This document shows, one piece after another, positions 1-64,000 of a DNA stretch of 64,000 bases. Both the position numbers and the translations under genes were made by a program. The notes under the pieces are model-generated. The model saw only the letters and a list, made by a program, of their open reading frames with translations. It searched no databases and had not been told where the DNA came from. How positions within the stretch are numbered: the stretch's first letter is position 1; the number at the start of each line of letters is the position of its first letter. Source of the stretch: a virus (Duplodnaviria; Heunggongvirae; Uroviricota; Caudoviricetes); the IMG/VR virus record IMGVR_UViG_3300042563_002362. The stretch is one strand, 5' to 3'.

Positions 1-9479: not shown

Positions 9480-9658
9480 ATGGCTGCATTAAAGGCTGCG
9501 AAAAAAACCATGATATCCTCAAGATCCACCGAAGGTTCCCGAAGGGATCATCAAATACCTCAAGATCCATGAAAGGTGGATTAGAGTCATTTTTCCGACC
9601 TTCAACGGATATTCTGTCAGTAAAATGCCGAAAAAGTGAAAATTTATGAAATTTCTTA
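9480..9658 (+). ncRNA. candidate structured small RNA or leader (alternatively 30-aa ORF 9480..9572)
   Basis: It sits downstream of a consensus promoter. It contains a direct repeat CCTCAAGATCCA (9517-9528 and 9558-9569). It has inverted repeats ATCCACC/GGTGGAT (9524-9530 and 9575-9581), TCCCgaaGGGA, and GATATCC/GGATAT. No long ORF is present. Confidence 0.25.
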
Positions 9659-9709
9659 TTTACATCTAAGAATATTCCGTTTATAATGATCCTGTAAGGA
9701 AACTACCAC
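9659..9709 (+). promoter_or_regulatory. sigma70-type promoter cassette (TTTACA-N17-TATAAT + conserved leader)
   Basis: The -35 is at 9659-9664 and the -10 at 9682-9687. The leader GATCCTGTAAGGAAACTACCAC follows. ATG at 9710. Confidence 0.55.
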
Positions 9710-9970
9710 ATGATTATCGAATCTGCCAAAATTAACGCAAACAAATTTCGTTGGGAAAACACTGTCGGAACGGCAATGGCAAGTGATCTGGCTACCGTGC
9801 AGGTCAAGTCCCAATTCATCGGATTCATGATTGGTCGGACGATCAAGGACTGTATGTTATTGGCAAGAAAGAGAACAAAGCGTTCATCTTCTCCCGAGCA
9901 ATGCGAGGTCACGAAAACGAAATTCTTGGATGGCTTTTCAACTCCGTCGATTATAAGTTCAGCTTGGTAA
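9710..9970 (+). CDS. hypothetical protein
   Basis: 86-aa ORF that starts exactly at the end of the conserved leader. Confidence 0.4.
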   Translation: MIIESAKINANKFRWENTVGTAMASDLATVQVKSQFIGFMIGRTIKDCMLLARKRTKRSSSPEQCEVTKTKFLDGFSTPSIISSAW

Positions 9971-9994
9971 TCTTCAACGATTGATAAATATAAA

Positions 9995-10612
9995 ATGCTA
10001 TCATTCAAAACATACATCGCCGAAGGATTCACTAACCTAATCCTTTCTAAGCACGACAAAGATCGTGAAAAATATGCGACCCAAGTATGGGATATGCTGC
10101 AGGTGTCGTATGCTAAGATTGGCGGAATCAAAGGTTCTGGATTCTCTTCGGTGGATGATATGATCAAAACAATTCCGTTTTGGAAACTATACTTTGATGG
10201 TGATCGTCTTAAAACTGTCATTCTTTACAAGGATCGTGGCGGACGCAAGGTAATTGCTGTTGGAACTGATGGATCGCAAAAAGCACTGAAAGTTTTGGCT
10301 AATGTTATGCGTGAATCCTTTAAGGTCTCGTTTGGCGAATACTCTAAAGGTTTGCTGGCATTCATCATCAAGACAGTGCCACGTGAATTGCTGAAATCGT
10401 ATGCTATTCCGAATAAAAAGGTTTCGGATATTCTTGATGATTCGGTGATTATCATTCCTACACAAGAATATGTAAATGATAACCTACAGTCTGTAGATCA
10501 GGCAATGTATACTCGCTTTAAAGATTGGCGTGAGTATTTCTATGTGAGAGAAATTGGAGGCACTCCTCTACTTAAGATGGCGATTGGAACGCCTGGAAAG
10601 CCAATCTTATGA
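9995..10612 (+). CDS. hypothetical protein
   Basis: 205-aa ORF. Its stop overlaps the next start (ATGA). Confidence 0.5.
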   Translation: MLSFKTYIAEGFTNLILSKHDKDREKYATQVWDMLQVSYAKIGGIKGSGFSSVDDMIKTIPFWKLYFDGDRLKTVILYKDRGGRKVIAVGTDGSQKALKVLANVMRESFKVSFGEYSKGLLAFIIKTVPRELLKSYAIPNKKVSDILDDSVIIIPTQEYVNDNLQSVDQAMYTRFKDWREYFYVREIGGTPLLKMAIGTPGKPIL

Positions 10613-11202
10613 TCGTGTATTTACATGGCTTCAACAGTGGGCATGATCCACACAATGTTAAGATTACTGCTCTGCGTAAACTTGACAAGGAAGTCCTTGG
10701 ATTTTCATATGATACATTCTCTCCACGCGAAGAAGTCATACGGTCCATTGTTGATCGTATTAAGGAATATGCAGATGACCTACTAATCGTCGGAACGAGT
10801 CTTGGTGCATATTATGCTGATGCATGTGCTAAGGCTTTAGGAGTTCCATGCGTGCTGATCAATCCGTGTGTCGATCCTTACAACGCTTTTTCGGATCGTT
10901 CGCTTGAGACTGAATATGTCAATTATGTACATAAGACAGTTTCTCGTTTGACATCCGAAACTGTGGAATCCTGGAAAGGACATTCCATGACAGAGACCGT
11001 CGGGCATACATACATTCCGCTCGTTTTGCTAGCTGACGGCGACGAAGTATTTGATTCGAGTGAAACTGCCGAAACACTGCGGAATTATGAGGTAATGAGG
11101 TTTTTAGGTGGAACTCATCGTTTTGAACAAATTGAGGATTCGGTAAAATCTATTGAAATTTACCGAAACATGTGCAAAATTGCCGCAAATCTCAATTTTT
11201 GA
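10609..11202 (+). CDS. alpha/beta-hydrolase esterase (YqiA/UPF0227-like)
   Basis: The N-terminus is MIVYLHGFNSG. The nucleophile elbow is GTSLGA (GxSxG). Confidence 0.55.
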   Translation: MIVYLHGFNSGHDPHNVKITALRKLDKEVLGFSYDTFSPREEVIRSIVDRIKEYADDLLIVGTSLGAYYADACAKALGVPCVLINPCVDPYNAFSDRSLETEYVNYVHKTVSRLTSETVESWKGHSMTETVGHTYIPLVLLADGDEVFDSSETAETLRNYEVMRFLGGTHRFEQIEDSVKSIEIYRNMCKIAANLNF

Positions 11203-11232
11203 AACTTTTTTCACTTTTGGTGCATTTTCTTG

Positions 11233-11286
11233 TTTACATTGGTCGGTTTTCCGTTTATAATAATCCTGTAAGGCAACCACTACAAA
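11233..11286 (+). promoter_or_regulatory. sigma70-type promoter cassette
   Basis: The -35 TTTACA is at 11233-11238 and the -10 TATAAT at 11256-11261. The conserved leader AATCCTGTAAGGCAACCACTACAAA precedes the ATG at 11287. The upstream UP/palindrome element is CTTTTTTCACTTTTGGTGCATTTT. Confidence 0.55.
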
Positions 11287-11547
11287 ATGACCAATTTACA
11301 AATTCTTAAGTCTGATTTAGAAATGCATGTCGCTCGAAGGGAGCAGCTGGCAAATGGCAATGGCGGATTCTTTATTCGACGTGAAGGGTATCCAGTGACT
11401 GGTGTTCTTGCCAGTTATGATAAGATCATTGTATCTCTTAAAAAAGAAATTGCCGATCTTGAAATAAAGAAGACTGCGCGTAAGCAGCCGCAGAAAAAGA
11501 CCACGACCAAGAAGAAAACCTCTAGCAAAAAGAAAGCCGCTAAATGA
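11287..11547 (+). CDS. small protein with Lys-rich basic C-terminal tail
   Basis: 86 aa. The C-terminus is KKTARKQPQKKTTTKKKTSSKKKAAK, which suggests histone-like or nucleic-acid binding. Confidence 0.45.
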   Translation: MTNLQILKSDLEMHVARREQLANGNGGFFIRREGYPVTGVLASYDKIIVSLKKEIADLEIKKTARKQPQKKTTTKKKTSSKKKAAK

Positions 11548-12575
11548 AACTTGCCTCAGTTGAACTCGTAAAAGAAATCAAACCTCATTCAAATGCTGAC
11601 TCGCTTGAGATCGCCGTTGTCCTTGGGTATGAATGTATCGTACCAATCGGTAAGTTTTCGCCGGGACAAGCTGTTGTGTTGATTCAGCCTGACGTTGTGC
11701 TTCCAGATGCTCCATGGGCAGAGGTTTTCCGGGCGCGATCAAATCGTGTCAAGGCTATGAAGCTGCGTGGAGTTTGGAGCTTCGGTATTGTCCTCAGTGT
11801 ATTTGATATCGTCGATCACAACTCACGCGGTAGTGCGCAGCTGAAGCGTTGGCTGCTTCCAATTAACATCGGAAAGGATATCTCTGAGGAAATTGGAGTC
11901 GCTAAGTATGAACCTCCCGCGCCAAAGTCTCTTGACGCTGCAGGACACTTGCCGTCTAGAATGCCAAAGACCGACGAAGAGCGTTATCAAAACCTGACTG
12001 ACAGCCTGCCATACGGCGAACATGTTGACGTCACGCTGAAGATTGACGGTCAAAGCGCTACTTACTTCTGTATCCGTGACGCGAATGCTGAAGGTGGATG
12101 GCGCACTGGAATTTGTTCTCGATCTCTTGAGATTAAGCCTGAGTGCAATAACAATTACACGCTCGCTGAACGTAAGTACAACATTCTCGAAAAGCTCAAG
12201 AACTATTGTACGTACCATAACGTCAGCCTTGCACTACGTGGCGAGGTTTACGGGCAAGGCATTCAAGCCTTTGATGCAAATCCACACTCTAAGCTCCCGC
12301 TTGACTTTGCAGCATTTAGCGTATGGAACCACGACACTCTAGCTTATGAAGGTCCCAATGACCCACATTACTACGAAAAGGTAGCAGCCGCTACGGTTGG
12401 CGAAATTCCCGTTGTACCGATGGTCGAGCGTCAGGTAGTTCTTACGTCTGAACTGATTGAAAAGTATGCACGTGGAATCGACAAGATTGAAGGCAAGCGT
12501 TTTGAAGGAGTTGTGATTAAGCATTCGCTTGGTAGCTTCAAAGTCATCAACCTTTCCTACGACGAACGCAAGTAA
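11544..12575 (+). CDS. RNA ligase with N-terminal OB-like domain (Rnl5/DraRnl-NgrRnl-like)
   Basis: 343 aa. The KxDG nucleotidyltransferase motif TLKIDGQSATYF lies near residue 166. The N-terminal ~150 aa (IKPHSNADSLEIAVVLGYECIVPIGK...) resembles a tRNA-binding/OB fold. Size and motif position match the Rnl5 family. Confidence 0.45.
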   Translation: MKLASVELVKEIKPHSNADSLEIAVVLGYECIVPIGKFSPGQAVVLIQPDVVLPDAPWAEVFRARSNRVKAMKLRGVWSFGIVLSVFDIVDHNSRGSAQLKRWLLPINIGKDISEEIGVAKYEPPAPKSLDAAGHLPSRMPKTDEERYQNLTDSLPYGEHVDVTLKIDGQSATYFCIRDANAEGGWRTGICSRSLEIKPECNNNYTLAERKYNILEKLKNYCTYHNVSLALRGEVYGQGIQAFDANPHSKLPLDFAAFSVWNHDTLAYEGPNDPHYYEKVAAATVGEIPVVPMVERQVVLTSELIEKYARGIDKIEGKRFEGVVIKHSLGSFKVINLSYDERK

Positions 12576-12811
12576 TGGATCACTTTGAATTTCGTTGGAA
12601 GCAGCGGCTCGGATATGCATTGCGAAAATCTGAACGAAAAGATTTTCACAATGCTGTTCGTACCTCGCGCAAATTCATACATAAAGAACCAAACACGAGC
12701 GGAACTGTTTATGCAGTAAAGCATAAAGGCATAAACATTGTTGTTGTATATGACCCGCTTCTTGACATTCTGATTACTGTCCTACCACCGTCAAATAACC
12801 ATAAGAAATAA
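12575..12811 (+). CDS. hypothetical protein
   Basis: 78-aa ORF whose start overlaps the upstream stop. Confidence 0.4.
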   Translation: MDHFEFRWKQRLGYALRKSERKDFHNAVRTSRKFIHKEPNTSGTVYAVKHKGINIVVVYDPLLDILITVLPPSNNHKK

Positions 12812-12826
12812 TTTATATCTATTCAT

Positions 12827-13147
12827 ATGAAATACTTGAACCAGATTGCAATACTTGCGAGCTTTAGTATTCTGCTATACTACACAAAATCATATGACTT
12901 CATCTATTGGGTTATGGCCGTATTGATCGGCACTACGTATCTTCATCCGTTATTTGCGTTGATTAGTCGTTCATATCGCAAGCAATGGGATTCTCCGATC
13001 GATGTTGCACAGATGATTATTGCCGCAAGCGTCGCAATCTTCAACATGCGCGTGGTATTGAAGGATTCTTCGCTATGCACCTTTTATGGTGTCGGCGTTG
13101 GACTTTCGTTTATTGCGACTTCATATTTAATTACACGTAGAGCATAA
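12827..13147 (+). CDS. membrane protein (multi-TM)
   Basis: 106 aa with three hydrophobic segments. Confidence 0.4.
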   Translation: MKYLNQIAILASFSILLYYTKSYDFIYWVMAVLIGTTYLHPLFALISRSYRKQWDSPIDVAQMIIAASVAIFNMRVVLKDSSLCTFYGVGVGLSFIATSYLITRRA

Positions 13148-13148
13148 C

Positions 13149-13367
13149 ATGGGAGAGGCTAAACGAAGAGGCACATTTGAAGAGCGTGCAGACAATGCCA
13201 AAGGCGAATCGTGGCGGCCAATCTACTGGACCGAAGAACGTCTTGATGAATTCAAGGAAAGCATGCGTAAGGAACTTGGAACATACATTGACAAAGTAAA
13301 ATCTGACTTGTTTATGCCTCGAAAACCAAAGGAGAAAAAATTTAGAAAAATCAAAACAGGAGGTTAA
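13149..13367 (+). CDS. hypothetical protein
   Basis: 72-aa ORF. A strong SD, AGGAGG, for the next gene lies at its 3' end. Confidence 0.35.
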   Translation: MGEAKRRGTFEERADNAKGESWRPIYWTEERLDEFKESMRKELGTYIDKVKSDLFMPRKPKEKKFRKIKTGG

Positions 13368-13370
13368 ATT

Positions 13371-14135
13371 ATGAAGACTATTCGGCATAACACTTACGAA
13401 ACAAACAGCAGCAGCACTCACAGCATTACGATTGACACTGAGAACTACAAGAATGTTCAAATCCCAAAGACGATGACAATTCCTCTTGGGGAGTTTGGCT
13501 GGGAATACACGAAGTTCAACGACTTCCTTACAAAGGCAAGTTACTTCTGGACGCTTGCTCTTTACAATGAAGATGTGAATGAACGCATGATTCGTCTTGC
13601 GGCTGATCATGGACTTGACTTGCAGTTCAAACAATCAAAGGATGACTTCTACTATGTCGATCATGGTAGCGAGCATTACTCCGATTGGGTAAAGAAGAAT
13701 CCAGAACTACTGACAGACGAAGGTCTTTGGAATTTCCTCATCAACGAAAGCTGCTGGATTATCCTTGGCAATGACAACAGCTATGATCCTCCAAATTGGC
13801 GTATCACTGAAAAGGCTGCAAAGGCATTGGAGTATGAAGTCTACATCTGTTCAGTCGCAGCTGACGATTATGTCAATGTTAGTGACTGCACCTTTAAGAC
13901 CGACAAGGGAACGATTGCAGAAAACAAAGGAGAGATTGAACATCATGTGTTTTACATGCTTGACAATGAGCGCTCTGACCGAAAATGGGATGACCCATAC
14001 CCAAGTATCAAGGAAGTCAGTGATGAAGGTATCATCATGATTAGTTATGAAAAATACGATCATAATGCGAAAGAATACAAGGTTCACCGTACACGGAAAC
14101 TGCGTGCTGTCGTAGAAAAAGTGAAAAAACTGTAA
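13371..14135 (+). CDS. paralog 1 of MKTIRHNTYETNSSSTHS-N-terminus family (candidate internal/injected protein)
   Basis: 254 aa. An AGGAGG SD lies 7 nt upstream. Its N-terminal 18 aa are identical to those of the two paralogs at 15391 and 15939, although this copy uses different codons. Confidence 0.5.
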   Translation: MKTIRHNTYETNSSSTHSITIDTENYKNVQIPKTMTIPLGEFGWEYTKFNDFLTKASYFWTLALYNEDVNERMIRLAADHGLDLQFKQSKDDFYYVDHGSEHYSDWVKKNPELLTDEGLWNFLINESCWIILGNDNSYDPPNWRITEKAAKALEYEVYICSVAADDYVNVSDCTFKTDKGTIAENKGEIEHHVFYMLDNERSDRKWDDPYPSIKEVSDEGIIMISYEKYDHNAKEYKVHRTRKLRAVVEKVKKL

Positions 14136-14142
14136 AAGATTA

Positions 14143-14196
14143 TTTACATCTGTTCATATTCCGTTTATAATGAGTCTGTAACGCAACCACTATATT
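14143..14196 (+). promoter_or_regulatory. sigma70-type promoter cassette
   Basis: The -35 is at 14143-14148 and the -10 TATAAT at 14166-14171. The leader GAGTCTGTAACGCAACCACTATATT follows. ATG at 14197. Confidence 0.55.
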
Positions 14197-15144
14197 ATGA
14201 AACCAACCTCAGCGAAATTGCTACACACTTACCAAAATGGTAATGTAACTGTGTCTCTTTATGAAGACGGCACCAAGGTTCGTGAATGGCCCGATGGTGA
14301 AGCTCCACGTGTGACTCATCCCGAAAGCTGTGACCTCAAAATTACACAGTATTGTGACCTTGACAGCATCTGCGTCTACTGCCACGAAATGTCCAATAAG
14401 CAGGGCAAGCACGGCGACCTTGATCTTGTTGCAAAGATTTGGGAAACACAATACCCAGGCACCGAACTTGCGATTGGCGGCGGAAACCCGCTTGCGCATC
14501 CTGGCATCGAGAGTTTCCTTCGCACCGTTACTTCACGCGGCATCATTCCAAATGTCACGATGAACATGCTTCACATGAAGAAGTTCGGACCGACGATCAG
14601 GCGCTTCCAGGAAGACCGCTTGCTGTATGGTCTTGGTATCAGCTACCGCGGTGGTGACGGATTTAAGTTCCTTCCTGACGACATTGACTACTCAAATGTT
14701 GTCTTCCACATGATCCTTGGAGTACATAGCCTTGGCGACTGTATGCAGGTTATCAAATGGTGCCGCGCTCGAGACATCAAGCCGAAGATCCTTCTGCTTG
14801 GATACAAGACGTATGGTAAAGGTAAGGATTACTACAATCCCGAGCTCCAAAAGGAACTTGACCGTTGGAAAGGTTTTTCGCTGCAGCGTCTGTTTCTATT
14901 TGAAGGAGTAACAATCAGCTTTGACAATCTTGCGATCACGCAGCTTGACTTGCAGAAGCAGGTCTCTAAGGAAGATTGGGAGCTGCTCTATCAAGGCGAA
15001 GATGGTAACCACACGTTCTACGTCGATGCAGTGAAGGGTGAGGTTGCACGTACTTCAACAAGCGACCTTCGCTACGCTATCACCGATGCCGCCACCGTCG
15101 TCGATATTTTCAACAAAGTCAAAGAAGAACACGCATACGCATGA
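14197..15144 (+). CDS. putative radical-SAM-like Fe-S enzyme (non-canonical Cx5Cx2C)
   Basis: The Cys cluster is CDLKITQYCDLDSICVYCHE. It is followed ~35 aa later by LAIGGGNPLAHPG, which is GGE-motif-like. The spacing is not canonical CxxxCxxC, so the call is tentative. Confidence 0.35.
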   Translation: MKPTSAKLLHTYQNGNVTVSLYEDGTKVREWPDGEAPRVTHPESCDLKITQYCDLDSICVYCHEMSNKQGKHGDLDLVAKIWETQYPGTELAIGGGNPLAHPGIESFLRTVTSRGIIPNVTMNMLHMKKFGPTIRRFQEDRLLYGLGISYRGGDGFKFLPDDIDYSNVVFHMILGVHSLGDCMQVIKWCRARDIKPKILLLGYKTYGKGKDYYNPELQKELDRWKGFSLQRLFLFEGVTISFDNLAITQLDLQKQVSKEDWELLYQGEDGNHTFYVDAVKGEVARTSTSDLRYAITDAATVVDIFNKVKEEHAYA

Positions 15145-15389
15145 AAATAAAACTCAAAGTATCACTAGACAAAACTCCACTATCATACGTCTTTGATGAA
15201 AGAGTCGTTACGGTTGAAAAGCTGCATGCTGTGCTGATCGCCATGATGAGCGAATGGTTTGGTGCAATGAACAAAGTTGGCGTAATTCAACAAATCACAA
15301 ACAACACAATTGAGTATTGCAGCATTATGACAGACAAAGAACATGTTTCTGGATCTATGTCGTTTAGTCTCGAAACAATCACTGAATAA
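15141..15389 (+). CDS. hypothetical protein
   Basis: 82-aa ORF that overlaps the upstream stop. Confidence 0.4.
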   Translation: MKIKLKVSLDKTPLSYVFDERVVTVEKLHAVLIAMMSEWFGAMNKVGVIQQITNNTIEYCSIMTDKEHVSGSMSFSLETITE

Positions 15390-15390
15390 C

Positions 15391-15924
15391 ATGAAAACAA
15401 TCCGACATAACACATACGAAACAAATTCGTCCAGCACGCATAGCATTACGATCATCAGTAAGTCCAAAGATCGCAAGAGTAAATTTCGTCGTGCTGAGAT
15501 TTTTGAGGATGGGATTCTCTATCCGGGTAACCTCAATGATTCTGAAGCATACACGCATATTCCTACAGGCGAAGAAGGCTATGTCGTGAAGTGTTATACT
15601 CCTCATCAAAAGGCTGCTCTTACTGTTCATTACCTCAATGCATGTGATGAGTATGTCAACTATGATTCCAGCGGTGATATTACAACAGAGCAATATAATG
15701 CTTTCAAGCTTGAGGCGATTCGTATTCTTTCTGAACGACTTGGTCTTAAAGAGATTCGTGACTGGGAAGACTGTAACGGATTTTATTACAGCGGTGAAAA
15801 TGACGAATGTCCAATCGTCGATGTTCTTGAAGACGGCGATCGTATCACAGCGTTCAACAAGTTTGTCACTGACGTTATCCTCAATGAGGACATGCTGATG
15901 ATTGACGAAGACATCCCCTACTAA
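15391..15924 (+). CDS. paralog 2 of MKTIRHNTYETNSSSTHS family
   Basis: The track ORF is 15343..15924. The Met at 15391 lies 1 nt after the upstream stop. The first ~55 nt are near-identical to the start of 15939. Confidence 0.5.
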   Translation: MKTIRHNTYETNSSSTHSITIISKSKDRKSKFRRAEIFEDGILYPGNLNDSEAYTHIPTGEEGYVVKCYTPHQKAALTVHYLNACDEYVNYDSSGDITTEQYNAFKLEAIRILSERLGLKEIRDWEDCNGFYYSGENDECPIVDVLEDGDRITAFNKFVTDVILNEDMLMIDEDIPY

Positions 15925-15938
15925 TAATTATAACACAT

Positions 15939-16478
15939 ATGAAAACAATCCGACATAACACATACGAAACAAACTCGTCTAGCACGCATGCTTACAGCGT
16001 GCAAGATTTGAACCTTAAGAACCGCCCTGACCTCAACATCATTCCTGGCGATGATGGATTCATTCGAGTCGGCTTTACCGAAATGACTGAGTCGACTCCT
16101 CAGAACAAGATTGGTCATATTCTTAATTACGCCAATTCGGTTGGTGATCAAGAATTGTTTGATCGCGTCTGCAAGGTCGTCGAGGAATTCACTGGAGCAA
16201 AACTACTTGTTAGCGCTTCAGTCCGATTGAATAACAAGTGGGAAAAGGTTGACAATCTGCGTGAAGTCACCAATCCTAAGTTCAACTTCGACACCGAGGA
16301 AGAATACGATTGGGAAACTCTAAATGATCGATGGTATTCATTTACAAACGAATATGGGCATGGCAGCATCAATGAGTTTTGTGGAGTCATGAATGAAATT
16401 GGTCGCACCGAAGAAAACCTGAAGATCTTTATCTTCTCATCTAACCAAGGAGTACATGTCGAATCCTACTATAACTGA
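15939..16478 (+). CDS. paralog 3 of MKTIRHNTYETNSSSTHS family
   Basis: 179 aa with the same N-terminal peptide. Confidence 0.5.
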   Translation: MKTIRHNTYETNSSSTHAYSVQDLNLKNRPDLNIIPGDDGFIRVGFTEMTESTPQNKIGHILNYANSVGDQELFDRVCKVVEEFTGAKLLVSASVRLNNKWEKVDNLREVTNPKFNFDTEEEYDWETLNDRWYSFTNEYGHGSINEFCGVMNEIGRTEENLKIFIFSSNQGVHVESYYN

Positions 16479-17049
16479 AGTATCTGATCGCCTTGCAAGT
16501 CTTAAACTTGCGGCCGAAACTCTAGGTTGTGTCGATCTTGCGTCTAAAGTTCTTGATGATAAAAACTTTCGTATTTGGAGTGGTTCTCATCATAAACTTG
16601 CGCACCATTATGGAGACGGTGGACTACTGACGCATACCTTTGAGGTTGTCACTTTGTCATTAAATACCGCTCATCTCTATAGCGATGTTCATAAGATTGA
16701 CAACAAGCAGCTGTTCTTAAGCGCGTTGTATCATGACTATGGCAAGCTATGGGATTATGATCGCAGTGAAGATGGTAAATGGGTTCGTAATAACCATCGT
16801 CGCAAGATCCACCACATTTCGCGTTCAAACGTAGAATGGGTTTGCTGGGCAATTGCAATGGGAGCAGACGACGAATTGATTGATGCCGTTAGTCATAACA
16901 TCTTATCGCATCATGGTTCACGTGAATGTGGTAGCCCAGTTGCTCCATACACACGTGAGGCGTGGATTCTACATCTCGCGGACTCCATGAGCGCGCGCGT
17001 TGATGATTGTGATCGTCTTGACTTGGTAACAATTAACAAAAATGCCTGA
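16456..17049 (+). CDS. HD-domain phosphohydrolase
   Basis: It has an H...HDYGK motif (LYHDYGKLWDYD) plus downstream His/Asp. Confidence 0.5.
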   Translation: MSNPTITEVSDRLASLKLAAETLGCVDLASKVLDDKNFRIWSGSHHKLAHHYGDGGLLTHTFEVVTLSLNTAHLYSDVHKIDNKQLFLSALYHDYGKLWDYDRSEDGKWVRNNHRRKIHHISRSNVEWVCWAIAMGADDELIDAVSHNILSHHGSRECGSPVAPYTREAWILHLADSMSARVDDCDRLDLVTINKNA

Positions 17050-17281
17050 AGCACTACATATTCACCGTCGAGTAATTACTGACGGACCGTCCGCGATTGT
17101 TCAACAGATCCATTATGCTCTTACTGAGGAAGGACTCGTTGACATATTGAAAATGACTGCTCATTATCTTCTTGATGATGGCAAGCTAAGCCCTAGCTTC
17201 TTCGGCGGTGAATTAACCCAAATTATGAGAATGTCTTTACTGAGCATATTGGTCGAAGACGGAGTTATTGACATACCATGA
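17042..17281 (+). CDS. hypothetical protein
   Basis: 79-aa ORF, overlap-coupled. Confidence 0.35.
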   Translation: MPEALHIHRRVITDGPSAIVQQIHYALTEEGLVDILKMTAHYLLDDGKLSPSFFGGELTQIMRMSLLSILVEDGVIDIP

Positions 17282-17460
17282 AAAAGAAACAGAAACAACC
17301 TGCAGTAATTGAAGCTGTAGATGAAGTACTTAGTCTGCTACGCGAAAAGTGGATGAACGAAAAGGACGACAAGAAGAAAGTTGAATTATCCAAGAAGATT
17401 GATTCGGTATTGGATGAACGTCTTCGCCTGATGAAACTACGTGACAGTGGAGAACTATGA
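17278..17460 (+). CDS. hypothetical protein (charged, coiled)
   Basis: 60-aa ORF, overlap-coupled. Confidence 0.35.
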   Translation: MKKKQKQPAVIEAVDEVLSLLREKWMNEKDDKKKVELSKKIDSVLDERLRLMKLRDSGEL

Positions 17461-17828
17461 TTAGCATATTATCACTCGCAACTATCTTAGTGGTACATTG
17501 GATCTTTGACTTTTTTCTGCAGACGAGTTGGCAGGCAACAAATAAGTCAAAGAACAACATCGCGTTGGCCAGTCATGTTGGTGTATACTCAATTGGACTG
17601 ATCTTGATCGTACTGCTAAACTTTGGATATTTCCAGCATCTAGGTTGCGCAATCGGATATGTCCTCCTAAATGCCGTTGCTCATTTTTTCACAGATTACG
17701 TGACTAGTCGTGCTTCAAGTTCTCTCTATGAAAAGGAAGAATACCATGATTTCTTCGTCGTGATCGGATTTGATCAGTTACTGCATTACCTGACATTGAT
17801 TGTCACATTTGTGCTGCTAGTCGGCTGA
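17457..17828 (+). CDS. membrane protein
   Basis: 123 aa with four hydrophobic segments. Confidence 0.4.
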   Translation: MISILSLATILVVHWIFDFFLQTSWQATNKSKNNIALASHVGVYSIGLILIVLLNFGYFQHLGCAIGYVLLNAVAHFFTDYVTSRASSSLYEKEEYHDFFVVIGFDQLLHYLTLIVTFVLLVG

Positions 17829-17893
17829 TTTTCAATAAGTTGCACAAATTTGCACAAAAGTGGGAACTTTTTTCACTTTTGTGCATTTTTTTA

Positions 17894-17949
17894 TTTACAA
17901 GGTGACATTTTCCGTTTATAATAATTCTGTAAGGCAACCACCACAAAAT
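17894..17949 (+). promoter_or_regulatory. sigma70-type promoter cassette preceded by palindrome GCACAAAAGTG-N11-CACTTTTGTGC
   Basis: The -35 is at 17894-17899 and the -10 at 17917-17922. The leader is AATTCTGTAAGGCAACCACCACAAAAT, with ATG at 17950. The whole ~112-nt unit is near-identical to 35063-35176. Confidence 0.6.
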
Positions 17950-18126
17950 ATGATTACTCTAGCTCCAAAATACACGAAACATTCCATCCACCTTGGCGTT
18001 CAAATTTACAAACGCAAGGCTAACACTGGAACGAGCGGCGGCATGTGGCTCACCGATTCCACTACCTTCAAGTCTCTGGCAGGAGCCAAGGCTTGGTTGG
18101 AATATCGCGCTAGCCTCAATGCGTAA
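17950..18126 (+). CDS. small hypothetical protein (58 aa)
   Basis: The track ORF 17860..18126 includes the promoter. The real start is the ATG at the leader end. Confidence 0.35.
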   Translation: MITLAPKYTKHSIHLGVQIYKRKANTGTSGGMWLTDSTTFKSLAGAKAWLEYRASLNA

Positions 18127-18160
18127 GAATAAATTCAATCTCCTTTAACGCAATTACATT

Positions 18161-18517
18161 ATGACAAAATTTACAGGATTCAACAAAGCCACTGCTTCCG
18201 CTCTTCGTTCCGAACTCAACGCCGTTCTTGCCAAGTATGGTGCTGATGCAAATCTCGAGTTCAACATCGGAACTATTCGTTTCGGAGTTAGTGACGCCAA
18301 GATGCAAATTGAAACCAAGGTCAAAGGCGCAGTTAGCCGCGAAGACCGCGTCATTTCCAATTTGATCGCTTCATACGACCTCAAGGAAATTGGCCGCAAC
18401 GGTGAAAAGCTCGTAAGCTACAATTCCAGAGCGCATCGCTATCCAGTGATTTACTCGCACGGCGGAAAGCGTTATAAAACCTCGATTGAGCACATGAAGT
18501 TCCTCTTCGCTAAGTAA
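18161..18517 (+). CDS. hypothetical protein
   Basis: 118-aa ORF. Confidence 0.45.
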   Translation: MTKFTGFNKATASALRSELNAVLAKYGADANLEFNIGTIRFGVSDAKMQIETKVKGAVSREDRVISNLIASYDLKEIGRNGEKLVSYNSRAHRYPVIYSHGGKRYKTSIEHMKFLFAK

Positions 18518-18554
18518 GAGAACTGATTGCTGCTCAAAACACTGATTACACTTT

Positions 18555-19973
18555 ATGACATTTGAATTTAATACTGCACTAGATCTGATCGGAAAGCTCG
18601 ATGAAGCGTTCCCAGGAACGCAAAGTCTGATTGTCGGCGGAGCGGTTCGTGACTACTTTTTGAACGTACCCGCGCACGACGTTGACATTGCAACCAATGT
18701 TCCGTTTGAGCAGCTTGCGCTATACTTTGAGTTGCAGGACATCACGAAGAACACCGTGAATGCTCAGCCTGTTAGCATCATCGTTCATTGCGGCGTCGCT
18801 TTTGAAATTGCTCAGTTCCGCACTGACAGTATCGGTACTGACCGTAAGAGTAACGTCGCAACGGTTGTCAGCACCTTTGAAGAAGACAGTGCGCGTCGTG
18901 ATATCACGATTAACGCAATAGGTCTTGACCGCAATCAGAAGATCATCGACCCACAAGGTGGACGTCAAGATCTGATTAGAGAATTGGTCACGTGCGTCGG
19001 CGATCCAAACATTCGCTTTCAGGAAGATGCAACACGTATTCTTCGGGTCTTGCGGTTTGCTGCTAAGCTAAACTTCGCTATTCACCCTGACACGCTTGAC
19101 GCGGTTATTCGCAACCGTGGTCTACTCACTGATCGTGAACGTATTAGTCCAGAGAGTATCGCTAAGGAAATCTTTAAGGCTGCACATGATGGCGTAGTCT
19201 TTGCAAGATTTATTCGGCTGCTTGATCTAATGGGCATTAGTTCTCTAATCCTGCGTGAATGGATTGATCTGAATGGATTTACTCATGATCCTATTCACCA
19301 TCCTGAAGGTGGAAGTACTGTTCAAGGTCATATTCTTGAGTGCCTTGTTCAAGGTGGATTTACGAATGATCCTGTGACTAACATCGGTATCTTCTGTCAT
19401 GACCTTGGTAAGGCAGTCACTCGCGGGGTCAAGAGCAACGGACAGTCCAACTATCATGGGCACGAAGGTGCAGGAGTTCCTATTGTCGAAGCACTGTTTG
19501 ACCGCCTGCGGTTTAACGATCTGTCTTCAGGCGACAAGGAAGATATCCTCTTTGCCACCGAAAAGCACATGCTGATTCATAACCTTCGTGAACTTAGCAC
19601 GCGCACAATTGCACGTCTGGTTCTTGCAAAGGGTTGGAATGTTCTGAAGCAAGTTGCCTTTGCTGATGAAGCAAGCCGTGGACCTGATCTTTTCAATGCA
19701 GATGAATTCACTCAAAGGATTGCTTGGGCCGAAGAAAAGGTTCGGAACATTGCTAAGAATCGCGATGAACTTCGCCTACGCGTCAAGGAACATGTTGATG
19801 GCAACAAGCTGCTGGAATGGTTCCCTGAACTGCAAAGCAATCGTAAACTCCTTGCGCCTCTTCTCGAGTTCCTTGCTGAATTCATTCTTGAATGCATCGA
19901 CCTTGGAGAGATTCCTTCCCAAGATGACATCCGTCGCGTTGCCTCAAACGAACTTTTTTACAATCTAAATTAA
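18555..19973 (+). CDS. cca: tRNA nucleotidyltransferase (CCA-adding enzyme) with C-terminal HD domain
   Basis: The Pol-beta NTase head is GGAVRDYFLNVPAHDVDIAT (GGxVRD...DxD). RRD follows. The C-terminus has HD-type His/Asp motifs. Confidence 0.65.
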   Translation: MTFEFNTALDLIGKLDEAFPGTQSLIVGGAVRDYFLNVPAHDVDIATNVPFEQLALYFELQDITKNTVNAQPVSIIVHCGVAFEIAQFRTDSIGTDRKSNVATVVSTFEEDSARRDITINAIGLDRNQKIIDPQGGRQDLIRELVTCVGDPNIRFQEDATRILRVLRFAAKLNFAIHPDTLDAVIRNRGLLTDRERISPESIAKEIFKAAHDGVVFARFIRLLDLMGISSLILREWIDLNGFTHDPIHHPEGGSTVQGHILECLVQGGFTNDPVTNIGIFCHDLGKAVTRGVKSNGQSNYHGHEGAGVPIVEALFDRLRFNDLSSGDKEDILFATEKHMLIHNLRELSTRTIARLVLAKGWNVLKQVAFADEASRGPDLFNADEFTQRIAWAEEKVRNIAKNRDELRLRVKEHVDGNKLLEWFPELQSNRKLLAPLLEFLAEFILECIDLGEIPSQDDIRRVASNELFYNLN

Positions 19974-19986
19974 CACGAAATACAAC

Positions 19987-20463
19987 ATGCGAAAAGAAAA
20001 ACTATACATTGGCTCTATTGAGCAGCTTCGAGAGCACTTTACAACTCTACTTAACACTACCCACAACGCTCCGGCGAATAGAAGAGTTGAACAACTCCAC
20101 TTCAATTTTGAATATCAATTGCAGGCAATTTTACTAAAAGGTGGCATTAACTTTGGCGTGGTCTTTATGCTAAAAAACATGCCCGGTCGTTATATCGTTA
20201 GTAAATTTTGGGTTTTGATTAACCCAAATGAGTTTGAAGGTGGACTACACGTGAGCGACATTTATATCGGTAATCCGGATGAATTGATTGATTTTATTTC
20301 AGATGACGGAAGCGCATCTCGTAATGACATATGTCATCAAGTGCGTATCATAGAAAACGAGCTCTACGGATTTGGTGTTGTCAATATTTTTTCTGATACG
20401 GATCTCTCCATCAAAAATTACTATATTCTTTGCATGACACATCCACCGTTGGGGGCAAACTGA
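19987..20463 (+). CDS. hypothetical protein
   Basis: 158-aa ORF. Confidence 0.45.
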   Translation: MRKEKLYIGSIEQLREHFTTLLNTTHNAPANRRVEQLHFNFEYQLQAILLKGGINFGVVFMLKNMPGRYIVSKFWVLINPNEFEGGLHVSDIYIGNPDELIDFISDDGSASRNDICHQVRIIENELYGFGVVNIFSDTDLSIKNYYILCMTHPPLGAN

Positions 20464-20486
20464 GGTACATCTTAAGAAATAACAAT

Positions 20487-20888
20487 ATGAGAATGTATTT
20501 TTTTGTAATGGGAAATTTGTCAGGACGGCAACAAGGGATTCAAGCGGGTCATGCTGCTGTTGAGTATTCACGGCATGCAGCTGACCGTGTTGAAGGATAT
20601 GAGCAATATGCCGAATTTGCTGATGACCATAAGACGTTCATCTTACTTGACGGGGGAGGTAGTCAGGATATGCCTATGCGCGCGCGTGAATTGCGATCGC
20701 TTAACATCAAGACTGCCTCATTTTATGAACCTGACTTGAATAACTCTCTATCCGCAATCGCATTCATTCTTCCAGAAGAAATTTATGGCATCGACTTAGC
20801 TGATCCTGGGGGTGAAGGCGACGAGAGTAATCTTCGTCGTTACGCTATCAAATCATACATCTCAAAATTCCGACTCGCATCAAACTAA
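20487..20888 (+). CDS. possible PTH2-like peptidyl-tRNA hydrolase (alt start 20430)
   Basis: MRMYFFVMGNLSGRQQGIQAGHAAVEY follows the PTH2 pattern (hydrophobic-R/G-DL-M-GK-AQ-HAA). It is ~134 aa. The call is tentative. Confidence 0.3.
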   Translation: MRMYFFVMGNLSGRQQGIQAGHAAVEYSRHAADRVEGYEQYAEFADDHKTFILLDGGGSQDMPMRARELRSLNIKTASFYEPDLNNSLSAIAFILPEEIYGIDLADPGGEGDESNLRRYAIKSYISKFRLASN

Positions 20889-20897
20889 AAATACATT

Positions 20898-21137
20898 ATG
20901 AAACTGACATTTAAAACTAACACCGAATATCAAAACGCAAAAACTCTTCTTGGAGGAAATGGTTATCAGTTCGCCTATTACATCGATGAACGCGAAATTC
21001 GTTTTTACACCACTGGATCTTTTCTCGATGCTGTAGCCTCAATTGGCGAAATTGGAATCCGCGAGGATACTCATTACTCCGTCGATTCTGAAGGATACCG
21101 CATGTCTGCTCTTGAGAACGGGTGGTCCGCCGGATAA
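20898..21137 (+). CDS. hypothetical protein
   Basis: 79-aa ORF. Confidence 0.4.
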   Translation: MKLTFKTNTEYQNAKTLLGGNGYQFAYYIDEREIRFYTTGSFLDAVASIGEIGIREDTHYSVDSEGYRMSALENGWSAG

Positions 21138-21190
21138 ATCCTAATTTTCACAAAAATCTGAACTTTTTTCGGATTTTGTGCATTTTTTTG

Positions 21191-21243
21191 TTTACATTCC
21201 ATGAAAAACCTGTTAAAATAATTCTGTAAGGAAACCACCGAAT
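21191..21243 (+). promoter_or_regulatory. sigma70-type promoter cassette (drives MORN-repeat array)
   Basis: The -35 is at 21191-21196 and the -10 TAAAAT at 21214-21219. The leader AATTCTGTAAGGAAACCACCGAAT follows. ATG at 21244. A near-palindrome lies upstream. Confidence 0.55.
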
Positions 21244-21636
21244 ATGACTCCAGTATACATTAACATCGGCAAATATGGCGACAAGCATTACTACAAGGAC
21301 AAAGCAATGACGATACATCATCGTGAAGACGGTCCTGCGGTTGAATACCCCGATGGAGATAAATCTTGGTACATCAATGGAAAACTTCATCGTGAAGATG
21401 GTCCTGCGGTTGAATATGCCGATGGAGGTAAAGCTTGGTTCATCGATGGAAAACGCCATCGTGAAGACGGTCCTGCAATTGAATTTGCCAATGGACGTAA
21501 AGCTTGGTACATCGATGGAGTTTCACTAAGTGAACGAGAATTCCTCAAGCGAACTGCTCCAGAAATCGTCTTGACGATGGACGAGATTGCATCTAAGTTT
21601 GGGATTGAAGTGAGCAAGTTGAAGATCACTAAGTAA
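21244..21636 (+). CDS. MORN-variant repeat protein, array member A (3 repeats)
   Basis: The N-terminus is MTPVYINIGKYGDKHYYKDKAMTIHHREDGPAVE. It has 23-aa repeats of the form W(Y/F)xNGKxHREDGPAxExxxGxK and a conserved C-terminal tail EFLKRTAPEIVLTMDEIASKFGIEVSKLKITK. Confidence 0.6.
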   Translation: MTPVYINIGKYGDKHYYKDKAMTIHHREDGPAVEYPDGDKSWYINGKLHREDGPAVEYADGGKAWFIDGKRHREDGPAIEFANGRKAWYIDGVSLSEREFLKRTAPEIVLTMDEIASKFGIEVSKLKITK

Positions 21637-21673
21637 GTAAGTAAGGAACACGAAACGAACACTAAAACACATT

Positions 21674-22204
21674 ATGACTCCAGTATACATTATCATCAAC
21701 GAATACAGAAGTAAGCATTACTACAAGGACAAAGCAATGACGATACATCATCGTGAAGACGGTCCTGCAATTGAACATGCCAATGGAGGTAAAGTTTGGT
21801 ACGTCAATGGAAAACTTCATCGTGAAGATGGTCCTGCTATTGAATATGCCGATGGAGGTAAAGAATGGTACTCTAATGGAAAACGCCATCGTGAAGACGG
21901 TCCTGCGGCTGAATACGCTAATGTAGGTAAATTTTGGTACGTCGATGGAAAACTTCATCGTGAAGACGGTCCTGCAATTGAATTTGCCGGTGGACATAAA
22001 GAATGGTACGTCGATGGAAAACTTCATCGTGAAGACGGTCCTGCGGTTGAATATGCCGATGGGAGTAAATTTTGGTATCTCGATGGAGTGGAACACGATG
22101 AACAAGAATTCCTCAAGCGAACTGCTCCAGAAATCGTCTTGACGATGGACGAAATTGCTGCTAAGTTTGGTATCGAAGTTAGCAAGCTAAAGATCACTAA
22201 GTAA
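21674..22204 (+). CDS. MORN-variant repeat protein, array member B (5 repeats)
   Basis: Same architecture, 176 aa. Confidence 0.6.
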   Translation: MTPVYIIINEYRSKHYYKDKAMTIHHREDGPAIEHANGGKVWYVNGKLHREDGPAIEYADGGKEWYSNGKRHREDGPAAEYANVGKFWYVDGKLHREDGPAIEFAGGHKEWYVDGKLHREDGPAVEYADGSKFWYLDGVEHDEQEFLKRTAPEIVLTMDEIAAKFGIEVSKLKITK

Positions 22205-22227
22205 GTAAGGAACCCAAAACGAACATT

Positions 22228-22758
22228 ATGACTCCAGTATACATTATCATCAACGAATACGGAAACAAGTATTACTACAAGGACCAAGCAATGACGATAC
22301 GCCATCGTGAAGATGGTCCTGCGGTTGAACTTGCCGGTGGAGATAAATCTTGGTTCATCGATGGAAAACTTCATCGTGAAGACGGTCCTGCGGTTGAATA
22401 CCCCGATGGACATAAAGCTTGGTACGTCAATGGAAAACGCCATCGTGAAGATGGTCCTGCAATTGAACATTCCGATGGATGTAAAGAATGGTTCATCGAT
22501 GGAAAACTTCATCGTGAAGATGGTCCTGCAATTGAATATGCCAGTGGAGGTAAATCTTGGTTCGTCAATGGAAAACGCCATCGTGAAGATGGTCCTGCAG
22601 TTGAACTTGCCGGTGGACATAAAGAATGGTACGTCGATGGAGTTTCACTAAGTGAACAAGAATTCCTCAAGCGAACTGCTAAAGAAATCGTCTTGACAAT
22701 GGACGAGATTGCATCTAAGTTTGGGATTGAAGTGAGCAAGCTAAAGATCACTAAGTAA
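22228..22758 (+). CDS. MORN-variant repeat protein, array member C (5 repeats)
   Basis: Same architecture, 176 aa. Confidence 0.6.
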   Translation: MTPVYIIINEYGNKYYYKDQAMTIRHREDGPAVELAGGDKSWFIDGKLHREDGPAVEYPDGHKAWYVNGKRHREDGPAIEHSDGCKEWFIDGKLHREDGPAIEYASGGKSWFVNGKRHREDGPAVELAGGHKEWYVDGVSLSEQEFLKRTAKEIVLTMDEIASKFGIEVSKLKITK

Positions 22759-22788
22759 GGAACCCAAAACGAACACGAAACGAACATT

Positions 22789-23250
22789 ATGACTCCAGTA
22801 TACATTATCATCGGCAAATACGGAAACAAGCATTACTACAAGGACAAAGCAATGACGATACTTCATCGTGAAGATGGTCCTGCGGCTGAACATGCCAATG
22901 GATGTAAAGAATGGTACTCTAATGGAAAACATCATCGTGAAGACGGTCCTGCGGTTGAATATGCCAATGGACATAAAGCTTGGTTCATCGATGGAAAACT
23001 TCATCGTGAAGATGGTCCTGCAGTTGAACTTGCCGGTGGACATAAAGAATGGTACGTCAATGGAAAACGCCATCGTGAAGACGGTCCTGCGGTTGAATAT
23101 GCCGATGGACATAAAGCTTGGTTCATCGATGGAGTTTCACTAAGTGAACAAGAATTCCTTCTTAAAACCGCTAAAGAAATCGTCTTGACGATGGACGAGA
23201 TTGCATCTAAGTTTGGGATTGAAGTGAGCAAGCTGAAGATCCAGAAGTAA
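22789..23250 (+). CDS. MORN-variant repeat protein, array member D (4 repeats)
   Basis: Same architecture, 153 aa. Confidence 0.6.
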   Translation: MTPVYIIIGKYGNKHYYKDKAMTILHREDGPAAEHANGCKEWYSNGKHHREDGPAVEYANGHKAWFIDGKLHREDGPAVELAGGHKEWYVNGKRHREDGPAVEYADGHKAWFIDGVSLSEQEFLLKTAKEIVLTMDEIASKFGIEVSKLKIQK

Positions 23251-23290
23251 CGAACACGAAACGAACACGAAACGAACACTAAAACACATT

Positions 23291-23821
23291 ATGACTCCAG
23301 TATACATTAACATCGGCAAATATGGCGACAAGCATTACTACAAGGACAAAGCAATGACGATACGCCATCGTGAAGACGGTCCTGCTATTGAACTTGCCGA
23401 TGGAGGTAAATCTTGGTTCGTCAATGGAAAACGCCATCGTGAAGACGGTCCTGCGGCTGAAGATGCCGATGGACATAAAGAATGGTTCATCGATGGAAAA
23501 CATCATCGTGAAGACGGTCCTGCAATTGAATATGCCGGTGGAGGTAAAGCTTGGTACTCCAATGGAAAACTTCATCGTGAAGACGGTCCTGCAATTGAAT
23601 ATGCCGATGGGAGTAAATTTTGGTTCGTCAATGGAAAACTTCATCGTGAAGACGGTCCTGCAGTTGAACATTCCGATGGAGGTAAAGAATGGTACGTCAA
23701 TGGAGTGGAACACGGTGAACGAGAATTCCTCAAGCGAACTGCTAAAGAAATCGTCTTGACGATGGACGAGATTGCATCTAAGTTTGGCATTGAAGTGAGC
23801 AAGCTAAAGATCACTAAGTAA
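23291..23821 (+). CDS. MORN-variant repeat protein, array member E (5 repeats)
   Basis: Same architecture, 176 aa. Confidence 0.6.
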   Translation: MTPVYINIGKYGDKHYYKDKAMTIRHREDGPAIELADGGKSWFVNGKRHREDGPAAEDADGHKEWFIDGKHHREDGPAIEYAGGGKAWYSNGKLHREDGPAIEYADGSKFWFVNGKLHREDGPAVEHSDGGKEWYVNGVEHGEREFLKRTAKEIVLTMDEIASKFGIEVSKLKITK

Positions 23822-23855
23822 GTAAGGAACCCAAAACGAACACGAAACGAACATT

Positions 23856-24179
23856 ATGACTCCAGTATACATTATCATCAACGAATACGGAAACAAGCAT
23901 TACTACAAGGACAAAGCAATGACGATACGCCATCGTGAAGACGGTCCTGCGGTTGAACTTGCCGATGGGAGTAAAGCTTGGTACTCTAATGGAAAACGCC
24001 ATCGTGAAGATGGTCCTGCGGTTGAATACCCCGATGGACATAAAGTTTGGTATCTCGACGGAGTGAAACACGGTGAACAAGAATTCCTTCTTAAAACCGC
24101 TAAAGAAATCGTCTTGACGATGGACGAGATTGCATCTAAGTTTGGGATTGAAGTGAGCAAGCTCAAGATCCAGAAGTAA
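23856..24179 (+). CDS. MORN-variant repeat protein, array member F (2 repeats)
   Basis: Same architecture, 107 aa. Confidence 0.6.
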   Translation: MTPVYIIINEYGNKHYYKDKAMTIRHREDGPAVELADGSKAWYSNGKRHREDGPAVEYPDGHKVWYLDGVKHGEQEFLLKTAKEIVLTMDEIASKFGIEVSKLKIQK

Positions 24180-24208
24180 CGAACCCGAAACAAACACTAA
24201 AACACATT

Positions 24209-24670
24209 ATGACTCCAGTATACATTATCATCGGCAAATACGGAAACAAGCATTACTACAAGGACAAAGCAATGACGATACTTCATCGTGAAGATGGTCC
24301 TGCAGTTGAACTTGCCGGTGGACATAAAGAATGGTACGTCAATGGAAAACGCCATCGTGAAGACGGTCCTGCGGTTGAATATGCCGATGGAGGTAAAGCT
24401 TGGTTCATCGATGGAAAACGCCATCGTGAAGACGGTCCTGCGGTTGAACTTGCCAGTGGAGGTAAAGAATGGTACGTCAATGGAAAACGCCATCGTGAAG
24501 ACGGTCCTGCGGTTGAACTTGCCGATGGATGTAAAGCTTGGTTCATCGATGGAGTTTCACTAAGTGAACAAGAATTCCTTCTTAAAACCGCTAAAGAAAT
24601 CGTCTTGACGATGGACGAAATTGCATCTAAGTTTGGGATTGATGTAAGCAAGCTAAAGATCTCTAAGTAA
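24209..24670 (+). CDS. MORN-variant repeat protein, array member G (4 repeats)
   Basis: Same architecture, 153 aa. Confidence 0.6.
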   Translation: MTPVYIIIGKYGNKHYYKDKAMTILHREDGPAVELAGGHKEWYVNGKRHREDGPAVEYADGGKAWFIDGKRHREDGPAVELASGGKEWYVNGKRHREDGPAVELADGCKAWFIDGVSLSEQEFLLKTAKEIVLTMDEIASKFGIDVSKLKISK

Positions 24671-24692
24671 GGAACTCTGATAAAATAAAAAT

Positions 24693-25040
24693 ATGAATCG
24701 TACAAGTAAACTATCTAGGCTTTTTAAATTCTTCTGGATGTCTCAAGCTGAACCTGATGAGACATGGGATAAACTATTGAATCTCCTGATTGATAAAGGA
24801 ACTGTTACAAAAGTAGATAACTTCACAATTACATTCGACAACGCCTTTACTGTTTGGACCTCCAATCACCCATACGCTAGTGGAATCCTTTATGTGTACA
24901 AAGGTAAGTACACTGACGAGAGACTACACTGCTCTAAGGCAACTAAAATTCGACTAGAGGATTTTTATTACAAATATCTAGAAGATACAAAAGCTCAAAG
25001 TTATGTAGAGAAAGAACTAAAGATCTATAAGAACAAGTAA
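24693..25040 (+). CDS. hypothetical protein
   Basis: 115-aa ORF. Confidence 0.4.
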   Translation: MNRTSKLSRLFKFFWMSQAEPDETWDKLLNLLIDKGTVTKVDNFTITFDNAFTVWTSNHPYASGILYVYKGKYTDERLHCSKATKIRLEDFYYKYLEDTKAQSYVEKELKIYKNK

Positions 25041-25071
25041 GAACCAAAGGAACACCAATATAATAAACAAG

Positions 25072-25623
25072 ATGAAACTAATGAAACTAATGACAATCGT
25101 TGTGGCTGCTCTTATGCTGCCTTCGTGTATTGAAGAAACCCAGCCAAGTAATGCCAGCGGCAGTGTCTCAAAGAAGACTGTTGAGGTATCAACTGATGCT
25201 GATGGTTGGACTGTAGAACAGAAGAATATTGCTGAACGACTCAAGCGTGATAATGTCGCTGGAGCAATCAAGCATCTGTATGTGATTAGTCCTTATAGTG
25301 GTCAGGTGATTCTGTATTCCACCGTGAAAGGTAAGGTCACTTCATCTGGTAAGCGACTAACTCCTACAAGTGTATCAGCGGGTGCTTGGGAGTATGTCAA
25401 CAGTCCTCATAGTGGTATGGGTGTCAATATTAACGGGCAGACAAAATACACATCAGAAGTGCTACAAGATGATGGCTCTTATGGCAGTTCATGTGAATAC
25501 ATTTATTGGTTCAGCTCTAAGGGAACTTTCCATAGTCACTTCTTCACTGGTGGACAAATCATCCATGTTTCTGATCAACCAATTGCTGTAAAGAACATCA
25601 CTCTTAACCTCGAAGACCGCTAA
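25072..25623 (+). CDS. secreted lipoprotein
   Basis: It has a signal peptide ending in the lipobox LMLPSC. Confidence 0.45.
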   Translation: MKLMKLMTIVVAALMLPSCIEETQPSNASGSVSKKTVEVSTDADGWTVEQKNIAERLKRDNVAGAIKHLYVISPYSGQVILYSTVKGKVTSSGKRLTPTSVSAGAWEYVNSPHSGMGVNINGQTKYTSEVLQDDGSYGSSCEYIYWFSSKGTFHSHFFTGGQIIHVSDQPIAVKNITLNLEDR

Positions 25624-25624
25624 T

Positions 25625-26089
25625 ATGAAAACCGTTGTATATATTTTTCTCTCTCTGGTAGCATGTACTGTCATCATTGGATGTAGTATCCTGAGTAAAG
25701 GATGTTCTTATGTTGGCAAGGCAACTGCTGTCGTTGAACAACAACTAGATCCGGCTCTTCTCTTGAAGAAGTATGAATGGTTCAAAAATGTAGCAGCAGA
25801 ATGTGATAAGAAACTTGCTGATGTTCAGGTTTATAAGTCCCGTCTCACTAGTATGGAGAAGTCCTATGAAGGCACCTCTCGTAAGGATTGGGATCGAACT
25901 GATAAAGAACAGTTTAATCTATGGGAGCAAGAAGTTGCGGGTGTCGTTGCCAGTTATAACAGCCTAGCTGCTGAATATAATGCAGCCATGTCCAAGATCA
26001 ACTATGCCTTTACCAATATCGGATCTCTCCCAAAGGGAGCAGCTGAACCATTGCCGCGAGAGGTGCGATCATATACTCTTTCCTTTTAA
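25625..26089 (+). CDS. membrane-anchored/lipoprotein-like protein
   Basis: The N-terminus is hydrophobic and carries IIGCS. Confidence 0.4.
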   Translation: MKTVVYIFLSLVACTVIIGCSILSKGCSYVGKATAVVEQQLDPALLLKKYEWFKNVAAECDKKLADVQVYKSRLTSMEKSYEGTSRKDWDRTDKEQFNLWEQEVAGVVASYNSLAAEYNAAMSKINYAFTNIGSLPKGAAEPLPREVRSYTLSF

Positions 26090-26126
26090 AAGAACTCTTA
26101 AGAGCTAAATCATCGAGGCGTATCCC

Positions 26127-26155
26127 CTCCGATACGCCTTTTTTGTCTGAAAATT
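26127..26155 (+). terminator. rho-independent terminator
   Basis: GGCGTATCccctccGATACGCC stem followed by TTTTTT. Confidence 0.6.
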
Positions 26156-26198
26156 TTGGAAAAAAATGAACTTTTTTTGGATTTTATGCATTTTCTTG

Positions 26199-26249
26199 TT
26201 TACATTCGTCTAAAAACCTGTTAAAATAATTCTGTAAGGAAACCACCAC
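26199..26249 (+). promoter_or_regulatory. sigma70-type promoter cassette
   Basis: The -35 is at 26199-26204 and the -10 TAAAAT at 26222-26227. The leader AATTCTGTAAGGAAACCACCAC follows. ATG at 26250. Confidence 0.55.
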
Positions 26250-26426
26250 ATGTCGAACCTCGATTCCCTGCTTCCCGATTCTCTCGAACTTCTTGCAATG
26301 TTTGAAACCGCCGCTGCAATCGCAGCAGCAGCTTATGCCGAAGAAGAGGATTCGCTCGAACTCGCTTTTCAAAAAGCTGCGAGTTCCGCAACGGTTGATT
26401 ACATTATCTCTAACAAGAATCGCTAA
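26250..26426 (+). CDS. small acidic protein (58 aa)
   Basis: It starts at the leader end. The track's 26293..26643 ORF is in another frame, and its N-terminal part is probably spurious. Confidence 0.3.
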   Translation: MSNLDSLLPDSLELLAMFETAAAIAAAAYAEEEDSLELAFQKAASSATVDYIISNKNR

Positions 26427-26430
26427 TACC

Positions 26431-26643
26431 ATGACTGACCAACCACAATTTGATCGTGAACGCCACGGCGGACTATTTGACCGAGGCAGCGCTGATGCTT
26501 ATTACCGCCGCGCTTTTTCCCCTCACTGGTATCCACAAGGCACTGGTCGCGGTGAAGCCGTCATCAATCTGACAAGTGAGGAAATTGAAGAATACCGCAA
26601 AGGCTTCCAATACCAAGAATCAACCGGAGAATTTAAGTACTGA
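26431..26643 (+). CDS. hypothetical protein (70 aa)
   Basis: Internal Met of the 26293..26643 ORF (MTDQPQFDRERHGG...). Confidence 0.35.
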   Translation: MTDQPQFDRERHGGLFDRGSADAYYRRAFSPHWYPQGTGRGEAVINLTSEEIEEYRKGFQYQESTGEFKY

Positions 26644-26960
26644 TGAAAATCAAATTCACAAGCGTCGATGTTACTCCGCAGCCGTCATTGCCCAAAAGAA
26701 AGTGGCTTGAGTATCGCGTGAACGGTGTTACGATTGGATGTGCAATGACATTCATGTGTAACGGACGTTTCAATGCAGGTCGCCTTGGCCGAACATTTGA
26801 TTGGAATCATACAGGTCTCGAGAAACTTCTGGGAACCGAAAAGTACAATGCAAACCGTGATCGTTTCATATCTCCACGCGCAGACTTGGTTTATGGGACT
26901 GGTGCCACAATTCCTCTGAAGCGTGTAAAGGAAATCTTTACCGCTGTCGCAACTGCTTAA
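26643..26960 (+). CDS. hypothetical protein
   Basis: 105-aa ORF with an ATGA overlap. Confidence 0.4.
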   Translation: MKIKFTSVDVTPQPSLPKRKWLEYRVNGVTIGCAMTFMCNGRFNAGRLGRTFDWNHTGLEKLLGTEKYNANRDRFISPRADLVYGTGATIPLKRVKEIFTAVATA

Positions 26961-26964
26961 TAAG

Positions 26965-27270
26965 ATGAAAGTTTTTCTCGATGACGAAAGAGTCACTCCG
27001 CAAGGATGGTTCCGAACATACAATCCCGACGACACGATTGATTTGCTGCACGCTGGTCTGGTGACTGAGCTTAGCCTCGATCATGACCTTGGTGATGACG
27101 ACGAAATCGGAACTGGATATGACGTGGTTCTTTGGATTGAGGAAGCCGTTGCTTTGCGAGGCTTTGTTCCTCCAATCATTCACGTTCACTCCGCAAACTC
27201 TTCGGCCGCCGCAAAGATGCGTGCTGGAATCGAAACAATCCAAAGACTACACAATGCACTCTCCGTATAA
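26965..27270 (+). CDS. small receiver(REC)-like domain protein, RtcB-associated
   Basis: It begins MKVFLDDERVTPQGW and has an acidic loop LSLDHDLGDDDEIGTGYDVVLWIEE. It is 101 aa and lies just upstream of rtcB. It resembles the receiver-like modules I recall as being linked to RtcB operons, but I cannot verify this. Confidence 0.3.
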   Translation: MKVFLDDERVTPQGWFRTYNPDDTIDLLHAGLVTELSLDHDLGDDDEIGTGYDVVLWIEEAVALRGFVPPIIHVHSANSSAAAKMRAGIETIQRLHNALSV

Positions 27271-27439
27271 TCATAACAAAAGAATCTGTGAAAAGCGTAG
27301 TCGCGCATTTTCTAATGCAATGCGTCATCCAGTGCGCTCACGTAAATGGAATAAGTGGATGAATCGGTGGGTTAAACTTGCGACTCAACTCGTCGACTCG
27401 AAACTATCTGAACTCTCGTAAATCTTTAAATAATCCATA

Positions 27440-28675
27440 GTGATATTGCCTGTGGAAATTATTTATAAAAATGACAATCTTATGAAACTATTAGGTTCAA
27501 ACAACAATATTCCGGTTTTCGGCGATCCTCTCCAGAATGCCGTTGATCAGATGTCGAACTGTCTCGTCAAGGGTGGCTACAAGGCTGCACTTATGGCTGA
27601 CCATCACCTTGGTTATGCTGTTCCTGTCGGCGGCGTAATTGCTTACAAGGACAAGATCTCGCCTTCAGGTGTAGGCTTCGACATCGGCTGCGGAAACAAG
27701 GCTGTGATGACTGACCTGCACTATGGAGATATCGCGGGTGATATGAACCGTATCATGGACGAAGTGTTTGATCGCATCTCGTTTGGAATCGGCCGCAAGA
27801 ACAAGACTGATGTTGACCATGCGTTGTTTGACAACGATGCTTGGACTGACATCGCTATGCTCGGCGAGCTGAAGGACATGGCGCGCGGACAGCTTGGTAC
27901 TGTCGGCAGCGGTAACCACTATGTCGATATCTTCTATGATCAAAAGGGTCGCGTTTGGATCGGAGTTCACTTTGGTTCACGTGGTCTTGGTCACAAGATT
28001 GCTTCGCATTACATCAAGGCCGGCGGCGGTGTTGACGGTATTAACGTCGATCCTGCTATCTTGGATGTGAATACTGACCTTGGTCGCGAATACATCGCTG
28101 CTATGAACCTCGCTGGTGAATATGCGTATGCTGGTCGCGATTGGGTCTGTGAAGAAGTTGCTCGTATCCTTGGTGCGTCTATCCTTGACAGCGTTCACAA
28201 CCACCATAACTTCGCTTGGAATGAAACTCATGACGGTGAAGACCTTTGGGTTGTTCGCAAGGGTGCTACTCCTGCTTTCCCAGGTCAACGTGGTTTTGTC
28301 GGTGGAACTATGGGTGAAAACTCAGTGATCCTCGAAGGCGTCGCGTCGGACCTTTCTTCCTCTACTCTGTATTCAACTGTTCACGGTGCAGGCCGAGTCA
28401 TGTCGCGCACCGAAGCTGCTGGTAAGTCCAAGTGGAAGGGTGGAAAGAAGATCAAGATTTCGGAAGGCAAGGTCTCGCAGGCCATGATGGACGAATGGGT
28501 TAACAAGGCTGGCGTTGTTCTTCGCGGCGCAGGCGTCGATGAATCTCCACATGCTTACAAGCGTTTGGCTGATGTCCTTGAAGCTCAGGGCGACACTGTT
28601 CGTATTCTCGACGTTCTTACTCCAATCGGAGTTGCGATGGCAGGTGCTGATGTATTTGATCCTTACGCCGATTGA
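27440..28675 (+). CDS. rtcB: RtcB-family RNA 3'-phosphate/2',3'-cyclic phosphate ligase
   Basis: 411 aa (or 397 aa from the ATG at 27482). It has GFDIGCGN, GSGNHYVDIF and HNHHNFAW blocks, with length typical of RtcB. Confidence 0.65.
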   Translation: MILPVEIIYKNDNLMKLLGSNNNIPVFGDPLQNAVDQMSNCLVKGGYKAALMADHHLGYAVPVGGVIAYKDKISPSGVGFDIGCGNKAVMTDLHYGDIAGDMNRIMDEVFDRISFGIGRKNKTDVDHALFDNDAWTDIAMLGELKDMARGQLGTVGSGNHYVDIFYDQKGRVWIGVHFGSRGLGHKIASHYIKAGGGVDGINVDPAILDVNTDLGREYIAAMNLAGEYAYAGRDWVCEEVARILGASILDSVHNHHNFAWNETHDGEDLWVVRKGATPAFPGQRGFVGGTMGENSVILEGVASDLSSSTLYSTVHGAGRVMSRTEAAGKSKWKGGKKIKISEGKVSQAMMDEWVNKAGVVLRGAGVDESPHAYKRLADVLEAQGDTVRILDVLTPIGVAMAGADVFDPYAD

Positions 28676-29502
28676 ATGATACGTTTCCAATCAGATTCTT
28701 CACCATCTTTGATTCTGAAGAATCTGCATTGTAATTCTTCAATTATTCTATCCTGACGCAGCTTATCTTTAAGTTTTTGATCTGGTCTTTCGTGATAAGC
28801 TTCATCAAACTCAATTACCACATTTTCAACCGGTTCATAATAATCAAGAAGATATCCAGCAACTCTAAATTCACCAACATTTTCAGCATGAACTCCGTTC
28901 CATCCAAGCTCTGAATTTATTTCCTCAAATAATCGACAAGCCTTTGCATTATAATTTGGACATGTCCAGCCTAAAGGATACTTTGAATCAATATCTCGTA
29001 AACGTCCATCTCTCTGTTTTTCTTTAGTCTCTGGTGTATGAATTTTTCCAGTAAATCCAGGCTTTCTCCCTTTAAGACTTTGAGATTTACGTTTTCTAGT
29101 TTCAGGACTTTCAGTAATGCCTAATCGTGACTTGTTGTATTCTTTTCCTTTATTTGCTTTACTGATTTTCTCTTTGGTTTCTTTAGTATGTGTTCGACTA
29201 AAAGCATGACTTCGATCAGTACACTTATAACACGTGGTTGCCTTTAATGCTCGATAGTAACATCCAATTCCAGTATGAATGACAATTTCGCCGCATTGAC
29301 ACGTTCTAGTGTATTCTGTTAATTGAGCTAGTGGATCTTTATCATATGTTCTTTCAACTGCACATGAATCTCTTATTTCTTTGTCCATTAAAAACTTTAC
29401 ATTGTGTTTCTTCTTATACTCATTTGGAGAAAGACCGCAGCAATACTTAAGATGTAAATAACCAATACTTTTTAATTCTCTTTGACACTCTAAGCAAATC
29501 AT
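28663..29502 (-). CDS. free-standing homing-endonuclease-like protein (Cys-rich HNH/Zn-finger plus NUMOD3-like basic repeats)
   Basis: It has N-terminal CLECQ...HLKYCCG and CQCGE...CYKC clusters. The C-terminal region has repeated ETKEK/ETRKRKS/GRKPGF motifs. It is on the opposite strand and overlaps the rtcB 3' end by 13 nt. Confidence 0.4.
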   Translation of the reverse strand: MICLECQRELKSIGYLHLKYCCGLSPNEYKKKHNVKFLMDKEIRDSCAVERTYDKDPLAQLTEYTRTCQCGEIVIHTGIGCYYRALKATTCYKCTDRSHAFSRTHTKETKEKISKANKGKEYNKSRLGITESPETRKRKSQSLKGRKPGFTGKIHTPETKEKQRDGRLRDIDSKYPLGWTCPNYNAKACRLFEEINSELGWNGVHAENVGEFRVAGYLLDYYEPVENVVIEFDEAYHERPDQKLKDKLRQDRIIEELQCRFFRIKDGEESDWKRIIQSA

Positions 29503-29552
29503 AAATCTATTTATAAAATGTATGGGTTCAAAACATACATTATGCCATTAAA

Positions 29553-30536
29553 ATGAAATTCGGAAAAATTCCAAAGAAGCTTAAGTTCTATTGTAGACCT
29601 GAGACCAAGATTCGATTCAGGTGGTCTGATGTTGAATTTGAAGATCCATCTGCCGCAGACGTATCGGCGATCCCAGTGTTTATCACTGACGCCGAAAATC
29701 TAAAGACCCAAAAGACTGCGGTTGATTGGGCAGGACGTGCACAATGGCATTGGGACCCTGTCACTGGAAAAAGAGTCGATGTCAGCAAGCCTTACACGAT
29801 CGTTGAAGCTGATAACTTGCCAGTGAAGAGTGTGCGGATTATTGGTCTTGACATTCGAGGAAATGGTGGTCGTGCATACCAAGCATTGGTTGATGAAAAG
29901 TATCTTGTTGATATGCGTGAAGACGTTATGCTTGATACGATGATCAATGTCGGCATGGGACTTAATGCAACATTACCAGGCGAATACATCTTTGCACAAA
30001 TTGGAGCAGAAATGAAGCTGATTCGCGTAGGTAGCAAGCTGCATGAACTGATGATTGAGACAACTTCATTTGGTGAAAAGAAGGCAATCTCGAAGTTGAT
30101 TCCAGGCCGCGTTTATGCTTCAAAGTCCAAGAAAGTATTGTACCTTGGTGAAGTATGGCATACGCCAATTGAACAAAACTACAATTATCGTAATGGCAAA
30201 TATGATGTGGCCGTGGTTAAACCGAGTCGCAAGCGTCATCTATGTATCGGCATCAATACTACATCTTCGGACCTCAAAACCACTCTTGGTGAAGATACTA
30301 AGTTTTTCACGGTAAATGTTGAATTCACTGAAAAGCAAAGTAAAGCATTCCGCGAAGAACTTGTGGAGATTGAAAACTTTGACATTGAAGAAGCATTGAC
30401 TGAGATTCGTCGCAGAATCGAAGTATGCTATGATGAAGAGATGAGGGGATGGGATCTTGCATATTACTCCAGCATGAACATCTCTGCAACAACTCCTGGG
30501 TGGATTCACCCGAAAATTGCCGAAAGACTAAAATAA
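29553..30536 (+). CDS. hypothetical protein
   Basis: 327-aa ORF. Confidence 0.5.
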   Translation: MKFGKIPKKLKFYCRPETKIRFRWSDVEFEDPSAADVSAIPVFITDAENLKTQKTAVDWAGRAQWHWDPVTGKRVDVSKPYTIVEADNLPVKSVRIIGLDIRGNGGRAYQALVDEKYLVDMREDVMLDTMINVGMGLNATLPGEYIFAQIGAEMKLIRVGSKLHELMIETTSFGEKKAISKLIPGRVYASKSKKVLYLGEVWHTPIEQNYNYRNGKYDVAVVKPSRKRHLCIGINTTSSDLKTTLGEDTKFFTVNVEFTEKQSKAFREELVEIENFDIEEALTEIRRRIEVCYDEEMRGWDLAYYSSMNISATTPGWIHPKIAERLK

Positions 30537-31363
30537 TGAAACCGCAATGGATCATAGAAAACTTCACAAAGGAAGAATCGTTTCTTGACCTTGAAAAAGA
30601 AGTCAGAGCCCAGGGCTATGACGTTCAAACTATCAAAGGTGACTTTCTTAAAGCTGATCTGGCTGATTATCGCGACACATGCGTAATCTTTAATGGCAGC
30701 ATTGAGATGTGCAAGATTGCAAAAGAAGTACTCAGCGCTCAAGGATGCAGTCCAATCATCTATTGTGATTGGGAAAAGTATCTGTGCACCTCTTACTATC
30801 CGCATTTCTCAGAGCACGTCTTCAATGACAACTATGTCTTAGTGCCGATGATTGAGTTTCAGCGTAGGCTGTATCAATTCTATGGCATCTTTGGTAAGCA
30901 AGAGCTGATCTTTGTTCGACCAAACAACGGAGACAAAACCTTTAAAGCTGAACTGCTTGACATTCAAGATGCACCGAAGTTCTTTGAAGAATTAGACCAA
31001 TACAAACATGACTTGGTCCTGCTAAGTACTCCAAAGAACATTGTCGGAGAATGGCGTTTTGTATGTACGGCCGAAAAGGAAATCCTAGCAGTATCAAGCT
31101 ATCGCTATCAAGGAGTACTTACGCGTATTCCGTCTGCTCCACTTGGCGCCACCGAAAAATGTAAAGAGCTTCTTGAGATCGGATATTACCCTGACAGCGT
31201 TTTTTGCATTGATATTGTGCAGGACTCTGACGGAAACTTCTGGATGATGGAACTCACCTCTTTTTCAAGCGCAGGTCTTTACTCCACTAGGAAAGAAAAC
31301 ATTGTCCGCCGCGTTTCTGAAATTGCTATGAAAGATTATGAAAAAAGTAATTTACAAAGCTGA
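30536..31363 (+). CDS. ATP-grasp-fold protein (putative ligase)
   Basis: The track ORF is 30449..31363 and the Met at 30536 abuts the upstream stop. The blocks IFVRPNNGDKTFKAELL, EWRFVCTAEKEILAVSS and FCIDIVQDSDGNFWMMELTS match ATP-grasp core strands (RimK/GshB-like). Confidence 0.4.
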   Translation: MKPQWIIENFTKEESFLDLEKEVRAQGYDVQTIKGDFLKADLADYRDTCVIFNGSIEMCKIAKEVLSAQGCSPIIYCDWEKYLCTSYYPHFSEHVFNDNYVLVPMIEFQRRLYQFYGIFGKQELIFVRPNNGDKTFKAELLDIQDAPKFFEELDQYKHDLVLLSTPKNIVGEWRFVCTAEKEILAVSSYRYQGVLTRIPSAPLGATEKCKELLEIGYYPDSVFCIDIVQDSDGNFWMMELTSFSSAGLYSTRKENIVRRVSEIAMKDYEKSNLQS

Positions 31364-31400
31364 CCAAACCGTTTATAATAATCTCACAACAAACAACAAC

Positions 31401-32672
31401 ATGATTAAGAAAACACTACTACTGCTTGCGGTATTTGCCGGTTCCACTCTTGCATTCAATGCTTTTGACGGATCGGGCGCTTCAACATTGGTCGCAAATA
31501 AACTTGCGCTCGATACTGTGAATGGCGGAAACGCTGAGTTCATTGCTCAATATTCATATGGACATCTGCTATCTCTGAATGTATGGGCCGTTATGACTAC
31601 ACTTCTAACTGCATTGGTGATGTGGTCTCGTTCGGTAAACAAGGTCTCGGCTGCTGCTATGCTGCTTGCAGGTTTCTCGTTCCTGTCGCTGCCATCGTGT
31701 AAGCCGTATCAAAAGCCTATCTATAAGGAAATCAAAAGCAATGAAACTGCGTTTGTGATTCCCCTTGAAGGTGACACTGCATCGCAGGTAAAGTTCGACT
31801 CCAAGGCTGCACTTGAAAAGCACAAGGTTGGCACAAAGCGAATTGAGATTCCGACGCGATGGAGTCAAACTGGTCGAGGTATGGGTTCCGGTGAATGGAT
31901 TCCAACTGTGAATATCATCATTGTTGATCGTAGTCCAATTACTCGAAATTGGTCCGCAGGTGATCGAGGAACGTCTAAGGAAGATCAGGCTATCTGGGTT
32001 GAATCATCGGACAGTGTCGGATTCTCTATGGGCTTTAACTGTACCGCTTTCATTAAAGAAGAAGATACTGCACAGTTCCTCTATTGGTACAGCAGCGGTA
32101 GCCTTGCATCCGTAATGGATAGTGAAATTCGAGGACGCGTCCAGCGTGTCGCTGCTGAAGAAAGCGCCAAGCTTCCGTTGGATGATCTACGTGATAAGAA
32201 GAATGAAATCGCGGCTGCAATCCAAAAGGATGTTATCCCATTCTTCTCTGAACGTGGAATCACGGTCACTACGGTTGGTATGTTTGGCGGTATGACTTAT
32301 GAAAATCCAGAGATTCAGAAGTCAATTGACAATGTCTTTGTTGCACAACAGCAGAAGAATGTTGCACTCGCAAAATATGATGCGCAAAAGAAGGAGAACG
32401 AACGCGTGATTCTTGAAGCACAAGGTGTCGCCGAACAAAAGACTATCACTGCTGAAGCTGATGCTAAGCAGCGTCAAATCCAAGCTGATGCCGAAGCACA
32501 TGCCATCGCTACGCTTACAAAGTCAATTGCTGATGGTGGAACTAACTACCTTAACTACAAGCAAATGGAAATCAATCTTAAGCAGGCTGAACGCTGGGAT
32601 GGTTCGCTGCCAAAGATCACTGGTGGATCTGTTGTTCCAATGCTTAACGCTGAAACATTCCTTAATAAGTAA
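31401..32672 (+). CDS. SPFH/band-7-like membrane protein
   Basis: It has a signal/TM N-terminus MIKKTLLLLAVFAGSTLA. The C-terminus has an AEQK/AEADAKQRQIQADAEAHA coiled-coil typical of HflK/C-stomatin. Confidence 0.4.
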   Translation: MIKKTLLLLAVFAGSTLAFNAFDGSGASTLVANKLALDTVNGGNAEFIAQYSYGHLLSLNVWAVMTTLLTALVMWSRSVNKVSAAAMLLAGFSFLSLPSCKPYQKPIYKEIKSNETAFVIPLEGDTASQVKFDSKAALEKHKVGTKRIEIPTRWSQTGRGMGSGEWIPTVNIIIVDRSPITRNWSAGDRGTSKEDQAIWVESSDSVGFSMGFNCTAFIKEEDTAQFLYWYSSGSLASVMDSEIRGRVQRVAAEESAKLPLDDLRDKKNEIAAAIQKDVIPFFSERGITVTTVGMFGGMTYENPEIQKSIDNVFVAQQQKNVALAKYDAQKKENERVILEAQGVAEQKTITAEADAKQRQIQADAEAHAIATLTKSIADGGTNYLNYKQMEINLKQAERWDGSLPKITGGSVVPMLNAETFLNK

Positions 32673-32677
32673 TACAC

Positions 32678-32947
32678 ATGGCTGCAGAAATTGTAACTAC
32701 ATATTACCTAGCTGGAATTATCAATCGTCCAATCGGTGGATCTGATGATGAACTAACGTCGAAATACACTAAGATTCCAAACACTCCTGACTTCACCACA
32801 CAAGCTGCGGCCGAGACGTTTCGAGACGATGTAATTTTGGCGAACGATGAAAACAAGAAATTCTATCGTTGTGCTAGTGTTGGAGGCGCATTTAGTCCAA
32901 ATCACATTAAGGTAATCACGCAAACCCGAACAGTAATTCTAGCATGA
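32678..32947 (+). CDS. hypothetical protein
   Basis: 89-aa ORF. Confidence 0.35.
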   Translation: MAAEIVTTYYLAGIINRPIGGSDDELTSKYTKIPNTPDFTTQAAAETFRDDVILANDENKKFYRCASVGGAFSPNHIKVITQTRTVILA

Positions 32948-33414
32948 AAATAGTCAAAGGCGATCTTGTCAAAGCAATCCGTGAAGGCGCAGATGGAGGA
33001 CCGCAGGTTATGCTGCATGTCTGCAATAACAAAGGTGTCATGGGCAGCGGTATCGCGCTGCAAGTGAAGAATCAAATTCCTGACGCATATCGTGCATATA
33101 AGGACTTTGAGGCTGCAGTTGGTGGTATCCCATTGGGTACAATCAGTACTTGCCACAACGTGATTAACCTTCATGCGCAGAACGGATATGGACAAGGTTT
33201 TCGCCATCTTGACTATGAAGAATTGTACAAGTCGCTTGAGAAGGCAGCAGCATATCTTGAGCGTTCGGGTGTCGAGCGCGTCGGAGTTCCATACCGCATG
33301 GGCTCCGATCGCGCAGGCGGCGATTGGCGAATCGTAAGTGCAATGCTTGAAACAGTCTTTACATACGGCAACAATCCACACATCACTCTATACGTTTATG
33401 AACTTGAAAACTAA
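32944..33414 (+). CDS. TARG1/OARD1-DarG-like macrodomain (ADP-ribosyl hydrolase)
   Basis: HVCNNKGVMGSGIALQVK aligns with TARG1 CxxxDxxMGAGIA. YRMGSDRAGGDWRIVSAMLETVF aligns with TARG1 [23 protein letters not shown]. Confidence 0.5.
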   Translation: MKIVKGDLVKAIREGADGGPQVMLHVCNNKGVMGSGIALQVKNQIPDAYRAYKDFEAAVGGIPLGTISTCHNVINLHAQNGYGQGFRHLDYEELYKSLEKAAAYLERSGVERVGVPYRMGSDRAGGDWRIVSAMLETVFTYGNNPHITLYVYELEN

Positions 33415-33604
33415 ATTGATTCGTATGCCTTGGCGTCGACCTAGTGATCTACATGCAAGCGGTTATGTGTCTGGAATCCTTTATAGGAAATGCTACCCTC
33501 ATGAAAATGTGGATAAAATCATAGCTGATTTTCAAAAGCTTGCAATTAGTGAAGGTCACAATAGAGAAATCTTAGATATTGAAGTTTATGAACTTGAAAA
33601 CTAA
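33397..33604 (+). CDS. small protein (69 aa) bounded by 21-bp direct repeats
   Basis: It reads MNLKTKLIRMPWRRPSD...DIEVYELEN. It starts and ends inside identical copies of GTTTATGAACTTGAAAACTAA. Confidence 0.3.
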
Positions 33605-34064
33605 TCCTGAATTTCTTCGGCTTGAAGCTGAAATGGAAAAGATCCAAAAGCAACTGCTTGAAGCAATTTGCGCTGATGAAAAGCTGTCAAAGTTGGATCG
33701 TTTGATGCTGATCGAAAACTATAAGCTGTTTGAGACGCATTCATGGATACAACATCCGTTGCGCGAAAAGTACATGGAACAACTGAAAGAAGCTGCAATC
33801 CGTGAAGGTGCAACATACTTCATTGATGACGATTGGCCATTCCTTGAAACCGATTATCGTAATCGCGGTGAATACATCTCGCTTCCAAACGAACTGCTAT
33901 GCGCAGCCGAAAACATTGATGATGAAGACTATGCTGACGGGTTTACGGTTCTTAGAGATCGAGGAACAGGCGTTGAGATTAAGATCAGTTATGAACAGCT
34001 TGAAAGCGATGTTTATGATTGGTGCTTAAAGAACAAGAAGATTGGATTTAACTTTGATTGGTAA
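33579..34064 (+). CDS. hypothetical protein
   Basis: 161-aa ORF. Confidence 0.4.
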   Translation: MKFMNLKTNPEFLRLEAEMEKIQKQLLEAICADEKLSKLDRLMLIENYKLFETHSWIQHPLREKYMEQLKEAAIREGATYFIDDDWPFLETDYRNRGEYISLPNELLCAAENIDDEDYADGFTVLRDRGTGVEIKISYEQLESDVYDWCLKNKKIGFNFDW

Positions 34065-34066
34065 TT

Positions 34067-34432
34067 ATGAAGCGGTATAGTTATGTAACTGATTGTGGAG
34101 TAGTTGAAGATCCAAATGGTGACTATGTTAAGTATGCCGATTATGAAGCTCTTTCAAAGTATGCTGACAGCCTGGTTGAGTTTTCGAAGATACCATGTCT
34201 TCCAGCTGATCTTAAAAACCTGCGTGAAGCTAATGGTCATTTCGCGCAAGAGAACAGTATCTTACAGGGTAGGATTCGTGAACTTGAAGCAGAAATTCGG
34301 TCGCTGAAAGCATCTCAAAAGATTAATGAAAATGAAATTGTCGGCTGGAAAAACAAGTGGGACGCAGCAGTAACAATTGCTGCAATCGCAGAAAATAAAG
34401 TCGACGCAATTAAACGACAAATCTTTCAATAA
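34067..34432 (+). CDS. coiled-coil protein
   Basis: 122 aa. The C-terminal half is a heptad-rich coiled coil. Confidence 0.4.
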   Translation: MKRYSYVTDCGVVEDPNGDYVKYADYEALSKYADSLVEFSKIPCLPADLKNLREANGHFAQENSILQGRIRELEAEIRSLKASQKINENEIVGWKNKWDAAVTIAAIAENKVDAIKRQIFQ

Positions 34433-35043
34433 TGAGTAACACACAAACACAATATGACGGCTATAAGTACTGTTTCATTGACACCGAAACAACTGGTACC
34501 GATCGTCTAAGGAATCATATCTTTCAAATCAGCGGTCGTATCACGACTCCTGACCTTGAGGAACTAGAATCATTTAACTTAGTCTTCAGACCATACAGTC
34601 TTGAGCATGTTGAACAAGGCGCGCTTGAAAAGACGCGTATGACTGTCGAAGATTTGGCTTCATTCCCAATGTCTAGTTCGCAGGCTTACGCCGAATTTTC
34701 CGAAATCCTAGGAAGGCATGTTCAGAAGTTCAACAAGAAGGATAAGATGCACTTCGTTGCATACAATGCTGGATTTGATGTTGACTTTACGCGACAGTGG
34801 TTTACCGTAAATGGAGACTCATATTTCGGTAGCTGGTTCTGGAACCCGCCGATTTGTTGCATGCAAGCTGCCGCATGGCTGACACAACGTGTTCGAGGTG
34901 CTCTCCCGGACTTCAAACTGGGAACTGTCTGCCGAGCCGCAGAATTAGGATGGAATGAAGACTCTGCTCATAATGCCGATTATGACATTGAGAAAACGGT
35001 GCAGCTTTTCCGCTATTTGACGGAATATGCTCCGAAAATTTGA
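34432..35043 (+). CDS. DnaQ-like 3'-5' exonuclease (DEDDh)
   Basis: ExoI is CFIDTETTG and ExoIII is HNADYD (HxAxxD). Confidence 0.6.
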   Translation: MSNTQTQYDGYKYCFIDTETTGTDRLRNHIFQISGRITTPDLEELESFNLVFRPYSLEHVEQGALEKTRMTVEDLASFPMSSSQAYAEFSEILGRHVQKFNKKDKMHFVAYNAGFDVDFTRQWFTVNGDSYFGSWFWNPPICCMQAAAWLTQRVRGALPDFKLGTVCRAAELGWNEDSAHNADYDIEKTVQLFRYLTEYAPKI

Positions 35044-35120
35044 CTGAATACCCGTAACCTATTGAAATTCATAAATTTGCACAAAAGTGGGAACTTTTTT
35101 CACTTTTGTGCATTTTCTTG

Positions 35121-35176
35121 TTTACATTCCGCGAGTTTCCGTTTATAATAATTCTGTAAGGCAACCACTACAAAAT
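35121..35176 (+). promoter_or_regulatory. sigma70-type promoter cassette preceded by palindrome GCACAAAAGTG-N11-CACTTTTGTGC
   Basis: The -35 is at 35121-35126 and the -10 at 35144-35149. The leader is AATTCTGTAAGGCAACCACTACAAAAT, with ATG at 35177. Confidence 0.6.
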
Positions 35177-35458
35177 ATGAATACCACTAAAACTTCCGCT
35201 TTCTCCGCCACCACTCGCGCCGCTGACAAAGAATACATTGTCATTGGAATCAACAGTAAGGAACATTCCGTGTTGGCTCGCACTCCGTATGAAGCCCTTG
35301 GAATCTTCCTCAAGCGCGGCCGCCACGGTCTTGGCACCAATTGGAGACTGACTCGCCAACCAGACGGTTGGATCGTGGCTGTCAATACCACAGGCCGCAA
35401 TCTTGAGCGCAAAATGCACAAACTCCGCGAGAAAAACTACACTCGCGGAATGCGCTAA
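35177..35458 (+). CDS. hypothetical protein (93 aa)
   Basis: The track ORF 35087..35458 includes the promoter. The start is at the leader end. Confidence 0.45.
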   Translation: MNTTKTSAFSATTRAADKEYIVIGINSKEHSVLARTPYEALGIFLKRGRHGLGTNWRLTRQPDGWIVAVNTTGRNLERKMHKLREKNYTRGMR

Positions 35459-35489
35459 TCGGCTCTGAAACTCAACAAGCGTCTCATCT

Positions 35490-35828
35490 ATGAAAAAGAT
35501 TGTTACTAAAGATTCTCTACTGCAACTGCTTGACGGCTCTCCAGAGCGGAAAGCGCAAATCGTAGGTCGGGCGCTTGTTGTTCTTTTCAACCGCCAAGTC
35601 GAAGACGAAAAGACCAGCAACGATACTCGCCACCTCAATATGCGCGGGTTCGCTCCATGCGATGCTTACAGCGGAACTCTTACTGCTAAGTACTACCTTA
35701 AGCACCGCAGACTACTCGATTGGCAACTTGAGCGATGGCTTGCTCCAACGACCAAAGGATACCCGCGTATTGCAAAATACACTCGTCAGCTCAACGAAGC
35801 CGCAAACGAAAAACTTCAAACGGTATGA
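35490..35828 (+). CDS. hypothetical protein
   Basis: 112-aa ORF. Confidence 0.45.
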   Translation: MKKIVTKDSLLQLLDGSPERKAQIVGRALVVLFNRQVEDEKTSNDTRHLNMRGFAPCDAYSGTLTAKYYLKHRRLLDWQLERWLAPTTKGYPRIAKYTRQLNEAANEKLQTV

Positions 35829-36019
35829 ATACACCAACAAACCACCATTCGTTGCGTCTATTGGATTTGGCGATTCGTTGGAACACTCAAGCTGAAATCT
35901 ACGATGAGGAAGGCAATGCTGACTGCGGGACGGGATCGGACGTCCCTTACGCGATGGCTTCAATGCTACGCGAACACGCCGCCGAGATTGAAAAGCTGGC
36001 ATACATGTCTAAAGAATAA
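35825..36019 (+). CDS. hypothetical protein (64 aa)
   Basis: Internal Met of track ORF 35735..36019, with an ATGA overlap to the upstream gene. Confidence 0.35.
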   Translation: MNTPTNHHSLRLLDLAIRWNTQAEIYDEEGNADCGTGSDVPYAMASMLREHAAEIEKLAYMSKE

Positions 36020-36024
36020 GTAAA

Positions 36025-36651
36025 ATGAAACCACTTCGCTACAAATATCCTCGCACATTCCATCTTCCATGGAGCGAAGGCTGCACATCAGACGATAAGA
36101 AGCTGGCAGGCAGCGATCACTTCATTGGTCAGCAGGTTGTGATCACCGAAAAGATGGACGGTGAGAATACGACAATCTATCATGACCATGTTCACGCTCG
36201 TTCGATTGACAGTTCGCATCATTGGTCGCGCTCACGCGTCAAAGAACTGCAGTCTCGCTTGTATGATCTGCCTGAAGATCTGCGAATCTGCGGTGAAAAC
36301 CTTTATGCCAAGCATAGCATCAAGTACGATAACCTTGTGGATTACTTCCAGGTCTTCAGTATTTGGAGCCACGAACAATGCCTCTCTTGGAAGGATACTG
36401 TTGAGTGGGCTGAGATTCTTGGGCTGAAGACTGTTCCTGTTCTCTATAGCGGAGTCTATAGCTATCCGATCATCAAGGAGATTCAAAATAAAATGGACTT
36501 CTCACGCAGTGAAGGTTATGTAATTCGCCTAGCCGATTCATTCCGCATGAAGGACTTCTCGAAGAGCGTCGCTAAGTATGTCCGTACTAATCATGTCCAA
36601 ACCGACGAGCATTGGATGACTGCTGAACCTGAAACAAATACCTTAGTATGA
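36025..36651 (+). CDS. small KxDG nucleotidyltransferase, RNA-ligase-like (Rnl2-type NTase domain only)
   Basis: YPRTFHLPWS is followed by ITEKMDGENTTIY (motif I KxDG near residue 43). 208 aa. Confidence 0.4.
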   Translation: MKPLRYKYPRTFHLPWSEGCTSDDKKLAGSDHFIGQQVVITEKMDGENTTIYHDHVHARSIDSSHHWSRSRVKELQSRLYDLPEDLRICGENLYAKHSIKYDNLVDYFQVFSIWSHEQCLSWKDTVEWAEILGLKTVPVLYSGVYSYPIIKEIQNKMDFSRSEGYVIRLADSFRMKDFSKSVAKYVRTNHVQTDEHWMTAEPETNTLV

Positions 36652-36706
36652 AACGAGCAAACGAACTTTCCGATGAAGAACTGCAAACACAACTACTAAA
36701 CACACT

Positions 36707-36943
36707 ATGATCTCTGCATCTGAATTAAACGACATTGCGACTGAGGCGAAGAATCGCCTCGATGAAGAAAGCGCAAAAGTTGAACTCGAAAAGCTTGACG
36801 TGCTTTTAAGAGTAAAGGCCGCGCAAGGATGGTTTGCCACAAGCGTTGATCATCTAAGCGAAATTGCTGTCCGAAGACTTCGTCAACTCGAATATGCGGT
36901 GGATTCACGTGATGACGACTATCTCATTTCTTGGATGAAATGA
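36707..36943 (+). CDS. hypothetical protein
   Basis: 78-aa ORF. Confidence 0.35.
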   Translation: MISASELNDIATEAKNRLDEESAKVELEKLDVLLRVKAAQGWFATSVDHLSEIAVRRLRQLEYAVDSRDDDYLISWMK

Positions 36944-37004
36944 TGCGGAAATCGTAATTTTCGGAATTTTGACGAAAATTTATGCATTTTTGTGAAAAAA
37001 GTTA

Positions 37005-37055
37005 TTTACATTCCGGGCGTTTCCGTTTATAATAATTCTGTAACGATACTACCAC
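37005..37055 (+). promoter_or_regulatory. sigma70-type promoter cassette
   Basis: The -35 is at 37005-37010 and the -10 TATAAT at 37028-37033. The leader AATTCTGTAACGATACTACCAC follows. ATG at 37056. Confidence 0.55.
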
Positions 37056-37487
37056 ATGACTACCGAATCTGCCGCTCTACTCGCCCACATCCAAGCCGAA
37101 AACCGCAAAACCCTTGAGTGGGTCTCCGCCGATCCACATCGTTTCGCTACGACGCACGTTGAGGATCTTGAGCACTGGAACACGTGCGAAGTGTTCACGG
37201 TTGAGGACTTCATCAAATACAACCTTGCATGCGAAATCTATGACGGCAATAAGGAGATATACGGATACCGGTTGGACTTCCTCGATCTGATGCAGTCGAC
37301 CGTTGAGGAGCTGACCGCTGAGGTCAATAGCCTTCGCATTGAGTGCCGACGACAAGCTGAGCAAGAAGAAGCCGATCGCGTCTATGAAAAGGCCGAAGAA
37401 GAATACTCCAACTGGATGAATTCGGCACATGAGGATCGCGCGATCCGGGATCGCTACGAAGACCTCGCCGAAGCAGCTGAATACTAA
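37056..37487 (+). CDS. acidic hypothetical protein
   Basis: 143-aa ORF at the leader end. Confidence 0.45.
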   Translation: MTTESAALLAHIQAENRKTLEWVSADPHRFATTHVEDLEHWNTCEVFTVEDFIKYNLACEIYDGNKEIYGYRLDFLDLMQSTVEELTAEVNSLRIECRRQAEQEEADRVYEKAEEEYSNWMNSAHEDRAIRDRYEDLAEAAEY

Positions 37488-37660
37488 TATGAAACGCGGG
37501 GATACTCTTAAAATCACCAAGACCTTTAATGACAAGCCCGTCACGCTATCTTACTTGGTACTTGCCGTAAAGGAAAACATTGTTACCGTAAGAACTCCTA
37601 AAAGATACATTGCGCGTCTTAACATCAACAATTTTACACTCATCTCAAAACCACATTAAT

Positions 37661-39010
37661 ATGAAAACATTTGAAAACGTACTATCCGCTCTGAACGAAA
37701 TTGCTAGCGTTCCTGGTAAGAAGGACAAAGAAGCGCTCGTCAAGAAGCACCTTGAAAACACACCTGACTTTGAAAAGGTCGTTGTGCTGATGCTGAATCC
37801 GTTCAAGCGATTCTACATCAAGAACTTCGAGCCAGCGACCGATGCTCCATCAACCTGGAATTCTGATGACGCTTACTTTATCTTTGATGAATTGGCGAAA
37901 CGGAATGTATCTGGAAACGAAGCGCGTTATGCTTGCGGTCGCTTGGTTGCTGCTGGATTTCCCGCTGACCTCATGATCCGTATTCTTAACAAGGATCCTA
38001 AGGCAGGCTTCGGTGAATCCACTGTCAATAAGGCAAAGAAAGGCATCATTCCTGACTTCCCTTATATGCGCTGTGCACTACCAAAGGATGCTAAGTTCTC
38101 TACTTGGGATTGGAAGAAGGGTGTGATTTCGCAGGAAAAGGCTGACGGAATGTACTGCACAATCAACAAGTCCACTGGAGATATCGCAATGATGTCCCGC
38201 AGTGGTAAGCCGTTTGACACCGACTCCTTCCCAGGTATTGTTGAAGCCGCAAAGAAAATGCTCAACGATAACACGCAGACTCAAGGCGAGCTGCTTGTAA
38301 TCAATGCTGCTGGCGAAGTTCAGCCGCGGGAAATTGGTAATGGTATGCTCAACAAGATTGCGCAAGGTGGAGTATGGCCTGACGGCTTTTCTCCGATTTA
38401 CCATGCATGGGATCAGATTCCGCTGTCCGAAGTAAAGACCAAGGTTAAGTACAACGTTGGCTATCTTGCGCGTCTCACTGCGCTTGAGGCTCAACTTGGC
38501 GAACATAGTCAGGCAATCGCAGTCATCGACACTCGGGTTGTCCACAACATGGACGAAGCAAAAGCACACTATCGTGAAATGCTTGAAGCTGGCAAGGAAG
38601 GTACTATTCTGTCTGAGCCAAACGCTCCATGGGTTGACAGTACTTCCAAGTTTAAGATCAAGTTTAAGCTGACCGCTACATGTGAATTGGTTATCACTGG
38701 CTGGCGTCCTGGTAAGAACAAGAACAAGGACTTGTTTGGCTCGCTAATTTGTGAATCATCTGACGGTCTGCTTGAGGTCGCTGTCTCTGGTTTTACCGAC
38801 AGTCATCGTAAGGAAATCTTCGAAAGCATCGACAGTTACATCGGTACGATTATGTCGGTTGACTCTAATATGATCATGGAACCTTCGCGCGGAGGTAAGA
38901 AGTGGAGCCTGTTCCTTCCACGATTTGCTGAATTCCGTAAGGACAAGACTGAAGCCGATTCGCTTGACAAGATCAAGGAACAATTTGAAGCTGCTATCCA
39001 ACTCGCATGA
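37661..39010 (+). CDS. ATP-dependent DNA ligase (T4 gp30-like)
   Basis: The track ORF is 37610..39010, and the Met at 37661 gives 449 aa. Motif I is KADGMYC near residue 160, matching the T4 ligase K159 position. Further NTase/OB motifs lie downstream. Confidence 0.65.
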   Translation: MKTFENVLSALNEIASVPGKKDKEALVKKHLENTPDFEKVVVLMLNPFKRFYIKNFEPATDAPSTWNSDDAYFIFDELAKRNVSGNEARYACGRLVAAGFPADLMIRILNKDPKAGFGESTVNKAKKGIIPDFPYMRCALPKDAKFSTWDWKKGVISQEKADGMYCTINKSTGDIAMMSRSGKPFDTDSFPGIVEAAKKMLNDNTQTQGELLVINAAGEVQPREIGNGMLNKIAQGGVWPDGFSPIYHAWDQIPLSEVKTKVKYNVGYLARLTALEAQLGEHSQAIAVIDTRVVHNMDEAKAHYREMLEAGKEGTILSEPNAPWVDSTSKFKIKFKLTATCELVITGWRPGKNKNKDLFGSLICESSDGLLEVAVSGFTDSHRKEIFESIDSYIGTIMSVDSNMIMEPSRGGKKWSLFLPRFAEFRKDKTEADSLDKIKEQFEAAIQLA

Positions 39011-39390
39011 CAAACGAAGAATACAGTCAGTGGTATACTGACCATGAAAAGAGTAGTTATCGCCGCAGCCGAATCCTAAAAGGAACACGGGATGACATTC
39101 ACATCATTGCTATTCCAACTGGACGCAAACTGGACCGATACATCGAAGGATTTGTAGTCCGTAGCGGAAATGAAAATGTATTCCCAGTTGGATACGTTTC
39201 ACCCGCATGGATTGCCGAATCATTTGAATTTGATGATTCCTTCAAAATAACACTATCACCTAAATCGCATAGCATTTCCATGCCTGGTTGGATGTGGCTG
39301 ATTAGTGTCCCGATTGGTTTAGTCATTCTTGGAGCAATCATGTATGTGTTGGTCTTTGTCGGATTTGCACGTGCTTTCCGTCCATGGTGA
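39007..39390 (+). CDS. C-terminally membrane-anchored hypothetical protein
   Basis: 127 aa with a hydrophobic C-terminus. Confidence 0.4.
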   Translation: MTNEEYSQWYTDHEKSSYRRSRILKGTRDDIHIIAIPTGRKLDRYIEGFVVRSGNENVFPVGYVSPAWIAESFEFDDSFKITLSPKSHSISMPGWMWLISVPIGLVILGAIMYVLVFVGFARAFRPW

Positions 39391-39400
39391 TATGTCTAAA

Positions 39401-39730
39401 ATTTCTACAACTAACGGAGAATTACCTTGTCTTCAAGCAAGAGTAATATCGGCGGAAAACAATAATGTTCTCATTCAAGTAAGATGTCCTGCGGGGTTAT
39501 CAACGCTGACTGGAGATGACGCACTAGAATTGGCCAACAACATCAAGCATCAGTTAACGCAAGTTGGATTTGAGTCTGCATCTGTCAGGGCATTCAAAGA
39601 AGAATTTGACCGCATTTTAGCGTCAAAGACAGATAGTCGTACATATCTTCTCTGTAGTGCTCTAGAATCATCTCTTTATTCCGATCTGGGTAAATTACTG
39701 CCAGGAATGCCACGAGGCGTTCTAGAATGA
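39401..39730 (+). CDS. hypothetical protein
   Basis: Internal Met of track ORF 39329..39730. Confidence 0.35.
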   Translation: MSTTNGELPCLQARVISAENNNVLIQVRCPAGLSTLTGDDALELANNIKHQLTQVGFESASVRAFKEEFDRILASKTDSRTYLLCSALESSLYSDLGKLLPGMPRGVLE

Positions 39731-39771
39731 CGAAAAATACGAAATTTTGTGAAAATTTACGAAAAAAGATA

Positions 39772-39825
39772 TTTACATCCGAGCATTTTCCGTTTATAAT
39801 AATTCCGTAAGGCAACCACTACAAA
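39772..39825 (+). promoter_or_regulatory. sigma70-type promoter cassette
   Basis: The -35 is at 39772-39777 and the -10 at 39795-39800. The leader AATTCCGTAAGGCAACCACTACAAA follows. ATG at 39826. Confidence 0.55.
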
Positions 39826-40068
39826 ATGAATACCAATTACGATACTGCTGAACAAGCTGAAGATGCCGCTAAGGCGTATGCCGAAGCAAATGGCGGTGTT
39901 GATACTTTTGACGGCATGAACTGCAACGATTACCTCGAGGAAGGTCAAGTTGAGTGCAGCGGCTGGGACGGCTTCGACCGTCGTTGTGACTGCGGCAATC
40001 GTCGAGTCTATTGGGAGATCGAAAAAACCTCTGACGGAAAGTTTTACGCAGTCGCTCGCGCTTACTAA
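39826..40068 (+). CDS. small Cys-containing protein
   Basis: 80-aa ORF at the leader end. Confidence 0.4.
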   Translation: MNTNYDTAEQAEDAAKAYAEANGGVDTFDGMNCNDYLEEGQVECSGWDGFDRRCDCGNRRVYWEIEKTSDGKFYAVARAY

Positions 40069-40393
40069 TTCTAATCACTACATAACATGACAGACGCTCA
40101 AAAGAAACTCGAAAAATTCAAAAAGGATTTCTCTGCATTACTAAATAAGCACCCTGAGATTACTGTTTCTGGAGATATAAATGGAGATCCAGTTGCGTAT
40201 ATTTTTGATGGAATTAAAACGAAAACGATCAATCTTAAATAGATGCAAGACGAATCAAAAGTCGATGATTACCTCGATGAACTTCGAGTGCTGATCCTCA
40301 AGTCAAAAACCAACTTAACCTTCGCCGACCGAAAAAGATTCCGCATCGTCTGTAAGGAACTTAAAGCTCTCGGATACACACTTACTCTATAAT

Positions 40394-40852
40394 ATGAACT
40401 TCACCGTTTCTGCTTTCACCCCGCCAAAAGGCACCACAGTTACTCGCCCTATGACCTACGCTGAGCGTAAGCTTGAAGGTCGTAAAGGTTACGCTCGTCA
40501 CATCCTCAGTAAATTGCTAGAGTTGCGTCATTGGGCTGACGTGAATGACTTCAAATGCAAAGGTAACGGAACCAAAATTGTCCTTTCTTTCAAAGGCAAT
40601 CGTGCAACTATCAATTTTCAATATTCCAACGGCGCAACTAAGTTTAACCCAATCGTTTGCCCTTTGTATGACAAAGGAGACGGTACATACACACTTGATC
40701 AATGGCTGACCGCTCAGGATCCATGCCTTGGTGCGCGTCTTCTCAAGAACGGACGTAAGCAGATTCTTGATCGTAAAAGTCGCGAAGGCGAAAAGAAAAA
40801 ACAGACTTACACTGAGCCCCACTCTCCAATGGAAATTGATGAATTCATCTGA
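40394..40852 (+). CDS. hypothetical protein
   Basis: 152-aa ORF. Confidence 0.4.
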   Translation: MNFTVSAFTPPKGTTVTRPMTYAERKLEGRKGYARHILSKLLELRHWADVNDFKCKGNGTKIVLSFKGNRATINFQYSNGATKFNPIVCPLYDKGDGTYTLDQWLTAQDPCLGARLLKNGRKQILDRKSREGEKKKQTYTEPHSPMEIDEFI

Positions 40853-41041
40853 ACCACGTTATGAAATCCATGGCCAAAGCATCTTCTTCAAGAAAGTGCC
40901 GCTGGTCCTGCACATTTCATTTTCTCGCAAGTATTATGGACTGTCGATATCTGCCGCTCGTCGCAAGATGAAAGGATGGCATACTCGCGGCCAACAAGAC
41001 GAAATCATTCACTACCTTAAAACACAAAAATACATAACACA

Positions 41042-41554
41042 ATGAAAGTAAAATACAAAGGAAGCGCGCAATCTATCAACAACAACGACACTTATACGGT
41101 GCTTGATCGTTGTGGATACACCGATCGTTACAAGATTCGCAATGATTCTGGTTGCGTTGAATGGTATGCGGCTAGGAAATTCGTTGAAGTCAATGAAAAG
41201 GTTGATACCTCGACGGCTATTAACAGCGATCTTGTGAATAAGATTCAGCGTGAACTTAAGGAGACCGAAGAACGTCTGGGCGTTCTCCGAAATGAACTTG
41301 AGAACGCAAAGAACCCGCCAAGCAAAAACATTTTGGAACGTGCTACTCGTAAGCTTGGTCGCAGTTGGATAAACGAAGTTGGAGGTGCTTTAGATAACCT
41401 CGCAGATGATTTGGTGATTATCACCGGTGAATGGGTTCGCGGCCTTTCCATTGGCGTATCTATTGAAGGTGATGGGATCATGCTTGACCGTGATTATGAC
41501 TGGAACATCACGTATCGTAACGGACGTCCTATTCTTCTAATTCTTGACAAGTAA
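41042..41554 (+). CDS. hypothetical protein
   Basis: 170-aa ORF. Confidence 0.4.
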   Translation: MKVKYKGSAQSINNNDTYTVLDRCGYTDRYKIRNDSGCVEWYAARKFVEVNEKVDTSTAINSDLVNKIQRELKETEERLGVLRNELENAKNPPSKNILERATRKLGRSWINEVGGALDNLADDLVIITGEWVRGLSIGVSIEGDGIMLDRDYDWNITYRNGRPILLILDK

Positions 41555-41556
41555 TT

Positions 41557-41778
41557 ATGACAGGACAACTTCCAAGACCAGGTAGTGTTTGGCGCCAGAC
41601 CGCTCTTAATCGGCAAATGCGTGTAGTCTTCTCAAGCATGAAGGAGATCATCGCGCATGATGCTGAAATGAGTGATCGTCTTGAACACATAGTTTCATGG
41701 GTAGGTACCGCCGATGAGTTTAACAAACTCTTTGAACCAGGTGACCCATCTAAATTCCCTCAGACCGCAAAGGCATGA
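41557..41778 (+). CDS. hypothetical protein
   Basis: 73-aa ORF. Confidence 0.35.
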   Translation: MTGQLPRPGSVWRQTALNRQMRVVFSSMKEIIAHDAEMSDRLEHIVSWVGTADEFNKLFEPGDPSKFPQTAKA

Positions 41779-42173
41779 TTGTTGAAATTCAAACAACGAA
41801 GGAAATCCAATTGACGCATGTTTGGATTCAGGTGCCAGTGCGATATGAAGACCAAGACATTCCATACGATTTCCCTTTCAGAACAAAGAACGTATGGACG
41901 CCGGCAATTGAACTTGACACTGGACGTGTTGTCGATTGGCCAAAGGGCGTATCGGCAAATGTGTATCTAAAGGTATGCGATTCAGGTCGATATAATCTTA
42001 TGGATAATGGGATGATCGTTGAGACAATTCATGATTATGTCCCAGCCTTTATTCCAAATGAATATGGCGATTACATCAATTTTGACATCAATGAGGATGG
42101 TGTCATTCTTAATTGGTATAATCCCGAAAGTATCAAAGATATGATCGAAGAATATCTAAACGAAAACTCATGA
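41775..42173 (+). CDS. hypothetical protein
   Basis: 132-aa ORF, overlap-coupled. Confidence 0.4.
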   Translation: MIVEIQTTKEIQLTHVWIQVPVRYEDQDIPYDFPFRTKNVWTPAIELDTGRVVDWPKGVSANVYLKVCDSGRYNLMDNGMIVETIHDYVPAFIPNEYGDYINFDINEDGVILNWYNPESIKDMIEEYLNENS

Positions 42174-42745
42174 AAAATCTGTATCTTATCCGACATGGCC
42201 AAAGCGTCGCGAATGTCGATCCTTCGCATTACTTCACTCAGCATGATCATCTGATTAGTCTTACTGACCTTGGGCGCGAACAGGCAAAGGAGGCGGGCAA
42301 GCGAGTATCTTACTTGGTGCAGAACCGTCCATTCACGATTGTTCATTCTCCATTTGTGCGTGCGTCTGAAACGGCGTCGATCATTGACAAGCAATGTATT
42401 CTTGACGGGAAGTATGCAGCGATCCATGAATCTCCTCTGTTGTATGAACGCAGCTGGGGTAACCTACGTGAAATTGTCGACAGCCCTGAATTGGATGCTA
42501 ACATGCATTTCAATTTCTTCTATCGACCTGTAAGCGGCGAAAGCTTTGCAGATACGTATGTTCGCGTTGTGACCTTCTTGCAAGAAGTTCGTATTGGGCG
42601 ATATCCGCATGATGACATTGTGATTGTTGCTCATGGTGAATGGATTCGTTTAGCAATGATGTATTTGCGTAGTCAATCAGTAGATTACTTTAATCGCTAT
42701 CATACAAATCCTGAAAATTGTAAGGTTATCCTAGAACAACTATGA
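42170..42745 (+). CDS. histidine phosphatase (phosphoglycerate-mutase superfamily)
   Basis: The N-terminus is LYLIRHGQSVAN (RHG catalytic motif), and a second His lies in VIVAHGEWIR. Confidence 0.55.
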   Translation: MKNLYLIRHGQSVANVDPSHYFTQHDHLISLTDLGREQAKEAGKRVSYLVQNRPFTIVHSPFVRASETASIIDKQCILDGKYAAIHESPLLYERSWGNLREIVDSPELDANMHFNFFYRPVSGESFADTYVRVVTFLQEVRIGRYPHDDIVIVAHGEWIRLAMMYLRSQSVDYFNRYHTNPENCKVILEQL

Positions 42746-42776
42746 TCATTTTGTCAAATTATTACAAATAATGTTG

Positions 42777-42813
42777 TTTACATTTTCCAGGAATCTGTTT
42801 ATAATACTGTTGT
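42777..42813 (+). promoter_or_regulatory. sigma70-type promoter (short leader)
   Basis: The -35 TTTACA is at 42777-42782 and the -10 TATAAT at 42800-42805. ATG at 42814. Confidence 0.5.
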
Positions 42814-43257
42814 ATGGATACCGATAAGATCATTAACTCTGACGTTTTGGAATTTTCCACTCGTGCGCATGCCGGACAAACCCGAAAGTTTACGGGCACG
42901 CCTTACATCACGCATCCAATTGCGGTTGCATCAATTGCAAAGGATATTGTTGATAGTGATTGGATTGACAATTCACTGCTTGAGAAGGTTGCATTGCTTC
43001 ACGATGTTCTTGAAGATACTGATGTTACATATGAAGAATTGCTTGAGGTATTTGGAGGAGAAGTCGCGGGCTGTGTTCGGATTTTGACTAAGATTCCAAG
43101 TGAAACTTATCTGCAAGCAATCTTGCGTGCGAAAAAGAATCCAATCACTCGCATTGTAAAGTATGCAGACAATGTGCATAACAGCTCAGATCTTAAGCCG
43201 GGTTGTCTAAAGGACAAGTACGAGATGTCAATGTACATTCTTTCAGACGGACACTAA
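42814..43257 (+). CDS. SpoT/RelA-type HD-domain hydrolase (small alarmone hydrolase-like)
   Basis: HPIAVASIAKDIV...ALLHDVLEDT matches the (p)ppGpp hydrolase HD signature. It is 147 aa and has no synthetase domain. Confidence 0.5.
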   Translation: MDTDKIINSDVLEFSTRAHAGQTRKFTGTPYITHPIAVASIAKDIVDSDWIDNSLLEKVALLHDVLEDTDVTYEELLEVFGGEVAGCVRILTKIPSETYLQAILRAKKNPITRIVKYADNVHNSSDLKPGCLKDKYEMSMYILSDGH

Positions 43258-43262
43258 TTTGA

Positions 43263-43297
43263 TTTACATACAACCATAATCCATTTATAATAACAAT
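43263..43297 (+). promoter_or_regulatory. sigma70-type promoter
   Basis: The -35 TTTACA is at 43263-43268 and the -10 TATAAT at 43286-43291. ATG at 43298. Confidence 0.45.
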
Positions 43298-43564
43298 ATG
43301 AAAAACAATATTGAACTTACGCGCGATTCACTCCTACAGTCTCTCGGACAAGATGTATGTGAAGTGATCTTTACTAAAAAGGATGGCGGTGAACGCCTTA
43401 TGCGTTGCACTCGCGATTTGAAACGAGCCATCAATGCTCCGATTCCGAAGAATGAAAACTTCGTTGATGACAATCCTGACGTGATTCGCGCATATGATCT
43501 TGAGGCTGAAGGATGGCGTTCATTCATCATCGCTAATGTTAAGAGCGCAACCGTATTTGCATAA
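43298..43564 (+). CDS. hypothetical protein
   Basis: 88-aa ORF. Confidence 0.4.
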   Translation: MKNNIELTRDSLLQSLGQDVCEVIFTKKDGGERLMRCTRDLKRAINAPIPKNENFVDDNPDVIRAYDLEAEGWRSFIIANVKSATVFA

Positions 43565-43875
43565 TGGATCAGTGGAGTCAAAATTTTGCGCTTGCTCGTC
43601 TCGTCGGATTAAATCCTGATGAATTCACGGGTAAGTGGATTGGAATTGGGTCTAACTTCCATGGGTATGATGATAAAAAACGTCTTGTCATCATACATGA
43701 CTTCTACAATAGCCTTGATGAATTGCGATGGGTTGATGACGCATACGGCAATTCAGAAATCGCTCCATCCGATGTTTTTTCTCCAATTGAGATGACAGTT
43801 ATGTTTCTTTCTTGTCGTCCTCATATGCGAACCGAGGCAATCCTAAAATCACTTGACCTTTGGGTAGAGAAGTAA
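43564..43875 (+). CDS. hypothetical protein
   Basis: 103-aa ORF. Confidence 0.4.
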   Translation: MDQWSQNFALARLVGLNPDEFTGKWIGIGSNFHGYDDKKRLVIIHDFYNSLDELRWVDDAYGNSEIAPSDVFSPIEMTVMFLSCRPHMRTEAILKSLDLWVEK

Positions 43876-43876
43876 T

Positions 43877-44128
43877 ATGATATCCGAAACAATTAACACT
43901 GAGATCAATAATCACTGTGGTACAATTCAATTGGATTATTACCATAGTCTTGACGCGATGCACATGGCTGAGAAGACATTGTCACCGCGCGTGTGGCTAA
44001 CATATATCGACAATCTAAATGCAGTTGTTGGTGATTATGAAAGACCTAAAGGTGTTCAACATTCCGAATCATATCAAAAGGCACATGCATTCTACAAAAC
44101 AATAACAGAATATGGCAAATCTCTTTAA
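43877..44128 (+). CDS. hypothetical protein
   Basis: 83-aa ORF. Confidence 0.35.
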   Translation: MISETINTEINNHCGTIQLDYYHSLDAMHMAEKTLSPRVWLTYIDNLNAVVGDYERPKGVQHSESYQKAHAFYKTITEYGKSL

Positions 44129-45341
44129 CAAGTCAGGTAAGGTTCATGCACCTGACTTTAAGTACACCGGCGAAGAACCCGATTGGCACAATTGGGAAAA
44201 GTGGACAGTAGAAAAGTTCTACCAAGTTCAAAGCAAAGCTTTACGTTTTTACAATTACTATCTTGATAGCAATGCATTTAAGCCTATCGTTTTGTCATGG
44301 ATGAAGAAGAATGGATATACCAAAGATGAGATGTCTCTAATTAAAGATTCAGCTCCATGGTATCTTCCGACAACAGTAGGTAAGCTTATTCGTATGATGG
44401 ACGTGGGTATGCCAAGTATTCACCCGCAGGCTGAAGAATACTTTGAAGGTCTGTTGAGATATGACGAAGACGTACCGTTAAAGCCAAAGGATTCTATCGA
44501 AGCGGTAGATAGTTATATACGAAAAGCTCTTAAGACGATTAACGCTGACACACAAACTCCAGCGGTCGCACTGATAAAACAGGACGAAAAAAAGAAGATC
44601 ACGCCACTGGATCGCATTCGTGAACGTGTTCAAAAAGATATTTTAATTTATTTAGATGAACTGAATGATAGCTGGACCGATACTTCAAAAGCGGTTGCAT
44701 CTCTTAACTTAGGTAATATGTTAAGAGATCATAAGATCCCTGCGCAAGGTCTAGGCGACATCATCAAATGGATTGAGCGCAACCTCGAAGAATATCGAGG
44801 CGCATACGAAAAGACTGATCCCCAATTGGTTGAAGGATATTCATACATGTCTAAGCCAAACCTACGTAAGATCGTTTCGATATTAGAGACTTTTAAAGCT
44901 GACGTTGAATCGCATGGCAAGATCAAAAATGCAATGCGTAAGCCGCGAACTAAGAAGCCTAAGGCTGCCGATAAGCAAGTGCAACGTCTTAAGTATCAGT
45001 CTAACTCCGCAGAATATGCACTTGAGAGTGTTTCACCGTCGCGTATCCCATACGCCCAACGTCTATACATATTCAATACCAAGACTCGACAAATTGGTGT
45101 TTACTATGCAAGCGGTAACAATGGATTTGAAGTTAAAGGTACATCACTTAAAGGATTTGATGATGCGCTTAGCTTCCATGCCACATTGCGCAAGCCAAAG
45201 GATATTCTTACTGGTGTACTATCGTCGACTCTGAAGAAGCTTGATAAAATCTTTGATGGAGTTAAGATCACTAAGAAGAAAGCTAATGGCCGTCTAAACG
45301 AACACACTATTATTCTCAAAGTACTTGAACATCGACCATGA
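44112..45341 (+). CDS. hypothetical protein (409 aa)
   Basis: Long ORF in the replication-gene neighbourhood. Confidence 0.5.
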   Translation: MANLFNKSGKVHAPDFKYTGEEPDWHNWEKWTVEKFYQVQSKALRFYNYYLDSNAFKPIVLSWMKKNGYTKDEMSLIKDSAPWYLPTTVGKLIRMMDVGMPSIHPQAEEYFEGLLRYDEDVPLKPKDSIEAVDSYIRKALKTINADTQTPAVALIKQDEKKKITPLDRIRERVQKDILIYLDELNDSWTDTSKAVASLNLGNMLRDHKIPAQGLGDIIKWIERNLEEYRGAYEKTDPQLVEGYSYMSKPNLRKIVSILETFKADVESHGKIKNAMRKPRTKKPKAADKQVQRLKYQSNSAEYALESVSPSRIPYAQRLYIFNTKTRQIGVYYASGNNGFEVKGTSLKGFDDALSFHATLRKPKDILTGVLSSTLKKLDKIFDGVKITKKKANGRLNEHTIILKVLEHRP

Positions 45342-45586
45342 CAGATATTACTCCTGAAACAATCATTCCTATCCTAACTAAAGCAGATCTAATTTCTCAG
45401 GCTGAGGCATTAGTTCGTACTGAAAGTATGGGTTATGCTGAAGCAATCATTCACGTGTGTGATATGAAAGGTATTGACCCTGAGGACATCGCTAAGCTTG
45501 TTGGCGGAAGTCTTAAAGAAAAGCTTAAAGCTGAAGCACAACGAAACAACCTATTACCAAAACCAAATAGCCTGTTCGGTCTATGA
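45338..45586 (+). CDS. hypothetical protein
   Basis: 82-aa ORF. Confidence 0.35.
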   Translation: MTDITPETIIPILTKADLISQAEALVRTESMGYAEAIIHVCDMKGIDPEDIAKLVGGSLKEKLKAEAQRNNLLPKPNSLFGL

Positions 45587-46218
45587 TTAGTGTTTCAGAT
45601 GAAACAACTATAACCCCATTTGACGCTTGGAGTATATACACTGCGCTGTCATTGCATTTCCGTAAGGACAGCGGCTATGACGCATTTCGTTTTAACTTTA
45701 AAGGTCCGCGCTGCAAGCGTGAAACATTTATGGCGTATCGGCAGCGCTATGCATTTGAGAAAATAGCACGTGCATATCCGAATAAGAACTCTACAATCGA
45801 ATACTTCCTTGCAAACCTGCTAGACGGGAATACTTGGATTGGTTCAATGAATGACGATTCTTATGCAGGATGGCAAGGCCGCGTTCAACGAATGGACTAT
45901 GACTTCCGTTCTGCAATGTCAGACTTGTCTAACAATGCAAGTTCATTTGACTCTATCATCAAGCCGTCTTCACGTGAAGACATGCCGCCGATTTACCAGG
46001 CATACACTCGAGGAAAACTTCCAATCGAGACGTTAGTAATCCTCGACACATTGGTGAACTACACGTCGAGTATAAATAAGTTTGTGAGCGACCCGCTAGA
46101 GATTGTCTCTGACATTACCTACCGTGTCTCTCGCTACAAGCCCTTCTTAAGATCGAAAATTGATGTTTCGAAGGCAAAACAAAATGTACTAAATTCGTTT
46201 ACATATGTAAACAAATAG
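45583..46218 (+). CDS. gp59-like helicase-loading protein
   Basis: 211 aa, adjacent to the SSB gene as in T4 (59-32). Blocks align to T4 gp59: YAFEKIARAY/YFFQKLSEKY, NTWIGSMNDDSYA/DAWIGDISDADA and LPIETLVILDTLVN/ISFETFILLDSFLN. Confidence 0.45.
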   Translation: MISVSDETTITPFDAWSIYTALSLHFRKDSGYDAFRFNFKGPRCKRETFMAYRQRYAFEKIARAYPNKNSTIEYFLANLLDGNTWIGSMNDDSYAGWQGRVQRMDYDFRSAMSDLSNNASSFDSIIKPSSREDMPPIYQAYTRGKLPIETLVILDTLVNYTSSINKFVSDPLEIVSDITYRVSRYKPFLRSKIDVSKAKQNVLNSFTYVNK

Positions 46219-46269
46219 TATATAATAACCATACAACGCAATACAACAACAACAACAATACAAAAACAT

Positions 46270-47211
46270 ATGTCGTTTGATAAACTGAAACAAAATCGTG
46301 CAGCCGCAATCTCAAAACTCGTGAATGCTGCTGAAAAGACAGGCGGAACTAAAACCTATGGCGATGATCGTCTGTGGGCACCAACCGTCGATAAGACTGG
46401 TAACGGGTATGCTATTATCCGTTTCCTCCCTGCTAAGGAAGGTGAAGATCTTCCATGGGTTCGCTATTGGGATCATGGATTCAAGGGACCAACTGGTCGT
46501 TGGTACATTGAGAACAGCTTGACCAGCATCGGTCAGACTGACCCAGTTTCTGAACTCAACTCTGTTCTTTGGAACAGCGGTAATGAAAAAGACAAGGAAG
46601 TTGCACGCGATCGTAAGCGTCGTCTGCATTACGTTTCTAACATCCTGGTTGTTAGCGATCCTGCTAATCCAGCAAATGAAGGAAAGGTATTTATCTTCAA
46701 ATATGGTAAGAAGATCTTTGACAAGATCAATGATCTGATGCAACCGCAATTCCAGGACGAGACGCCGGTCAATCCGTTCGACTTCTGGGGTGGCGCAAGC
46801 TTCCGCTTGAAGATTCGCAACTTCGAAGGATATCGTAACTATGATAAGAGCGAGTTTGATAAACCAACCGAACTCTTTGGCGGTGACGATGCACGTCTTG
46901 AGGAAATCTATGGCCAGCTCCATAGCCTATCCGACTTCGTCGATCCGAAGAGCTACAAGTCCTACACTGAACTCAAGAAGAAGCTCATCGAGGTTCTTGG
47001 CGAAGAAGCAGTTAATGGATCAGCCTCAACTGCACATACTGCAGTTGCTGAAGTTAATGTTGGTCGTGCCGTTGAAGCACAAGCAGCACCAGCAGCTGGT
47101 AGCTCATATGACGATGTCAATGATGACATTCCATTCACGTCTGACGGCGGTACATCATCCGAAGGAGACGATGATGACATCAGCTACTTTGCTAAGCTTG
47201 CACGTGGTTAA
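46270..47211 (+). CDS. gp32-like single-stranded DNA-binding protein
   Basis: 313 aa. NGYAIIRFLP parallels T4 gp32 NGQAVIRFLP, and the core is Zn/Cys-His containing. The C-terminal tail is acidic: DDDDISYFAKLARG. Confidence 0.65.
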   Translation: MSFDKLKQNRAAAISKLVNAAEKTGGTKTYGDDRLWAPTVDKTGNGYAIIRFLPAKEGEDLPWVRYWDHGFKGPTGRWYIENSLTSIGQTDPVSELNSVLWNSGNEKDKEVARDRKRRLHYVSNILVVSDPANPANEGKVFIFKYGKKIFDKINDLMQPQFQDETPVNPFDFWGGASFRLKIRNFEGYRNYDKSEFDKPTELFGGDDARLEEIYGQLHSLSDFVDPKSYKSYTELKKKLIEVLGEEAVNGSASTAHTAVAEVNVGRAVEAQAAPAAGSSYDDVNDDIPFTSDGGTSSEGDDDDISYFAKLARG

Positions 47212-47223
47212 TACCGCATCTGC

Positions 47224-49374
47224 TTAGTAAGCATATAACCCCATGGCGCTGCCGGTCAGAATTGGACCAGCGGCGCCATTTAAGTTTTGATTGACGTTGC
47301 TGTTCGAGACATTGTGTACGTCTCCTCCACGGCTGACATTGTTGACAACCATCATTCCACCACCTGAATTACCTGGACTATTGATTGCTGATACGGTATC
47401 AGCTGGAGATGGAGTTACTGTGCTGAGCCCGTTAGATGCGGCCGCAGCAGGCGAATTGGATGCAATGATTTGAATCGGAGTTTTGAAGTCCTTAAGTTCC
47501 TCAATCTTATCCCAAGGGAAGCTACCAAATGAAGCCCAATCAGTATTCAAATCAGATATGTACTTCATTCCTTCGCCCATAGCCTTGATAGACTGACCAA
47601 TACCAATTAGATTATATCCTTCCTTTGACAGCTTCATCAGCTTTTCAAGCGGACTATCTGCTCCAAATGATAGAAGCTTGCCGATAAAATTACCTAAGCC
47701 AGCTGCTGCTTCACCAACACCAAACCCAGCAATTGCTGCTCCTATTGCAGCAATACCTCCGGCGATACCAAATAACATTCCCCCGTCAAGCTTAGAAATT
47801 CTTTCACTAAATGAATCGAAGAATTCTCCAATTTTGTTATCATCTCCTATTGCTAATTTCAATAGAGTCAATCCAGCTGATAGAGGTAGCATCGCTGCGC
47901 CTGCCAGAGTCATTCCAGGAGCTGCCAGTAATAGGAGCAGCGATGCTTTAGCCAAAGATGCTGCTACACCGGTTAGACCTTCAAATGCTTTCATGTCAAC
48001 CTTACTTAGAACATTTAGTCCATAAGCCAAAGGTATCAATGCAGCACCAAGTGCAGCAATTGCAAGTACTCCTGCTGCAAACAATGCGGCTTGTGGTCCC
48101 ATTAACAATGCGCCTAATCCAGCAGCGGCTAACGTTAGGCCAACTAATGCAACAGCAGCTATACCTAAAGATTTCCATGAGACATCTTTTAGAAGGTTAA
48201 GACCAAATGCTAATGGAATTAGCGAAGCTCCAAGTAATCCTATAGCCAATGCTCCTTTTGCGATCGTTGCCATTGACTTCCCTAAGAAAGTGCCAAGCAA
48301 TGCTAGTCCGCCAAGTGCAACTGTCGCCTTACCTAAATCTTCCCACTTAACAGATTCAAATGTACGAAGCGCAATTGCAGTTACTGCCAAAGCTGCACCC
48401 ATTGCAGCAATTCCTAATGCACTCTTTAGCAATGACCCCTGTATTTTTGATAAACCGTATGTTGCTGCAACAATTCCACCAATCACAAGACCGGCCTTAC
48501 CTAAATCTTCCCACTTAACTTCTGAGAATGTCTTAAGAGATTTTCCAAGAACAAACAGTCCACCGGCAAATAGGATAAAGCCTCCTCCTACTTTTAGAAT
48601 AGTGTTACCAAGTTTTGTTAGAGATGATACATCAGCCTTACCAAGTTTAGTAACACCCTTTGAGATATTATCGGCGGATTTTACAAAATTACCAACTGTT
48701 GTATTATTGATTGCATCGATGAAATCCGTTAGTGGCTTTCTTATGAAGATTAAAGCCAATCCAAATTTCAGCATTGGACCCGCCTCTACCTTATTGAAAT
48801 CAGAAAATGCTTCAGCTAATGCAGACAGCTTTTTAACACTGGCATCACTCAATTTACTTAGAGTTTCAACAAAACTTTTTATGCTTCCCCCTAGTAGACG
48901 TGATGCTACTCCAGCTTTAATTACTCCGCTAACTCTGATCTTTGCAAATTCAGATATTGCCTTTGATGCTTCTGAGAATGTCTTTAGTTTTTCGAGTGAT
49001 ACATCATTGATATCTGACAATTCCGTAATCAAATTGCGCATGCCCTTTGCATATGCCTTAACTACTTTTGGGAAAACGCCAAAAGTAATTGACTTAACAA
49101 TATCACTAGCTGAAGGTATGATTGACTGACTGCTATTGCCACCACCAGGCGCCCCTCCTTTGTTTTTTGCCAGAGTGTCAATTCCTTTGACCATGATACC
49201 CATTAGTTTGGATATTTCCTCAAGGAAAAGCTCAGACATAATCGATGAGTCCCTTAAAGGAGTCAGCGTATTGCCTACTTCATATGTGACTAGCTCGACA
49301 GCTGCAGCAATGTCAGTTTGATTACTGAACATTTGCTGCAGGATGTTGGTCATTTCCTGGGATGTTTCTGGCAT
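47224..49374 (-). CDS. tail tape-measure-like protein
   Basis: 716 aa. It has repeated Gly/Ala-rich hydrophobic 40-aa units (FxxVKWEDLGKA...GLxxLAxxLIPLAYGLN). It lies just downstream of the tube-gene module. Confidence 0.45.
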   Translation of the reverse strand: MPETSQEMTNILQQMFSNQTDIAAAVELVTYEVGNTLTPLRDSSIMSELFLEEISKLMGIMVKGIDTLAKNKGGAPGGGNSSQSIIPSASDIVKSITFGVFPKVVKAYAKGMRNLITELSDINDVSLEKLKTFSEASKAISEFAKIRVSGVIKAGVASRLLGGSIKSFVETLSKLSDASVKKLSALAEAFSDFNKVEAGPMLKFGLALIFIRKPLTDFIDAINNTTVGNFVKSADNISKGVTKLGKADVSSLTKLGNTILKVGGGFILFAGGLFVLGKSLKTFSEVKWEDLGKAGLVIGGIVAATYGLSKIQGSLLKSALGIAAMGAALAVTAIALRTFESVKWEDLGKATVALGGLALLGTFLGKSMATIAKGALAIGLLGASLIPLAFGLNLLKDVSWKSLGIAAVALVGLTLAAAGLGALLMGPQAALFAAGVLAIAALGAALIPLAYGLNVLSKVDMKAFEGLTGVAASLAKASLLLLLAAPGMTLAGAAMLPLSAGLTLLKLAIGDDNKIGEFFDSFSERISKLDGGMLFGIAGGIAAIGAAIAGFGVGEAAAGLGNFIGKLLSFGADSPLEKLMKLSKEGYNLIGIGQSIKAMGEGMKYISDLNTDWASFGSFPWDKIEELKDFKTPIQIIASNSPAAAASNGLSTVTPSPADTVSAINSPGNSGGGMMVVNNVSRGGDVHNVSNSNVNQNLNGAAGPILTGSAMGLYAY

Positions 49375-49562
49375 ATATTAAAGGTGGTTTTGTTTGTTAT
49401 TTCGTTCTTGGTTTTCTTTCTTAATTTGGTCAGCTAATAACGAAATGTAAATTTCTCTCTCCCATGGTAGCATATCTTCAATTTCTGATATGCTATACTT
49501 ATGATGATACATAAGTGCAAAGTTAGTCTTGTACAGATTAACCAATGACTCATGGGAGAGAC

Positions 49563-50270
49563 TTATGAGAAAAAAGATCTTATGCCGCTAAGAGACTGTT
49601 CATTTTCACATGAACATTTGCTGCATTTGAATTTGATTGTATGTTCAACCTTTGGAAGGTTAGTGATGAATGCCTCAATCTTTTGCATCTGTAAACGCGC
49701 TAGAGAATTAACAAAGGTCTCCATATCAGATCGACTGTAACTTGTTTTTGGATAAACTTTGTTTTCATCATAGATGCTATCAATACATGCAATAACAGAT
49801 TCAGTCATTTGATCAGCAGTTGACATGTCCTTCTTAGATGCAATTTTACTCATGTCCTTGACACTCATCGGTTTCATGTTTACTCCAACAGTATCGGTAA
49901 GTTGAACGCGACCATCTGGAGCTGAACCCATAACTTTGATTTCATCAAGATTAATGTCAATCTCGTTTTGAGAATCACATTCTGTACATTTAAGTCCAAC
50001 CGTTGAAATTTCACCAACACTCTTTGAGCGTAACTTAATGAAAAGGTATTCAAGATCATACGATGTAAGATTATCAACATCGACTTTATTGTATGTACAC
50101 GCACGAATGACATCTTTAATGGCATTCATAATTTGCCCTTGGTCTTGACTTTCTTGAGCAATAAGCAATACCTTTTCTTCTTTAACTAAGAATGGGCGAT
50201 ATTCGGCGGCTGTACCAGTTGAAGGAATTTCAATGGTGTACTTAGGAGATGCAATAATTGGTAAACTCAT
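49563..50270 (-). CDS. tail/baseplate module protein with two CxxC zinc-ribbon pairs
   Basis: 235 aa with LKCTECDSQ and FKCSKCSC. Confidence 0.4.
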   Translation of the reverse strand: MSLPIIASPKYTIEIPSTGTAAEYRPFLVKEEKVLLIAQESQDQGQIMNAIKDVIRACTYNKVDVDNLTSYDLEYLFIKLRSKSVGEISTVGLKCTECDSQNEIDINLDEIKVMGSAPDGRVQLTDTVGVNMKPMSVKDMSKIASKKDMSTADQMTESVIACIDSIYDENKVYPKTSYSRSDMETFVNSLARLQMQKIEAFITNLPKVEHTIKFKCSKCSCENEQSLSGIRSFFS

Positions 50271-50285
50271 AAATCTATATATTCA

Positions 50286-50837
50286 TTAATTTGGAATTGG
50301 CTCAACTTGAAAGCGATTAAAGGTTAGAGTGCAACTGAAACGAGATATTGCTGATTCGGCACTGTTGTCTAAGAACAATCCTTTGGACGCAAGTGGATAT
50401 GCTCCCAGCAGTTTTACTCCATACTTAATGTTGTCATTTTCATCAAGCTGCCAAATGATGATGTCTCTTTTATATGCTTCATCATATTCAGCTAGGTAAC
50501 TGCTTTGGTTGATAATGATTGCAGACCATGCATCAATGATCTTCTTTGGCATGAAATCGTTTGTTAAGTTAAACACGATTTCGATATCATCTTCATCATA
50601 ACCAATTGGAACCTTAATTGAATGATTCCAAATTGCATACTCAAACGTATTGATGGCTCGGCCTGGAATACTGATGTTATCAACTAAGAAGTTTAAATCT
50701 TTAATTGTGCTTACGTCTAAACCTGGTATGGTCACAGGACCTGCTAGTAGTCCAGTGAAGTCGACTTTGAATCGGTTAGGCCGTGCTAATCCGCCGCGTT
50801 TACTAATTACTCCTTTTATGTCGTTGATTGTTGCCAT
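50286..50837 (-). CDS. tail tube family protein (gp19/gp48/gp54-like)
   Basis: The N-terminal RGGLARPNRFKVDF matches T4 gp19 GDFARPNLFQVEI. Confidence 0.5.
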   Translation of the reverse strand: MATINDIKGVISKRGGLARPNRFKVDFTGLLAGPVTIPGLDVSTIKDLNFLVDNISIPGRAINTFEYAIWNHSIKVPIGYDEDDIEIVFNLTNDFMPKKIIDAWSAIIINQSSYLAEYDEAYKRDIIIWQLDENDNIKYGVKLLGAYPLASKGLFLDNSAESAISRFSCTLTFNRFQVEPIPN

Positions 50838-50838
50838 A

Positions 50839-51426
50839 TTATAATGCTAAATTTTTAGAAGTATTCCAAACGCTGCGATTCTTTGCACCAACAAAATCTT
50901 CAGTTGGCATGAATAATGCAATCTCCCATTCGGATGGAGGAATCTCTACAGTATGACTTACCACATGTGAGTAGAGGTAGTGTTTAAAGCAAGGAGCAAA
51001 AGCTCGTAGCTTACTCACGCGTGATAGCGTACTATATGCTAAACGAAATCGAGTCGACTCGTCCATCTTGTCATTGTTGAGAAACGACTGCAGTTCATCA
51101 AAGAAAACTGCGCGTGCACGTGGCGAAAGGTAATGTAGGTTAAGTCCATAGAACCCATTTTCAGCTGGACCCACCATAAGGATTAAAGGAAAGCGGTCAT
51201 AGTATGGTAATGTATCCTTTCCTTTTGGATCATACAGGAACATAAACATGCGACCAATTAAAGGCTTCTTGCGACGTGTCAATCTATCATCTGTCAATAC
51301 TCGTTGTGAGCCGACATTTGACATCTTACGTAGTCTCTGAGTAAACCACTTACGAGACTTTTCAGTGTATGGTACTATTCCAGCGCGCTCAGCACGATCT
51401 TGGATCTTAGCAAATATAGAAGCCAT
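50839..51426 (-). CDS. structural-module hypothetical protein
   Basis: 195 aa. TATAAATA lies 6 nt upstream of its ATG. Confidence 0.4.
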   Translation of the reverse strand: MASIFAKIQDRAERAGIVPYTEKSRKWFTQRLRKMSNVGSQRVLTDDRLTRRKKPLIGRMFMFLYDPKGKDTLPYYDRFPLILMVGPAENGFYGLNLHYLSPRARAVFFDELQSFLNNDKMDESTRFRLAYSTLSRVSKLRAFAPCFKHYLYSHVVSHTVEIPPSEWEIALFMPTEDFVGAKNRSVWNTSKNLAL

Positions 51427-51432
51427 ATCTGC

Positions 51433-51440
51433 TATTTATA
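51433..51440 (-). promoter_or_regulatory. T4-late-type TATAAATA motif
   Basis: It reads TATAAATA on the minus strand, 6 nt upstream of the ATG at 51426. Confidence 0.35.
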
Positions 51441-51444
51441 TGTG

Positions 51445-51888
51445 TCATGTCAACAGCTTAATTCCAAGCGACTTGATAGTCTTTTCGGTCCACACCTCGA
51501 AGATGCAGTTACGATCCTTTGCATATTCAGTTGCAGCTTCCCACTTTGAGATATTCTTGACGTATGTCATAACCTCCTTTATGTAAGCTGGTGTTTTGCG
51601 ACTACGTGGGCGAGGTTCTTTTGTTTCCTTTTCAGGTTTGATCTCAATGAAGTAGGTCTGCCCTGTCTTGAATGTAACCTTTAGATCAACAAAGTAACGA
51701 TGGATTTTGTTATCTGTCTTGCAACGATAAGGTATGATTGTTTCTTCGCTGTTCCACTTTTTGACGTTATCATTCTCGTCTAGCCAACGGAACACTTGTC
51801 GTTCCCAAAGCGAGCGATAGGTAACCTTTGTATGATCGCCATCATACTTACCTGGGTTCTTGACTCGATATGTTCCGCGGTACGCCAT
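51445..51888 (-). CDS. hypothetical protein with possible PD-(D/E)xK nuclease motif
   Basis: 147 aa. YFVDLKV...FIEIKP reads as D-x(n)-E-x-K. The call is tentative. Confidence 0.3.
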   Translation of the reverse strand: MAYRGTYRVKNPGKYDGDHTKVTYRSLWERQVFRWLDENDNVKKWNSEETIIPYRCKTDNKIHRYFVDLKVTFKTGQTYFIEIKPEKETKEPRPRSRKTPAYIKEVMTYVKNISKWEAATEYAKDRNCIFEVWTEKTIKSLGIKLLT

Positions 51889-51915
51889 ATAAATAGATTC
51901 ATAGTATTTATATGG
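51885..51915. promoter_or_regulatory. perfect 11-bp inverted repeat CCATATAAATA-N9-TATTTATATGG containing two divergent T4-late-type TATAAATA motifs and both divergent start codons
   Basis: TATAAATA is on the plus strand at 51888-51895 and on the minus strand at 51905-51912. The CAT of the minus gene is at 51886-51888 and the ATG of the plus gene at 51912. Confidence 0.4.
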
Positions 51916-52892
51916 AACTTATCTATTCACCAGTAATTCCGTCGGCTGTGCCAATGAAAGAGTGGGGTGTTCCTGGCAACACGTTATTCTATCCGATTGA
52001 CATGGGGTCTGATCCTTCGAAGACTCCAGACGCAATAAGCGTCAACCGACCAATCATTATGTTCACGTGCGCATCTCGAGTTGCAAATGGGGACTCACAA
52101 TACATTGGTTTTCCAATTCCTCAGGGTATTGAGTTTTCGGATGGTGCAAGTTATGATGATGCTGCACTTGGATATGCTGGCGCAGCGACCGCAGCTGTTG
52201 TAAAAACTGGCATGGAAGCGAGTGATATTGCGTCTAAAGCAGCTGGAATTATTGGAGATATTGGAGATGGCGGAATTGATTCCCTAAAAAACAAATTTGG
52301 AAGTGCTGCAATTGCCGCAATTTCTAACTCTAAGCTTGGAGATAATATCAAATCTGGTGTTGGCATTGCAATGAAGATGACGACAAACAAACACATTGTG
52401 ACTGAATTTACTGGAGTTTCTACTCGTTCATTTGGTTTCAAATTTAAGCTTGTTGGTTCATCGAAGAAAGAATCTGAAATCATTCGCAACATCGGTACTG
52501 CGTTTCGTAATGGGCTATATCCAGAGGCAGACCGCCTAGCGCTGAAATATCCGCCTACATGGACAATTCGCTTTATGATGGGTAATAATGATATTAGTTA
52601 CCTTCCTAAGATTTGGGAATGCTACTTGACTGCTCTCAGTGTATCATACAACGGATCGGCTAATCTTTGGCATACTGACGGTGCTCCAATTGAATGTGAA
52701 ATTAGCGTATCGTTTAAAGAAACCCGAGCATTGCGTCATCAAGATATTCGCAACCTTGATACAAACGCATTTATCAATATTCCTCCAGGAAATCGAGATG
52801 GGTATAAAGTGTTGGGTGAAACTGAACCGTTGTTTGCAAATAGTGGAACAACCAATCTTTCAACAAAAACACCAGAAGAACAAACTAAATGA
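51912..52892 (+). CDS. tail/baseplate structural protein
   Basis: 326 aa, Gly/Ala-rich middle region. It is the first gene of the plus-strand structural operon. Confidence 0.4.
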   Translation: MELIYSPVIPSAVPMKEWGVPGNTLFYPIDMGSDPSKTPDAISVNRPIIMFTCASRVANGDSQYIGFPIPQGIEFSDGASYDDAALGYAGAATAAVVKTGMEASDIASKAAGIIGDIGDGGIDSLKNKFGSAAIAAISNSKLGDNIKSGVGIAMKMTTNKHIVTEFTGVSTRSFGFKFKLVGSSKKESEIIRNIGTAFRNGLYPEADRLALKYPPTWTIRFMMGNNDISYLPKIWECYLTALSVSYNGSANLWHTDGAPIECEISVSFKETRALRHQDIRNLDTNAFINIPPGNRDGYKVLGETEPLFANSGTTNLSTKTPEEQTK

Positions 52893-53872
52893 AATACTTC
52901 CGTAGCTTTCCAACAGTCCGATATGATACGTTAGGTGATGGTGTATCTTCACTGATGACTGACTTTACGCCTAACTTTAAAGTTAGAAACGCAAATCTAA
53001 TTAAGAACATATCGTATATGAATTATACGATTGGTGATGGAGAAAGACCTGACATCACGTCGCATATGTTGTATGGAACGACAGCATACCACTGGACATT
53101 TTTTACAATTAATGATCATCTACGAAAAGGCATTTCCGAATGGCCTCTTTCTCAAAATGAACTTGACAATTACATATCATTGAAGTATGGAAAGTATGCA
53201 TGTATAACGTTTGATCCAACCTCACCGTACACAAACCTTTCATATGTCCCATTCACAACTGAGTACATAGATTCTTTATACCTTGCAGCTGAGACTGAAA
53301 ACGGAATTGCATATCGTAAAATCATTAGTTACGATACTCTATCTTGTCAGATGATTGTTGAAAGAGCTAATCCAATTTTTAACTTTTACACTGAAGCAGA
53401 ACGAAATGAATATGATCCAGTTGACATAAGTATATCTGACTTCATAAAGCTTGATTCATATCGTATAGTTTCAATACAGTTTGTTAACCACCCAAATGAT
53501 AGCAAAGATTATGTCGATGGACCAAATGAGGCTTTTGCATTACAAGTTAACTCTGCATACCAATCAACCGATGATGAAGATGCTATGCAGTATTATTACA
53601 ATGTAGCAGTTGACAGTTCTGGCAATGATCTTAATCATGAGCTAATGAAAAACGCAACATACCAGTTTTATACATACATCAATGAAGAACCAACTTCATT
53701 ATCGACATATGATGTTATTGCAGGTGATAACATATACACTAATGTTAATCGCATCACATATGAAGAGATGGAGGAAATTAAGAATACCCAAAAACGAAAT
53801 ATTTCGGTTATTAATCCGGCTAACATTGCGAGATTTACTGAATCATACTTCACTGCGCTAAATAATGGATAA
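52889..53872 (+). CDS. tail/baseplate structural protein
   Basis: 327 aa, overlap-coupled. Confidence 0.4.
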   Translation: MKYFRSFPTVRYDTLGDGVSSLMTDFTPNFKVRNANLIKNISYMNYTIGDGERPDITSHMLYGTTAYHWTFFTINDHLRKGISEWPLSQNELDNYISLKYGKYACITFDPTSPYTNLSYVPFTTEYIDSLYLAAETENGIAYRKIISYDTLSCQMIVERANPIFNFYTEAERNEYDPVDISISDFIKLDSYRIVSIQFVNHPNDSKDYVDGPNEAFALQVNSAYQSTDDEDAMQYYYNVAVDSSGNDLNHELMKNATYQFYTYINEEPTSLSTYDVIAGDNIYTNVNRITYEEMEEIKNTQKRNISVINPANIARFTESYFTALNNG

Positions 53873-55322
53873 TGAACAATATAACACGTATGATCTTAAC
53901 TCGCAAAACACACCTCGCGGGTTAAGCAATGATGCAGCGCAGATACCTTCTTCATATAAGGTTGAAAAATTCATCATCTCTAATCAACAAGGTAGAACGA
54001 TGGATATTCGCGGTCTTGTTGTCGGTTTTACAATAACTGAAGAAATCTATTCTCCTATTGTTGTCTTTAACGCTCGCATACGTGATACGATCAATTTCTT
54101 TGAGGAATTTGCGTTAAGCGGTCAAGAAATTATTAAGTTAGTTTTAAGAAAAGTTGAAGGACCTGACAACGAAGAAATGCAATTACCTTCAAGTAAGTGG
54201 AGAGTTCCAAAAACGATTGATTTATATCTTACGGTTAAAGAGTACCCAAACTACGTTAAGTCAAATGAAACACTTGACGCTCAGGAATATAACTTGATCG
54301 CAATTTCTGATTATGCTTATTTAAGCAATCTTCAAAGAATCTCTCATAGTGTACATGGTAATACGATAGATAACATTAGCAAGATCTTCAATGAAAGCTT
54401 AAATGTAAAGCCTGATAAGATTACGTTACCCAAGAGCCGATATGCATGTGTTACACAATTTGATGGTGTCGTGACAGTTCAAACACCTCTTAAGGCAATT
54501 GAGTGGCTTCGTCAAAAATCGTTTGATCCAAAAGGCGCTCCGTTTTATGTTTACACGACAATAAGTGAAAATAAGGTTGTGTATAAGTCTTGGTCAGCAA
54601 TGATTGATAATGACAATCGTTATCCTAACAATGATTTTACTTACAAATTAAAGCAATACGTTGAGTCGACTCCATTGACTCAAGATGCATATGCTGAAAA
54701 CATGGCGCGTATCTTAAGCGTCAATTCAAACATTAAGCTTGATAAGTTAGCACAGGCATCACGTGGTGGATTTGCTAACACGACGCAAATAACAGATTTT
54801 GGTACTAAGACATTTGTTGATCGTATCTTTAATATCGACAAAGATGAACAGGTGCGAAAAAACCGTATGGCGCGAACGTTGTCGAATTACAAGTTTACGG
54901 AATGGGGCCAAGCGTTTGGGTTCTTAAGTGGCCTAAAGGAAATTAAAGCTCCTCTTGAACTAAACAGAGCTGTTGACGCAAACATCACCGAGGTTGCGGC
55001 TCAAGCTGGTAGTAATAATGCGTCGAGCGTTCTTGAACAGCAATCGTCTGCAGCCAAGTCATACCTTGCAAATATTGATTCACAATCACACGAAATTGTT
55101 GTATTTGGAGACTTTGGGTTGAATCCCGGAAGAAAGATCAATATTGAAATTCCAAAGTCAGCAAACATTAAGAAATTTTACGAAAAGCAAAAAGGTACTC
55201 CAGACGAAACTGATGATAAAGACTACTCGTTAAGTGGTAGTTACATTGTAGCGGTAGCAGTACACACTTTCGAAAACGGATATTACTTAACACGTGCTAA
55301 AATAATTAGAGATAACACATGA
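53865..55322 (+). CDS. baseplate hub-like structural protein
   Basis: 485 aa, immediately upstream of the gp5-like spike gene. gp27 occupies this position in T4. Confidence 0.35.
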   Translation: MDNEQYNTYDLNSQNTPRGLSNDAAQIPSSYKVEKFIISNQQGRTMDIRGLVVGFTITEEIYSPIVVFNARIRDTINFFEEFALSGQEIIKLVLRKVEGPDNEEMQLPSSKWRVPKTIDLYLTVKEYPNYVKSNETLDAQEYNLIAISDYAYLSNLQRISHSVHGNTIDNISKIFNESLNVKPDKITLPKSRYACVTQFDGVVTVQTPLKAIEWLRQKSFDPKGAPFYVYTTISENKVVYKSWSAMIDNDNRYPNNDFTYKLKQYVESTPLTQDAYAENMARILSVNSNIKLDKLAQASRGGFANTTQITDFGTKTFVDRIFNIDKDEQVRKNRMARTLSNYKFTEWGQAFGFLSGLKEIKAPLELNRAVDANITEVAAQAGSNNASSVLEQQSSAAKSYLANIDSQSHEIVVFGDFGLNPGRKINIEIPKSANIKKFYEKQKGTPDETDDKDYSLSGSYIVAVAVHTFENGYYLTRAKIIRDNT

Positions 55323-56344
55323 GAATTAATGATTGGTATGTAGGAGTAGTTGAGGACATCAATGATCCTCAAGGCCAAGGTCGTGTACGTGTTCGCTGCC
55401 TTGGGTATCATACGCCTGATCGTAATAAGCTGCCAACGCAGGACTTACCTCTTGCAACTGTTATGTTGCCGACAACGTCCGCAAGTGTTGCTGGTATCGG
55501 TTTAAGCGCGACGGCGTTAATCCCTAACACATGGGTATTTGGTTTCTTCCGTGATGGTGCCGAGTTACAAGATCCAGTGATCATGGGAACAATTACGTCT
55601 GCAAGTGGGTATGACGTTGGATATGACGTGACTGGAAACATTGGGTTTGGCGATCCACACGGAGTGCTTGATGGCTTTATAGGAAATGACATACCGCCTG
55701 AAGCTGGAACCGCAACATCCTCGACAGCTGGAACCGTTGCTAATAGCTTTGGAGCCGCAAACGCAGTTAATGGATCATATATGAATTCTAATGGTTTATC
55801 GACTTCGTTTGATCAACCTCAAGCTCAGTTTGTCCCAAATGGCGGAATGATTAATGTTGTAAATGTTGCACGTAGTCAACTGCATGTTAGAGAACAGCCG
55901 CCAGGCTCCAATAACGGAGCAGACATTAAAAAGTTTTGGAGTGCAACCGAATACCCAGGTGGATATGGTGGAGAAAAAGGAAAATGGTGTGCTGCATTTA
56001 TAGCATGGTGTGTACAGCAAGCAGGCGTATTATCTGAGGCTGAAAGACCTAAATCGGCAGCGGTCTTTGAATGGGAGAAATGGGCTAAAGGCAAATCATA
56101 TGCGCAACTTCGCGAAAACCCAAGGTACATTAAAGCTGGAGATATAGTCATCTTTTCATATAGTCATATTGGTATTGCATCAACCGACAGTGACGCTTCA
56201 GGATCTTTTAAAACTATAGATGGCAATACATCAGGTGGAGGGAAAGGAGTTGGATGGGGCGTCTTTGAAAAAAATCGAAATATTAGAACTAGTGTACAAA
56301 GCGCTATCACTATATCCAAGAATGCTTCTATCATTGCAGCTTAA
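55319..56344 (+). CDS. baseplate central spike N-terminal OB-domain protein fused to CHAP-type peptidoglycan hydrolase
   Basis: The N-terminus WYVGVVEDINDPQGQGRVRVRCLGYHT resembles the gp5/VgrG OB domain. The C-terminus has a catalytic Cys (KWCAAFIAWC) and His (SHIGIAS), typical of CHAP. Confidence 0.45.
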   Translation: MRINDWYVGVVEDINDPQGQGRVRVRCLGYHTPDRNKLPTQDLPLATVMLPTTSASVAGIGLSATALIPNTWVFGFFRDGAELQDPVIMGTITSASGYDVGYDVTGNIGFGDPHGVLDGFIGNDIPPEAGTATSSTAGTVANSFGAANAVNGSYMNSNGLSTSFDQPQAQFVPNGGMINVVNVARSQLHVREQPPGSNNGADIKKFWSATEYPGGYGGEKGKWCAAFIAWCVQQAGVLSEAERPKSAAVFEWEKWAKGKSYAQLRENPRYIKAGDIVIFSYSHIGIASTDSDASGSFKTIDGNTSGGGKGVGWGVFEKNRNIRTSVQSAITISKNASIIAA

Positions 56345-56359
56345 TCACTAAATACTATT

Positions 56360-57208
56360 ATGGCAGACATTCTTCCAATTTCATCTAATTCGTGGAGCCC
56401 GCCGTTACAAGGTGGTGAATCCATTTACCCGTTTAACTCAGTACAAAAGTCACGCAGCGGACACATTCATGAAGTAGACGATACTCTTGGAGCCGAACGA
56501 ATTCATCGCCAACACAAGAGCGGAACATGTGATACTTACAGCGCAGACGGCGGACGTACTTTAACGATTGTCGGTAGTGATTGGGTCACCATCATTCAAG
56601 ATGGACACATCTTCATCGGCGGTAATGCATCTATCACTGTCATGGGTGATTGTGAAACAGTGGTTGAAGGTAATTACAATTTATATGTAAAGAAGGATGT
56701 CAACTTAAAAGTTGATGGTAAGATTAATACTAAGATTAATGGCGGCGGAATTGCGGCTGACATCGTCGGCGACATTGGAACAAACGTGTCAGGTAATGTC
56801 ATTTCAACGGTACACGGAGCTCATCAGGAAAAGATTATGGGATCAAAGAGTTTAACAGTTGGTGAAAAAATGCAAACTGTTGTGTCCAGTGATTCCACTT
56901 CTACTGTCATGGGCAATTATGTTAACTCAGTTAGCGGAAAATCAATCATGGCTGCAGGAGGAGACGCGACCGTTGCTAGCGGTGCAAACTTAAACTTAGC
57001 GTCTGGGGGAGGAGTTATTGTAAACGCTCCATCTGATATGCATCTTGAAGCAGGCGATCTTACAGTCGATGAAAATGTAAATGTAACAGGACAAGCTAGT
57101 GTAAAAGGAACAGTGACATCTGATATAGATGTTATTGGCGCATCAATCTCTCTTGTTAATCACGTTCACGTTGAAACCAATTCGGTTACATTACCTCCAA
57201 CTCCATAA
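56360..57208 (+). CDS. spike beta-helix protein (gp5 C-terminal-like)
   Basis: It is a Gly/Val/Asn-rich degenerate beta-helical repeat protein: SITVMGDCETVVEGNYNL...VSGNVISTV...VSGKSIMAAGGDATVASGANLNL. Confidence 0.4.
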   Translation: MADILPISSNSWSPPLQGGESIYPFNSVQKSRSGHIHEVDDTLGAERIHRQHKSGTCDTYSADGGRTLTIVGSDWVTIIQDGHIFIGGNASITVMGDCETVVEGNYNLYVKKDVNLKVDGKINTKINGGGIAADIVGDIGTNVSGNVISTVHGAHQEKIMGSKSLTVGEKMQTVVSSDSTSTVMGNYVNSVSGKSIMAAGGDATVASGANLNLASGGGVIVNAPSDMHLEAGDLTVDENVNVTGQASVKGTVTSDIDVIGASISLVNHVHVETNSVTLPPTP

Positions 57209-57214
57209 TTTCAT

Positions 57215-58759
57215 ATGGCAAACACCCAACTATCTTCGCTGACAGAATCAGTTAAAAACACGTTTAATAAATCAAAGTTATCATCCGATCCAACGGGAAT
57301 ATCTTTAGTTGGCACGTTAGCAGATCCAGCAAACTTATTGAATGTTTCGAATGCTAATACAGCAATGACTGTTGACAGCATGACTAACATTAGTGCTGTC
57401 ATGGTTAAAGCGAATTTAGCGCTTAACTTGGAGCCAGCCGCAAATTTGTTCGATTGTGTAATGAATCTTGAGGATCGCATTATGGCTAAAGCTCAAGAAA
57501 AGGCAATGGAATTACTTACAAATAATTCAACCGCAAAAGATGTAGTTTCGAAACTCGGCCAAGTTCAAGCATATGCTAGCACATTACAAGAAGTCATTAA
57601 TGTTGCCAAGCTCATTAAGGAAAGAGATCTTCTCACAGAAATAGCAATCGCAAAAGGTTTACAAGGATTAGCGAAGGTCAAAAAGGTTCAGGAAATTTTA
57701 ACTAAATTTGGAGGGGCGGTGAATAATATAACAGATATGATTAACAATCTTGATGTTCTTGATATTTGTTCCGCGCCAAACTATACTGCAAATGGTGCGA
57801 TTCTCAGCAATGGGATATCTTCACCGGCAATTATCCCGATGGCGTCACCGCCAACACATCCGGGTGCAACTGTTAATACTCAAGTAATAACAGCTAAGAA
57901 TGATTATGATGGTTTAATGTTCGAAATCAAGAATTACACCGGCAAGGATACATCAAAGACAGGCGACTCTTCATATGTTTCAATGATAACATCGGTAAAT
58001 ACAATTGCTCTTGCATATCATGATAAGTTAATGAAGTCAAAGTCAAATGCCGATGATGCGCGATTTGCTTCTGAATTTAAGACGAGTGTTGGTATTGAAT
58101 TGAATACTCATAATCTTCAATGGAATGAAGAAATCAAAACCGATTATAATAACAGATGTAATAATATCGGAATATCGCTTGGCCGTTCAGGTGACATTGT
58201 TCGCGCGTATGCAATGCGCAATCAAATCGGACCAGTGACAGGCTCAATGCTTTCAACTGGTGTAACGGTGTATGGCGGGCCAAATACTGACTACACGACA
58301 TTCTTAGACATTAAACCTTCACAGCGCCCGCCGGAATTAACAGCATATTGGCAATCCCGAGGCTATAAAATACCTTCTGGTAATACATATACAAATAGCA
58401 AAGGAAAGTCTTTCAGGATTGGCACTCTCGATTATGAAGATGCGTTTAAAGGACCGTTTAGTGATAGATTGATTGATGGTTTTTCATGTGCAAGTACGCG
58501 TGTTCCAATTGGTAGCGTACTTGCTCTTAAGAATCCAGATGGTACTCCATACAACCCAAGTGGTAAAAATCCAAGTGGCGTATACACGGTTCATGATACT
58601 GGAAATCAGGAGCTAACATATAAAAAGGTTGATATCTTTGCATTAAATCCTGAACCATATAAAGCATCTAATATGGCAGCAGTTCAAGTATTCCTAGTTT
58701 CACGTGGAAGCAAAGAAGCTCCACAATACAAGAAAGCTCAGGCGCGCTTCGGCCCATAA
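57215..58759 (+). CDS. tail/baseplate protein with C-terminal 3D (MltA-like) domain
   Basis: The C-terminus ASTRVPIGSVLALKNPDG...GVYTVHDTGNQELTYKKVDIFAL fits the 3D-domain pattern (VD/P..IPLGS...Y.A.DTG.AI.G..IDLF). Confidence 0.4.
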   Translation: MANTQLSSLTESVKNTFNKSKLSSDPTGISLVGTLADPANLLNVSNANTAMTVDSMTNISAVMVKANLALNLEPAANLFDCVMNLEDRIMAKAQEKAMELLTNNSTAKDVVSKLGQVQAYASTLQEVINVAKLIKERDLLTEIAIAKGLQGLAKVKKVQEILTKFGGAVNNITDMINNLDVLDICSAPNYTANGAILSNGISSPAIIPMASPPTHPGATVNTQVITAKNDYDGLMFEIKNYTGKDTSKTGDSSYVSMITSVNTIALAYHDKLMKSKSNADDARFASEFKTSVGIELNTHNLQWNEEIKTDYNNRCNNIGISLGRSGDIVRAYAMRNQIGPVTGSMLSTGVTVYGGPNTDYTTFLDIKPSQRPPELTAYWQSRGYKIPSGNTYTNSKGKSFRIGTLDYEDAFKGPFSDRLIDGFSCASTRVPIGSVLALKNPDGTPYNPSGKNPSGVYTVHDTGNQELTYKKVDIFALNPEPYKASNMAAVQVFLVSRGSKEAPQYKKAQARFGP

Positions 58760-58769
58760 GATGTCACTA

Positions 58770-58777
58770 TATAAATA
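58770..58777 (+). promoter_or_regulatory. T4-late-type TATAAATA motif
   Basis: TATAAATA lies 6 nt upstream of the ATG at 58784. Confidence 0.35.
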
Positions 58778-58783
58778 CGGTAA

Positions 58784-59215
58784 ATGAATAGCATTCTTTC
58801 AGATTACAATCATCCGGGTTATGTGCCTATTGTAACTAGAGATATTATCTATTCTGATTTGGATATGACATTAACCAAAGGTAGCTCAAACGATATTGTT
58901 CCGCTAACTGATATTGATGCTATCAAAAATTCAATTCGCAATCTTGTCTTATGTACAACATATGACAGGCCATTTGAACCTTATCTTGGGACGCGCCTAA
59001 GAGGTCTTTTATTTGAAAACGTAACTCCTCTTACGGCAATTGCTGTTAAGGACGAAATTCTAAATGTCATTCGCAAATACGAATCTCGTGTCTCAACGGT
59101 CAAGGTTAACTTAATTGACATGTCCGATGAAAACGCATATCATGTCACAGTTGAATTTGCAATCAACAACCAAAATCCACAAACAGTGGAGTTCATAATC
59201 AATCGTTTACGATAA
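58784..59215 (+). CDS. baseplate wedge protein gp25/GPW-like
   Basis: 143 aa. IDAIKNSIRNLVLCTTYDRPFEPYLGTRLRGLLFE is typical of the GPW/gp25 family. Confidence 0.55.
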   Translation: MNSILSDYNHPGYVPIVTRDIIYSDLDMTLTKGSSNDIVPLTDIDAIKNSIRNLVLCTTYDRPFEPYLGTRLRGLLFENVTPLTAIAVKDEILNVIRKYESRVSTVKVNLIDMSDENAYHVTVEFAINNQNPQTVEFIINRLR

Positions 59216-61146
59216 TGCCTGACAAACTTAACATCACTGAGCTAGACTTTGATACAATCAAAAATAATCTTGTCACATACTTTAAGAATGTGACAGATGA
59301 AAGAGGACAAAAGCCTTATCAAGATTATGATTTTCAGGGTAGTGCATTAAATACTCTTATGAGTATTCTTGCGTATAATACTCATTACAATGCAATGACG
59401 GCTCATATGGCTGTTAATGAAACTTTCATTGACAGCGCACAGCTACGCAGCAGTGTAGTATCGGCCGCAAAGTTACTTGGTTACGTTCCCCGCAGTGCAA
59501 CCTCTAGTCGTGTTGATGCATCAATTGTAATCACTGCAACGCCAACAAACAATTCATATAGTCTACCCGATTCGTTATATTTGGATCGAAACACGACATT
59601 TAAAGTATCTTCTTTGTATAAGGTATACTATTACACTCTTAAGGACGGCGCGACATTTCAAAAAGTAAGTGGTACGTCAACATATATTTCACAATCATCT
59701 CCTTTATTTTTAGTTGAAGGACAGCGTGTCACAAAACGATATCCAATTAATGGAGCATATGACTATGAAAAGTATGTCATCGATGACGAGAACATTGACA
59801 TGTCAAGTTTAATTGTTAGAGTTTATCCTAATCCAAATGATACGGATAATGTAACAGAATATTCTCGATATGAAAATATCAGTCAGACATCGCCTGAAGC
59901 GGCTCTGTATTATGTAGCTGAAAATTCTTTAGGGAAGTTTGAAATTACTTTTGGTAATGGTGTAATTAGTCGCAAGCCAAATCCTCTTAGTGTATTAGAA
60001 TTGGAATACATCATAACAAATGGTTCACAGGCAAACGGTGCCAGCGGCTCGTTTAGTTTAGTATCTAATCCATTTGCTAACACTTCAGAAATTGTATATT
60101 CATTTGCTATCAATGTAAACGGACCATCAACTGGTGGAAACGATCGTGAAAGTGTCGATGAAATACGATCCAATGCAACATCCAGTTTCGTTTCACAAAA
60201 TCGTGCAGTTACAGCTGATGACTATAACAGCATCATCGTTAAGGAATTTCCTCTTGTTAAAAGCGTAAGCATTTGGGGTGGAGAAGATAACGATCCTCCT
60301 CAATATGGCAAGGTGTTTATCTCTCCTAGCAAAGAAGAGGCCAATGAAGAGGCTGACATATTAACTGAATCCGAGAAGAGACAGCTTTTAGGGATTATTG
60401 CAAATAAGAAAGTCATTGCTATAATACCCGAGATTGTTGATGCGGAACGTATTAACATTATTCTTGATGTTCTCTTCAAGTACAACAGTAACATTACGAC
60501 TTCTACAAAATCTGAGCTTGAAAATAATTTAAGATCTGGGGTAATCACTGATTATAACAATGTTCAGCTAAAGGGGTTTGGTAAGATCTTTAGGCATTCG
60601 GAGTTTACAAAAAAGATTGATAACTCTTCGGCCGCAATACTAAATTCACATGTCCGAGTGTTCCTATCTAAGGATATAACCATTGATCCTACATCATTTG
60701 CAAACATTACGGTTAAGTATGGATCACCATTGACGGTTGACGATGGAATTGCGGTTGCCTCATCTGCAGTAACATCAGACACGCCATGGGAATACGACGG
60801 TATTCGGGTTTACCTCGCAGACAAAGAAGATCCGACGTCAATGGATAAGAGAATACTATATACATACTCTATCGCAACAAATGGGTCTAGGTATACAGTA
60901 AATGATAATGTTGGAAGTATTGTTTTATCAACCGGAATCCTGACAATATCACCTCTTGGAATATCGGACGATCCATTTGATGTCTCAATAGATTTGATTC
61001 CAATATCAGATGATGTTGTTTCAAAAAGAAACCAAATTGTAAAAATCGATGTTGCGCGTTGCAACATCTTTGGATATGTAGACGAAATTGCGGTTGGTGG
61101 AACAAGCCGTAGTATTAACTATCAAACATTTAAGCGCGACCGATAA
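59215..61146 (+). CDS. baseplate J/gp6-like protein
   Basis: 643 aa, following the gp25-like gene as in T4 and P2 (W-J order). The N-terminus has a Baseplate_J-like pattern. Confidence 0.5.
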   Translation: MPDKLNITELDFDTIKNNLVTYFKNVTDERGQKPYQDYDFQGSALNTLMSILAYNTHYNAMTAHMAVNETFIDSAQLRSSVVSAAKLLGYVPRSATSSRVDASIVITATPTNNSYSLPDSLYLDRNTTFKVSSLYKVYYYTLKDGATFQKVSGTSTYISQSSPLFLVEGQRVTKRYPINGAYDYEKYVIDDENIDMSSLIVRVYPNPNDTDNVTEYSRYENISQTSPEAALYYVAENSLGKFEITFGNGVISRKPNPLSVLELEYIITNGSQANGASGSFSLVSNPFANTSEIVYSFAINVNGPSTGGNDRESVDEIRSNATSSFVSQNRAVTADDYNSIIVKEFPLVKSVSIWGGEDNDPPQYGKVFISPSKEEANEEADILTESEKRQLLGIIANKKVIAIIPEIVDAERINIILDVLFKYNSNITTSTKSELENNLRSGVITDYNNVQLKGFGKIFRHSEFTKKIDNSSAAILNSHVRVFLSKDITIDPTSFANITVKYGSPLTVDDGIAVASSAVTSDTPWEYDGIRVYLADKEDPTSMDKRILYTYSIATNGSRYTVNDNVGSIVLSTGILTISPLGISDDPFDVSIDLIPISDDVVSKRNQIVKIDVARCNIFGYVDEIAVGGTSRSINYQTFKRDR

Positions 61147-62759
61147 TGTCAATATCCGTGGCAAGTGCAGCATCAATAGCACACAACGAACCAACACGCT
61201 CAGCTTCTCTTTTTCCCGGATATGTTCGGGAAAACCCAGACGCTAAGATTGTGCAAATGATTCGTCACTATTATGAGTACCTAAATTCAAAAGATAATCC
61301 ATCGCATGAATTAGAGAACTTAATTAGTAATCATGACATTGATGAAATGTCTGACAAATACTTAACGGCTATTGAATTGCAAATTGCTAAGTCTGTTCCT
61401 AACAGTGTAACGCTTGATAAGAGACGTCTCTTTAAGATCATTGCTCAATACTACAAGACGCGCGGGTCTGAAGAAAGCATTCACATTTTCTTTCGTATAT
61501 TTTTCAATGAGTTTGTGACTATATTTTATCCATCGTCTGAGTTGTTTCATACATCAGACAATCAGTCCGAATCATCTACAAATTTTAGGTTACAGGATGG
61601 TGAACGTTGGCAAAAGTATTCGTATGAAATTCGAACACTCAATAACCCTTTACAATGGAAAGACTCTTTCCTTAAGTTTGTTCATCCAGCTGGATTAAAA
61701 CTACTTATTGCAGTTATTGTTTTTTGCTTTGCTGAAAATAACTGGGAAGGATCACTAGAAGATTTTATTAACAATCCTGATGCATTATCTCCAGACGAAT
61801 ATTGGAACAACATCAAGATGGAGGCTATACTCGGAAAGCATTCTCCAAAATGGCAACCAAATACAGATGCACCAATCGACTATCTGTTCAAGGTAATTAT
61901 TGATTCTGCTCATAGTTACAGAACGCATACATACCCAATTCGTGGTATCAGCGAAGATGAACTTTATGCAGCTGTATTAAATGTACTTCTTGATTTAAGT
62001 TTACTTTCATATGGGTCGACACCTGGATTTCGCAGTGAATATCAGATATGGTTAAAATATAAGGATTCTCTAAAAATTTCTGATGGATATTCTAACCTAA
62101 CGATTGATGACGCATCAGCTGCATATCGACCAATGAACGAATGTCGATTCGAAGTTATGACGCCGACGATTGAAATTGAAGACGACTATGTTTTAGGCTA
62201 TGTAAATGCAACAATAGGTGCAAGCGGCTCTAGCGGATGCATTGGTGCCACAGGAGCAAGTGGCGCAACCTGTATTTGGGAAACTTCATCAGTTGAGGAG
62301 GTCATTCCTCCTGACATCAGCAATATGTATGACTATACAACTGCAAGTGGAAACTTAACATATACTTCAGTTGATAACTTAACCAACACAATCGCAATCA
62401 GTGCTGACAATCGAGGTCCTGATGGTAATCTTATAGTTGTAAGACTGCTAAATCCAATCGCAACTGTTACACAAAACGATTTGGTTGCAATCGACATATT
62501 TGGAAATAACATTGCGATTACTCCAATGCCGGGTGCTCTATGCAGTCACATAACAGCTGCTCTGAATTTGTATGCAGGTAACCTTATAACAGCAACACAA
62601 ACAACTCCAAATCGTGGAGAAGTAAAACCAAATCTATCATTGACAGACGTTGCCTCCGTTACGTTAAGCGGCGGATCAAAAACAATCAATCTCGAAATCG
62701 CAATGCAGCGACAACATCGTTATGGTTACATCCCGGAAGCAGATGAAATTATATTCTAA
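61146..62759 (+). CDS. baseplate/tail-fiber-like structural protein
   Basis: 537 aa with a short collagen-like GASGSSGCIGATGASGATC stretch. Confidence 0.4.
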   Translation: MSISVASAASIAHNEPTRSASLFPGYVRENPDAKIVQMIRHYYEYLNSKDNPSHELENLISNHDIDEMSDKYLTAIELQIAKSVPNSVTLDKRRLFKIIAQYYKTRGSEESIHIFFRIFFNEFVTIFYPSSELFHTSDNQSESSTNFRLQDGERWQKYSYEIRTLNNPLQWKDSFLKFVHPAGLKLLIAVIVFCFAENNWEGSLEDFINNPDALSPDEYWNNIKMEAILGKHSPKWQPNTDAPIDYLFKVIIDSAHSYRTHTYPIRGISEDELYAAVLNVLLDLSLLSYGSTPGFRSEYQIWLKYKDSLKISDGYSNLTIDDASAAYRPMNECRFEVMTPTIEIEDDYVLGYVNATIGASGSSGCIGATGASGATCIWETSSVEEVIPPDISNMYDYTTASGNLTYTSVDNLTNTIAISADNRGPDGNLIVVRLLNPIATVTQNDLVAIDIFGNNIAITPMPGALCSHITAALNLYAGNLITATQTTPNRGEVKPNLSLTDVASVTLSGGSKTINLEIAMQRQHRYGYIPEADEIIF

Positions 62760-62763
62760 CTCA

Positions 62764-62771
62764 TATAAATA
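62764..62771 (+). promoter_or_regulatory. T4-late-type TATAAATA motif
   Basis: TATAAATA lies 19 nt upstream of the ATG at 62791, with an AAGAGA SD-like element between. Confidence 0.35.
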
Positions 62772-62790
62772 CTTATAACATCAAAGAGAC

Positions 62791-64000
62791 ATGGCCGCAA
62801 TCATCACTGAGAATTACAGAAAGTCTTTAGCTAAGCTATTGGACGAAAATCTACAAGATTCAATTAATAATTACTACATTGGCATTGGCAAATCTGATGA
62901 ATGGTATGAAGATCTTTCGGGTGGATTGTCTGCTCCCTTTCCTCAAGGTACAACTGGAGATTCGTTAAACTTACTTGGTAATTTAACAGATCTGATAAAG
63001 ATGAGTTTTGCTGACTATTCACGTGTCATACCCAACGTAAATCCAACAACAGTTGCATCATACTATAAGAAATTTGACCCATATGATGCATCGTGTTTAT
63101 ATCCTTCTACAATAGGAGGTCTTAGTTATAAGCCTGCATACTTTATCGAGCCATCAAGCGGTAATGTGTTTTTAGTTTTAGACGCGCCGACGACGGCGAC
63201 TACATTAGCAGTAACAAGCTCCGATCCAATTCCATACACATTTTTCTTAAATGGTAACACTGGAGACGGTGCGGTTGAAATGATAACAACCACTTCCGGA
63301 TATACAATTGTATGCATTGGGAATATTGATCCAAACAGCAAATTTAATAATTCGCAATTTGTTGGAGTAGAAGAAGATCTTAATACATCAGGCACTCTTA
63401 AATACAAAGGAGTTGTTTATGGATTCCACGTCGCAAATGGTGGTGTGTATAGTGGTGATGGAACATCTGTCGCTGGAACTGTTACAGTGTATGAATCCGG
63501 CTCAACTGTAATGACGTACGCAGCTCCGCTACAAATTCCAGTCCTATGCACAATTTTTGAAGGGAAGATAACTTCGGTTAGACCAACATCTGCATATTAT
63601 TCCAACCTTGCGACAAACGCTTCTGCCTTAAGCGGTTTTAGCTTTAAGAAGCCAACTGCTAAAATTGCGATTACAGACGAAGGCATCACTCAGACCACTG
63701 AGGCCACCATTTATCCAAATGTTTCAAACACAAATGGATTTAAGTACGACATGACTGAGTATACACCTGCATGGTATGTCTGCTTCCTCGCAAACACTGA
63801 TGTATCGTCACAGGACGTTTATACAAAATACTCTCAGGTTTCATTGATTAGAAATCCAACCTTAGACGGAGCTACATCTATTTTAAATGTAGCTTTTCAA
63901 AATATGAAGAAAAGCTTCACGCTGGCAGGTTACACTGCTTCTTCGATTGATGAAACGTATTCTATTGTTCAAAAGAACGGCTCTGGTCAGATTGTAAAAA
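62791..64000 (+). CDS. structural protein (fiber/baseplate), 3'-truncated by window end
   Basis: The frame is open from ATG 62791 to the window end (>400 aa). It is Ser/Thr/Gly-rich. Confidence 0.4.
   Translation, partial: MAAIITENYRKSLAKLLDENLQDSINNYYIGIGKSDEWYEDLSGGLSAPFPQGTTGDSLNLLGNLTDLIKMSFADYSRVIPNVNPTTVASYYKKFDPYDASCLYPSTIGGLSYKPAYFIEPSSGNVFLVLDAPTTATTLAVTSSDPIPYTFFLNGNTGDGAVEMITTTSGYTIVCIGNIDPNSKFNNSQFVGVEEDLNTSGTLKYKGVVYGFHVANGGVYSGDGTSVAGTVTVYESGSTVMTYAAPLQIPVLCTIFEGKITSVRPTSAYYSNLATNASALSGFSFKKPTAKIAITDEGITQTTEATIYPNVSNTNGFKYDMTEYTPAWYVCFLANTDVSSQDVYTKYSQVSLIRNPTLDGATSILNVAFQNMKKSFTLAGYTASSIDETYSIVQKNGSGQIVK

Follow-up and report, generated by a model that had tools for sequence, protein, structure and literature searches.

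RNA-repair repertoires have been described in jumbo phages. These encode RtcB together with Rnl1 and Rnl2 ligases in any combination and cREC proteins linked to RNA ligases, as well as CCA enzymes, PTH2, PhoH and HD alarmone hydrolases (Iyer et al. 2021, PMC7824862). CCA enzymes and PTH2 are found chiefly in large phages rich in tRNA (PMC7824862). In addition, Kurata et al. (preprint) describe how MESH1 and small alarmone hydrolases undo the pyrophosphorylation that toxSAS place on the CCA ends of tRNA.

Here we compare with these systems a stretch of 64,000 nucleotides (the window) from the virus record IMGVR_UViG_3300042563_002362. It stems from an uncultured T4-like myovirus, probably of freshwater origin; related contigs reach ~196-211 kb. 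A preliminary description had listed nine ORFs as an RNA-repair toolkit. All nine are present at the starts it gave, and Pfam searches returned the predicted domains above threshold for eight of them, including RtcB, the Rnl ligases and the CCA enzyme. The span assigned to the toolkit ended at 36651, leaving out two of its own genes at 42170 and 42814. We consider it reasonably probable that the early region holds a vertically inherited enzyme set that restores damaged ends of translation RNAs.

Early promoters

The window carries 15 near-identical copies of a sigma70-type promoter, all on the + strand, compared to 0.08 expected by chance. The earlier designation as an early region is borne out by these promoters, which stud it. 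All core repair genes lie downstream of this one strong sigma70-like family. The copy at 11233-11264 (TTTACA-N17-TATAAT-AAT, conserved flanks, families D3-D5) heads the transcription unit of the Rnl5-type ligase, and the one at 14143-14174 lies upstream of the unit with a YhaM-like HD gene. Further copies head the units of the CCA enzyme and PTH2-like protein (17894-17925), of cREC and RtcB (26199-26230), of the Band-7, Macro and exonuclease genes (31351-31382) and of the small ligase (35121-35152). Another (39772-39803) is found upstream of a unit ending in the His-phosphatase gene, and a copy with one mismatch (42777-42808) lies directly 5' of the HD_4 hydrolase gene.

RtcB and cREC

The RtcB 3'-phosphate/5'-hydroxyl RNA ligase is encoded at 27440-28675 (+ strand; Pfam RtcB, E 2.7e-67), where an ATG at 27482 may serve as an alternative start. 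Upon alignment with P. horikoshii RtcB, DIGCG, GSGNH, GSRGLGH, HNHHN and HGAGR cover the metal-binding and guanylylated-His motifs, and the active site is intact. Host nucleases that need no metal leave 2',3'-cyclic phosphate and 5'-OH ends; early in infection RtcB would directly reseal tRNA or rRNA cleaved in this way.

The adjacent cREC protein (26965-27270, +; Pfam PF20274, cREC_REC, E 6.5e-25) has an acidic pocket formed by D6-D7 and D39/D41. It had been described as a receiver-like small protein; its family, the cyclic-phosphate-processing receiver-like (cREC) proteins, is one of predicted cyclic-phosphate esterases rather than of signalling receivers. PMC7824862 is the source of both the family prediction and the linkage with RNA ligases, and activity has so far been demonstrated for no family member (PMC9503650). 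The protein of the window is a predicted 2',3'-cyclic phosphodiesterase. It and the HD-like C-terminal region of the CCA enzyme may act on cyclic or 3'-phosphates, opening or removing them. cREC was found in the window and its close relative L006 only; it was absent from the relatives L251, L252 and L253.

Two ATP-dependent RNA ligases

An Rnl5-type ligase with an N-terminal OB and a nucleotidyltransferase domain is encoded at 11544-12575 (+; PHA02142 OB, PF21189, E 3e-11; RNA_ligase, PF09414, E 1.2e-16). Its adenylylation motif is K166-I-D-G. It matches NCBIfam RNA_lig_DRB0094 (E 1e-36). An alignment over its full length with 5cot, the RNA ligase of Naegleria gruberi (E 1.4e-22), pairs KIDGQS with KLDGSS. 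The characterised Rnl5 enzymes, NgrRnl and DraRnl, act on nicks in duplex RNA and not on anticodon loops; the nick substrate of the Deinococcus enzyme consists of a 3'-OH RNA strand and a 5'-phosphate DNA strand. The parallel to T4 Rnl1 that had been drawn is therefore a loose one. The ligase of the window would close 3'-OH/5'-phosphate nicks in duplex RNA.

The second ligase (36025-36651, +; PF09414, E 9.4e-33) is a minimal RNA-ligase-type nucleotidyltransferase of 208 aa with the motif K43-M-D-G and without an appended domain. Its AlphaFold (AF2) model (pLDDT 91) indicates an RNA-ligase fold, with NgrRnl, Aquifex 3qwu, archaeal Rnl3 and T4 Rnl2 as best Foldseek matches. It has 5652 homologues, some with an N-terminal HNH, and occurs in only 33 records of INPHARED, jumbo phages in almost every case. 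Two sealing chemistries coexist as had been proposed: RtcB for 2',3'-cyclic phosphate/5'-OH ends and the ATP-dependent KxDG ligases for 3'-OH/5'-phosphate ends.

No polynucleotide kinase had been seen in the window, and the searches agree. Walker-A motifs were confined to a helicase and a membrane-rich structural protein of 716 aa; the HAD motif DxDxT was not found. A T4 Pnk query of approximate sequence recovered full-length Pnkp from other loci but had no match in this window up to E 10. Among the remaining window ORFs, neither Pfam nor PHROGs revealed a kinase, 2H or KptA. Since the window has no 5'-kinase, its ATP-dependent ligases are barred from 5'-OH ends, unless the remaining two thirds of the genome encode one.

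The two KxDG ligases and a DEDD 3'-5' exonuclease of the RNase_T family (34432-35043, +; Pfam RNase_T, E 2e-10; PHROG 192) could instead act on DNA or RNA-DNA junctions in replication and repair rather than on tRNA. An ATP-dependent DNA ligase (37610-39010) is indeed encoded within 3 kb of the small ligase and the exonuclease, PHROG 192 names the latter a 'DNA polymerase exonuclease subunit', and the mixed RNA/DNA nick of the Deinococcus enzyme would fit. However, both ligases belong to the RNA-ligase family PF09414 with RNA ligases as nearest structures, and the window already has a complete separate DNA ligase. Moreover, Rnl5-like genes directly adjoin RtcB in several other phages: among unrelated viral RtcB loci, an Rnl5-like ligase lies directly 3' in seven of 80 and within 2 kb in one more. 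We regard a role on DNA as very improbable.

CCA enzyme and PTH2-like protein

A class II tRNA nucleotidyltransferase of the CCA-adding type is encoded at 18555-19973 (+), such that the proposed 3'-end repair enzyme is present. The PolyA_pol head is clear (E 3.2e-22), while the HD domain that had also been assigned stays below the Pfam cut-off (17.8 bits against 22, HD-like C-terminal region). In the PDB it is matched best by 1miv, the CCA enzyme of B. stearothermophilus (E 5e-35; poly(A) polymerase, E 2e-17). The motifs GGAVRD, DVDIAT, RRD and EDATR are found and align with the solved CCA enzyme, and the NCBIfam model for a multifunctional CCA addition/repair protein covers residues 25-357 (E 1.9e-35). 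The enzyme would rebuild trimmed 3' ends.

For the possible PTH2 (20487-20888, +) sequence and structure diverge. The match to Pfam PF01981 scored 14 bits (E 0.061) and so stayed under the threshold of 23, and a profile of 40 homologues did not find Pth2 chains among PDB sequences. The protein does match PHROG 3668, annotated 'hydrolase' (E 2e-25). In contrast to the Pfam result, the AF2 model (pLDDT 93.6) matched Pth2 structures alone among the top 13 Foldseek hits (probability 1.0, TM 0.53-0.74). Identity to solved Pth2 is only 12-15%, and the catalytic residues are not mappable. It is a divergent PTH2-fold protein and a candidate peptidyl- or N-acyl-aminoacyl-tRNA hydrolase, which would clear tRNA of peptidyl or N-acyl adducts.

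The CCA gene is followed by the PTH2-like gene in the relatives L004, L005, L251 and L252 as well as in the cultured phages CR8, KaOmega, P7_Pc and PBES 02. In a sample of 80 IMG/VR PTH2-like loci the pairing was rare, with a CCA gene within 8 kb in four and adjacent in none. Most neighbours there bore no relation to RNA repair; the commonest was DNA ligase (21/80).

These enzymes might serve the phage's translation supply rather than counter-defence, i.e. maturation and recycling of phage-encoded tRNAs or processing of phage transcripts, which would cover CCA addition, end trimming and peptidyl-tRNA recycling. In agreement with this, 21 tRNA genes lie just 5' of the CCA and PTH2-like genes in L004, with TROVE/Ro60 close by, and tRNA-rich large phages are the main carriers of both enzymes (see above). 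However, CCA is already encoded in 20 of the 21, which makes its addition superfluous for their maturation; this would favour a repair role. No tRNA genes were found in the window or in the stretches seen of L005, L006, L087 and L251-L253. To our knowledge neither RtcB nor nick-sealing ligases have a role in bacterial tRNA maturation. A pure supply function is in our view improbable.

HD proteins and His-phosphatase

A small alarmone hydrolase of the SpoT/MESH1-type HD_4 family has its own promoter (42814-43257, +; Pfam HD_4, E 1.8e-10, and HD). Human MESH1 (3nr1, E 3.7e-13) is the closest PDB match, with the catalytic motifs aligned, followed by a (p)ppApp hydrolase (7smg, E 1.3e-12). The CapRel-like systems named in the preliminary description gain support from this, as MESH1 reverses the tRNA modification by toxSAS. 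The hydrolase would take pyrophosphate off CCA ends that toxins of the CapRel/FaRel2 type have modified, or break down (p)ppGpp/(p)ppApp. Viral HD_4 loci have RtcB within 6 kb in 4/80, CCA in 6/80 and either in 10/80.

The neighbouring histidine phosphatase (branch 1; 42170-42745, +; His_Phos_1, E 2.4e-26; RHG motif at residue 8) adjoins HD_4 in L087 as well; its best NCBIfam match, alpha-ribazole phosphatase, scores far under the cut-off. The first HD protein, a stand-alone phosphohydrolase (16456-17049, +; Pfam HD, E 2e-7), resembles the 3'-5' exoribonuclease YhaM in the HD domain (9h3f, E 7e-12, residues 50-187; NCBIfam PRK13480, E 2.9e-14) but lacks the OB domain of YhaM. Its gene is conserved 5' of the CCA gene in L251. 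A part of these two proteins in RNA repair is at most plausible.

Gene order and neighbouring genes

L251, L252 and L253 share with the window the order CCA, PTH2-like, RtcB, 327-aa protein, RNase_T-like exonuclease and small ligase. Across these freshwater relatives the identity falls from 96% to 69% for RtcB and from 80% to 41% for the 327-aa protein. Because three relatives share the core order, we take the kit to be a vertically inherited block. Synteny alone is a weak sign of joint function, since T4-like genomes conserve order generally. The genes had been called dispersed, which holds in the window and is partly secondary: in relatives the corresponding set occupies ~19 kb, and the spread is due to an array of paralogues plus a homing endonuclease. 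The latter is a homing-endonuclease-like NUMOD3 gene (28663-29502, - strand; Pfam NUMOD3, E 3.9e-10; PHROG 314) that splits RtcB from its usual 3' neighbour, is absent there in L006, L251, L252 and L253, and is outside the kit.

The usual neighbour, conserved in this place across the phage clade, is the 327-aa protein (29553-30536, +), whose family has 33 members. None of 21 members had a Pfam match, and the profile found no relative in the PDB. Its gene lies ~0-1.1 kb 3' of RtcB in L006, L251, L252 and L253 and at 3.4 kb in L012. Next comes an R2K.2-family ATP-grasp, a predicted peptide/amide ligase (30533-31363, +; Pfam R2K_2, E 5e-7), with a homologue directly 3' of RtcB in Tunturiibacter phage Tunturi_5 and one adjoining Pnkp in L169; in L170 RNA-repair genes are absent from its neighbourhood. 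The gene of the Band-7/SPFH membrane protein (31338-32672, +; Pfam Band_7, E 1e-6) is variable, occurring in L252 and not in L006 or L251. The Macro-domain protein (32944-33414, +; Pfam Macro, E 0.007; PHROG 335, E 1.6e-32) has the macro domain of the antitoxin DarG as its closest match (NCBIfam antitoxin_DarG, E 8e-10), and ADP-ribose removal is more likely for it than RNA repair. The DEDD exonuclease is kept between RtcB and the small ligase in L006, L251, L252 and L253. All these proteins except that of NUMOD3, like the His-phosphatase and the YhaM-like HD protein, are neighbours that may or may not belong to the kit.

The genes could be an assortment of early accessory genes, independent of each other, at a T4-like accessory-gene site rather than a coordinated kit. 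RNA repair would then fall to cREC and RtcB only; cREC and the Macro protein would act on ADP-ribose derivatives or DarT-type DNA ADP-ribosylation; HD_4 would degrade alarmone signals, and the His-phosphatase and YhaM-like protein would act on small molecules. The DarG-like Macro domain, the split over at least eight promoter-headed units, the gain and loss of cREC, R2K, Band-7 and Macro among relatives and the mostly unrelated neighbours of PTH2-like genes point this way, as does the classification of HD alarmone hydrolases, Macro and cREC under counter-nucleotide/NAD and RNA repair (Iyer et al., PMC7824862). Against it, the order CCA, PTH2-like, RtcB, exonuclease and small ligase survives to 41-69% protein identity, and the pairs RtcB/Rnl5, HD_4 with RtcB or CCA, and CCA/PTH2-like recur in unrelated phages. 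We consider such an assortment rather unlikely, though the least so of the alternatives to an inherited repair set.

Comparison with known systems

An anti-defence role of the inherited repair set would be in line with the literature on other phages. The set had been called unusually broad; its components, however, were already catalogued in jumbo phages by Iyer et al. 2021 (PMC7824862). The kit of the window would represent a real but ordinary case of a phage countering host defence by enzymes that cleave or block tRNA.

Origin of the sequence and its early promoters

To place the source phage we compared the window with deposited genomes and metagenomic contigs. No close DNA relative was found among 50,697 deposited phage genomes. 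The protein content pointed to distant T4-like myoviruses. A gp32 single-strand-binding protein is encoded at 46270-47211. A coactivator of late transcription, a gp5 OB/CHAP protein and a T4 baseplate protein are also present, and the baseplate wedge protein shares 33% identity with Methylophilales phage Melnitz, Pelagibacter phage HTVC008M and cyanomyoviruses. Metagenomic contigs with close homologues of the window proteins extend up to 187-211 kb, such that the 64-kb window corresponds to about one third of a genome. The source clade is uncultured, T4-like and probably from fresh water; the sample names look like lakes. Neither tRNA nor tmRNA genes nor any match to Rfam families were found in the window. 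Early genes in its first part encode ThyX (547-1224), a YAcAr SLOG protein (1898-2245), a group-1 glycosyltransferase (3512-4645) and PhoH (6898-7665); a DEAD/Helicase_C_2 helicase (7662-9398) is encoded on the opposite strand. Among the structural genes, one on the minus strand (47224-49374) encodes a glycine/alanine-rich, membrane-like protein of 716 aa, possibly a tape-measure or internal protein, and contains a 45-nt unit repeated three times with a spacing of 168 nt (48139-48519). A gene with a TnsA-like endonuclease domain (51445-51888, minus strand) lies amid the baseplate genes.

A 32-nt element of the form TTTACA-N17-TAWAAT-RAT occurred in 15 copies between 2337 and 46229, all on the plus strand, at a chance expectation of 0.08 (examples are 11233-11264, 17894-17925, 26199-26230 and 35121-35152). 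The copies have A/T-rich upstream flanks and conserved downstream flanks in common, and the element is kept in the related contigs L006, L087, L251 and L252. Judged by its sequence it is an extended sigma70-type promoter of the kind that T4 uses early. Copies head the units that hold each of the repair genes, which supports the label “early region” that this part of the window had been given. Several mechanically called ORFs, 11172-11309 among them, are only translations of this element and thus spurious; translation of the promoter also gives spurious starts of ORFs 17860-18126 and 35087-35458.

Domain content of the repair genes

The preliminary description had listed nine ORFs as an unusually broad RNA-repair toolkit. 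All nine are present and begin where it had placed them. When the domain assignments were run as HMM searches, eight of the nine scored above the Pfam curated thresholds: OB plus RNA_ligase (11544), HD (16456), the PolyA_pol head (18555), cREC_REC (26965), RtcB (27440), RNA_ligase (36025), His_Phos_1 (42170) and HD_4/HD (42814). The “possible PTH2” fell below. PHROGs and NCBIfam were consistent with these calls. Judged by sequence and fold, the repair enzymes are intact, of the families assigned to them, and promoter-proximal. The capacity for RNA repair is real; an unusual breadth is not supported, the same components having already been described in jumbo phages (Iyer et al. 2021, PMC7824862). 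Nor is there support for including the His-phosphatase and the first HD protein (16456-17049), whose similarity to the exoribonuclease YhaM is confined to the HD domain.

RtcB and the cREC protein

The RtcB protein (27440-28675) matched PF01139 with an E-value of 2.7e-67 and 228.3 bits (cut-off 27) over model positions 14-424 of 426. Its motifs DIGCG (81), GSGNH (156), GSRGLGH (179), HNHHN (253) and HGAGR (315) align to their counterparts in P. horikoshii RtcB, which we take to be the metal-binding Asp, Cys and His residues and the guanylylated histidine. The cREC gene (26965-27270) lies 170 nt upstream. Its product scored 88.1 bits against PF20274 (cut-off 27) and has a receiver-like acidic pocket with D6-D7 and D39/D41; no kinase, and so no histidine-kinase partner, was found in the window. 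For the whole cREC family the activity, cyclic-phosphate hydrolysis, is a prediction only (Iyer et al. 2022, PMC9503650).

We asked how regularly these genes occur together. Among the relatives compared, cREC was restricted to the window and its closest relative, L006. An iterative HMM search over 80 viral RtcB loci recovered it in this closest relative only, which argues against cREC as a usual neighbour of RtcB, and the small ORF that precedes RtcB in Tunturiibacter phage Tunturi_5 had no cREC likeness. An Rnl5-like ligase lay directly downstream of RtcB in 7 of the 80 loci and within 2 kb in an eighth. Genes for the CCA enzyme, the PTH2-like protein, HD_4 or the His-phosphatase were not found within 10 kb of RtcB in any of them. 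In the related contigs L252 and L253 the cREC gene is absent upstream of RtcB and a YqeY/GatB-like domain gene (PF09424; L252 5647-6090, L253 4675-5115) is present there, with one or two small ORFs in between. Directly after RtcB the window carries a NUMOD3 homing-endonuclease-like gene (28663-29502, minus strand) that overlaps the RtcB stop by 13 nt and is missing from the RtcB-adjacent site in all four relatives examined.

Two ATP-dependent RNA ligases

The larger KxDG ligase (343 aa; 11544-12575, plus strand) consists of PF21189 at residues 3-85 followed by PF09414 at 161-333, with no C-terminal domain. Its residues 2-341 align end to end with residues 6-335 of the Naegleria gruberi enzyme 5cot (E 1.4e-22), and the motif I lysine, K166-IDG, is in register with KLDG of 5cot (NgrRnl Lys170). 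An N-terminal OB domain is the defining feature of Rnl5. The window ligase thus shares with the N. gruberi and Deinococcus radiodurans enzymes the N-terminal OB domain and the C-terminal nucleotidyltransferase. However, it is a distant relative, at 126.6 bits versus an NCBIfam DRB0094 equivalog cut-off of 151, and its nick sealing is only predicted. Its best matches include the jumbo phage BcepSauron and the megaphage LR756501.

The second ligase (36025-36651, plus strand) matched RNA_ligase PF09414 with an E-value of 9.4e-33. With 208 aa it comprises the nucleotidyltransferase domain alone (K43-MDG). Its AlphaFold model (pLDDT 91) was closest in Foldseek to Rnl5, the Aquifex ligase, archaeal Rnl3 and T4 Rnl2. 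It is a member of PF09414 with none of the named Rnl1-Rnl5 architectures, having no family-specific appended domain. The family is very large and tightly conserved (5652 homologues, some with an N-terminal HNH nuclease); no more than 33 records of deposited phages contain it, nearly all from jumbo or mega-phages, and the best matches include XacN1 and LR756501. We also considered a split Rnl5 gene, in which the OB domain of the small ligase would be encoded upstream. The upstream ORFs 35735-36019 and 35490-35828 gave no OB or ligase match, and the 208-aa form is the norm among the 5652 homologues; both findings speak against a split.

The preliminary description had seen no polynucleotide kinase in the window, and our searches agree. 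Neither a kinase P-loop nor a HAD motif was found in this 64 kb of a roughly 200-kb genome, Pfam and PHROGs scans of the remaining window ORFs returned no family of this kind, and a T4 Pnk query had no match in the window at E 10. The same query detected complete Pnkp in the unrelated viral loci L094 and L169, in the latter confirmed by Pfam. With no 5'-kinase in view, the ATP-dependent sealing route is incomplete in the window.

CCA-type enzyme and PTH2-like protein

The nucleotidyltransferase encoded at 18555-19973 scored 79.6 bits against PF01743 and carries the class II motifs A (GGxVRD, DxD), B (RRD) and D (EDxxR); these motifs, at residues 28, 42, 114 and 157, align to 1miv. The Bacillus CCA enzyme was matched at E 5e-35 versus 2e-17 for poly(A) polymerase, and all NCBIfam equivalog scores were below their cut-offs. 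The HD-like region of the protein reached 17.8 bits (Pfam cut-off 22), with H-D at residue 282 and HGHE at 301. Like the multifunctional Cca of E. coli, the enzyme has the head motifs and an HD-like region past the body (NCBIfam PRK10885, E 1.9e-35, residues 25-357). Unlike it, the window enzyme lies far below the equivalog cut-off, the HD resemblance of its C-terminal half is weak and sub-threshold, and its best solved relative, the Bacillus enzyme, is without an HD domain.

The PTH2-like protein (20487-20888) could not be assigned by sequence: the match to PF01981 had an E-value of 0.061 and 14 bits against a cut-off of 23, and no Pth2 chains were found among PDB sequences either by single-sequence search or with a profile of 40 homologues. 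An AlphaFold model built on the alignment of the 40 homologues had a pLDDT of 93.6. Each of its best 13 Foldseek matches in the PDB was a Pth2 structure (probability 1.0, highest TM 0.74); their sources are Methanocaldococcus, Archaeoglobus, Thermoplasma, Pyrococcus, Sulfolobus and human Bit1. Going by this model, the protein has the Pth2 fold. It has this fold in common with the archaeal and eukaryal enzymes (MJ0051, AF2095, human PTRH2/Bit1) but is only 12-15% identical to them and sub-threshold in PF01981; it exceeds them in length by about 20 residues and has a C-terminal helix. Residues G17, I18, Q19, H22, T50, G56, G57 and E81 are invariant within its family. PTH2 has been described in jumbo phages (Iyer et al. 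2021, PMC7824862).

A CCA gene with a PTH2-like gene behind it was seen again in several groups of cultured phages, those of Cronobacter, Klebsiella, Pectobacterium, Rheinheimera and Vibrio. As a rule this adjacency does not hold: the CCA gene was within 8 kb in 4 of 80 IMG/VR PTH2-like loci and adjacent in none.

The HD_4 hydrolase

The HD_4 protein (42814-43257) is a single domain that scored 41.2 bits against PF13328 (cut-off 27.2) and has the His...HD...ED...D/N motifs. Its closest PDB matches were human MESH1, aligned over MESH1 residues 10-130, and then a (p)ppApp hydrolase. It thus resembles MESH1 and the small alarmone hydrolases in being a single-domain HD_4 protein with HD and ED motifs, and differs from them in that a phage encodes it and no toxSAS accompanies it. 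In vitro, toxSAS pyrophosphorylation of tRNA CCA ends is reversed both by MESH1 and by small alarmone hydrolases (Kurata et al. 2021). Across 80 HD_4 loci, RtcB was within 6 kb in 4 and the CCA gene in 6. Taken over unrelated phages, the linkages of RtcB with Rnl5, of HD_4 with RtcB or CCA, and of CCA with the PTH2-like gene are suggestive but, as raw counts, no statistical proof.

Conserved gene order in relatives

In three related contigs (L251-L253) the genes for the YhaM-like HD protein, the CCA enzyme, the PTH2-like protein, RtcB, a 327-aa protein, an RNase_T-like exonuclease, the small ligase and a DNA ligase follow each other in this order over about 19 kb. Identities across the three range from 96% to 69% for RtcB and from 80% to 41% for the 327-aa protein. 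Variable among the relatives are cREC, an R2K.2 ATP-grasp, Band-7 and Macro. The window contains at 21244-24670 a tandem array of six to seven paralogous “HREDGPA(V/I)E”-repeat proteins (MORN-like, with a faint DUF6745 match), which end in a common C-terminal LTMDEIASKFGIEVSKLKI tail. In L251 and L252 the array has a single copy, so that the expansion occurred in the window phage. The repair genes look dispersed in the window because of this array and the homing-endonuclease gene, which are single-copy and absent, respectively, in the relatives. The conserved order shows that the set was inherited as a block and is not a random assembly.

Other genes of this part are partly shared as well. A Radical-SAM-like protein (14197-15144; weak Pfam match, PHROG “Fe-S oxidoreductase” at E 5e-48) is encoded upstream of the YhaM-like HD gene and kept in relatives, and a related gene lies near the 327-aa homologue of the 423-kb contig L254. 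Three paralogous ORFs (13371-14135, 15391-15924 and 15939-16478) have a common N-terminus, MKTIRHNTYETNSSSTH, and divergent later parts; L253 also has a relative of them. The Macro-domain protein (32944-33414) has as its best named relative the DarG antitoxin, a DNA ADP-ribosyl glycohydrolase, and may act against DarT-type defence rather than in RNA repair.

A 75%-identical relative, L004, has in a row the CCA gene, the PTH2-like gene, what is left of RtcB (42 residues of its C-terminus) and R2K. Directly upstream of CCA and the PTH2-like gene it carries 21 tRNA genes, and about 10 kb downstream a TROVE/Ro60-vWA gene (L004 550-7614 and 19998-20396). CCA is already encoded in 20 of the 21 tRNA genes, which argues that the CCA enzyme repairs tRNA ends rather than maturing tRNAs.

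Genes adjoining RtcB

The 327-aa protein (29553-30536) belongs to a family of 33 members; neither a profile search of the PDB nor scanning every member with Pfam returned a relative. In four related lineages its gene starts no more than about 1 kb behind RtcB, and in L012 the distance is 3.4 kb; in L254 the genes near the homologue are instead those for an HD_4 hydrolase and for a DNA ligase of the NAD-dependent type. The R2K.2 ATP-grasp (window 30533-31363; L001 7417-8196; L169 6001-8151) adjoins RtcB in the window clade and in Tunturi_5, an unrelated acidobacterial jumbo phage, and adjoins the Pnkp kinase-phosphatase in viral contig L169. R2K.2 may thus be linked to RNA repair in a way not described before; it had been predicted to modify host proteins, with no tie to RNA repair (Burroughs et al. 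2015). As a general partner of RtcB it does not qualify: at three further R2K loci we found Pnkp adjacent (L169), DUF2828 about 3 kb off (L168) and capsid genes (L170).

It appears rather unlikely that the RtcB of this clade works with undescribed partners, i.e. the 327-aa protein and in some lineages the R2K.2 ATP-grasp. If it did, phage RNA repair or ribosome rescue would include either a modification of the peptide-ligase type or an accessory factor that is new. The block, with the CCA enzyme, the divergent PTH2-fold protein and the MESH1-like hydrolase as further parts, would in that case be a rescue system dedicated to the 3' ends of tRNA.

Proposed roles of the repair enzymes

From their families the enzymes would act on different kinds of damage. 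RtcB would reseal 2',3'-cyclic-phosphate/5'-OH breaks left by metal-independent anticodon or rRNA nucleases, and cREC, along with the HD-like tail of the CCA enzyme, would possibly resolve cyclic or 3'-phosphates. The Rnl5-type ligase is expected to seal 3'-OH/5'-P nicks in duplex RNA, unlike the loop-specialised T4 Rnl1. Trimmed tRNA ends would be rebuilt by the CCA enzyme, and peptidyl or N-acyl adducts on tRNA may be removed by the PTH2-like protein. The MESH1-like hydrolase would either take off the pyrophosphate added to CCA ends by CapRel/FaRel2-type toxins or degrade alarmones, (p)ppGpp or (p)ppApp.

Comparison with known phage repair systems

In T4, Pnk and Rnl1 repair tRNA-Lys cleaved by PrrC, Rnl1 being specialised for the loop. 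The proposed logic is the same in the window phage, in which early phage enzymes would heal and seal host tRNA cut by a suicide nuclease, and both phages have the virion lineage in common (gp32, gp5 and baseplate genes). In contrast to T4, neither Pnk nor Rnl1 is detectable in the window, RtcB would seal cyclic-phosphate/5'-OH ends in one step, and the ATP-dependent ligases are of the Rnl5 and the minimal type.

The repertoires of jumbo phages, such as the Burkholderia phages BcepSauron and BcepSaruman and the Xanthomonas phage XacN1, contain RtcB and ATP-dependent RNA ligases in any combination, ligase-linked cREC, the CCA enzyme, PTH2, PhoH, HD alarmone hydrolase and Macro (Iyer et al. 2021, Viruses 13:63, PMC7824862). 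The component list of the window matches these repertoires. Since the repertoire is known and the best KxDG matches include jumbo phages of that study, the set is of an already known sort. The current picture, in which ligases, end-healing enzymes and CCA repair serve large phages against defences that target tRNA, is unchanged, and an uncultured T4-like clade joins the phages with multi-route RNA repair. The set also offers candidates for biochemical work: the 208-aa RNA ligase, minimal in form and otherwise found almost only in jumbo phages; a family of divergent PTH2-fold proteins that is missed by domain databases; and the RtcB-linked 327-aa protein. It differs from the jumbo-phage repertoires in that its source phage is T4-like and only just reaches or misses the 200-kb limit for jumbo phages, and in that the 64 kb of the window are without Pnk/HAD phosphatase, 2H, RlaP, Rnl1 and tRNAs. 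Additional to those repertoires are the 327-aa neighbour of RtcB, which is lineage-specific, and the R2K.2 ATP-grasp. What sets the window apart is thus mainly the T4-like clade, the conserved gene order, the uncharacterised neighbour of RtcB and the link to R2K.2.

Follow-up and report, generated by a model that had tools for sequence, protein, structure and literature searches.

A distant T4-like freshwater phage, sampled here as a window of 64,000 nucleotides (the whole stretch of DNA that was analysed), bears a tandem run of seven genes that encode small, soluble repeat proteins. The differences among these are almost confined to a few repeat positions, predicted to be close to hairpin tips, a pattern that suggests a set of binding proteins made early in infection. 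The reading preferred here, to which a probability of roughly 55% is assigned, is that the array encodes a set of early-made binders, diversified by recombination, with distinct lengths and distinct recognition edges.

Organization of the array

The array spans positions 21244-24670, exactly as originally predicted, and is made up of seven consecutive paralogous ORFs on the plus strand. Its features and those of the adjoining region are as follows.

21166-21243, plus strand: promoter cassette and leader (consensus scan, 10/12 matches plus TG)
21244-21636, plus strand: gene 1, 130 aa, 3 repeats
21674-22204, plus strand: gene 2, 176 aa, 5 repeats; identical protein in assemblies L001, L002, L003 and L009
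22228-22758, plus strand: gene 3, 176 aa, 5 repeats; two alleles in the population
22789-23250, plus strand: gene 4, 153 aa, 4 repeats of alternating unit types (138-bp super-period)
23291-23821, plus strand: gene 5, 176 aa, 5 repeats
23856-24179, plus strand: gene 6, 107 aa, 2 repeats
24209-24670, plus strand: gene 7, 153 aa, 4 repeats of alternating unit types
21637-21673, 22205-22227, 22759-22788, 23251-23290, 23822-23855 and 24180-24208, plus strand: six inter-gene spacers, A/C-rich
24693-25040, plus strand: downstream small gene a, no Pfam match
25072-25623, plus strand: downstream small gene b, lipobox-like LPSC, no Pfam match
25625-26089, plus strand: downstream small gene c, lipobox-like LVAC, no Pfam match
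26199-26227: next promoter cassette

Each protein consists of a degenerate N-terminal cap repeat, two to five 23-aa repeats and a conserved 36-aa helical tail. The anatomy proposed in the original prediction, with common termini enclosing 3, 5, 5, 4, 5, 2 and 4 repeats in genes 1 to 7, was reproduced by anchoring the units on the HREDGPA core, which is unchanged in all 28 repeat units of the array (consensus HREDGPA-x-E-xxx-G-x-K-x-W-Y-x-N-G-K-x). The 23-aa (69-bp) period is present in all seven genes; Tandem Repeats Finder recovers it as a 69-bp array in six, with 80-87% matches, and in four of these also gives a better matching 138-bp super-period (85-93%). The 69-bp units have a mean pairwise identity of 81.8% (range 68-100%), lower than the 85-95% estimated before, and the antisense ORF shadows foreseen for such DNA are real, at 91-198 aa. 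The paralogs are 84-100% identical over their N-terminal 75 nt (genes 4 and 7 fully so) and 79-96% identical over their C-terminal 111 nt. The product of gene 1 is identical to protein P0075, found on 41 contigs, the longest of 199,877 bp.

The sigma70-type promoter expected ahead of the array was found directly upstream, in a cassette 25 bp from gene 1. An AT-rich upstream element is followed by the –35 hexamer TTTACA (21191-21196), a 17-nt spacer, an extended –10 element TGtTAAAAT (hexamer 21214-21219) and a conserved leader, AATTCTGTAAGGAAACCACC, leading to the gene 1 ATG. The pattern TTTAC[AT]-N16-18-TA[ACT]AAT has 17 occurrences in the window, where 0.58 would be expected, and the array promoter is one of 15 near-identical plus-strand cassettes with a common upstream element and leader; by analogy with T4 early promoters, an early timing may be inferred for it. 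To judge from the promoter spacing only, the three small genes at 24693-26089 are probably co-transcribed with the array. The six spacers each bear one to three copies of an 11-bp motif (GAAACGAACAC), detected as an 11-bp tandem repeat at 23249-23283 by Tandem Repeats Finder, and most of them retain a leader remnant (GTAAGGAAC or GGAAC), while a canonical Shine-Dalgarno sequence is absent from all six.

Fold and relation to MORN repeats

The AlphaFold2 model of the gene 1 product (pLDDT 95.8) has beta hairpins over residues 5-95, followed by helices at 97-104, 112-119 and 123-125, and that of gene 3 (pLDDT 95.1) has the same solenoid extended by two hairpin units, with the same tail, so that hairpin units increase in step with repeats in these two models. 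Both are elongated, single-layer, antiparallel beta-hairpin solenoids of the MORN-like type anticipated from the sequence. Their best structural matches in the PDB are MORN proteins, with modest scores, and the 42 viral structure matches at E ≤ 1e-3 include giant-virus proteins annotated as “MORN repeat”. The sequences give a different picture. None of the seven array proteins matches a MORN or MORN_2 HMM at E ≤ 1, an outcome that the original prediction had itself named as speaking against it, and the families listed for 47 homologs, scanned at E ≤ 10, do not include MORN; MORN_2 appears as sub-threshold matches in 10 of these 47 (best E 0.0054). Alignment by hhalign of genes 1 and 3 (A1, A3) with a profile built from Toxoplasma gondii, Plasmodium falciparum and Trypanosoma brucei MORN1 plus RSPH1 gave probabilities of 0.2-0.3% (E 0.23-0.36), in a comparison whose power is limited by an Neff of about 2 on both sides. 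The MORN label originally given to the repeats thus stands for the fold and the 23-aa period and not for the sequence, which belongs to a huge, unnamed family.

Eukaryotic MORN proteins (MORN1, MORN4, junctophilins, RSP1/RSP10; PF02493) are protein- or lipid-binding scaffolds, and they share with the phage proteins the 23-residue period and the elongated single-layer sheet of stacked hairpins. The phage signature, HREDGPA...G.K.WY.NGK, differs however from the YxGxWxxGKxHGxG of MORN, with no HMM or profile similarity, and the phage proteins are tiny and stand-alone, have a helical tail and are encoded in tandem arrays. The bacterial MORN_2/YwqK proteins (PF07661), which bind and neutralise another protein, are likewise small beta-hairpin repeat proteins, to which some homologs are linked by the sub-threshold matches given above, whereas the window proteins give no match at all and no toxin gene is adjacent. 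That the array proteins are genuine MORN or MORN_2 members in a classical role, either as membrane or lipid tethers or as YwqK-type immunity proteins against a cognate toxin, is consistent with the period, with the structural matches and with the MORN_2 signal and MORN annotations among the relatives; it is nonetheless quite unlikely in view of the failed sequence comparisons and of two further observations. The proteins are hydrophilic and near neutral (pI 5.8-7.0, GRAVY –0.6 to –0.9), and none of the seven has a transmembrane segment, a basic patch or an amphipathic membrane-binding feature, so the membrane or lipid targeting once considered for them is unsupported, and they are small, soluble, cytoplasmic proteins. 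Moreover, no flanking ORF has a Pfam toxin domain, and no conserved genomic partner recurs, the best neighbour family being present in 6 of about 73 loci.

The only Pfam model that the array proteins match is DUF6745 (PF20530), which is matched also by 41 of the 47 homologs and of which the literature searched makes no mention. Genes 1-5 score 27.9-37.9 bits, above the gathering cut-off of 27 bits, and genes 6 and 7 fall below it, at 21.2 and 22.0 bits. The matches cover profile positions ~63-96 of 206, about one and a half repeats, the remaining domain being missing; the array proteins therefore have the repeat of DUF6745 and not its domain. Searches of NCBIfam gave no match for the array proteins, and those of PADLOC no match to a known defence or anti-defence family.

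The C-terminal tail

In the models of genes 1 and 3 the 36-aa tail forms three helices in a helix-turn-helix (HTH)-like layout, and in this sub-family it is the most conserved segment outside the scaffold. T4-like phages deploy transcription modifiers, such as AsiA and MotA, under early-type promoters, a setting similar to that of the array, and the proteins might then be regulators directed at DNA or RNA polymerase, in which the tail would be the functional part and the repeats a variable spacer or oligomerisation module. Sub-threshold matches to Sigma70_r4, Sigma70_r4_2, wHTH and generic HTH models do recur in the family: when tails were scanned alone, Sigma70_r4 was matched in 12 of 44 members (best E 1.8e-4) and Rv2175c_wHTH in 19 of 44 (best E 5.6e-4). 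With the whole model as query, Foldseek places sigma region 4 chains at ranks 32, 46 and 47, matches that are not significant (E about 5). By contrast, no HTH match of the family reaches a curated threshold and the window tail itself gives none; LysM is matched by 10 of 44 tails, and the sequence pattern is therefore that of a generic helical hairpin; the motif is matched by designed helical repeats as well. In addition, the putative recognition helix has a length of only ~7 residues before the protein ends, the proteins are not basic, and the repeat arrays of other lineages have completely different tails, which also argues against one universal partner. A regulatory function of this kind is accordingly held to be unlikely.

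Variable positions and selection

Within each repeat, 12 scaffold positions are under strong purifying selection and about six (10, 12, 14, 16, 19 and 23) are hypervariable, both among the paralogs and in a wider set of 133 units from 46 homologs (2.5-3.0 bits). Simple counting between paralogous repeat units gives a pN/pS of 0.02 for scaffold codons and of 1.42 for variable codons, the latter being a value that relaxed surface constraint and gene conversion could inflate above 1. The DSSP pattern of the models puts positions 10-16 on either side of the hairpin turn, and the variable positions would consequently line one edge of the solenoid in a predicted row, as would be expected of a ligand-binding surface. 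A rigid scaffold with about six hypervariable positions per repeat, in multi-gene arrays that have constant ends and lie downstream of an early-type promoter, is what one expects of a recognition repertoire engaged in an arms race.

The same variation could be read as neutral, that is, as a dispensable, selfish expansion driven by the repeats, with relaxed constraint and gene conversion as the source of the differences. Repetitive DNA of this type readily duplicates and recombines, the proteins have no known function, and the genomic context differs among lineages. Such a reading is very unlikely, since the seven ORFs are intact and each keeps its length in independent assemblies, the scaffold pN/pS is as low as 0.02, the models are very confident, and the same positions vary over the 34,127 clusters of the family in phages, giant viruses and bacteria.

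Alleles and recombination within the array

Two features of the array were located by comparison with other assemblies.

22392-22521, plus strand: gene 3 allelic patch, 130 bp, repeat units 2-3
24072-24128, plus strand: gene 6/7 fusion crossover zone, tail-coding, bracketing 55 identical nt and pairing with 24563-24619 in gene 7

Two independent assemblies, L003 and L009, reproduce all seven genes at unchanged length, and L001, L002, L004 and L005 agree with the array over the parts that they cover; all six are gap-free, collinear and 99.7-99.9% identical to the window. The array is thus not an assembly artefact. A collapsed or expanded repeat, or else the target of a diversity-generating retroelement, could be suspected because many short-read contigs end within the array (L001, L002, L004 and L006-L008) and because a fusion-like contig (L008) and a fusion-like protein (P0001) exist, but the full array is identical in L003, L009 and the window, and the longest exact stretch common to any of its genes is 112 nt, so that this explanation is extremely improbable. 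As to the retroelement, no reverse transcriptase domain was found in the 20 large window ORFs scanned, and the substitutions show no adenine bias by consensus base (A 0.126, C 0.113, G 0.167, T 0.116).

The differences between relatives are concentrated in one place. The flanks of L001, L002 and L003 (6-7.9 kb) have zero differences from the window, and in these relatives with identical flanks all differences fall within the array, the gene 3 patch holding 21 of 22 in L001 and L003 and 21 of 21 in L002. One patch allele (the L003 type) is shared by L001, L002 and L003 and the other, that of the window, by L009; no intact donor for the patch is present in the array, where the best match is 64/69 per unit. 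Larger rearrangements are represented by the fusion allele of contig L008, in which recombination between genes 6 and 7 (longest exact stretch in common 55 nt) has deleted 491 bp and one gene, and by the short contig P0001, a gene 1/gene 3 chimera. With the exception of these two, repeat and gene numbers are constant in every spanning assembly, and ongoing diversification is therefore slow or rare. A copy-number-variable locus, as was proposed, is for the most part not observed, while the diversity-generating side of the same proposal agrees with the array being the only site of difference among near-clonal relatives. The paralogs group as 1+5, 3+6 and 4+7 by their N-termini and differently, as 1+3, 3+5 and 4+6, by their C-termini, and the copies are old and diverged (pS about 0.2) and stably inherited.

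According to the preferred reading, the array proteins would constitute a repertoire of binding modules produced early in infection, each member having its own length and recognition edge and engaging host (or phage) macromolecules. The constant tail would give all of them one shared function, for example capping, oligomerisation or attachment to a partner or nucleic acid that they have in common. Gene duplication, unequal crossing-over within the 69/138-bp units and the conserved tail-coding sequence, and patchy homologous exchange would generate and reshuffle this repertoire. Against this reading count the negative PADLOC and NCBIfam results, the lack of a recurrent neighbour family, the stability of repeat and gene numbers in most assemblies and the complete difference of the tails between lineages. 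Small repeat immunity proteins neutralise toxin proteins, and the most attractive guess, nothing more, is that the targets are variable host defence or toxin proteins, which the binders would neutralise.

Distribution and comparison with other viral systems

At 50% identity the repeat family falls into 34,127 clusters; no name or literature was found for it, a partial Pfam DUF model being its only description. Large-phage contigs often contain such tandem arrays, in which the repeat number varies: in IMG/VR, arrays of 2-16 genes are present in 41 of 78 loci, their N-cap and tail being constant and specific to the lineage, and a six-gene array is present in Duganella. Short-read assemblies under-recover the family because contigs break inside the arrays. 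Among cultured phages, 5 of 50,697 records, from three phages, match and none of them is T4-like, in agreement with the original view that the array is not a known T4-like module.

It is conceivable, as a tentative extension, that the arrays represent a very widespread and unrecognised class of early phage genes, a modular binder library of which several variants, in arrays of 2-16 genes, would be deployed together to neutralise polymorphic host defence or toxin proteins, and in which recombination would diversify the edge of the rigid solenoid, unequal crossing-over would set the length and the lineage-specific constant tail would act as a common effector or docking element. If this is true, the arrays could point to a new class of genes for host interaction or counter-defence, would be a bacteriophage counterpart of the ankyrin and MORN families of host-range genes known from poxviruses and giant viruses, and would offer a compact natural binder scaffold with 23 aa per module.

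The multigene families of repeat proteins (ankyrin, MORN, FNIP) in giant viruses and poxviruses, which are thought to mediate host interactions, are likewise viral paralog expansions of repeat-domain proteins (PMC5753266). Among the viral structure matches, proteins of Mimivirus (R871), Megavirus and Klosneuvirus have the same repeat fold at 30-40% identity. The array described here differs in belonging to a bacteriophage and in encoding proteins of only 107-176 aa from genes placed head to tail under a single promoter, the ends being constant and the number of repeats variable. A segmental “accordion” amplification of anti-defence loci, a possible route of immunity escape, is reported for T-even phages (PMC13096335); in both cases early genes of a T4-like genome have been multiplied in tandem, and the two differ in that the array copies are old and diverged and not a recent amplification of one gene. 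Homologs in cultured phages include gp09/gp10 of Celeribacter phage P12053L and several proteins of Agrobacterium phage Atu_ph07, annotated as hypothetical proteins, which have the same repeat and the same fold with fewer copies and other tails. They make the proposed binding function directly testable, and in P12053L the two homologous genes lie side by side in an early-type region.

Organization and reality of the array

The array comprises seven consecutive + strand paralogs, whose ORFs lie precisely at the coordinates of the original prediction, and splitting the proteins at the HREDGPA motif reproduced the predicted series of 3, 5, 5, 4, 5, 2 and 4 repeats of 23 aa between shared ends.

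Genes and spacers of the array
21244-21636, + strand, gene 1, 130 aa, 3 repeats
21674-22204, + strand, gene 2, 176 aa, 5 repeats
22228-22758, + strand, gene 3, 176 aa, 5 repeats
22789-23250, + strand, gene 4, 153 aa, 4 repeats
23291-23821, + strand, gene 5, 176 aa, 5 repeats
23856-24179, + strand, gene 6, 107 aa, 2 repeats
24209-24670, + strand, gene 7, 153 aa, 4 repeats
21637-21673, 22205-22227, 22759-22788, 23251-23290, 23822-23855 and 24180-24208, inter-gene spacers, A/C-rich

Each paralog consists of a 25-aa N-terminal segment (N-cap), the 23-aa units and a 36-aa C-terminal tail; protein lengths are spaced 23 aa apart, and the HREDGPA core is invariant in 28/28 units. By Tandem Repeats Finder, every gene but one contains a 69-bp array (80-87% matches), and four of them also show a 138-bp period with better matches (85-93%). 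In genes 4 (22789-23250) and 7 (24209-24670) two unit types, ‘KEWYVNGK’ and ‘KAWFIDGK’, alternate strictly over 138 bp (46 aa), and this two-unit super-period, together with the identity of the N-terminal 75 nt of the two genes, suggests that repeats were ancestrally duplicated in pairs. The 69-bp units are somewhat more divergent than the 85-95% identity first proposed, with a mean pairwise value of 81.8% (range 68-100%); paralogs are 84-100% identical over the 75 nt that encode the N-terminus and 79-96% over the 111 nt that encode the tail. Antisense ORF shadows of 91-198 aa are present across the array as anticipated, and are expected with such repeats. The six inter-gene spacers lack a canonical Shine-Dalgarno sequence, and in each an 11-bp motif, GAAACGAACAC, occurs one to three times; in most, a piece of the promoter leader (GTAAGGAAC or GGAAC) has also survived, so that the duplication unit included some of the 5' leader.

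The same locus is carried by nine contigs (L001-L009) that come from independent metagenome assemblies and were retrieved with gene 1 and the gene flanking the array downstream as queries. All seven genes occur with the same lengths in L003 (GCA_043531605.1) and L009 (GCA_043536365.1), L001, L002, L004 and L005 are concordant over the parts of the array that they cover, and L001-L005 and L009 align with the window at 99.7-99.9% identity and with gap-free collinearity through the array. An assembly artefact is therefore rejected, and the prediction of a seven-gene repeat array is confirmed in its ORFs, repeats, shared ends and recurrence in independent assemblies. Six contigs (L001, L002, L004, L006-L008) terminate within the array, which fits the report that MORN-type repeat proteins are 37-fold enriched in long-read viromes, the reason being that repeats fragment short-read assemblies (PMC9238414). 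Exact-protein look-ups of genes 4, 6 and 7 returned no record; the three proteins are still encoded in L003, L004, L005 and L009, where gene calls differ, gene 7 of L009 carrying C108N.

Family identity and predicted fold

The paralogs had been labelled MORN-variant proteins. None of the seven (0/7) matches the MORN or MORN_2 HMM, even at E <= 1, and the sole Pfam match is DUF6745, at 21.2-37.9 bits against a gathering cut-off of 27 and spanning only profile positions ~63-96 of 206. PHROGs gave weak matches alone, to families of unknown function, NCBIfam and PADLOC scans of the array proteins gave no match, and the family profile found no significant match among PDB sequences. In an alignment of 47 family members of ~130 aa, a conserved N-cap, itself a degenerate repeat, is followed by the repeats and a highly conserved tail; MORN_2 appears below threshold in 10/47 of these homologs (best E 0.0054), and hhalign comparison of the family profiles with a genuine-MORN profile, built from sequences retrieved via PDB alignments, detected no similarity (probability 0.2-0.3%). 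The AlphaFold2 models of genes 1 and 3 (pLDDT 95.8 and 95.1) are very confident hairpin-repeat models of the kind anticipated for a beta-hairpin solenoid, with hairpin-patterned short beta strands followed by three helices, and the 5-repeat model exceeds the 3-repeat model by two hairpin units. The MORN label thus stands for the shape of the fold, but membership of the MORN/MORN_2 sequence families is unsupported, and the lack of a significant HMM match is formally the outcome that the original prediction had named as refuting it. Classical MORN membrane or immunity roles are less likely readings. The paralogs are small, soluble, near-neutral (pI 5.8-7.0) beta-hairpin solenoids with a length set by repeat number, and these pI values reject a reading as acidic DNA mimics. 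No literature was found on DUF6745, on the HREDGPA repeat or on MORN repeats in T4-like phages, and MORN repeats in phages are mentioned only in passing.

Distribution of the family and its C-terminal tails

A word-indexed search, capped at 8,000 candidates, returned at least 7,968 matches, and those listed are mostly unnamed and 130 or 153 aa long. In an exhaustive profile search, 34,127 clusters at 50% identity reached E <= 1e-3 and 20,199 reached E <= 1e-10. Two or more family genes lie within ~12 kb in 41 of the 78 IMG/VR loci encoding relatives, with arrays of up to 8, 10, 12 and 16 genes; the largest is that of contig L031, followed by L050 (12 genes) and L045, L060 and L063 (10 each). 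Within each lineage the paralogs have N-cap and tail in common and vary in repeat number from 2 to 7. Relatives were also found at 52 bacterial or archaeal genome loci, cultured Oxalobacteraceae included, among many giant-virus proteins, and in a few cultured phages, whose copies all carry a hypothetical-protein annotation. No conserved neighbouring gene was found across the family loci, and in long multidomain relatives Pfam detects further repeats alone (DUF6745, LRV, HEAT) and no enzymatic domain. The window is thus one clear case of a widespread uncharacterised phage gene family in hypervariable tandem arrays, a variant of the known viral repeat-protein multigene families.

Arrays of other lineages with wholly different tails
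L031 132-7983, IMGVR_UViG_3300023174_000047 (203.8-kb contig), 16 head-to-tail paralogs of 112-237 aa with 2-7 repeats, a common N-cap and a 39-aa tail (…KGINDPSEDQINDKVQQVTSSSILD) ending ...SSSILD or ...SASILD
L050, 12 genes, most tails ending ...KLKALW
L100 3747-6384, cultured bacterium Duganella qianjiadongensis CY13W (NZ_WWCM01000007.1), six consecutive paralogs with N-cap, 3-5 HRxDGPA repeats and a conserved tail, basic in 5/6, five ending ...KR(G/L/S)KI

The tail consensus in the 47-member alignment, EFxKxTAKEIVLTMDEIAxKFGIxVSKLKIKK, resembles a helix-turn-helix motif by eye, and tail-only scans gave sub-threshold matches to Rv2175c_wHTH (19/44 members), Sigma70_r4 (12/44), LysM (10/44), Sigma70_r4_2 (8/44) and several generic HTH families. 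A PDB search with the tail profile yielded designed helical repeats alone, so that the tail counts as a generic helical hairpin and at most as a candidate DNA binder. A tail-centred DNA- or RNA-polymerase-binding role, to which the HTH-like matches might point, is less likely for a family in which the same kind of array carries such different tails.

Conserved scaffold and hypervariable positions

Twelve codons of the repeat are virtually invariant across the 28 units, and differences cluster at positions 8, 10, 12, 14, 16, 19, 20 and 23. By Nei-Gojobori counting, pN/pS is 0.02 for scaffold codons and 1.42 for variable codons, with 0.59 for the N-cap and 0.37 for the tail, and pS of ~0.2 indicates that the array copies are not recent. 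The same pattern recurs in the wider family (133 units from 46 homologs), where H1, D4, P6, A7 and W17 are invariant and positions 10, 11, 14, 16 and 23 reach 2.5-3.0 bits. A rigidly conserved scaffold therefore carries a small set of hypervariable positions, and neutral repeat expansion, which would account for the repetition itself, is less likely alongside this split. In the DSSP pattern of the models, positions 7-10 and 15-19 form the hairpin strands and 11-14 the turn, from which we infer that most hypervariable positions would lie near the hairpin tips, on one edge of the solenoid.

Duplication and allelic exchange

L001, L002 and L003 show 0 mismatches over 6.0-7.9 kb of flanks and 21-22 within the array, of which 21 fall in one 130-bp patch of gene 3 (22392-22521). 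The patch alters 14 residues, nearly all at variable repeat positions, and adds 2-3 synonymous changes; no intact donor was found within the array (best 64/69 per unit), and exchange with a relative, or a series of small conversions, is the probable source of the patch. The four positions at which L009 differs from the window all lie in the array. In L008, 491 bp are missing and gene 6 is fused to the end of gene 7 by a crossover within a 55-nt identical tail-coding stretch; the assembler's last k, 141, exceeds the length of this stretch, so that the candidate is likely a real deletion allele. P0001, a protein encoded on a contig of 1.3 kb, joins gene 1 and gene 3 in a chimera. The paralogs also group differently by N-terminal than by C-terminal identity, which indicates that they exchanged sequence in the past.

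The array has therefore been shaped by duplication, unequal crossing-over and patchy exchange. Apart from the L008 fusion and the P0001 chimera, repeat number and gene number are stable among the contigs compared, so that of the proposed diversity-generating or copy-number-variable locus, the hotspot of allelic exchange is retained but rapid change in copy number is not. A diversity-generating retroelement is excluded, since the large window ORFs scanned include no reverse transcriptase and the substitutions are not adenine-biased.

Genomic setting and proposed role

The window belongs to a distant T4-like myovirus, with gp6- and gp7-like baseplate wedge proteins and gp5-like and gp32-like proteins; it also encodes a DNA ligase, a helicase and a glycosyltransferase. 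Matches to the gp6-like protein occur in 2,420 phage records, led at ~33% identity by Methylophilales phage Melnitz, Pelagibacter phage HTVC008M and cyanomyoviruses. Neither the array locus (megablast) nor a 716-aa window ORF (tblastn) found a match in 50,697 phage records.

Promoter-like sites and RNA-repair genes
21191, + strand, promoter-like site (TTTACA, 17 nt, TGtTAAAAT), 25 bp upstream of gene 1
2337, 9431, 9659, 11233, 14143, 17894, 21191, 26199, 31351, 35121, 37005, 39772, 42777, 43263 and 46198, + strand, 15 copies of the promoter cassette
11544-12575, RNA ligase
16456-17049, HD-domain protein
18555-19973, CCA-adding tRNA nucleotidyltransferase
26965-27270, cREC_REC cyclic-phosphate receiver domain
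27440-28675, RtcB
28663-29502, - strand, NUMOD3 homing-endonuclease-like gene, overlapping the RtcB end

The predicted sigma70-type promoter was thus located, and the stable tandem array lies behind a recurrent one, with 17 occurrences of the pattern across the window where 0.58 would be expected. Most + strand cassettes combine an AT-rich upstream element, TTTACA, a 17-nt spacer and TATAAT or TAAAAT, and have in common a conserved leader, AATTCTGTAAGGnAACCACC, that extends to the start codon. The set looks like the early-promoter class of this phage, and by analogy with T4 early promoters the array would be expressed early. Since the next cassette copy lies only at 26199, the transcription unit likely includes three small downstream ORFs besides the seven array genes.

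The array proteins may constitute a repertoire of binding modules produced early in infection, in which the hairpin-tip edge of the solenoid would serve as the recognition surface and the constant tail would supply a function common to the paralogs. PADLOC lends nothing to an anti-defence reading; neutralization of polymorphic host defence or toxin proteins would nevertheless be an attractive, if speculative, role. Its appeal lies in the way small repeat immunity proteins behave, in the parallel to the ankyrin and MORN host-range families of viruses (PMC5753266) and in the RNA-repair genes around the array, which are suggestive of counter-measures against host tRNA nucleases.

Two of the small ORFs just 3' of the array (25072-25623 and 25625-26089), probably in its transcription unit, have no Pfam match and open with lipoprotein-like signals (…MLPSC… and …SLVAC…); they could be superinfection-exclusion-type membrane proteins. 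An SPFH/Band-7 domain protein (31338-32672) and a weak radical-SAM-like ORF (14197-15144) also lie amid early-type genes.

Follow-up and report, generated by a model that had tools for sequence, protein, structure and literature searches.

Only lately have phage macrodomains been tied to set roles. AdfM (anti-DarT factor Macrodomain) counters DarTG2, and Adpp counters aRES together with NARP1. Homology labels such as "phosphatase", "DarG-like" and "O-acetyl-ADP-ribose deacetylase" do not tell which defence a phage copy defeats. This report concerns a macrodomain gene in a 64-kb stretch of DNA (64,000 nucleotides, called here the window) from an uncultured T4-like phage (IMG/VR record IMGVR_UViG_3300042563_002362), and asks which defence its product may act against. 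The gene is real and of a kind that phages already use against ADP-ribose- and NAD-based defences, not a new kind, and the discovery is an incremental one. Both roles go back to a Gln-type radiation, a very large one (~19,000 representatives at 50% identity), and for substrate-specificity mapping a divergent, NARP1-less member with a DR loop, carried by an uncultured T4-like phage, makes a reasonable test case.

Gene, fold and class

The interval that the initial annotation assigned to a macrodomain is an exact ATG-to-TAA ORF on the + strand (Table 1), and the T4-like genes of the window, including gp32, the gp33 late coactivator, gp5, gp6, gp25 and T4_baseplate, bear out its view that the DNA comes from a phage. 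Homologues of the ORF fall into 83 clusters (E-values of 1e-95 to 1e-11), 18,945 representatives (50% identity) match at E<=1e-3, and the matches for the ORF and its motifs are far beyond chance. Purifying selection acts on the ORF, with a dN/dS of ~0.10 against two relatives. On the other strand, an ORF of slightly greater length is a shadow ORF. Megablast of positions 31000-36000 against 50,697 phage records yielded no near-identical phage genome.

Table 1. Coordinates in the window of the macrodomain gene, its active-site features and the adjoining ORFs
Feature	Position	Strand	Description
Upstream ORF	32678..32947	+	89 aa; TGA overlaps the macrodomain ATG (ATGA); clade-specific
Shadow ORF opposite the macrodomain ORF	32902..33381	-	159 aa
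Macrodomain ORF	32944..33414 (stop included)	+	156 aa, ATG to TAA; stand-alone Gln-type; TARG1/DarG/Poa1p class; PHROG 335
Active-site strand and loop 1	33016..33057	+	H25-V26-C27-N28, then G31-V-M-G-S-G-I-A38; ADP-ribose/distal-ribose binding loop
Gln79 codon (CAG)	33178..33180	+	Column of the catalytic Lys: TARG1 K84, DarG K80, PhiKZ AdfM K78
Mobile loop, N80-Y91	33181..33216	+	NGYGQGFRHLDY; near-invariant Y82, G83, R87, Y91
Loop 2, diphosphate-binding	33289..33327	+	P116-Y-R-M-G-S-D-R-A-G-G-D-W128; from alignment and column counts
C-terminal helix block	33334..33360	+	VSAMLETVF, residues 131-139; TARG1 counterpart VSAMIEEVF
Downstream ORF	33588..34064 (ATG at 33588)	+	158 aa; clade-restricted ORFan; not DarG-C-terminal-like

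The AF2 model of the 156-aa protein has a macrodomain fold (pLDDT 92.7), and the protein belongs to the macro fold of the Pfam PF01661 clan, an alpha/beta/alpha arrangement whose ADP-ribose-binding loop is Gly-rich; its single sequence scores 16.8 bits with Pfam Macro, below the gathering score of 22. In structure the protein is matched best by BT1257, DarG, Poa1p and TARG1. PDB matches of the family profile are BT1257 (9e-22), SCO6735 (2.5e-19), MtbDarG (5.6e-17), TaqDarG (1.2e-15), TARG1 (4e-14) and Poa1p (5.5e-13). Comparison with TARG1 and DarG structures had been proposed as a check on the assignment to the TARG1/DarG type and not the MacroD type; these matches and the alignment agree with it, placing the protein in the ALC1-like/TARG1-DarG-Poa1p class, nearest to TARG1, DarG, Poa1p and SCO6735 and not to MacroD, PARG or viral Mac1. 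Within this class it belongs to the Gln-type subclass (SCO6735/BT1257), with Gln at the Lys column and a His-Val-x-Asn strand. In the alignment the K84/D125 dyad of TARG1 proper is replaced by Gln79 and Ala124, and the protein reads NLHAQNGY where DarG2 carries its catalytic Lys (K80, PTKKHW). DarG2 also has a C-terminal DarT-binding domain and an adjoining darT, whereas the present protein is a single 156-aa domain. Its defence-library matches are DarG HMMs only (PADLOC 1.4e-9; NCBIfam 8e-10), and the NCBIfam antitoxin_DarG match (38.5 bits, cutoff 250) covers the macro part alone.

Active-site residues and loops

Both motifs on which the first assignment relied are present, GVMGSGIA at residues 31-38 (33034-33057) and VSAMLETVF in the C-terminal helix block, with its TARG1 counterpart at the same place. 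In loop 1, with residue roles taken from PMC9411070 and PMC13309987, H25 is kept in 82/84 family sequences and N28 in 83/84, while M33, G34, G36 and A38 are each found in all 84. N28 aligns with DarG N22, PhiKZ AdfM N23 and SCO6735 N27, and H25-V26 align with SCO6735 H24-V25. Gln79 is invariant (84/84 family sequences; 150/150 representatives) and aligns with the essential Gln85 of SCO6735, whose Q85A and Q85E variants are inactive (PMC9411070).

The initial annotation had held that a lack of the catalytic Lys and Asp would speak against a macrodomain of this type. Both residues are indeed absent, with Gln79 at the first column and Ala124 at that of TARG1 Asp125, but the argument itself is invalid, because SCO6735, a Gln-type enzyme, still cleaves thymidine-linked ADP-ribose on ssDNA and protects both E. 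coli and S. coelicolor against DarT (PMC9411070). T4 Tk.4 and the Adpp of Vibrio phage Gary are Gln-type too.

The mobile loop, a concept taken from PMC9411070, is longer than in DarG, TARG1 and T4 Tk.4 and shorter than in SCO6735 and BT1257, and its R87 is kept in 78/84 sequences. Lys34, Lys89 and Lys94 of SCO6735 serve in DNA positioning; the present protein has S35 at the K34 column and a loop with no Lys, and does not share the SCO6735-type combination of Lys34 and a long Lys89/Lys94 mobile loop. T4 Tk.4 is also without these features, which are therefore not needed for anti-DarTG2 function in vivo, and it likewise has Ser at the K34 column, so S35 is compatible with that function.

Loop 2 carries the signature of a DR-loop subfamily, with a one-residue insertion (Y117) and Asp122-Arg123 where relatives carry Gly-Leu (GCGLAGG). 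D122 is found in 77/84 and R123 in 81/84 sequences, and among the top 150 representatives about half are DR and the remainder GL. Every characterised relative has Gly-Leu there. This subfamily might be a mechanistically distinct branch, with a new specificity or a dual enzyme, although we think this quite unlikely. The loop Asp might then supply the acid/base otherwise missing in Gln-type enzymes, and the loop Arg might bind a 1''-phosphate or a DNA backbone phosphate. A dual enzyme would handle both ADPR-1''-phosphate (aRES) and thymidine-ADP-ribose (DarT2), which would account for the presence of the DR subfamily both in NARP1 operons and outside them.

Phage and gene neighbourhood

The macrodomain gene sits in a co-directional block of non-structural genes, and its neighbours include RtcB, an RNase_T exonuclease, two RNA ligases, a DNA ligase, PolyA_pol, cREC_REC and SLOG/YAcAr. 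The upstream ORF has no PHROG, Pfam or PADLOC match and the related contig L013 has a homologue of 38% identity in the same place. The downstream ORF has no PADLOC match and three homologue clusters only, all restricted to the clade, and in relatives it overlaps the 3' end of the macrodomain gene. A "split DarG", in which a flanking ORF would be the DarT-binding domain, was rejected on this clade restriction and on eight neighbours without a PADLOC match. A conserved partner gene was also rejected, as the neighbourhood is kept within the close T4-like clade only; it is different in Vibrio, Pseudoalteromonas, E. coli and Bacillus phages and in contig L008, and since it varies in more distant relatives it provides no pathway signature. 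No tRNAs were found in the window, and a promoter and terminator scan gave 12 sigma-70-like sites against 12.7 expected from shuffles. Several of the neighbours serve nucleic-acid repair (RtcB, the RNase_T exonuclease, the RNA and DNA ligases), a setting in keeping with an AdfM-like role.

The same block is rich in RNA-repair and ADPr-network genes (RtcB, the RNA ligases, PolyA_pol, cREC_REC, SLOG/YAcAr), which also agrees with action on another ADP-ribose adduct together with the neighbouring RNA-repair genes, a role that we consider unlikely; the adduct would be Glu/Asp-linked protein ADPr, ADPr-RNA (for instance with a CmdT-type modified base or a capped phosphate end), O-acyl-ADP-ribose or an RNA-repair by-product. 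In RNA repair, Appr>p and ADPR-1''P come from Tpt1/KptA, but Pfam found neither Tpt1/KptA nor ART or NADAR domains in the 64-kb window, and RtcB ligation leaves no 2'-phosphate. SCO6735 and TARG1 do also take Glu-linked ADPr off protein (PMC9411070), and a comparative-genomics survey argued that soluble ADPr derivatives are the main targets of phage macro domains (PMC9503650). Against this, SCO6735 is inactive on 5'-phosphate-ADPr RNA/DNA, 2'-OH ADPr RNA and guanine ADPr (PMC11833690), and the RNA-repair neighbourhood does not extend beyond the close T4-like clade.

The initial annotation had further suggested that the protein could erase Alt/Mod-type marks made by the phage itself. This suggestion finds no support, and such an eraser, or a non-catalytic ADP-ribose binder or sponge, is very improbable. 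Alt, ModA and ModB are often encoded by T4-like phages and macrodomains can be readers, but the window holds no ART domain, and Alt and Mod are arginine-specific, forming a linkage that, to our knowledge, TARG1/DarG-class enzymes do not cleave. The invariant or near-invariant H25, N28 and Q79, together with a dN/dS of ~0.1, point to conservation of an active site more than to a mere binder.

NARP1 linkage among relatives

Action against DarTG, as first proposed for this gene, has precedent in T4 Tk.4 and PhiKZ gp104, but the proposal did not weigh the equally precedented role of Adpp. Adpp is an ADPR-1''-phosphate phosphatase inside the NAD+-rebuilding NARP1 operon, and Gary Adpp turns ADPR-1P into ADPR, as detected by LC-MS, and NARP1-AP cannot overcome aRES without it (bioRxiv 10.64898/2026.01.28.702374). 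An Adpp-like protein would dephosphorylate ADP-ribose-1''-phosphate, produced by RES-domain (aRES) cleavage of NAD+, to ADP-ribose, and NAD+ would be rebuilt by a phage pathway elsewhere in the genome or by another route. We regard this, the chief alternative, as possible, though not probable, for the present gene. Like the present protein, Gary Adpp belongs to the Gln-type radiation, and the best cultured-phage matches, from Vibrio phages 184E37.1, RYC and 1.063.O (44-48% identity), are encoded between or beside Adps and Namat and have the DR motif ("DRAGGDW" loop) in common with the present protein. Adps and Namat also lie within 10 kb of the macrodomain gene in 21/80 IMG/VR relatives. These two observations, which favour an Adpp-like role, speak against an AdfM-like one.

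The gene itself is neither within nor next to an Adps and Namat operon, the arrangement of Adpp in NARP1-AP. Pfam and tblastn searches found no Adps or Namat in the window, which is a part of the genome reaching ~30 kb to each side of the macrodomain gene, and tblastn found none within 10 kb of the macrodomain gene in contig L013. In all 21 positive loci these genes lie no more than 8.3 kb away, and for the most part no more than 3 kb. Without NARP1, dephosphorylation of ADPR-1P has no known benefit, the tested Adpp, that of Gary, has a GL-type loop and shares only 26% identity, and T4, also without NARP1, turns its homologue against DarTG2.

In an NJ tree, and again at odds with an AdfM-like role, the clade of the present protein is sister to the 184E37.1/RYC/1.063.O Vibrio proteins with a bootstrap of only 59%, and the backbone bootstraps at the nodes that bear on AdfM versus Adpp are 52-59. 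Similarity was rejected as a means of deciding between the two, as Tk.4 and Gary Adpp are equal at 26% and 40.4 bits each; an identity to Tk.4 of just 26%, the same as to Gary Adpp, counts against an AdfM-like role. Net charge and pI as a proxy for DNA binding were not discriminating (pI of 5.0 for PhiKZ AdfM and 5.9 for T4 Tk.4).

Proposed function

We infer the catalytic activity, expression timing, substrate and targeted defence of the product, and the most likely reading, a tentative one, is that it reverses, like AdfM, the ADP-ribosylation of DNA by DarT2. As the window yielded no NARP1 genes, thymidine-linked ADP-ribose (DarT2) is the most likely substrate. The protein would be a stand-alone, catalytically competent Gln-type hydrolase resembling SCO6735, BT1257 and T4 Tk.4, whose loop 1 (GVMGSGIA) and loop 2 (PYRMGSDRAGGDW) would hold the ADP-ribose moiety between them. 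With no Lys to serve as nucleophile, it would hydrolyse the distal-ribose bond at C1''. The ribose and the transition state would be placed by Gln79; the H25-V26 backbone and N28 would, as in the proposal for SCO6735, place the attacking or activating water. As a counter-defence, it may take off the ADP-ribose that DarT2-type toxins attach to thymidine of phage ssDNA, and phage replication would be restored, as inferred for T4 Tk.4/AdfM.

As in T4, the gene belongs to a T4-like phage and lies away from NARP1, which is in line with an AdfM-like role. The evidence from T4 is genetic only, which weighs on the other side.

Comparison with known systems

PHROG 335 takes in T4 Tk.4, PhiKZ gp104 and Gary Adpp, and the present protein, Tk.4 and gp104 all match it (4.5e-33, 1.3e-65 and 8.2e-43, respectively); like AdfM, the present protein is a stand-alone phage macro protein homologous to Tk.4 or gp104. 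T4 Tk.4/AdfM is the single gene that becomes essential on DarTG2 hosts, according to genetic evidence (bioRxiv 10.1101/2025.11.20.689424), and a literature search on Tk.4 found nothing further. It resembles the present protein in being a stand-alone protein of ~155 aa from a T4-type phage, with Gln at the Lys column, the H-x-C-N and MGSG motifs, Ser at the SCO6735 K34 column and no NARP1 link. Tk.4 has only 26% identity to the present protein, at 40.4 bits. Its alignment with the family runs over the full length (hhalign 99.2%, E 2.5e-19), and it scores 76.6 bits with the family HMM. It differs in its loop 2 (RIGAGIGKGNW versus PYRMGSDRAGGDW), its shorter mobile loop and its neighbours (the vs/tk region in T4).

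PhiKZ gp104/AdfM is a phage macrodomain that neutralises DarTG (PMC13309987). Both gp104 and DarG2 have the fold and class of the present protein, the GVMG-x-GIA loop and the Asn in loop 1, but unlike it they are Lys-type (PTKDNW in gp104, PTKKHW in DarG2). Against the family, gp104 reaches 96.4% with hhalign and only 40 bits on the family HMM, and orthology to it was rejected, as this Lys-type protein has an identity of about 19% and groups with DarG at a bootstrap of 100. The two proteins published as "AdfM" are no orthologues of each other, Tk.4 being Gln-type and gp104 a DarG-derived protein of the Lys type.

Gary Adpp, like the present protein a Gln-type phage macro protein, matches it at 26% identity (40.4 bits, E 1e-9) and has a GCGLAGG (GL-type) loop; the macrodomain genes of Gary, RYC, 1.063.O and 184E37.1 are inside Adps-macro-Namat operons, in contrast to the present gene with no Adps or Namat in its 64 kb. 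SCO6735 (Streptomyces coelicolor; 5E3B) and BT1257 (Bacteroides thetaiotaomicron; 2FG1/2AFC) are chromosomal bacterial proteins with 26-27% identity to it, and have Gly-Leu in loop 2 where it has Asp-Arg and a one-residue insertion; relative to SCO6735, K34 is replaced by Ser and the mobile loop is 2 residues shorter and without K89/K94. TARG1/OARD1 (human) and Poa1p (yeast) are eukaryotic cellular proteins with about 25-28% identity, and the K84/D125 dyad of TARG1 corresponds to Q79 and A124 in the phage protein.

Results

The window is from a T4-like phage encoding gp32, the gp33 late-transcription coactivator, PhoH, ThyX, DNA ligase and a gp5/gp6/gp25/T4_baseplate module. No near-identical phage record was found by megablast; the phage's close relatives, which share its gene order, are contigs from metagenomes. 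The macro gene sits in a co-directional, non-structural block whose order is conserved in the close T4-like clade: cREC_REC, RtcB, (homing endonuclease), a 327-aa ORF, R2K ATP-grasp, a small ORF, macro, a ~155-aa ORF, RNase_T exonuclease, RNA ligase and DNA ligase. The neighbourhoods of more distant relatives differ: Prs/Adps - macro - Nampt/Namat (Vibrio phage 184E37.1), macro - Adps - Namat (Pseudoalteromonas phage PH357), macro - RNA ligase - NADAR (comparison contig L008), a PRPP-synthase-like gene that overlaps the macro gene (E. coli phage Bas61), and unrelated genes (Bacillus phage Izhevsk). A 'split DarG' was rejected because no defence-related similarity was found for the flanking ORFs and the downstream ORF is clade-restricted. 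Features of the region are listed in the table.

Features of the window and of comparison contigs (L005, L006, L009, L013)
Feature	Position	Strand	Description
Macro ORF	32944..33414	+	156 aa, ATG to TAA
Opposite-strand ORF	32902..33381	-	159 aa, shadow ORF
Tandem paralogous ORFs	21244-24670		seven; about 107-176 aa, mutually 76-81% identical; all match Pfam DUF6745 (best E 1.4e-9)
RNA-repair/ADPr-network genes	27440-28675; 36025-36651; ORFs within 1-21000 and 26900-27300		early region
Homing-endonuclease-like gene	28663-29502	-	NUMOD3 motif; directly after RtcB gene, slight overlap; present in L001, absent in L009
SPFH/Band_7-domain protein	31338-32672		444 aa, membrane-anchored; PHROG 200 'lipoprotein'
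Sigma-70-like match	31351-31379		11/12; 5' end of SPFH/Band_7 gene
Insertion	33394-33604		190 bp
Direct repeat copies	33394-33414; 33584-33604		21 bp, perfect
Insert ORF	33398-33604		68 aa
Insert homolog	L009:7010-7198; L013:7294-7482		73% identity
Terminator-like hairpin	35078-35112		strong; 16-bp stem, then T-run
Sigma-70-like match	35121-35149		11/12; immediately after hairpin
TnsA-like endonuclease N-terminal domain	within 47000-64000		PF08722, E 8.6e-17; among T4-type baseplate module proteins
CHAP domain	within 47000-64000		among T4-type baseplate module proteins
T4 tk.4	L006:8923-9390		Gln-type, closest to BT1257
PhiKZ gp104	L005:12518-13006		Lys-type

The early region is unusually dense in RNA-repair and ADPr-network genes (RtcB, two RNA-ligase-family proteins, one of them PHA02142-type, a PolyA_pol/CCA-adding enzyme, the cyclic-phosphate processing receiver cREC_REC, a SLOG/YAcAr protein, HD phosphohydrolases and His_Phos_1), and neither Tpt1 nor NADAR was found alongside them in the window. 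The SPFH/Band_7 gene, between the R2K ATP-grasp gene and an 89-aa ORF, is missing at the equivalent position in related contigs L001-L004 and L009. Directly 3' of the macro gene, the insertion is flanked by the repeat GTTTATGAACTTGAAAACTAA, present as a single copy in L001 and L002 at the site of overlap between the macro 3' end and the next gene's start. The insert ORF takes its start (MNLKT) from the next gene and its end (VYELEN, then stop) from the macro gene; GC content is 37% in the insert versus 48% in the macro gene. The insert's homolog lies one gene further downstream in L009 and L013, and the insert is therefore a shuffled small-gene cassette. Downstream of the macro/RNase_T block, the hairpin and adjoining promoter match may be the boundary of a transcription unit, sigma-70-like sites overall being no more numerous than in shuffled sequence.

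Both motifs on which the initial annotation based a TARG1/DarG-like macrodomain lie in the macro ORF, GVMGSGIA at residues 31-38 and VSAMLETVF at residues 131-139, in the same alignment columns as VSAMIEEVF of human TARG1. The plus-strand product is matched by 83 homolog clusters (E 1e-95 to 1e-11), and dN/dS is 0.096 and 0.106 against two relatives. The shadow ORF exceeds the true gene in length, and a longest-ORF rule chooses the wrong strand at this locus. Alone, the sequence scores 16.8 bits against Pfam Macro (cutoff 22 bits), and it matches PHROG 335 'phosphatase' (4.5e-33) and DarG models from PADLOC (1.4e-9) and from NCBIfam (8e-10), where the score is 38.5 bits for a cutoff of 250 and only the macro part is covered. 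A profile built from 84 family members matched, in the PDB, BT1257 (9e-22), SCO6735 (2.5e-19), DarG of M. tuberculosis (5.6e-17) and T. aquaticus (1.2e-15), TARG1 (4e-14) and Poa1p (5.5e-13). These data show a conserved, selected, stand-alone macrodomain with an intact ADP-ribose pocket, of the Gln-type (Gln in the column of the catalytic Lys).

In the alignment, Gln79 fills the column of TARG1 K84, DarG K80 and PhiKZ AdfM K78, and Ala124 that of TARG1 D125, with a TARG1 sequence checked by its K84/D125 numbering only. Gln79 is invariant (84/84 relatives; 150/150 best 50%-identity representatives), and H25 and N28 are nearly so. Absence of the Lys and Asp, which had been proposed as grounds for refutation, is real but is no evidence against activity, because Gln-type SCO6735 is active and needs its Gln85. 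Gln replaces Lys in SCO6735 and BT1257; SCO6735 mutants Q85A and Q85E are inactive, the proposed catalyst being a water positioned by the backbone of His24-Val25, and SCO6735 clears ssDNA of thymidine-linked ADP-ribose with higher efficiency than either DarG or TARG1 and also shields cells against DarT (PMC9411070). These residues place the query in the Gln-type subclass with the SCO6735/BT1257 arrangement. Unlike SCO6735, it has Ser35 at the position of Lys34, a mobile loop two residues shorter and without Lys (Arg87 is conserved), and a loop 2 (diphosphate-binding) signature P-Y-(R/K)-M-G-(S/C)-D-R-A-G-G-D-W, in which Asp122-Arg123 and a one-residue insertion stand where relatives read G-C-G-L-A-G-G. 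Of the top 150 representatives, roughly half carry this DR loop, the remainder having GL; that the uncharacterised DR-loop subfamily differs in mechanism or has dual specificity seems improbable.

PhiKZ gp104 (AdfM) is a nucleus-imported macro protein that strips DarT2-made ADP-ribose off DNA, N23 and K78 being residues of its active site (PMC13309987). T4 Tk.4 (also AdfM, anti-DarT factor Macrodomain) was the single gene that turned essential on a DarTG2 host, its deletion sensitising T4 (bioRxiv 10.1101/2025.11.20.689424; preprint, genetic evidence only). The macro protein Adpp accompanies Adps and Namat in about 15% of NAD+-rebuilding NARP1 operons, and that of Vibrio phage Gary converts ADPR-1''-phosphate to ADP-ribose, letting NARP1 rebuild NAD+ after aRES attack (bioRxiv 10.64898/2026.01.28.702374). 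All three sequences were retrieved for comparison. Gp104 is Lys-type (FPTKDNW); it groups with DarG (bootstrap 100) and reaches only 40 bits against the query family's HMM. Tk.4 and Gary Adpp are Gln-type, reading NLYTQ and NVYGQ respectively. Scanned against PHROGs, the query, Tk.4 and gp104 match PHROG 335 in all three cases. Two papers have given the name AdfM to non-orthologous proteins, Tk.4 and gp104 having only 21 BLASTP bits in common. The query shares 26% identity (40.4 bits) with Tk.4 and equally 26% (40.4 bits) with Gary Adpp. In a weakly supported distance-based NJ tree (200 bootstraps), the Gln-type proteins of phages fall into a single radiation with poor resolution, in which the query groups with family proteins P0004 and P0012 (bootstrap 100), this clade being sister to NARP1-embedded Vibrio proteins at only 59%, and Tk.4 nests beside another NARP1-associated protein (52%). 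With equal identities and low tree support, sequence cannot assign the query to AdfM or Adpp.

The query's best cultured matches (47-48% identity) come from Vibrio phages RYC and 1.063.O; these NARP1-associated macro proteins, which appear in Table S1 of the aRES paper, have the DR loop. Adps and Namat both lie within 10 kb of the gene, mostly at 0.4-3 kb, in 21/80 IMG/VR loci encoding relatives, sampled by patterns that favour DR-type proteins; some of the 21 encode DR-type proteins with 47% identity to the query. Neither gene was found near the macro gene in the query's own clade (window, L013), and Pfam searches of essentially all window ORFs found no Adps/Namat-type, ART, Tpt1/KptA, NADAR, Nudix or sirtuin domains. 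Within the 64-kb window, the macro ORF is not linked to NARP1.

Discussion

Reversal of DarT2-type DNA ADP-ribosylation is, tentatively, our first-ranked explanation and could well be right: the macro protein would hydrolyse the bond at C1'' in an ADP-ribose adduct presumably made or triggered by host defence. It ranks first because Tk.4, the only tested NARP1-less phage homolog, counters DarTG2, because SCO6735, alone among Gln-type enzymes in having been assayed on DNA, cleaves thymidine-ADP-ribose, and because we know of no use for an ADPR-1''P phosphatase without NARP1. An Adpp-like phosphatase is rather less probable but a serious rival, since NARP1 operons are enriched both for the query's nearest relatives and for the DR-loop signature, and since the window covers only part of the genome. 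Erasure of the phage's own Alt/Mod-type marks, also raised in the initial annotation, is unsupported because the window holds no ART and Alt and Mod modify arginine. Action on other adducts (Glu-ADPr proteins, ADPr-RNA, OAADPr or RNA-repair by-products) is less likely, as Tpt1 is absent from the window and RtcB ligation leaves no 2'-phosphate. SCO6735 also argues against it, as it showed no activity on ADPr at phosphate ends, at 2'-OH or on guanine (PMC11833690).

Compared with known systems, the query is not TARG1 proper (no dyad), DarG (no Lys, C-terminal domain or darT) or part of an Adpp-containing NARP1-AP operon (no Adps or Namat). It falls within PHROG 335 and the Gln-type, ALC1-like subclass and would work like either AdfM or Adpp. 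The concept of a phage macrodomain as counter-defence has been in print since 2025-2026, and the query is a divergent further example.

What the first reader, a model, noticed from the sequence alone, without database searches (positions are those of the whole stretch)
42170..43257. SpoT-type HD (p)ppGpp hydrolase-like gene next to a histidine phosphatase
The 147-aa protein has the RelA/SpoT hydrolase signature (H...HDxxED) and no synthetase domain, so it is a small alarmone hydrolase candidate. Together with the adjacent PGM-family phosphatase, it could degrade (p)ppGpp, ppApp or pyrophosphorylated tRNA produced by host toxSAS or CapRel-type defence, or block the stringent response.
Basis: partly seen in the sequence, partly recalled or inferred. 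Interest (0 to 1): 0.5.

Follow-up and report, generated by a model that had tools for sequence, protein, structure and literature searches.

The report
Phage small alarmone hydrolase gene
A T4-like phage carries an early-expressed, single-domain SpoT/Rel-type hydrolase, an enzyme kind already known and tested in other phages, and nothing outside this lineage links it functionally to the histidine phosphatase gene beside it.

Summary
ORF 42814-43257 (147 aa) is a single-domain RelA/SpoT-type HD hydrolase, a small alarmone hydrolase (SAH). It passes the Pfam HD_4 cut-off and keeps all catalytic residues (H34, H63-D64, E67-D68, D119, N123). A confident AlphaFold model matches only RSH hydrolases. 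ORF 42170-42745 (191 aa) is an intact branch-1 histidine phosphatase with no inferable substrate.

The HD protein is a compact, eight-helix form. Its closest solved relative is Aph1, a (p)ppApp hydrolase. It lacks Aph1's adenine-specificity residues and has the Rel-type Arg24-Lys25, so (p)ppGpp, possibly also (p)ppApp and pyrophosphorylated tRNA, is the likeliest substrate.

The gene has its own conserved early promoter ending 8 nt before the ATG, and a second copy follows its stop codon.

The phosphatase pairing occurs only within this phage lineage. None of 80 other viral SAH loci has a histidine phosphatase nearby, each gene also occurs without the other beside it, and the two genes show discordant similarity patterns.

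Phage SAHs are already known and were shown to neutralise toxic alarmone synthetases (SSU5, PVP-SE1). This is a new member of a known kind, of modest interest.

The parts
42170..42745 (+). Histidine phosphatase, branch 1 (191 aa). Catalytic core intact, substrate unknown. A neighbour of the hydrolase, not shown to be its functional partner.
   Evidence: Pfam His_Phos_1 93 bits. All NCBIfam equivalogs (CobC, dPGM, PspA, SixA) score below their cut-offs. R8, H9, R64 and H155 invariant, E93 nearly invariant. AF2 pLDDT 96.2. Foldseek finds many branch-1 phosphatases at 16-24% identity with different substrates. Its start overlaps the stop of the upstream ORF (ATGA at 42170-42173), and it has no promoter of its own.
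42777..42805 (+). Early sigma-70-type promoter (TTTACA-N17-TATAAT) whose -10 hexamer ends 8 nt before the HD start codon. It predicts a leaderless or nearly leaderless mRNA.
   Evidence: One of 13 exact matches in the window against 0.05 expected. The same promoter at the same 8-nt distance is present in relatives L003, L008, L011 and L014. No Shine-Dalgarno sequence is visible.
42814..43257 (+). Compact small alarmone hydrolase (147 aa), a RelA/SpoT-type HD hydrolase domain only.
   Evidence: HD_4 above cut-off. spoT_relA hydrolase region E 5.6e-21. PDB sequence hits MESH1, SpoT, Rel and Aph1 at E about 1e-12 to 1e-13. AF2 pLDDT 93.5 with eight main helices. Foldseek top hit is Aph1 7smg (TM 0.79/0.82), followed only by RSH hydrolases. 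dN/dS 0.09-0.29.
43263..43291 (+). Second copy of the early promoter, starting 6 nt after the HD stop codon and ending 6 nt before the ATG of the next gene (WYL_2-domain protein, 43298-43564). With the first copy it brackets the HD gene as a promoter-flanked cassette.
   Evidence: The same arrangement is seen in L003, L008 and L011. The downstream gene is Pfam WYL_2, E 5e-9.

Best explanation
ORF 42814-43257 encodes a stand-alone metal-dependent 3'-pyrophosphohydrolase of the RelA/SpoT hydrolase family, a small alarmone hydrolase.

Host RNA polymerase transcribes it early from its own sigma-70-type promoter, probably as a leaderless mRNA. The HD/ED metal centre (H34, H63-D64, E67-D68, D119, N123) cleaves the 3'-pyrophosphate from (p)ppGpp. 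By analogy with other SAHs it probably also acts on (p)ppApp and on 3'-pyrophosphorylated tRNA.

The result is that alarmone-mediated shutdown is blunted in the infected cell, whether it comes from the stringent response or from toxic alarmone-synthetase (toxSAS/CapRel-type) abortive infection.

The enzyme acts on its own. The upstream histidine phosphatase is a separate early gene with an unknown substrate.

Shown here: family, fold, intact active site, purifying selection, conserved promoter, separability from the phosphatase. Inferred: substrate range and biological role.
For: Family and active site:
- Pfam, NCBIfam and PHROG matches and invariant catalytic residues.
- A confident model whose first 48 PDB fold matches are all RSH hydrolases or SAHs.

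Substrate:
- By transitivity through the ungapped stretch of the alignment to Aph1, Arg24-Lys25 occupy the positions of TtRel R43-R44. Those residues contact guanine there, and the first is Asp24 in the (p)ppApp-specific Aph1 (PMC10083569).
- The Aph1 D24R/R119A double mutant gains ppGpp hydrolysis (PMC10083569). This protein naturally has Arg at 24 and no counterpart of R119.

Expression and selection:
- The early promoter is conserved at a fixed distance in four relatives.
- dN/dS is 0.09-0.29.

Precedent:
- Phage SAHs PaSpo (SSU5) and PbcSpo (PVP-SE1) neutralise all five tested toxSAS (PMC7229694). PaSpo is 38% identical to this protein over 126 residues.
- MESH1 and ATfaRel restore aminoacylation of pyrophosphorylated tRNA (10.1101/2021.04.30.441581).
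- Loss of (p)ppGpp changes infection efficiency about ten-fold in either direction, depending on the phage (PMC12814882).

Independence from the phosphatase.
Against: - No biochemical data exist for this protein or for any close relative. The nearest solved structure, Aph1, is (p)ppApp-specific and only 32% identical.
- The subfamily has its own conserved C-terminal motif (HN-x-S-D-L-K-x-G-x3-D-K-Y). Its effect on specificity is unknown.
- The host is unknown, so it cannot be said whether it carries toxSAS systems.
- Relative L013 carries an HD copy without a canonical start codon, which suggests the gene is dispensable in some genomes.
- The pair has stayed adjacent down to about 47-51% protein identity, so some functional link to the phosphatase cannot be excluded.
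Confidence: 0.6

Rival explanations
1. It is an Aph1-type enzyme specific for (p)ppApp. It would protect the infected cell only against (p)ppApp-producing toxins (FaRel, Tas1, Apk-type) and would leave (p)ppGpp untouched.
For: Aph1 (7smg) is the best fold match and the only one covering the whole protein (TM 0.79/0.82). Length (147 vs 149 aa) and the eight-helix topology without helix 9 match (PMC10083569). A profile of the C-terminal third alone finds Aph1 best (E 1.6e-4), against E 0.04 or worse for Rel, SpoT and MESH1.
Against: Only 2 of the 6 Aph1 signature residues are kept (R96 = R105, Y134 = Y141). D24 is Arg, D116 is Ser, R119 has no counterpart and K133 is Met. D24 and R119 are the two residues whose mutation opens Aph1 to ppGpp (PMC10083569). 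Among the 150 best cluster representatives, 144 have Arg at this position and 4 have Asp.
Confidence: 0.15
2. The histidine phosphatase and the hydrolase form a two-step module. For example, the SAH removes 3'-pyrophosphate and the phosphatase removes residual 2'/3'-monophosphates from nucleotides (pGp, ppGp) or tRNA ends. This would complement the phage's CCA-adding enzyme, RtcB and RNA ligases.
For: The gene order His_Phos then HD is kept in window, L003, L011, L014/L015 and (truncated) L004-L006 and L008-L010, down to about 47-51% identity. A 40%-identical phosphatase homolog lies in a phage RNA-repair cluster with RNA ligases, PTH2, NUDIX, NADAR, HAD_SAK_2 and a weak 2H-SAK match. The window itself carries RNA-repair genes.
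Against: The whole ligase-to-gp32 region is syntenic in these phages, so adjacency may only reflect common descent. None of 80 other viral SAH loci has a His_Phos ORF within 4 kb by tblastn or profile HMM. L001 has HD without the phosphatase within 6 kb. L013 has the phosphatase followed by an unrelated 63-aa ORF. Phage phosphatase homologs in RTH11 and Ab1-TPeters have no gene annotated as an HD-domain protein within 4 kb, and tblastn with the HD protein finds no match in those two loci. Identities are discordant: window-L003 82% vs 67%, window-L011 62% vs 77%. A separate promoter precedes HD. SAH chemistry releases a free 3'-OH and needs no second enzyme (10.1101/2021.04.30.441581).
Confidence: 0.1
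3. It acts like metazoan MESH1 on a non-alarmone substrate, for example as an NADPH 2'-phosphatase or on PAPS-like nucleotides. In that case it would reprogramme host redox or cofactor pools rather than signalling.
For: MESH1 is among the best sequence and fold matches, including its NADPH and PAPS complexes 5vxa and 9chy. MESH1 is reported to be an NADPH phosphatase (cited in 10.1101/2021.04.30.441581).
Against: MESH1 is not closer than the bacterial Rel, SpoT and Aph1 proteins: all score about 50 bits. MESH1 has the extra C-terminal helix that this protein lacks. No bacterial or phage SAH has been shown here to have this as its main role.
Confidence: 0.07
4. It is a generic HD phosphohydrolase outside the RSH family, such as a dNTP triphosphohydrolase or a cyclic-nucleotide phosphodiesterase.
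For: Weak matches to dGTPase models exist: NCBIfam E 0.004, 16 bits; PADLOC dGTPase 14.8 bits.
Against: Those matches cover only the H...HD motif (residues about 31-94 or 32-65) and lie far below their cut-offs of 390-494 bits. The first non-RSH fold hit (YpgQ) is at rank 49, E 0.076, TM 0.48.
Confidence: 0.03

Closest known systems
Phage-encoded stand-alone SAHs: PaSpo of Salmonella phage SSU5 and PbcSpo of phage PVP-SE1 (Jimmy et al. 2020, PMC7229694)
   Same: Single-domain RSH hydrolase carried by a phage without a partner toxin. Same catalytic motifs. 38% identity to PaSpo over residues 14-127. The proposed role, removing toxSAS products, is the one demonstrated for those proteins in E. 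coli toxicity-neutralisation assays.
   Different: PaSpo is 213 aa with a C-terminal extension, whereas this protein is 147 aa and ends after helix 8. It sits in a T4-like lytic myovirus rather than a plasmid-prophage. It has not been tested experimentally. Subfamily assignment in the Atkinson RSH scheme could not be made here. The PVP-SE1 protein was not retrieved.
Aph1, (p)ppApp hydrolase of Bacteroides caccae (PDB 7SMG; Ahmad et al. 2023, PMC10083569)
   Same: Best structural match (TM 0.79/0.82, 32% identity). Same length class and eight-helix topology without helix 9. The C-terminal region is specifically related. R96 and Y134 equivalents are kept.
   Different: It lacks D24 (Arg here), D116 (Ser), R119 (no counterpart) and K133 (Met). 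It is not next to a MuF/Apk toxin. Specificity is therefore expected to include, or to favour, guanosine alarmones.
Hydrolase domain of long RSH enzymes (Rel, SpoT) and MESH1
   Same: H...HD...ED...D...N catalytic set and the R-K pair after the conserved GQ. E about 1e-12 to 1e-13 to A. baumannii SpoT, M. tuberculosis Rel and MESH1.
   Different: No synthetase or regulatory domains. Lacks the N-terminal helix 0 and C-terminal helix 9 described for these enzymes (PMC10083569). Has its own C-terminal motif S-D-L-K-x-G-x3-D-K-Y.
'HD-alarmone PDEase' genes noted in jumbo phages (Iyer et al. 2021, PMC7824862) and the SAH of Pseudomonas phage Adele (PMC12846349)
   Same: The same kind of gene, predicted in lytic phages and interpreted as interference with alarmone signalling. 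In both cases substrate preference is left open.
   Different: Those are computational annotations in other phage groups. Here the gene lies in the early region upstream of gp33-gp59-gp32 of a T4-like phage, behind its own promoter.
Broad-specificity branch-1 histidine phosphatases (PhoE of Geobacillus, 1H2E/1EBB; Rv2419c; CobC)
   Same: For ORF 42170-42745: the RHG motif, second catalytic His, Arg and Glu are conserved. The best PDB sequence hit is PhoE, E 1.3e-6. Fold matches have TM 0.7-0.8.
   Different: Identity is only 16-24%. No equivalog model reaches its cut-off, so no substrate can be transferred.

Membership tests
RelA/SpoT-homolog hydrolase domain (Pfam HD_4), small alarmone hydrolase class | Sequence match to the family model above the curated threshold | tested here: met
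   PF13328 41.2 bits against a cut-off of 27.2. TIGR00691 aligns over model positions 2-118, E 5.6e-21. That whole-protein cut-off is not applicable to a single-domain protein.
RelA/SpoT-homolog hydrolase domain (Pfam HD_4), small alarmone hydrolase class | Metal-binding and catalytic residues H...HD...ED...D...N | tested here: met
   H34, H63, D64, E67, D119 and N123 are invariant, and D68 is present in at least 90% of 50-120 homologs. All align with the same residues of Rel, SpoT, MESH1 and Aph1.
RelA/SpoT-homolog hydrolase domain (Pfam HD_4), small alarmone hydrolase class | All-helical RSH hydrolase fold | tested here: met
   AF2 model pLDDT 93.5. Foldseek ranks 1-48 are all RSH hydrolases or SAHs.
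RelA/SpoT-homolog hydrolase domain (Pfam HD_4), small alarmone hydrolase class | Hydrolase only: no synthetase or regulatory domains | tested here: met
   147 aa, with only HD_4/HD matched.
RelA/SpoT-homolog hydrolase domain (Pfam HD_4), small alarmone hydrolase class | Mn2+/Mg2+-dependent hydrolysis of the 3'-pyrophosphate of (p)ppGpp or (p)ppApp | not testable with these tools
   Needs an enzyme assay.
Aph1 family of (p)ppApp-specific hydrolases (PMC10083569) | Compact eight-helix protomer lacking the C-terminal helix 9 | tested here: met
   Model helices at 9-18, 33-45, 53-62, (65-68), 73-80, 82-91, 99-107, 110-125 and 131-144. Aph1 is covered end to end (TMt 0.82).
Aph1 family of (p)ppApp-specific hydrolases (PMC10083569) | Homology of the C-terminal ~53 residues, the criterion the authors used to collect the family | tested here: inconclusive
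   A profile of the C-terminal third hits Aph1 best, but weakly (E 1.6e-4, 24 bits). The single sequence gives no hit. The authors' jackhmmer set could not be consulted.
Aph1 family of (p)ppApp-specific hydrolases (PMC10083569) | Signature residues D24, R96, D116, R119, K133, Y134 | tested here: not met
   The equivalents are R24, R105, S125, none, M140 and Y141, so 2 of 6 are kept. One MAFFT alignment instead pairs K133-Y134 with K135-Y136. Either way D24, D116 and R119 are missing.
Aph1 family of (p)ppApp-specific hydrolases (PMC10083569) | Tetrameric assembly | not tested
   Only a monomer was modelled.
Type IV toxSAS-SAH toxin-antitoxin module (FaRel-ATfaRel type) | SAH gene adjacent to a small alarmone synthetase toxin gene | tested here: not met
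   The neighbours on both sides (41042-42173 and 43298-45586) have no RelA_SpoT synthetase match. They are unknowns, WYL_2 and the gp33-like coactivator. The upstream neighbour is the phosphatase.
dNTP triphosphohydrolase (dGTPase/SAMHD1-type HD) | Match to family models beyond the bare HD motif | tested here: not met
   12-16 bits against cut-offs of 390-494, covering residues about 30-94 only. PADLOC dGTPase 14.8 bits. No such fold among the top 48.
Histidine phosphatase superfamily branch 1 (ORF 42170-42745) | RHG phospho-acceptor His, second His, two Arg and Glu; alpha/beta fold | tested here: met
   PF00300 93 bits. R8, H9, R64 and H155 invariant, G10 and E93 at least 90% conserved. Model pLDDT 96.2. 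277 PDB fold matches at E 0.001 or better, and all 50 listed are branch-1 enzymes.
Specific branch-1 enzymes (CobC alpha-ribazole phosphatase, dPGM, PspA, SixA) | Score above the NCBIfam equivalog cut-off | tested here: not met
   The best is CobC at 63.7 bits against a cut-off of 162.9. All the others are also below cut-off.

The most novel reading that the evidence does not exclude
In this lineage of T4-like phages the histidine phosphatase and the compact Arg24-type SAH act together as a 3'-end clean-up module for nucleotides or tRNA. The SAH would remove 3'-pyrophosphate and the phosphatase residual 2'/3'-monophosphate. This would feed the phage's own CCA-adding enzyme, RtcB and RNA ligases and so counter tRNA-directed abortive-infection systems. 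On this reading the large uncharacterised SAH subfamily with the S-D-L-K-x-G-x3-D-K-Y motif would have a substrate preference, for example pyrophosphorylated tRNA, distinct from both Rel-type and Aph1-type enzymes.
Probability: 0.1. Interest if true: 0.6.

Novelty: new member of a known kind. Interest (0 to 1): 0.3.

Why it matters
Phage small alarmone hydrolases are a recognised way for phages to undo alarmone-based growth arrest and toxSAS/CapRel-type abortive infection. This adds an example from an uncultured T4-like phage.

It also points to a large subfamily with no solved structure closer than about 32% identity: about 2,000 clusters at 50% identity with E of 1e-10 or better. Members combine the compact Aph1-like fold with the guanine-type arginine. 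Testing one member would show whether fold compactness and base specificity are separable in this enzyme family.

The result also warns against reading function from a neighbouring gene when the adjacency is limited to one syntenic lineage.

Tried and rejected
- Megablast of 41500-44200 against the phage collection found no match, so no annotated close relative exists there.
- The search for related loci with the phosphatase alone in viral contigs found no relatives.
- A PDB search with the C-terminal 52 residues as a single sequence found nothing. A profile was needed.
- PADLOC gave only marginal HD-motif matches.
- I looked for an HD domain in the 143-aa ORF that follows the distant phosphatase homolog in L016. 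There is none, only a weak 2H-SAK match.
- I considered whether the ORF upstream of HD in the 142-kb relative L001 corresponds to the window's 132-aa ORF. It shows no similarity.
- I fetched the first 50 kb of PVP-SE1 to retrieve its tested SAH. No product name there suggested it, and I did not fetch the rest.
- A literature search for a phage histidine phosphatase in counter-defence listed no paper that contains the phrase 'histidine phosphatase'.
- Assignment to the Atkinson SAH subfamilies (PaSpo, PbcSpo, Mesh1 and others) was not possible because their HMMs are not available here.
Full report
**What is there**

The interval holds two same-strand ORFs. ORF A is 42170-42745 (191 aa) and ORF B is 42814-43257 (147 aa).

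ORF B:
- It matches Pfam HD_4, the RelA/SpoT hydrolase domain, at 41.2 bits against a cut-off of 27.2.
- It matches the hydrolase part of the NCBIfam spoT_relA model (positions 2-118, E 5.6e-21).
- It matches PHROG 990 (E 9e-37).
- There is no synthetase domain.

ORF A:
- It matches His_Phos_1 at 93 bits.
- No substrate-specific equivalog model reaches its cut-off.

**Genomic setting**

The window is part of a T4-like myovirus.
- A DNA ligase lies at 37610-39010. A gp33-like late coactivator lies at 45338-45586, a gp59 helicase loader at 45583-46218 and gp32 at 46270-47211. Baseplate genes follow from about 59 kb.
- No phage in the reference collection is close at the DNA level.
- gp32 is 50-58% identical to those of cyanophages, Methylophilales phage Melnitz and phage C48C1.

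The two ORFs lie in the early region upstream of gp33-gp59-gp32.

**The HD protein is an RSH hydrolase**

- Its best solved-structure relatives by sequence are MESH1, A. baumannii SpoT, M. tuberculosis Rel and the (p)ppApp hydrolase Aph1. All have E about 1e-12 to 1e-13.
- H19, Y31, H34, H63, D64, E67, K116, D119 and N123 are invariant in 50 homologs. D68, R24 and Y136 are nearly so.
- An AlphaFold model built on that alignment is confident: pLDDT 93.5, pTM 0.89.
- Against the PDB its first 48 matches are all RSH hydrolases or SAHs. The first outsider, YpgQ, appears at rank 49 with E 0.076.
- dGTPase models touch only the HD motif, at 12-16 bits.

**Which kind of SAH**

The model has eight main helices and ends at residue 144, without the extra C-terminal helix of Rel, PaSAH and MESH1.

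The top fold match, and the only one covering the target end to end, is Aph1 (7smg; TM 0.79/0.82, 32% identity). A profile of the C-terminal third alone also finds Aph1 first (E 1.6e-4). Rel, SpoT and MESH1 score E 0.04 or worse and align only up to the HN motif.

The published Aph1 specificity signature (D24, R96, D116, R119, K133, Y134; PMC10083569) is nevertheless not met. The equivalents here are R24, R105, S125, no counterpart, M140 and Y141. One alignment pairs K133-Y134 with K135-Y136 instead.

In that paper D24 occupies the position of the guanine-contacting R43 of T. thermophilus Rel, and the D24R/R119A double mutant acquires ppGpp hydrolysis. This phage protein naturally has Arg24-Lys25 and lacks R119.

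My inference is that it accepts (p)ppGpp and may be bifunctional.

The subfamily is large:
- 22,723 cluster representatives at E of 1e-3 or better, and 1,977 at 1e-10 or better.
- The best 150 have a median length of 153.5 aa.
- 144 of those 150 carry Arg at position 24.
- They share a conserved motif HN-x-S-D-L-K-x-G-x3-D-K-Y.

**Expression**

The window contains 13 exact copies of TTTACA-N16-18-TATAAT against 0.05 expected. Most carry the extended form TTTCCGTTTATAAT. These are evidently the phage's early promoters.
- One ends 8 nt before the HD start codon.
- A second starts 6 nt after the HD stop and ends 6 nt before the next gene's ATG.
- The first is conserved at exactly the same 8-nt distance in relatives L003, L008, L011 and L014.
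- Most other copies are followed by a 21-27-nt leader, typically AATTCTGTAAGGCAACCACTACAAA.

HD and its downstream neighbour would therefore be made from leaderless or nearly leaderless early transcripts. That is an inference from spacing and has not been shown.

ORF A has no promoter of its own. Its start overlaps the stop codon of the upstream ORF.

**Is the phosphatase a partner?**

For a link:
- The gene order His_Phos then HD then WYL_2 is found in the window, L003, L011 and L014/L015. It is also found, truncated, in L004-L006 and L008-L010. It persists down to about 47-51% identity.

Against a link:
- The whole ligase-to-gp32 region is syntenic in these contigs, so adjacency may only reflect descent.
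- L001, a 142-kb relative with 71% HD identity, has HD in a different context with no phosphatase within 6 kb.
- In L013 the phosphatase is followed by an unrelated 63-aa ORF. An HD copy lies 2.6 kb upstream and lacks an ATG, GTG or TTG start.
- Among the 80 best IMG/VR loci encoding an SAH relative (of at least 559), none has a histidine phosphatase within 4 kb by tblastn or by profile HMM, with positive controls recovered.
- Phage phosphatase homologs in Xanthomonas RTH11 and Acinetobacter Ab1-TPeters have no gene annotated as an HD-domain protein within 4 kb, and tblastn with the HD protein finds no match in those loci.
- Similarities are discordant. Window against L003 is 82% for the phosphatase and 67% for HD. 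Window against L011 is 62% and 77%. This indicates recombination between the two genes.

The promoter copies on both sides of HD suggest a cassette that can be exchanged. From my own knowledge, this resembles the promoter-flanked mobile early-gene cassettes described for T4-type phages by Arbiol et al. 2010. I did not check that resemblance here.

Both genes are under purifying selection, with dN/dS 0.07-0.29 where dS is estimable.

The phosphatase has an intact active site and a confident model. Its fold matches span enzymes with unrelated substrates at 16-24% identity. I therefore treat it as a separate early enzyme of unknown substrate.

One hint at RNA or nucleotide end chemistry is that a 40%-identical homolog sits in a phage RNA-repair cluster.

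**Comparison with what is known**

- Stand-alone phage SAHs were described and tested by Jimmy et al. (PMC7229694). The SAHs of phages SSU5 (PaSpo) and PVP-SE1 (PbcSpo) neutralise CapRel, PhRel, PhRel2, FaRel and FaRel2. The authors proposed that incoming phages use SAHs to bypass alarmone-mediated defence.
- PaSpo (SSU5_099, 213 aa) is 38% identical to ORF B over 126 residues.
- SAHs also remove the pyrophosphate that toxSAS place on tRNA CCA ends (10.1101/2021.04.30.441581).
- Similar genes were noted in jumbo phages (PMC7824862) and in Pakpunavirus phage Adele (PMC12846349).
- 523 phage records in the reference collection encode a relative.
- The idea that lowering (p)ppGpp helps some phages has experimental backing: infection efficiency changes about ten-fold in either direction in a (p)ppGpp-null host (PMC12814882).

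What is specific here is the compact Aph1-like form with a Rel-type arginine, the dedicated early promoter, and the lineage-restricted phosphatase neighbour.

**Verdict**

This is a real, intact and ordinary member of a known class of phage auxiliary or counter-defence genes. Substrate preference and role are inferred, not shown. The suggested cooperation with the phosphatase is not supported by comparative evidence, though it is not excluded. Interest is modest.

Noticed in passing
window, 13 sites: 9378-9405(-), 9431, 9659, 11233, 14143, 17894, 31351, 35121, 37005, 39772, 42777, 43263, 46198 (+): A family of near-identical early promoters (TTTACA-N16-18-TATAAT, often TTTCCGTTTATAAT): 13 found against 0.05 expected. 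Most are followed by a conserved leader of about 21-27 nt (AATTCTGTAAGGCAACCACTACAAA-ATG) without a classical Shine-Dalgarno sequence. Three have the ATG only 6-8 nt after the -10 hexamer, implying leaderless mRNAs: HD at 42814, the WYL_2 gene at 43298, and the helicase on the minus strand ending near 9398.
   Followed up: partly
window 11544-12575, 16456-17049, 18555-19973, 27440-28675, 34432-35043, 36025-36651: A set of RNA and tRNA end-processing genes scattered over the window: an RNA ligase (phrog_968), a second HD protein related to the HD domain of the 3'-5' exoribonuclease YhaM (E 7e-12), a CCA-adding tRNA nucleotidyltransferase, RtcB, a DEDD/RNase_T-family exonuclease, and a second RNA ligase (PF09414). 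Together with the SAH this hints at a tRNA-protection theme.
   Followed up: partly
L013 1983-2435: In one relative the HD homolog (52% identical) sits 2.6 kb upstream of the phosphatase. It has an open frame but no ATG, GTG or TTG start after the preceding stop codon. It is either a non-canonical start (ATT or ATA) or a decaying gene.
   Followed up: partly
L016 1-10672 (Logan contig SRR18749962_37355): A 40%-identical phosphatase homolog lies in a dense phage cluster of RNA-repair and NAD-related genes: HAD_SAK_2, two RNA ligases, PTH2, NUDIX, NADAR, a weak 2H-SAK match, AAA_33 and Metallophos.
   Followed up: no
window 42170-43257 compared with L003 and L011: Adjacent genes have discordant similarity. 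The phosphatase is 82% identical and HD 67% identical to L003, but 62% and 77% to L011. This indicates recombination at the intergenic promoter.
   Followed up: partly
window 44112-45341: A 409-aa protein of unknown function (phrog_11903, no Pfam match) is conserved immediately upstream of the gp33-like coactivator in all related contigs examined.
   Followed up: no
window 21674-24670: A run of similarly sized ORFs (176, 176, 153, 176 and 153 aa) suggests a tandem paralog family. The first has a weak DUF6745 match. Relative L013 also has two consecutive 176-aa ORFs.
   Followed up: no
window 28663-29502 (-): A NUMOD3-motif protein, a likely homing endonuclease, lies on the opposite strand directly after RtcB.
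   Followed up: no
window 547-1224, 6898-7665, 10609-11202, 14197-15144, 30449-31363: Other auxiliary genes: ThyX, PhoH, a UPF0227 protein, a weak radical-SAM match and an ATP-grasp (R2K) protein.
   Followed up: no
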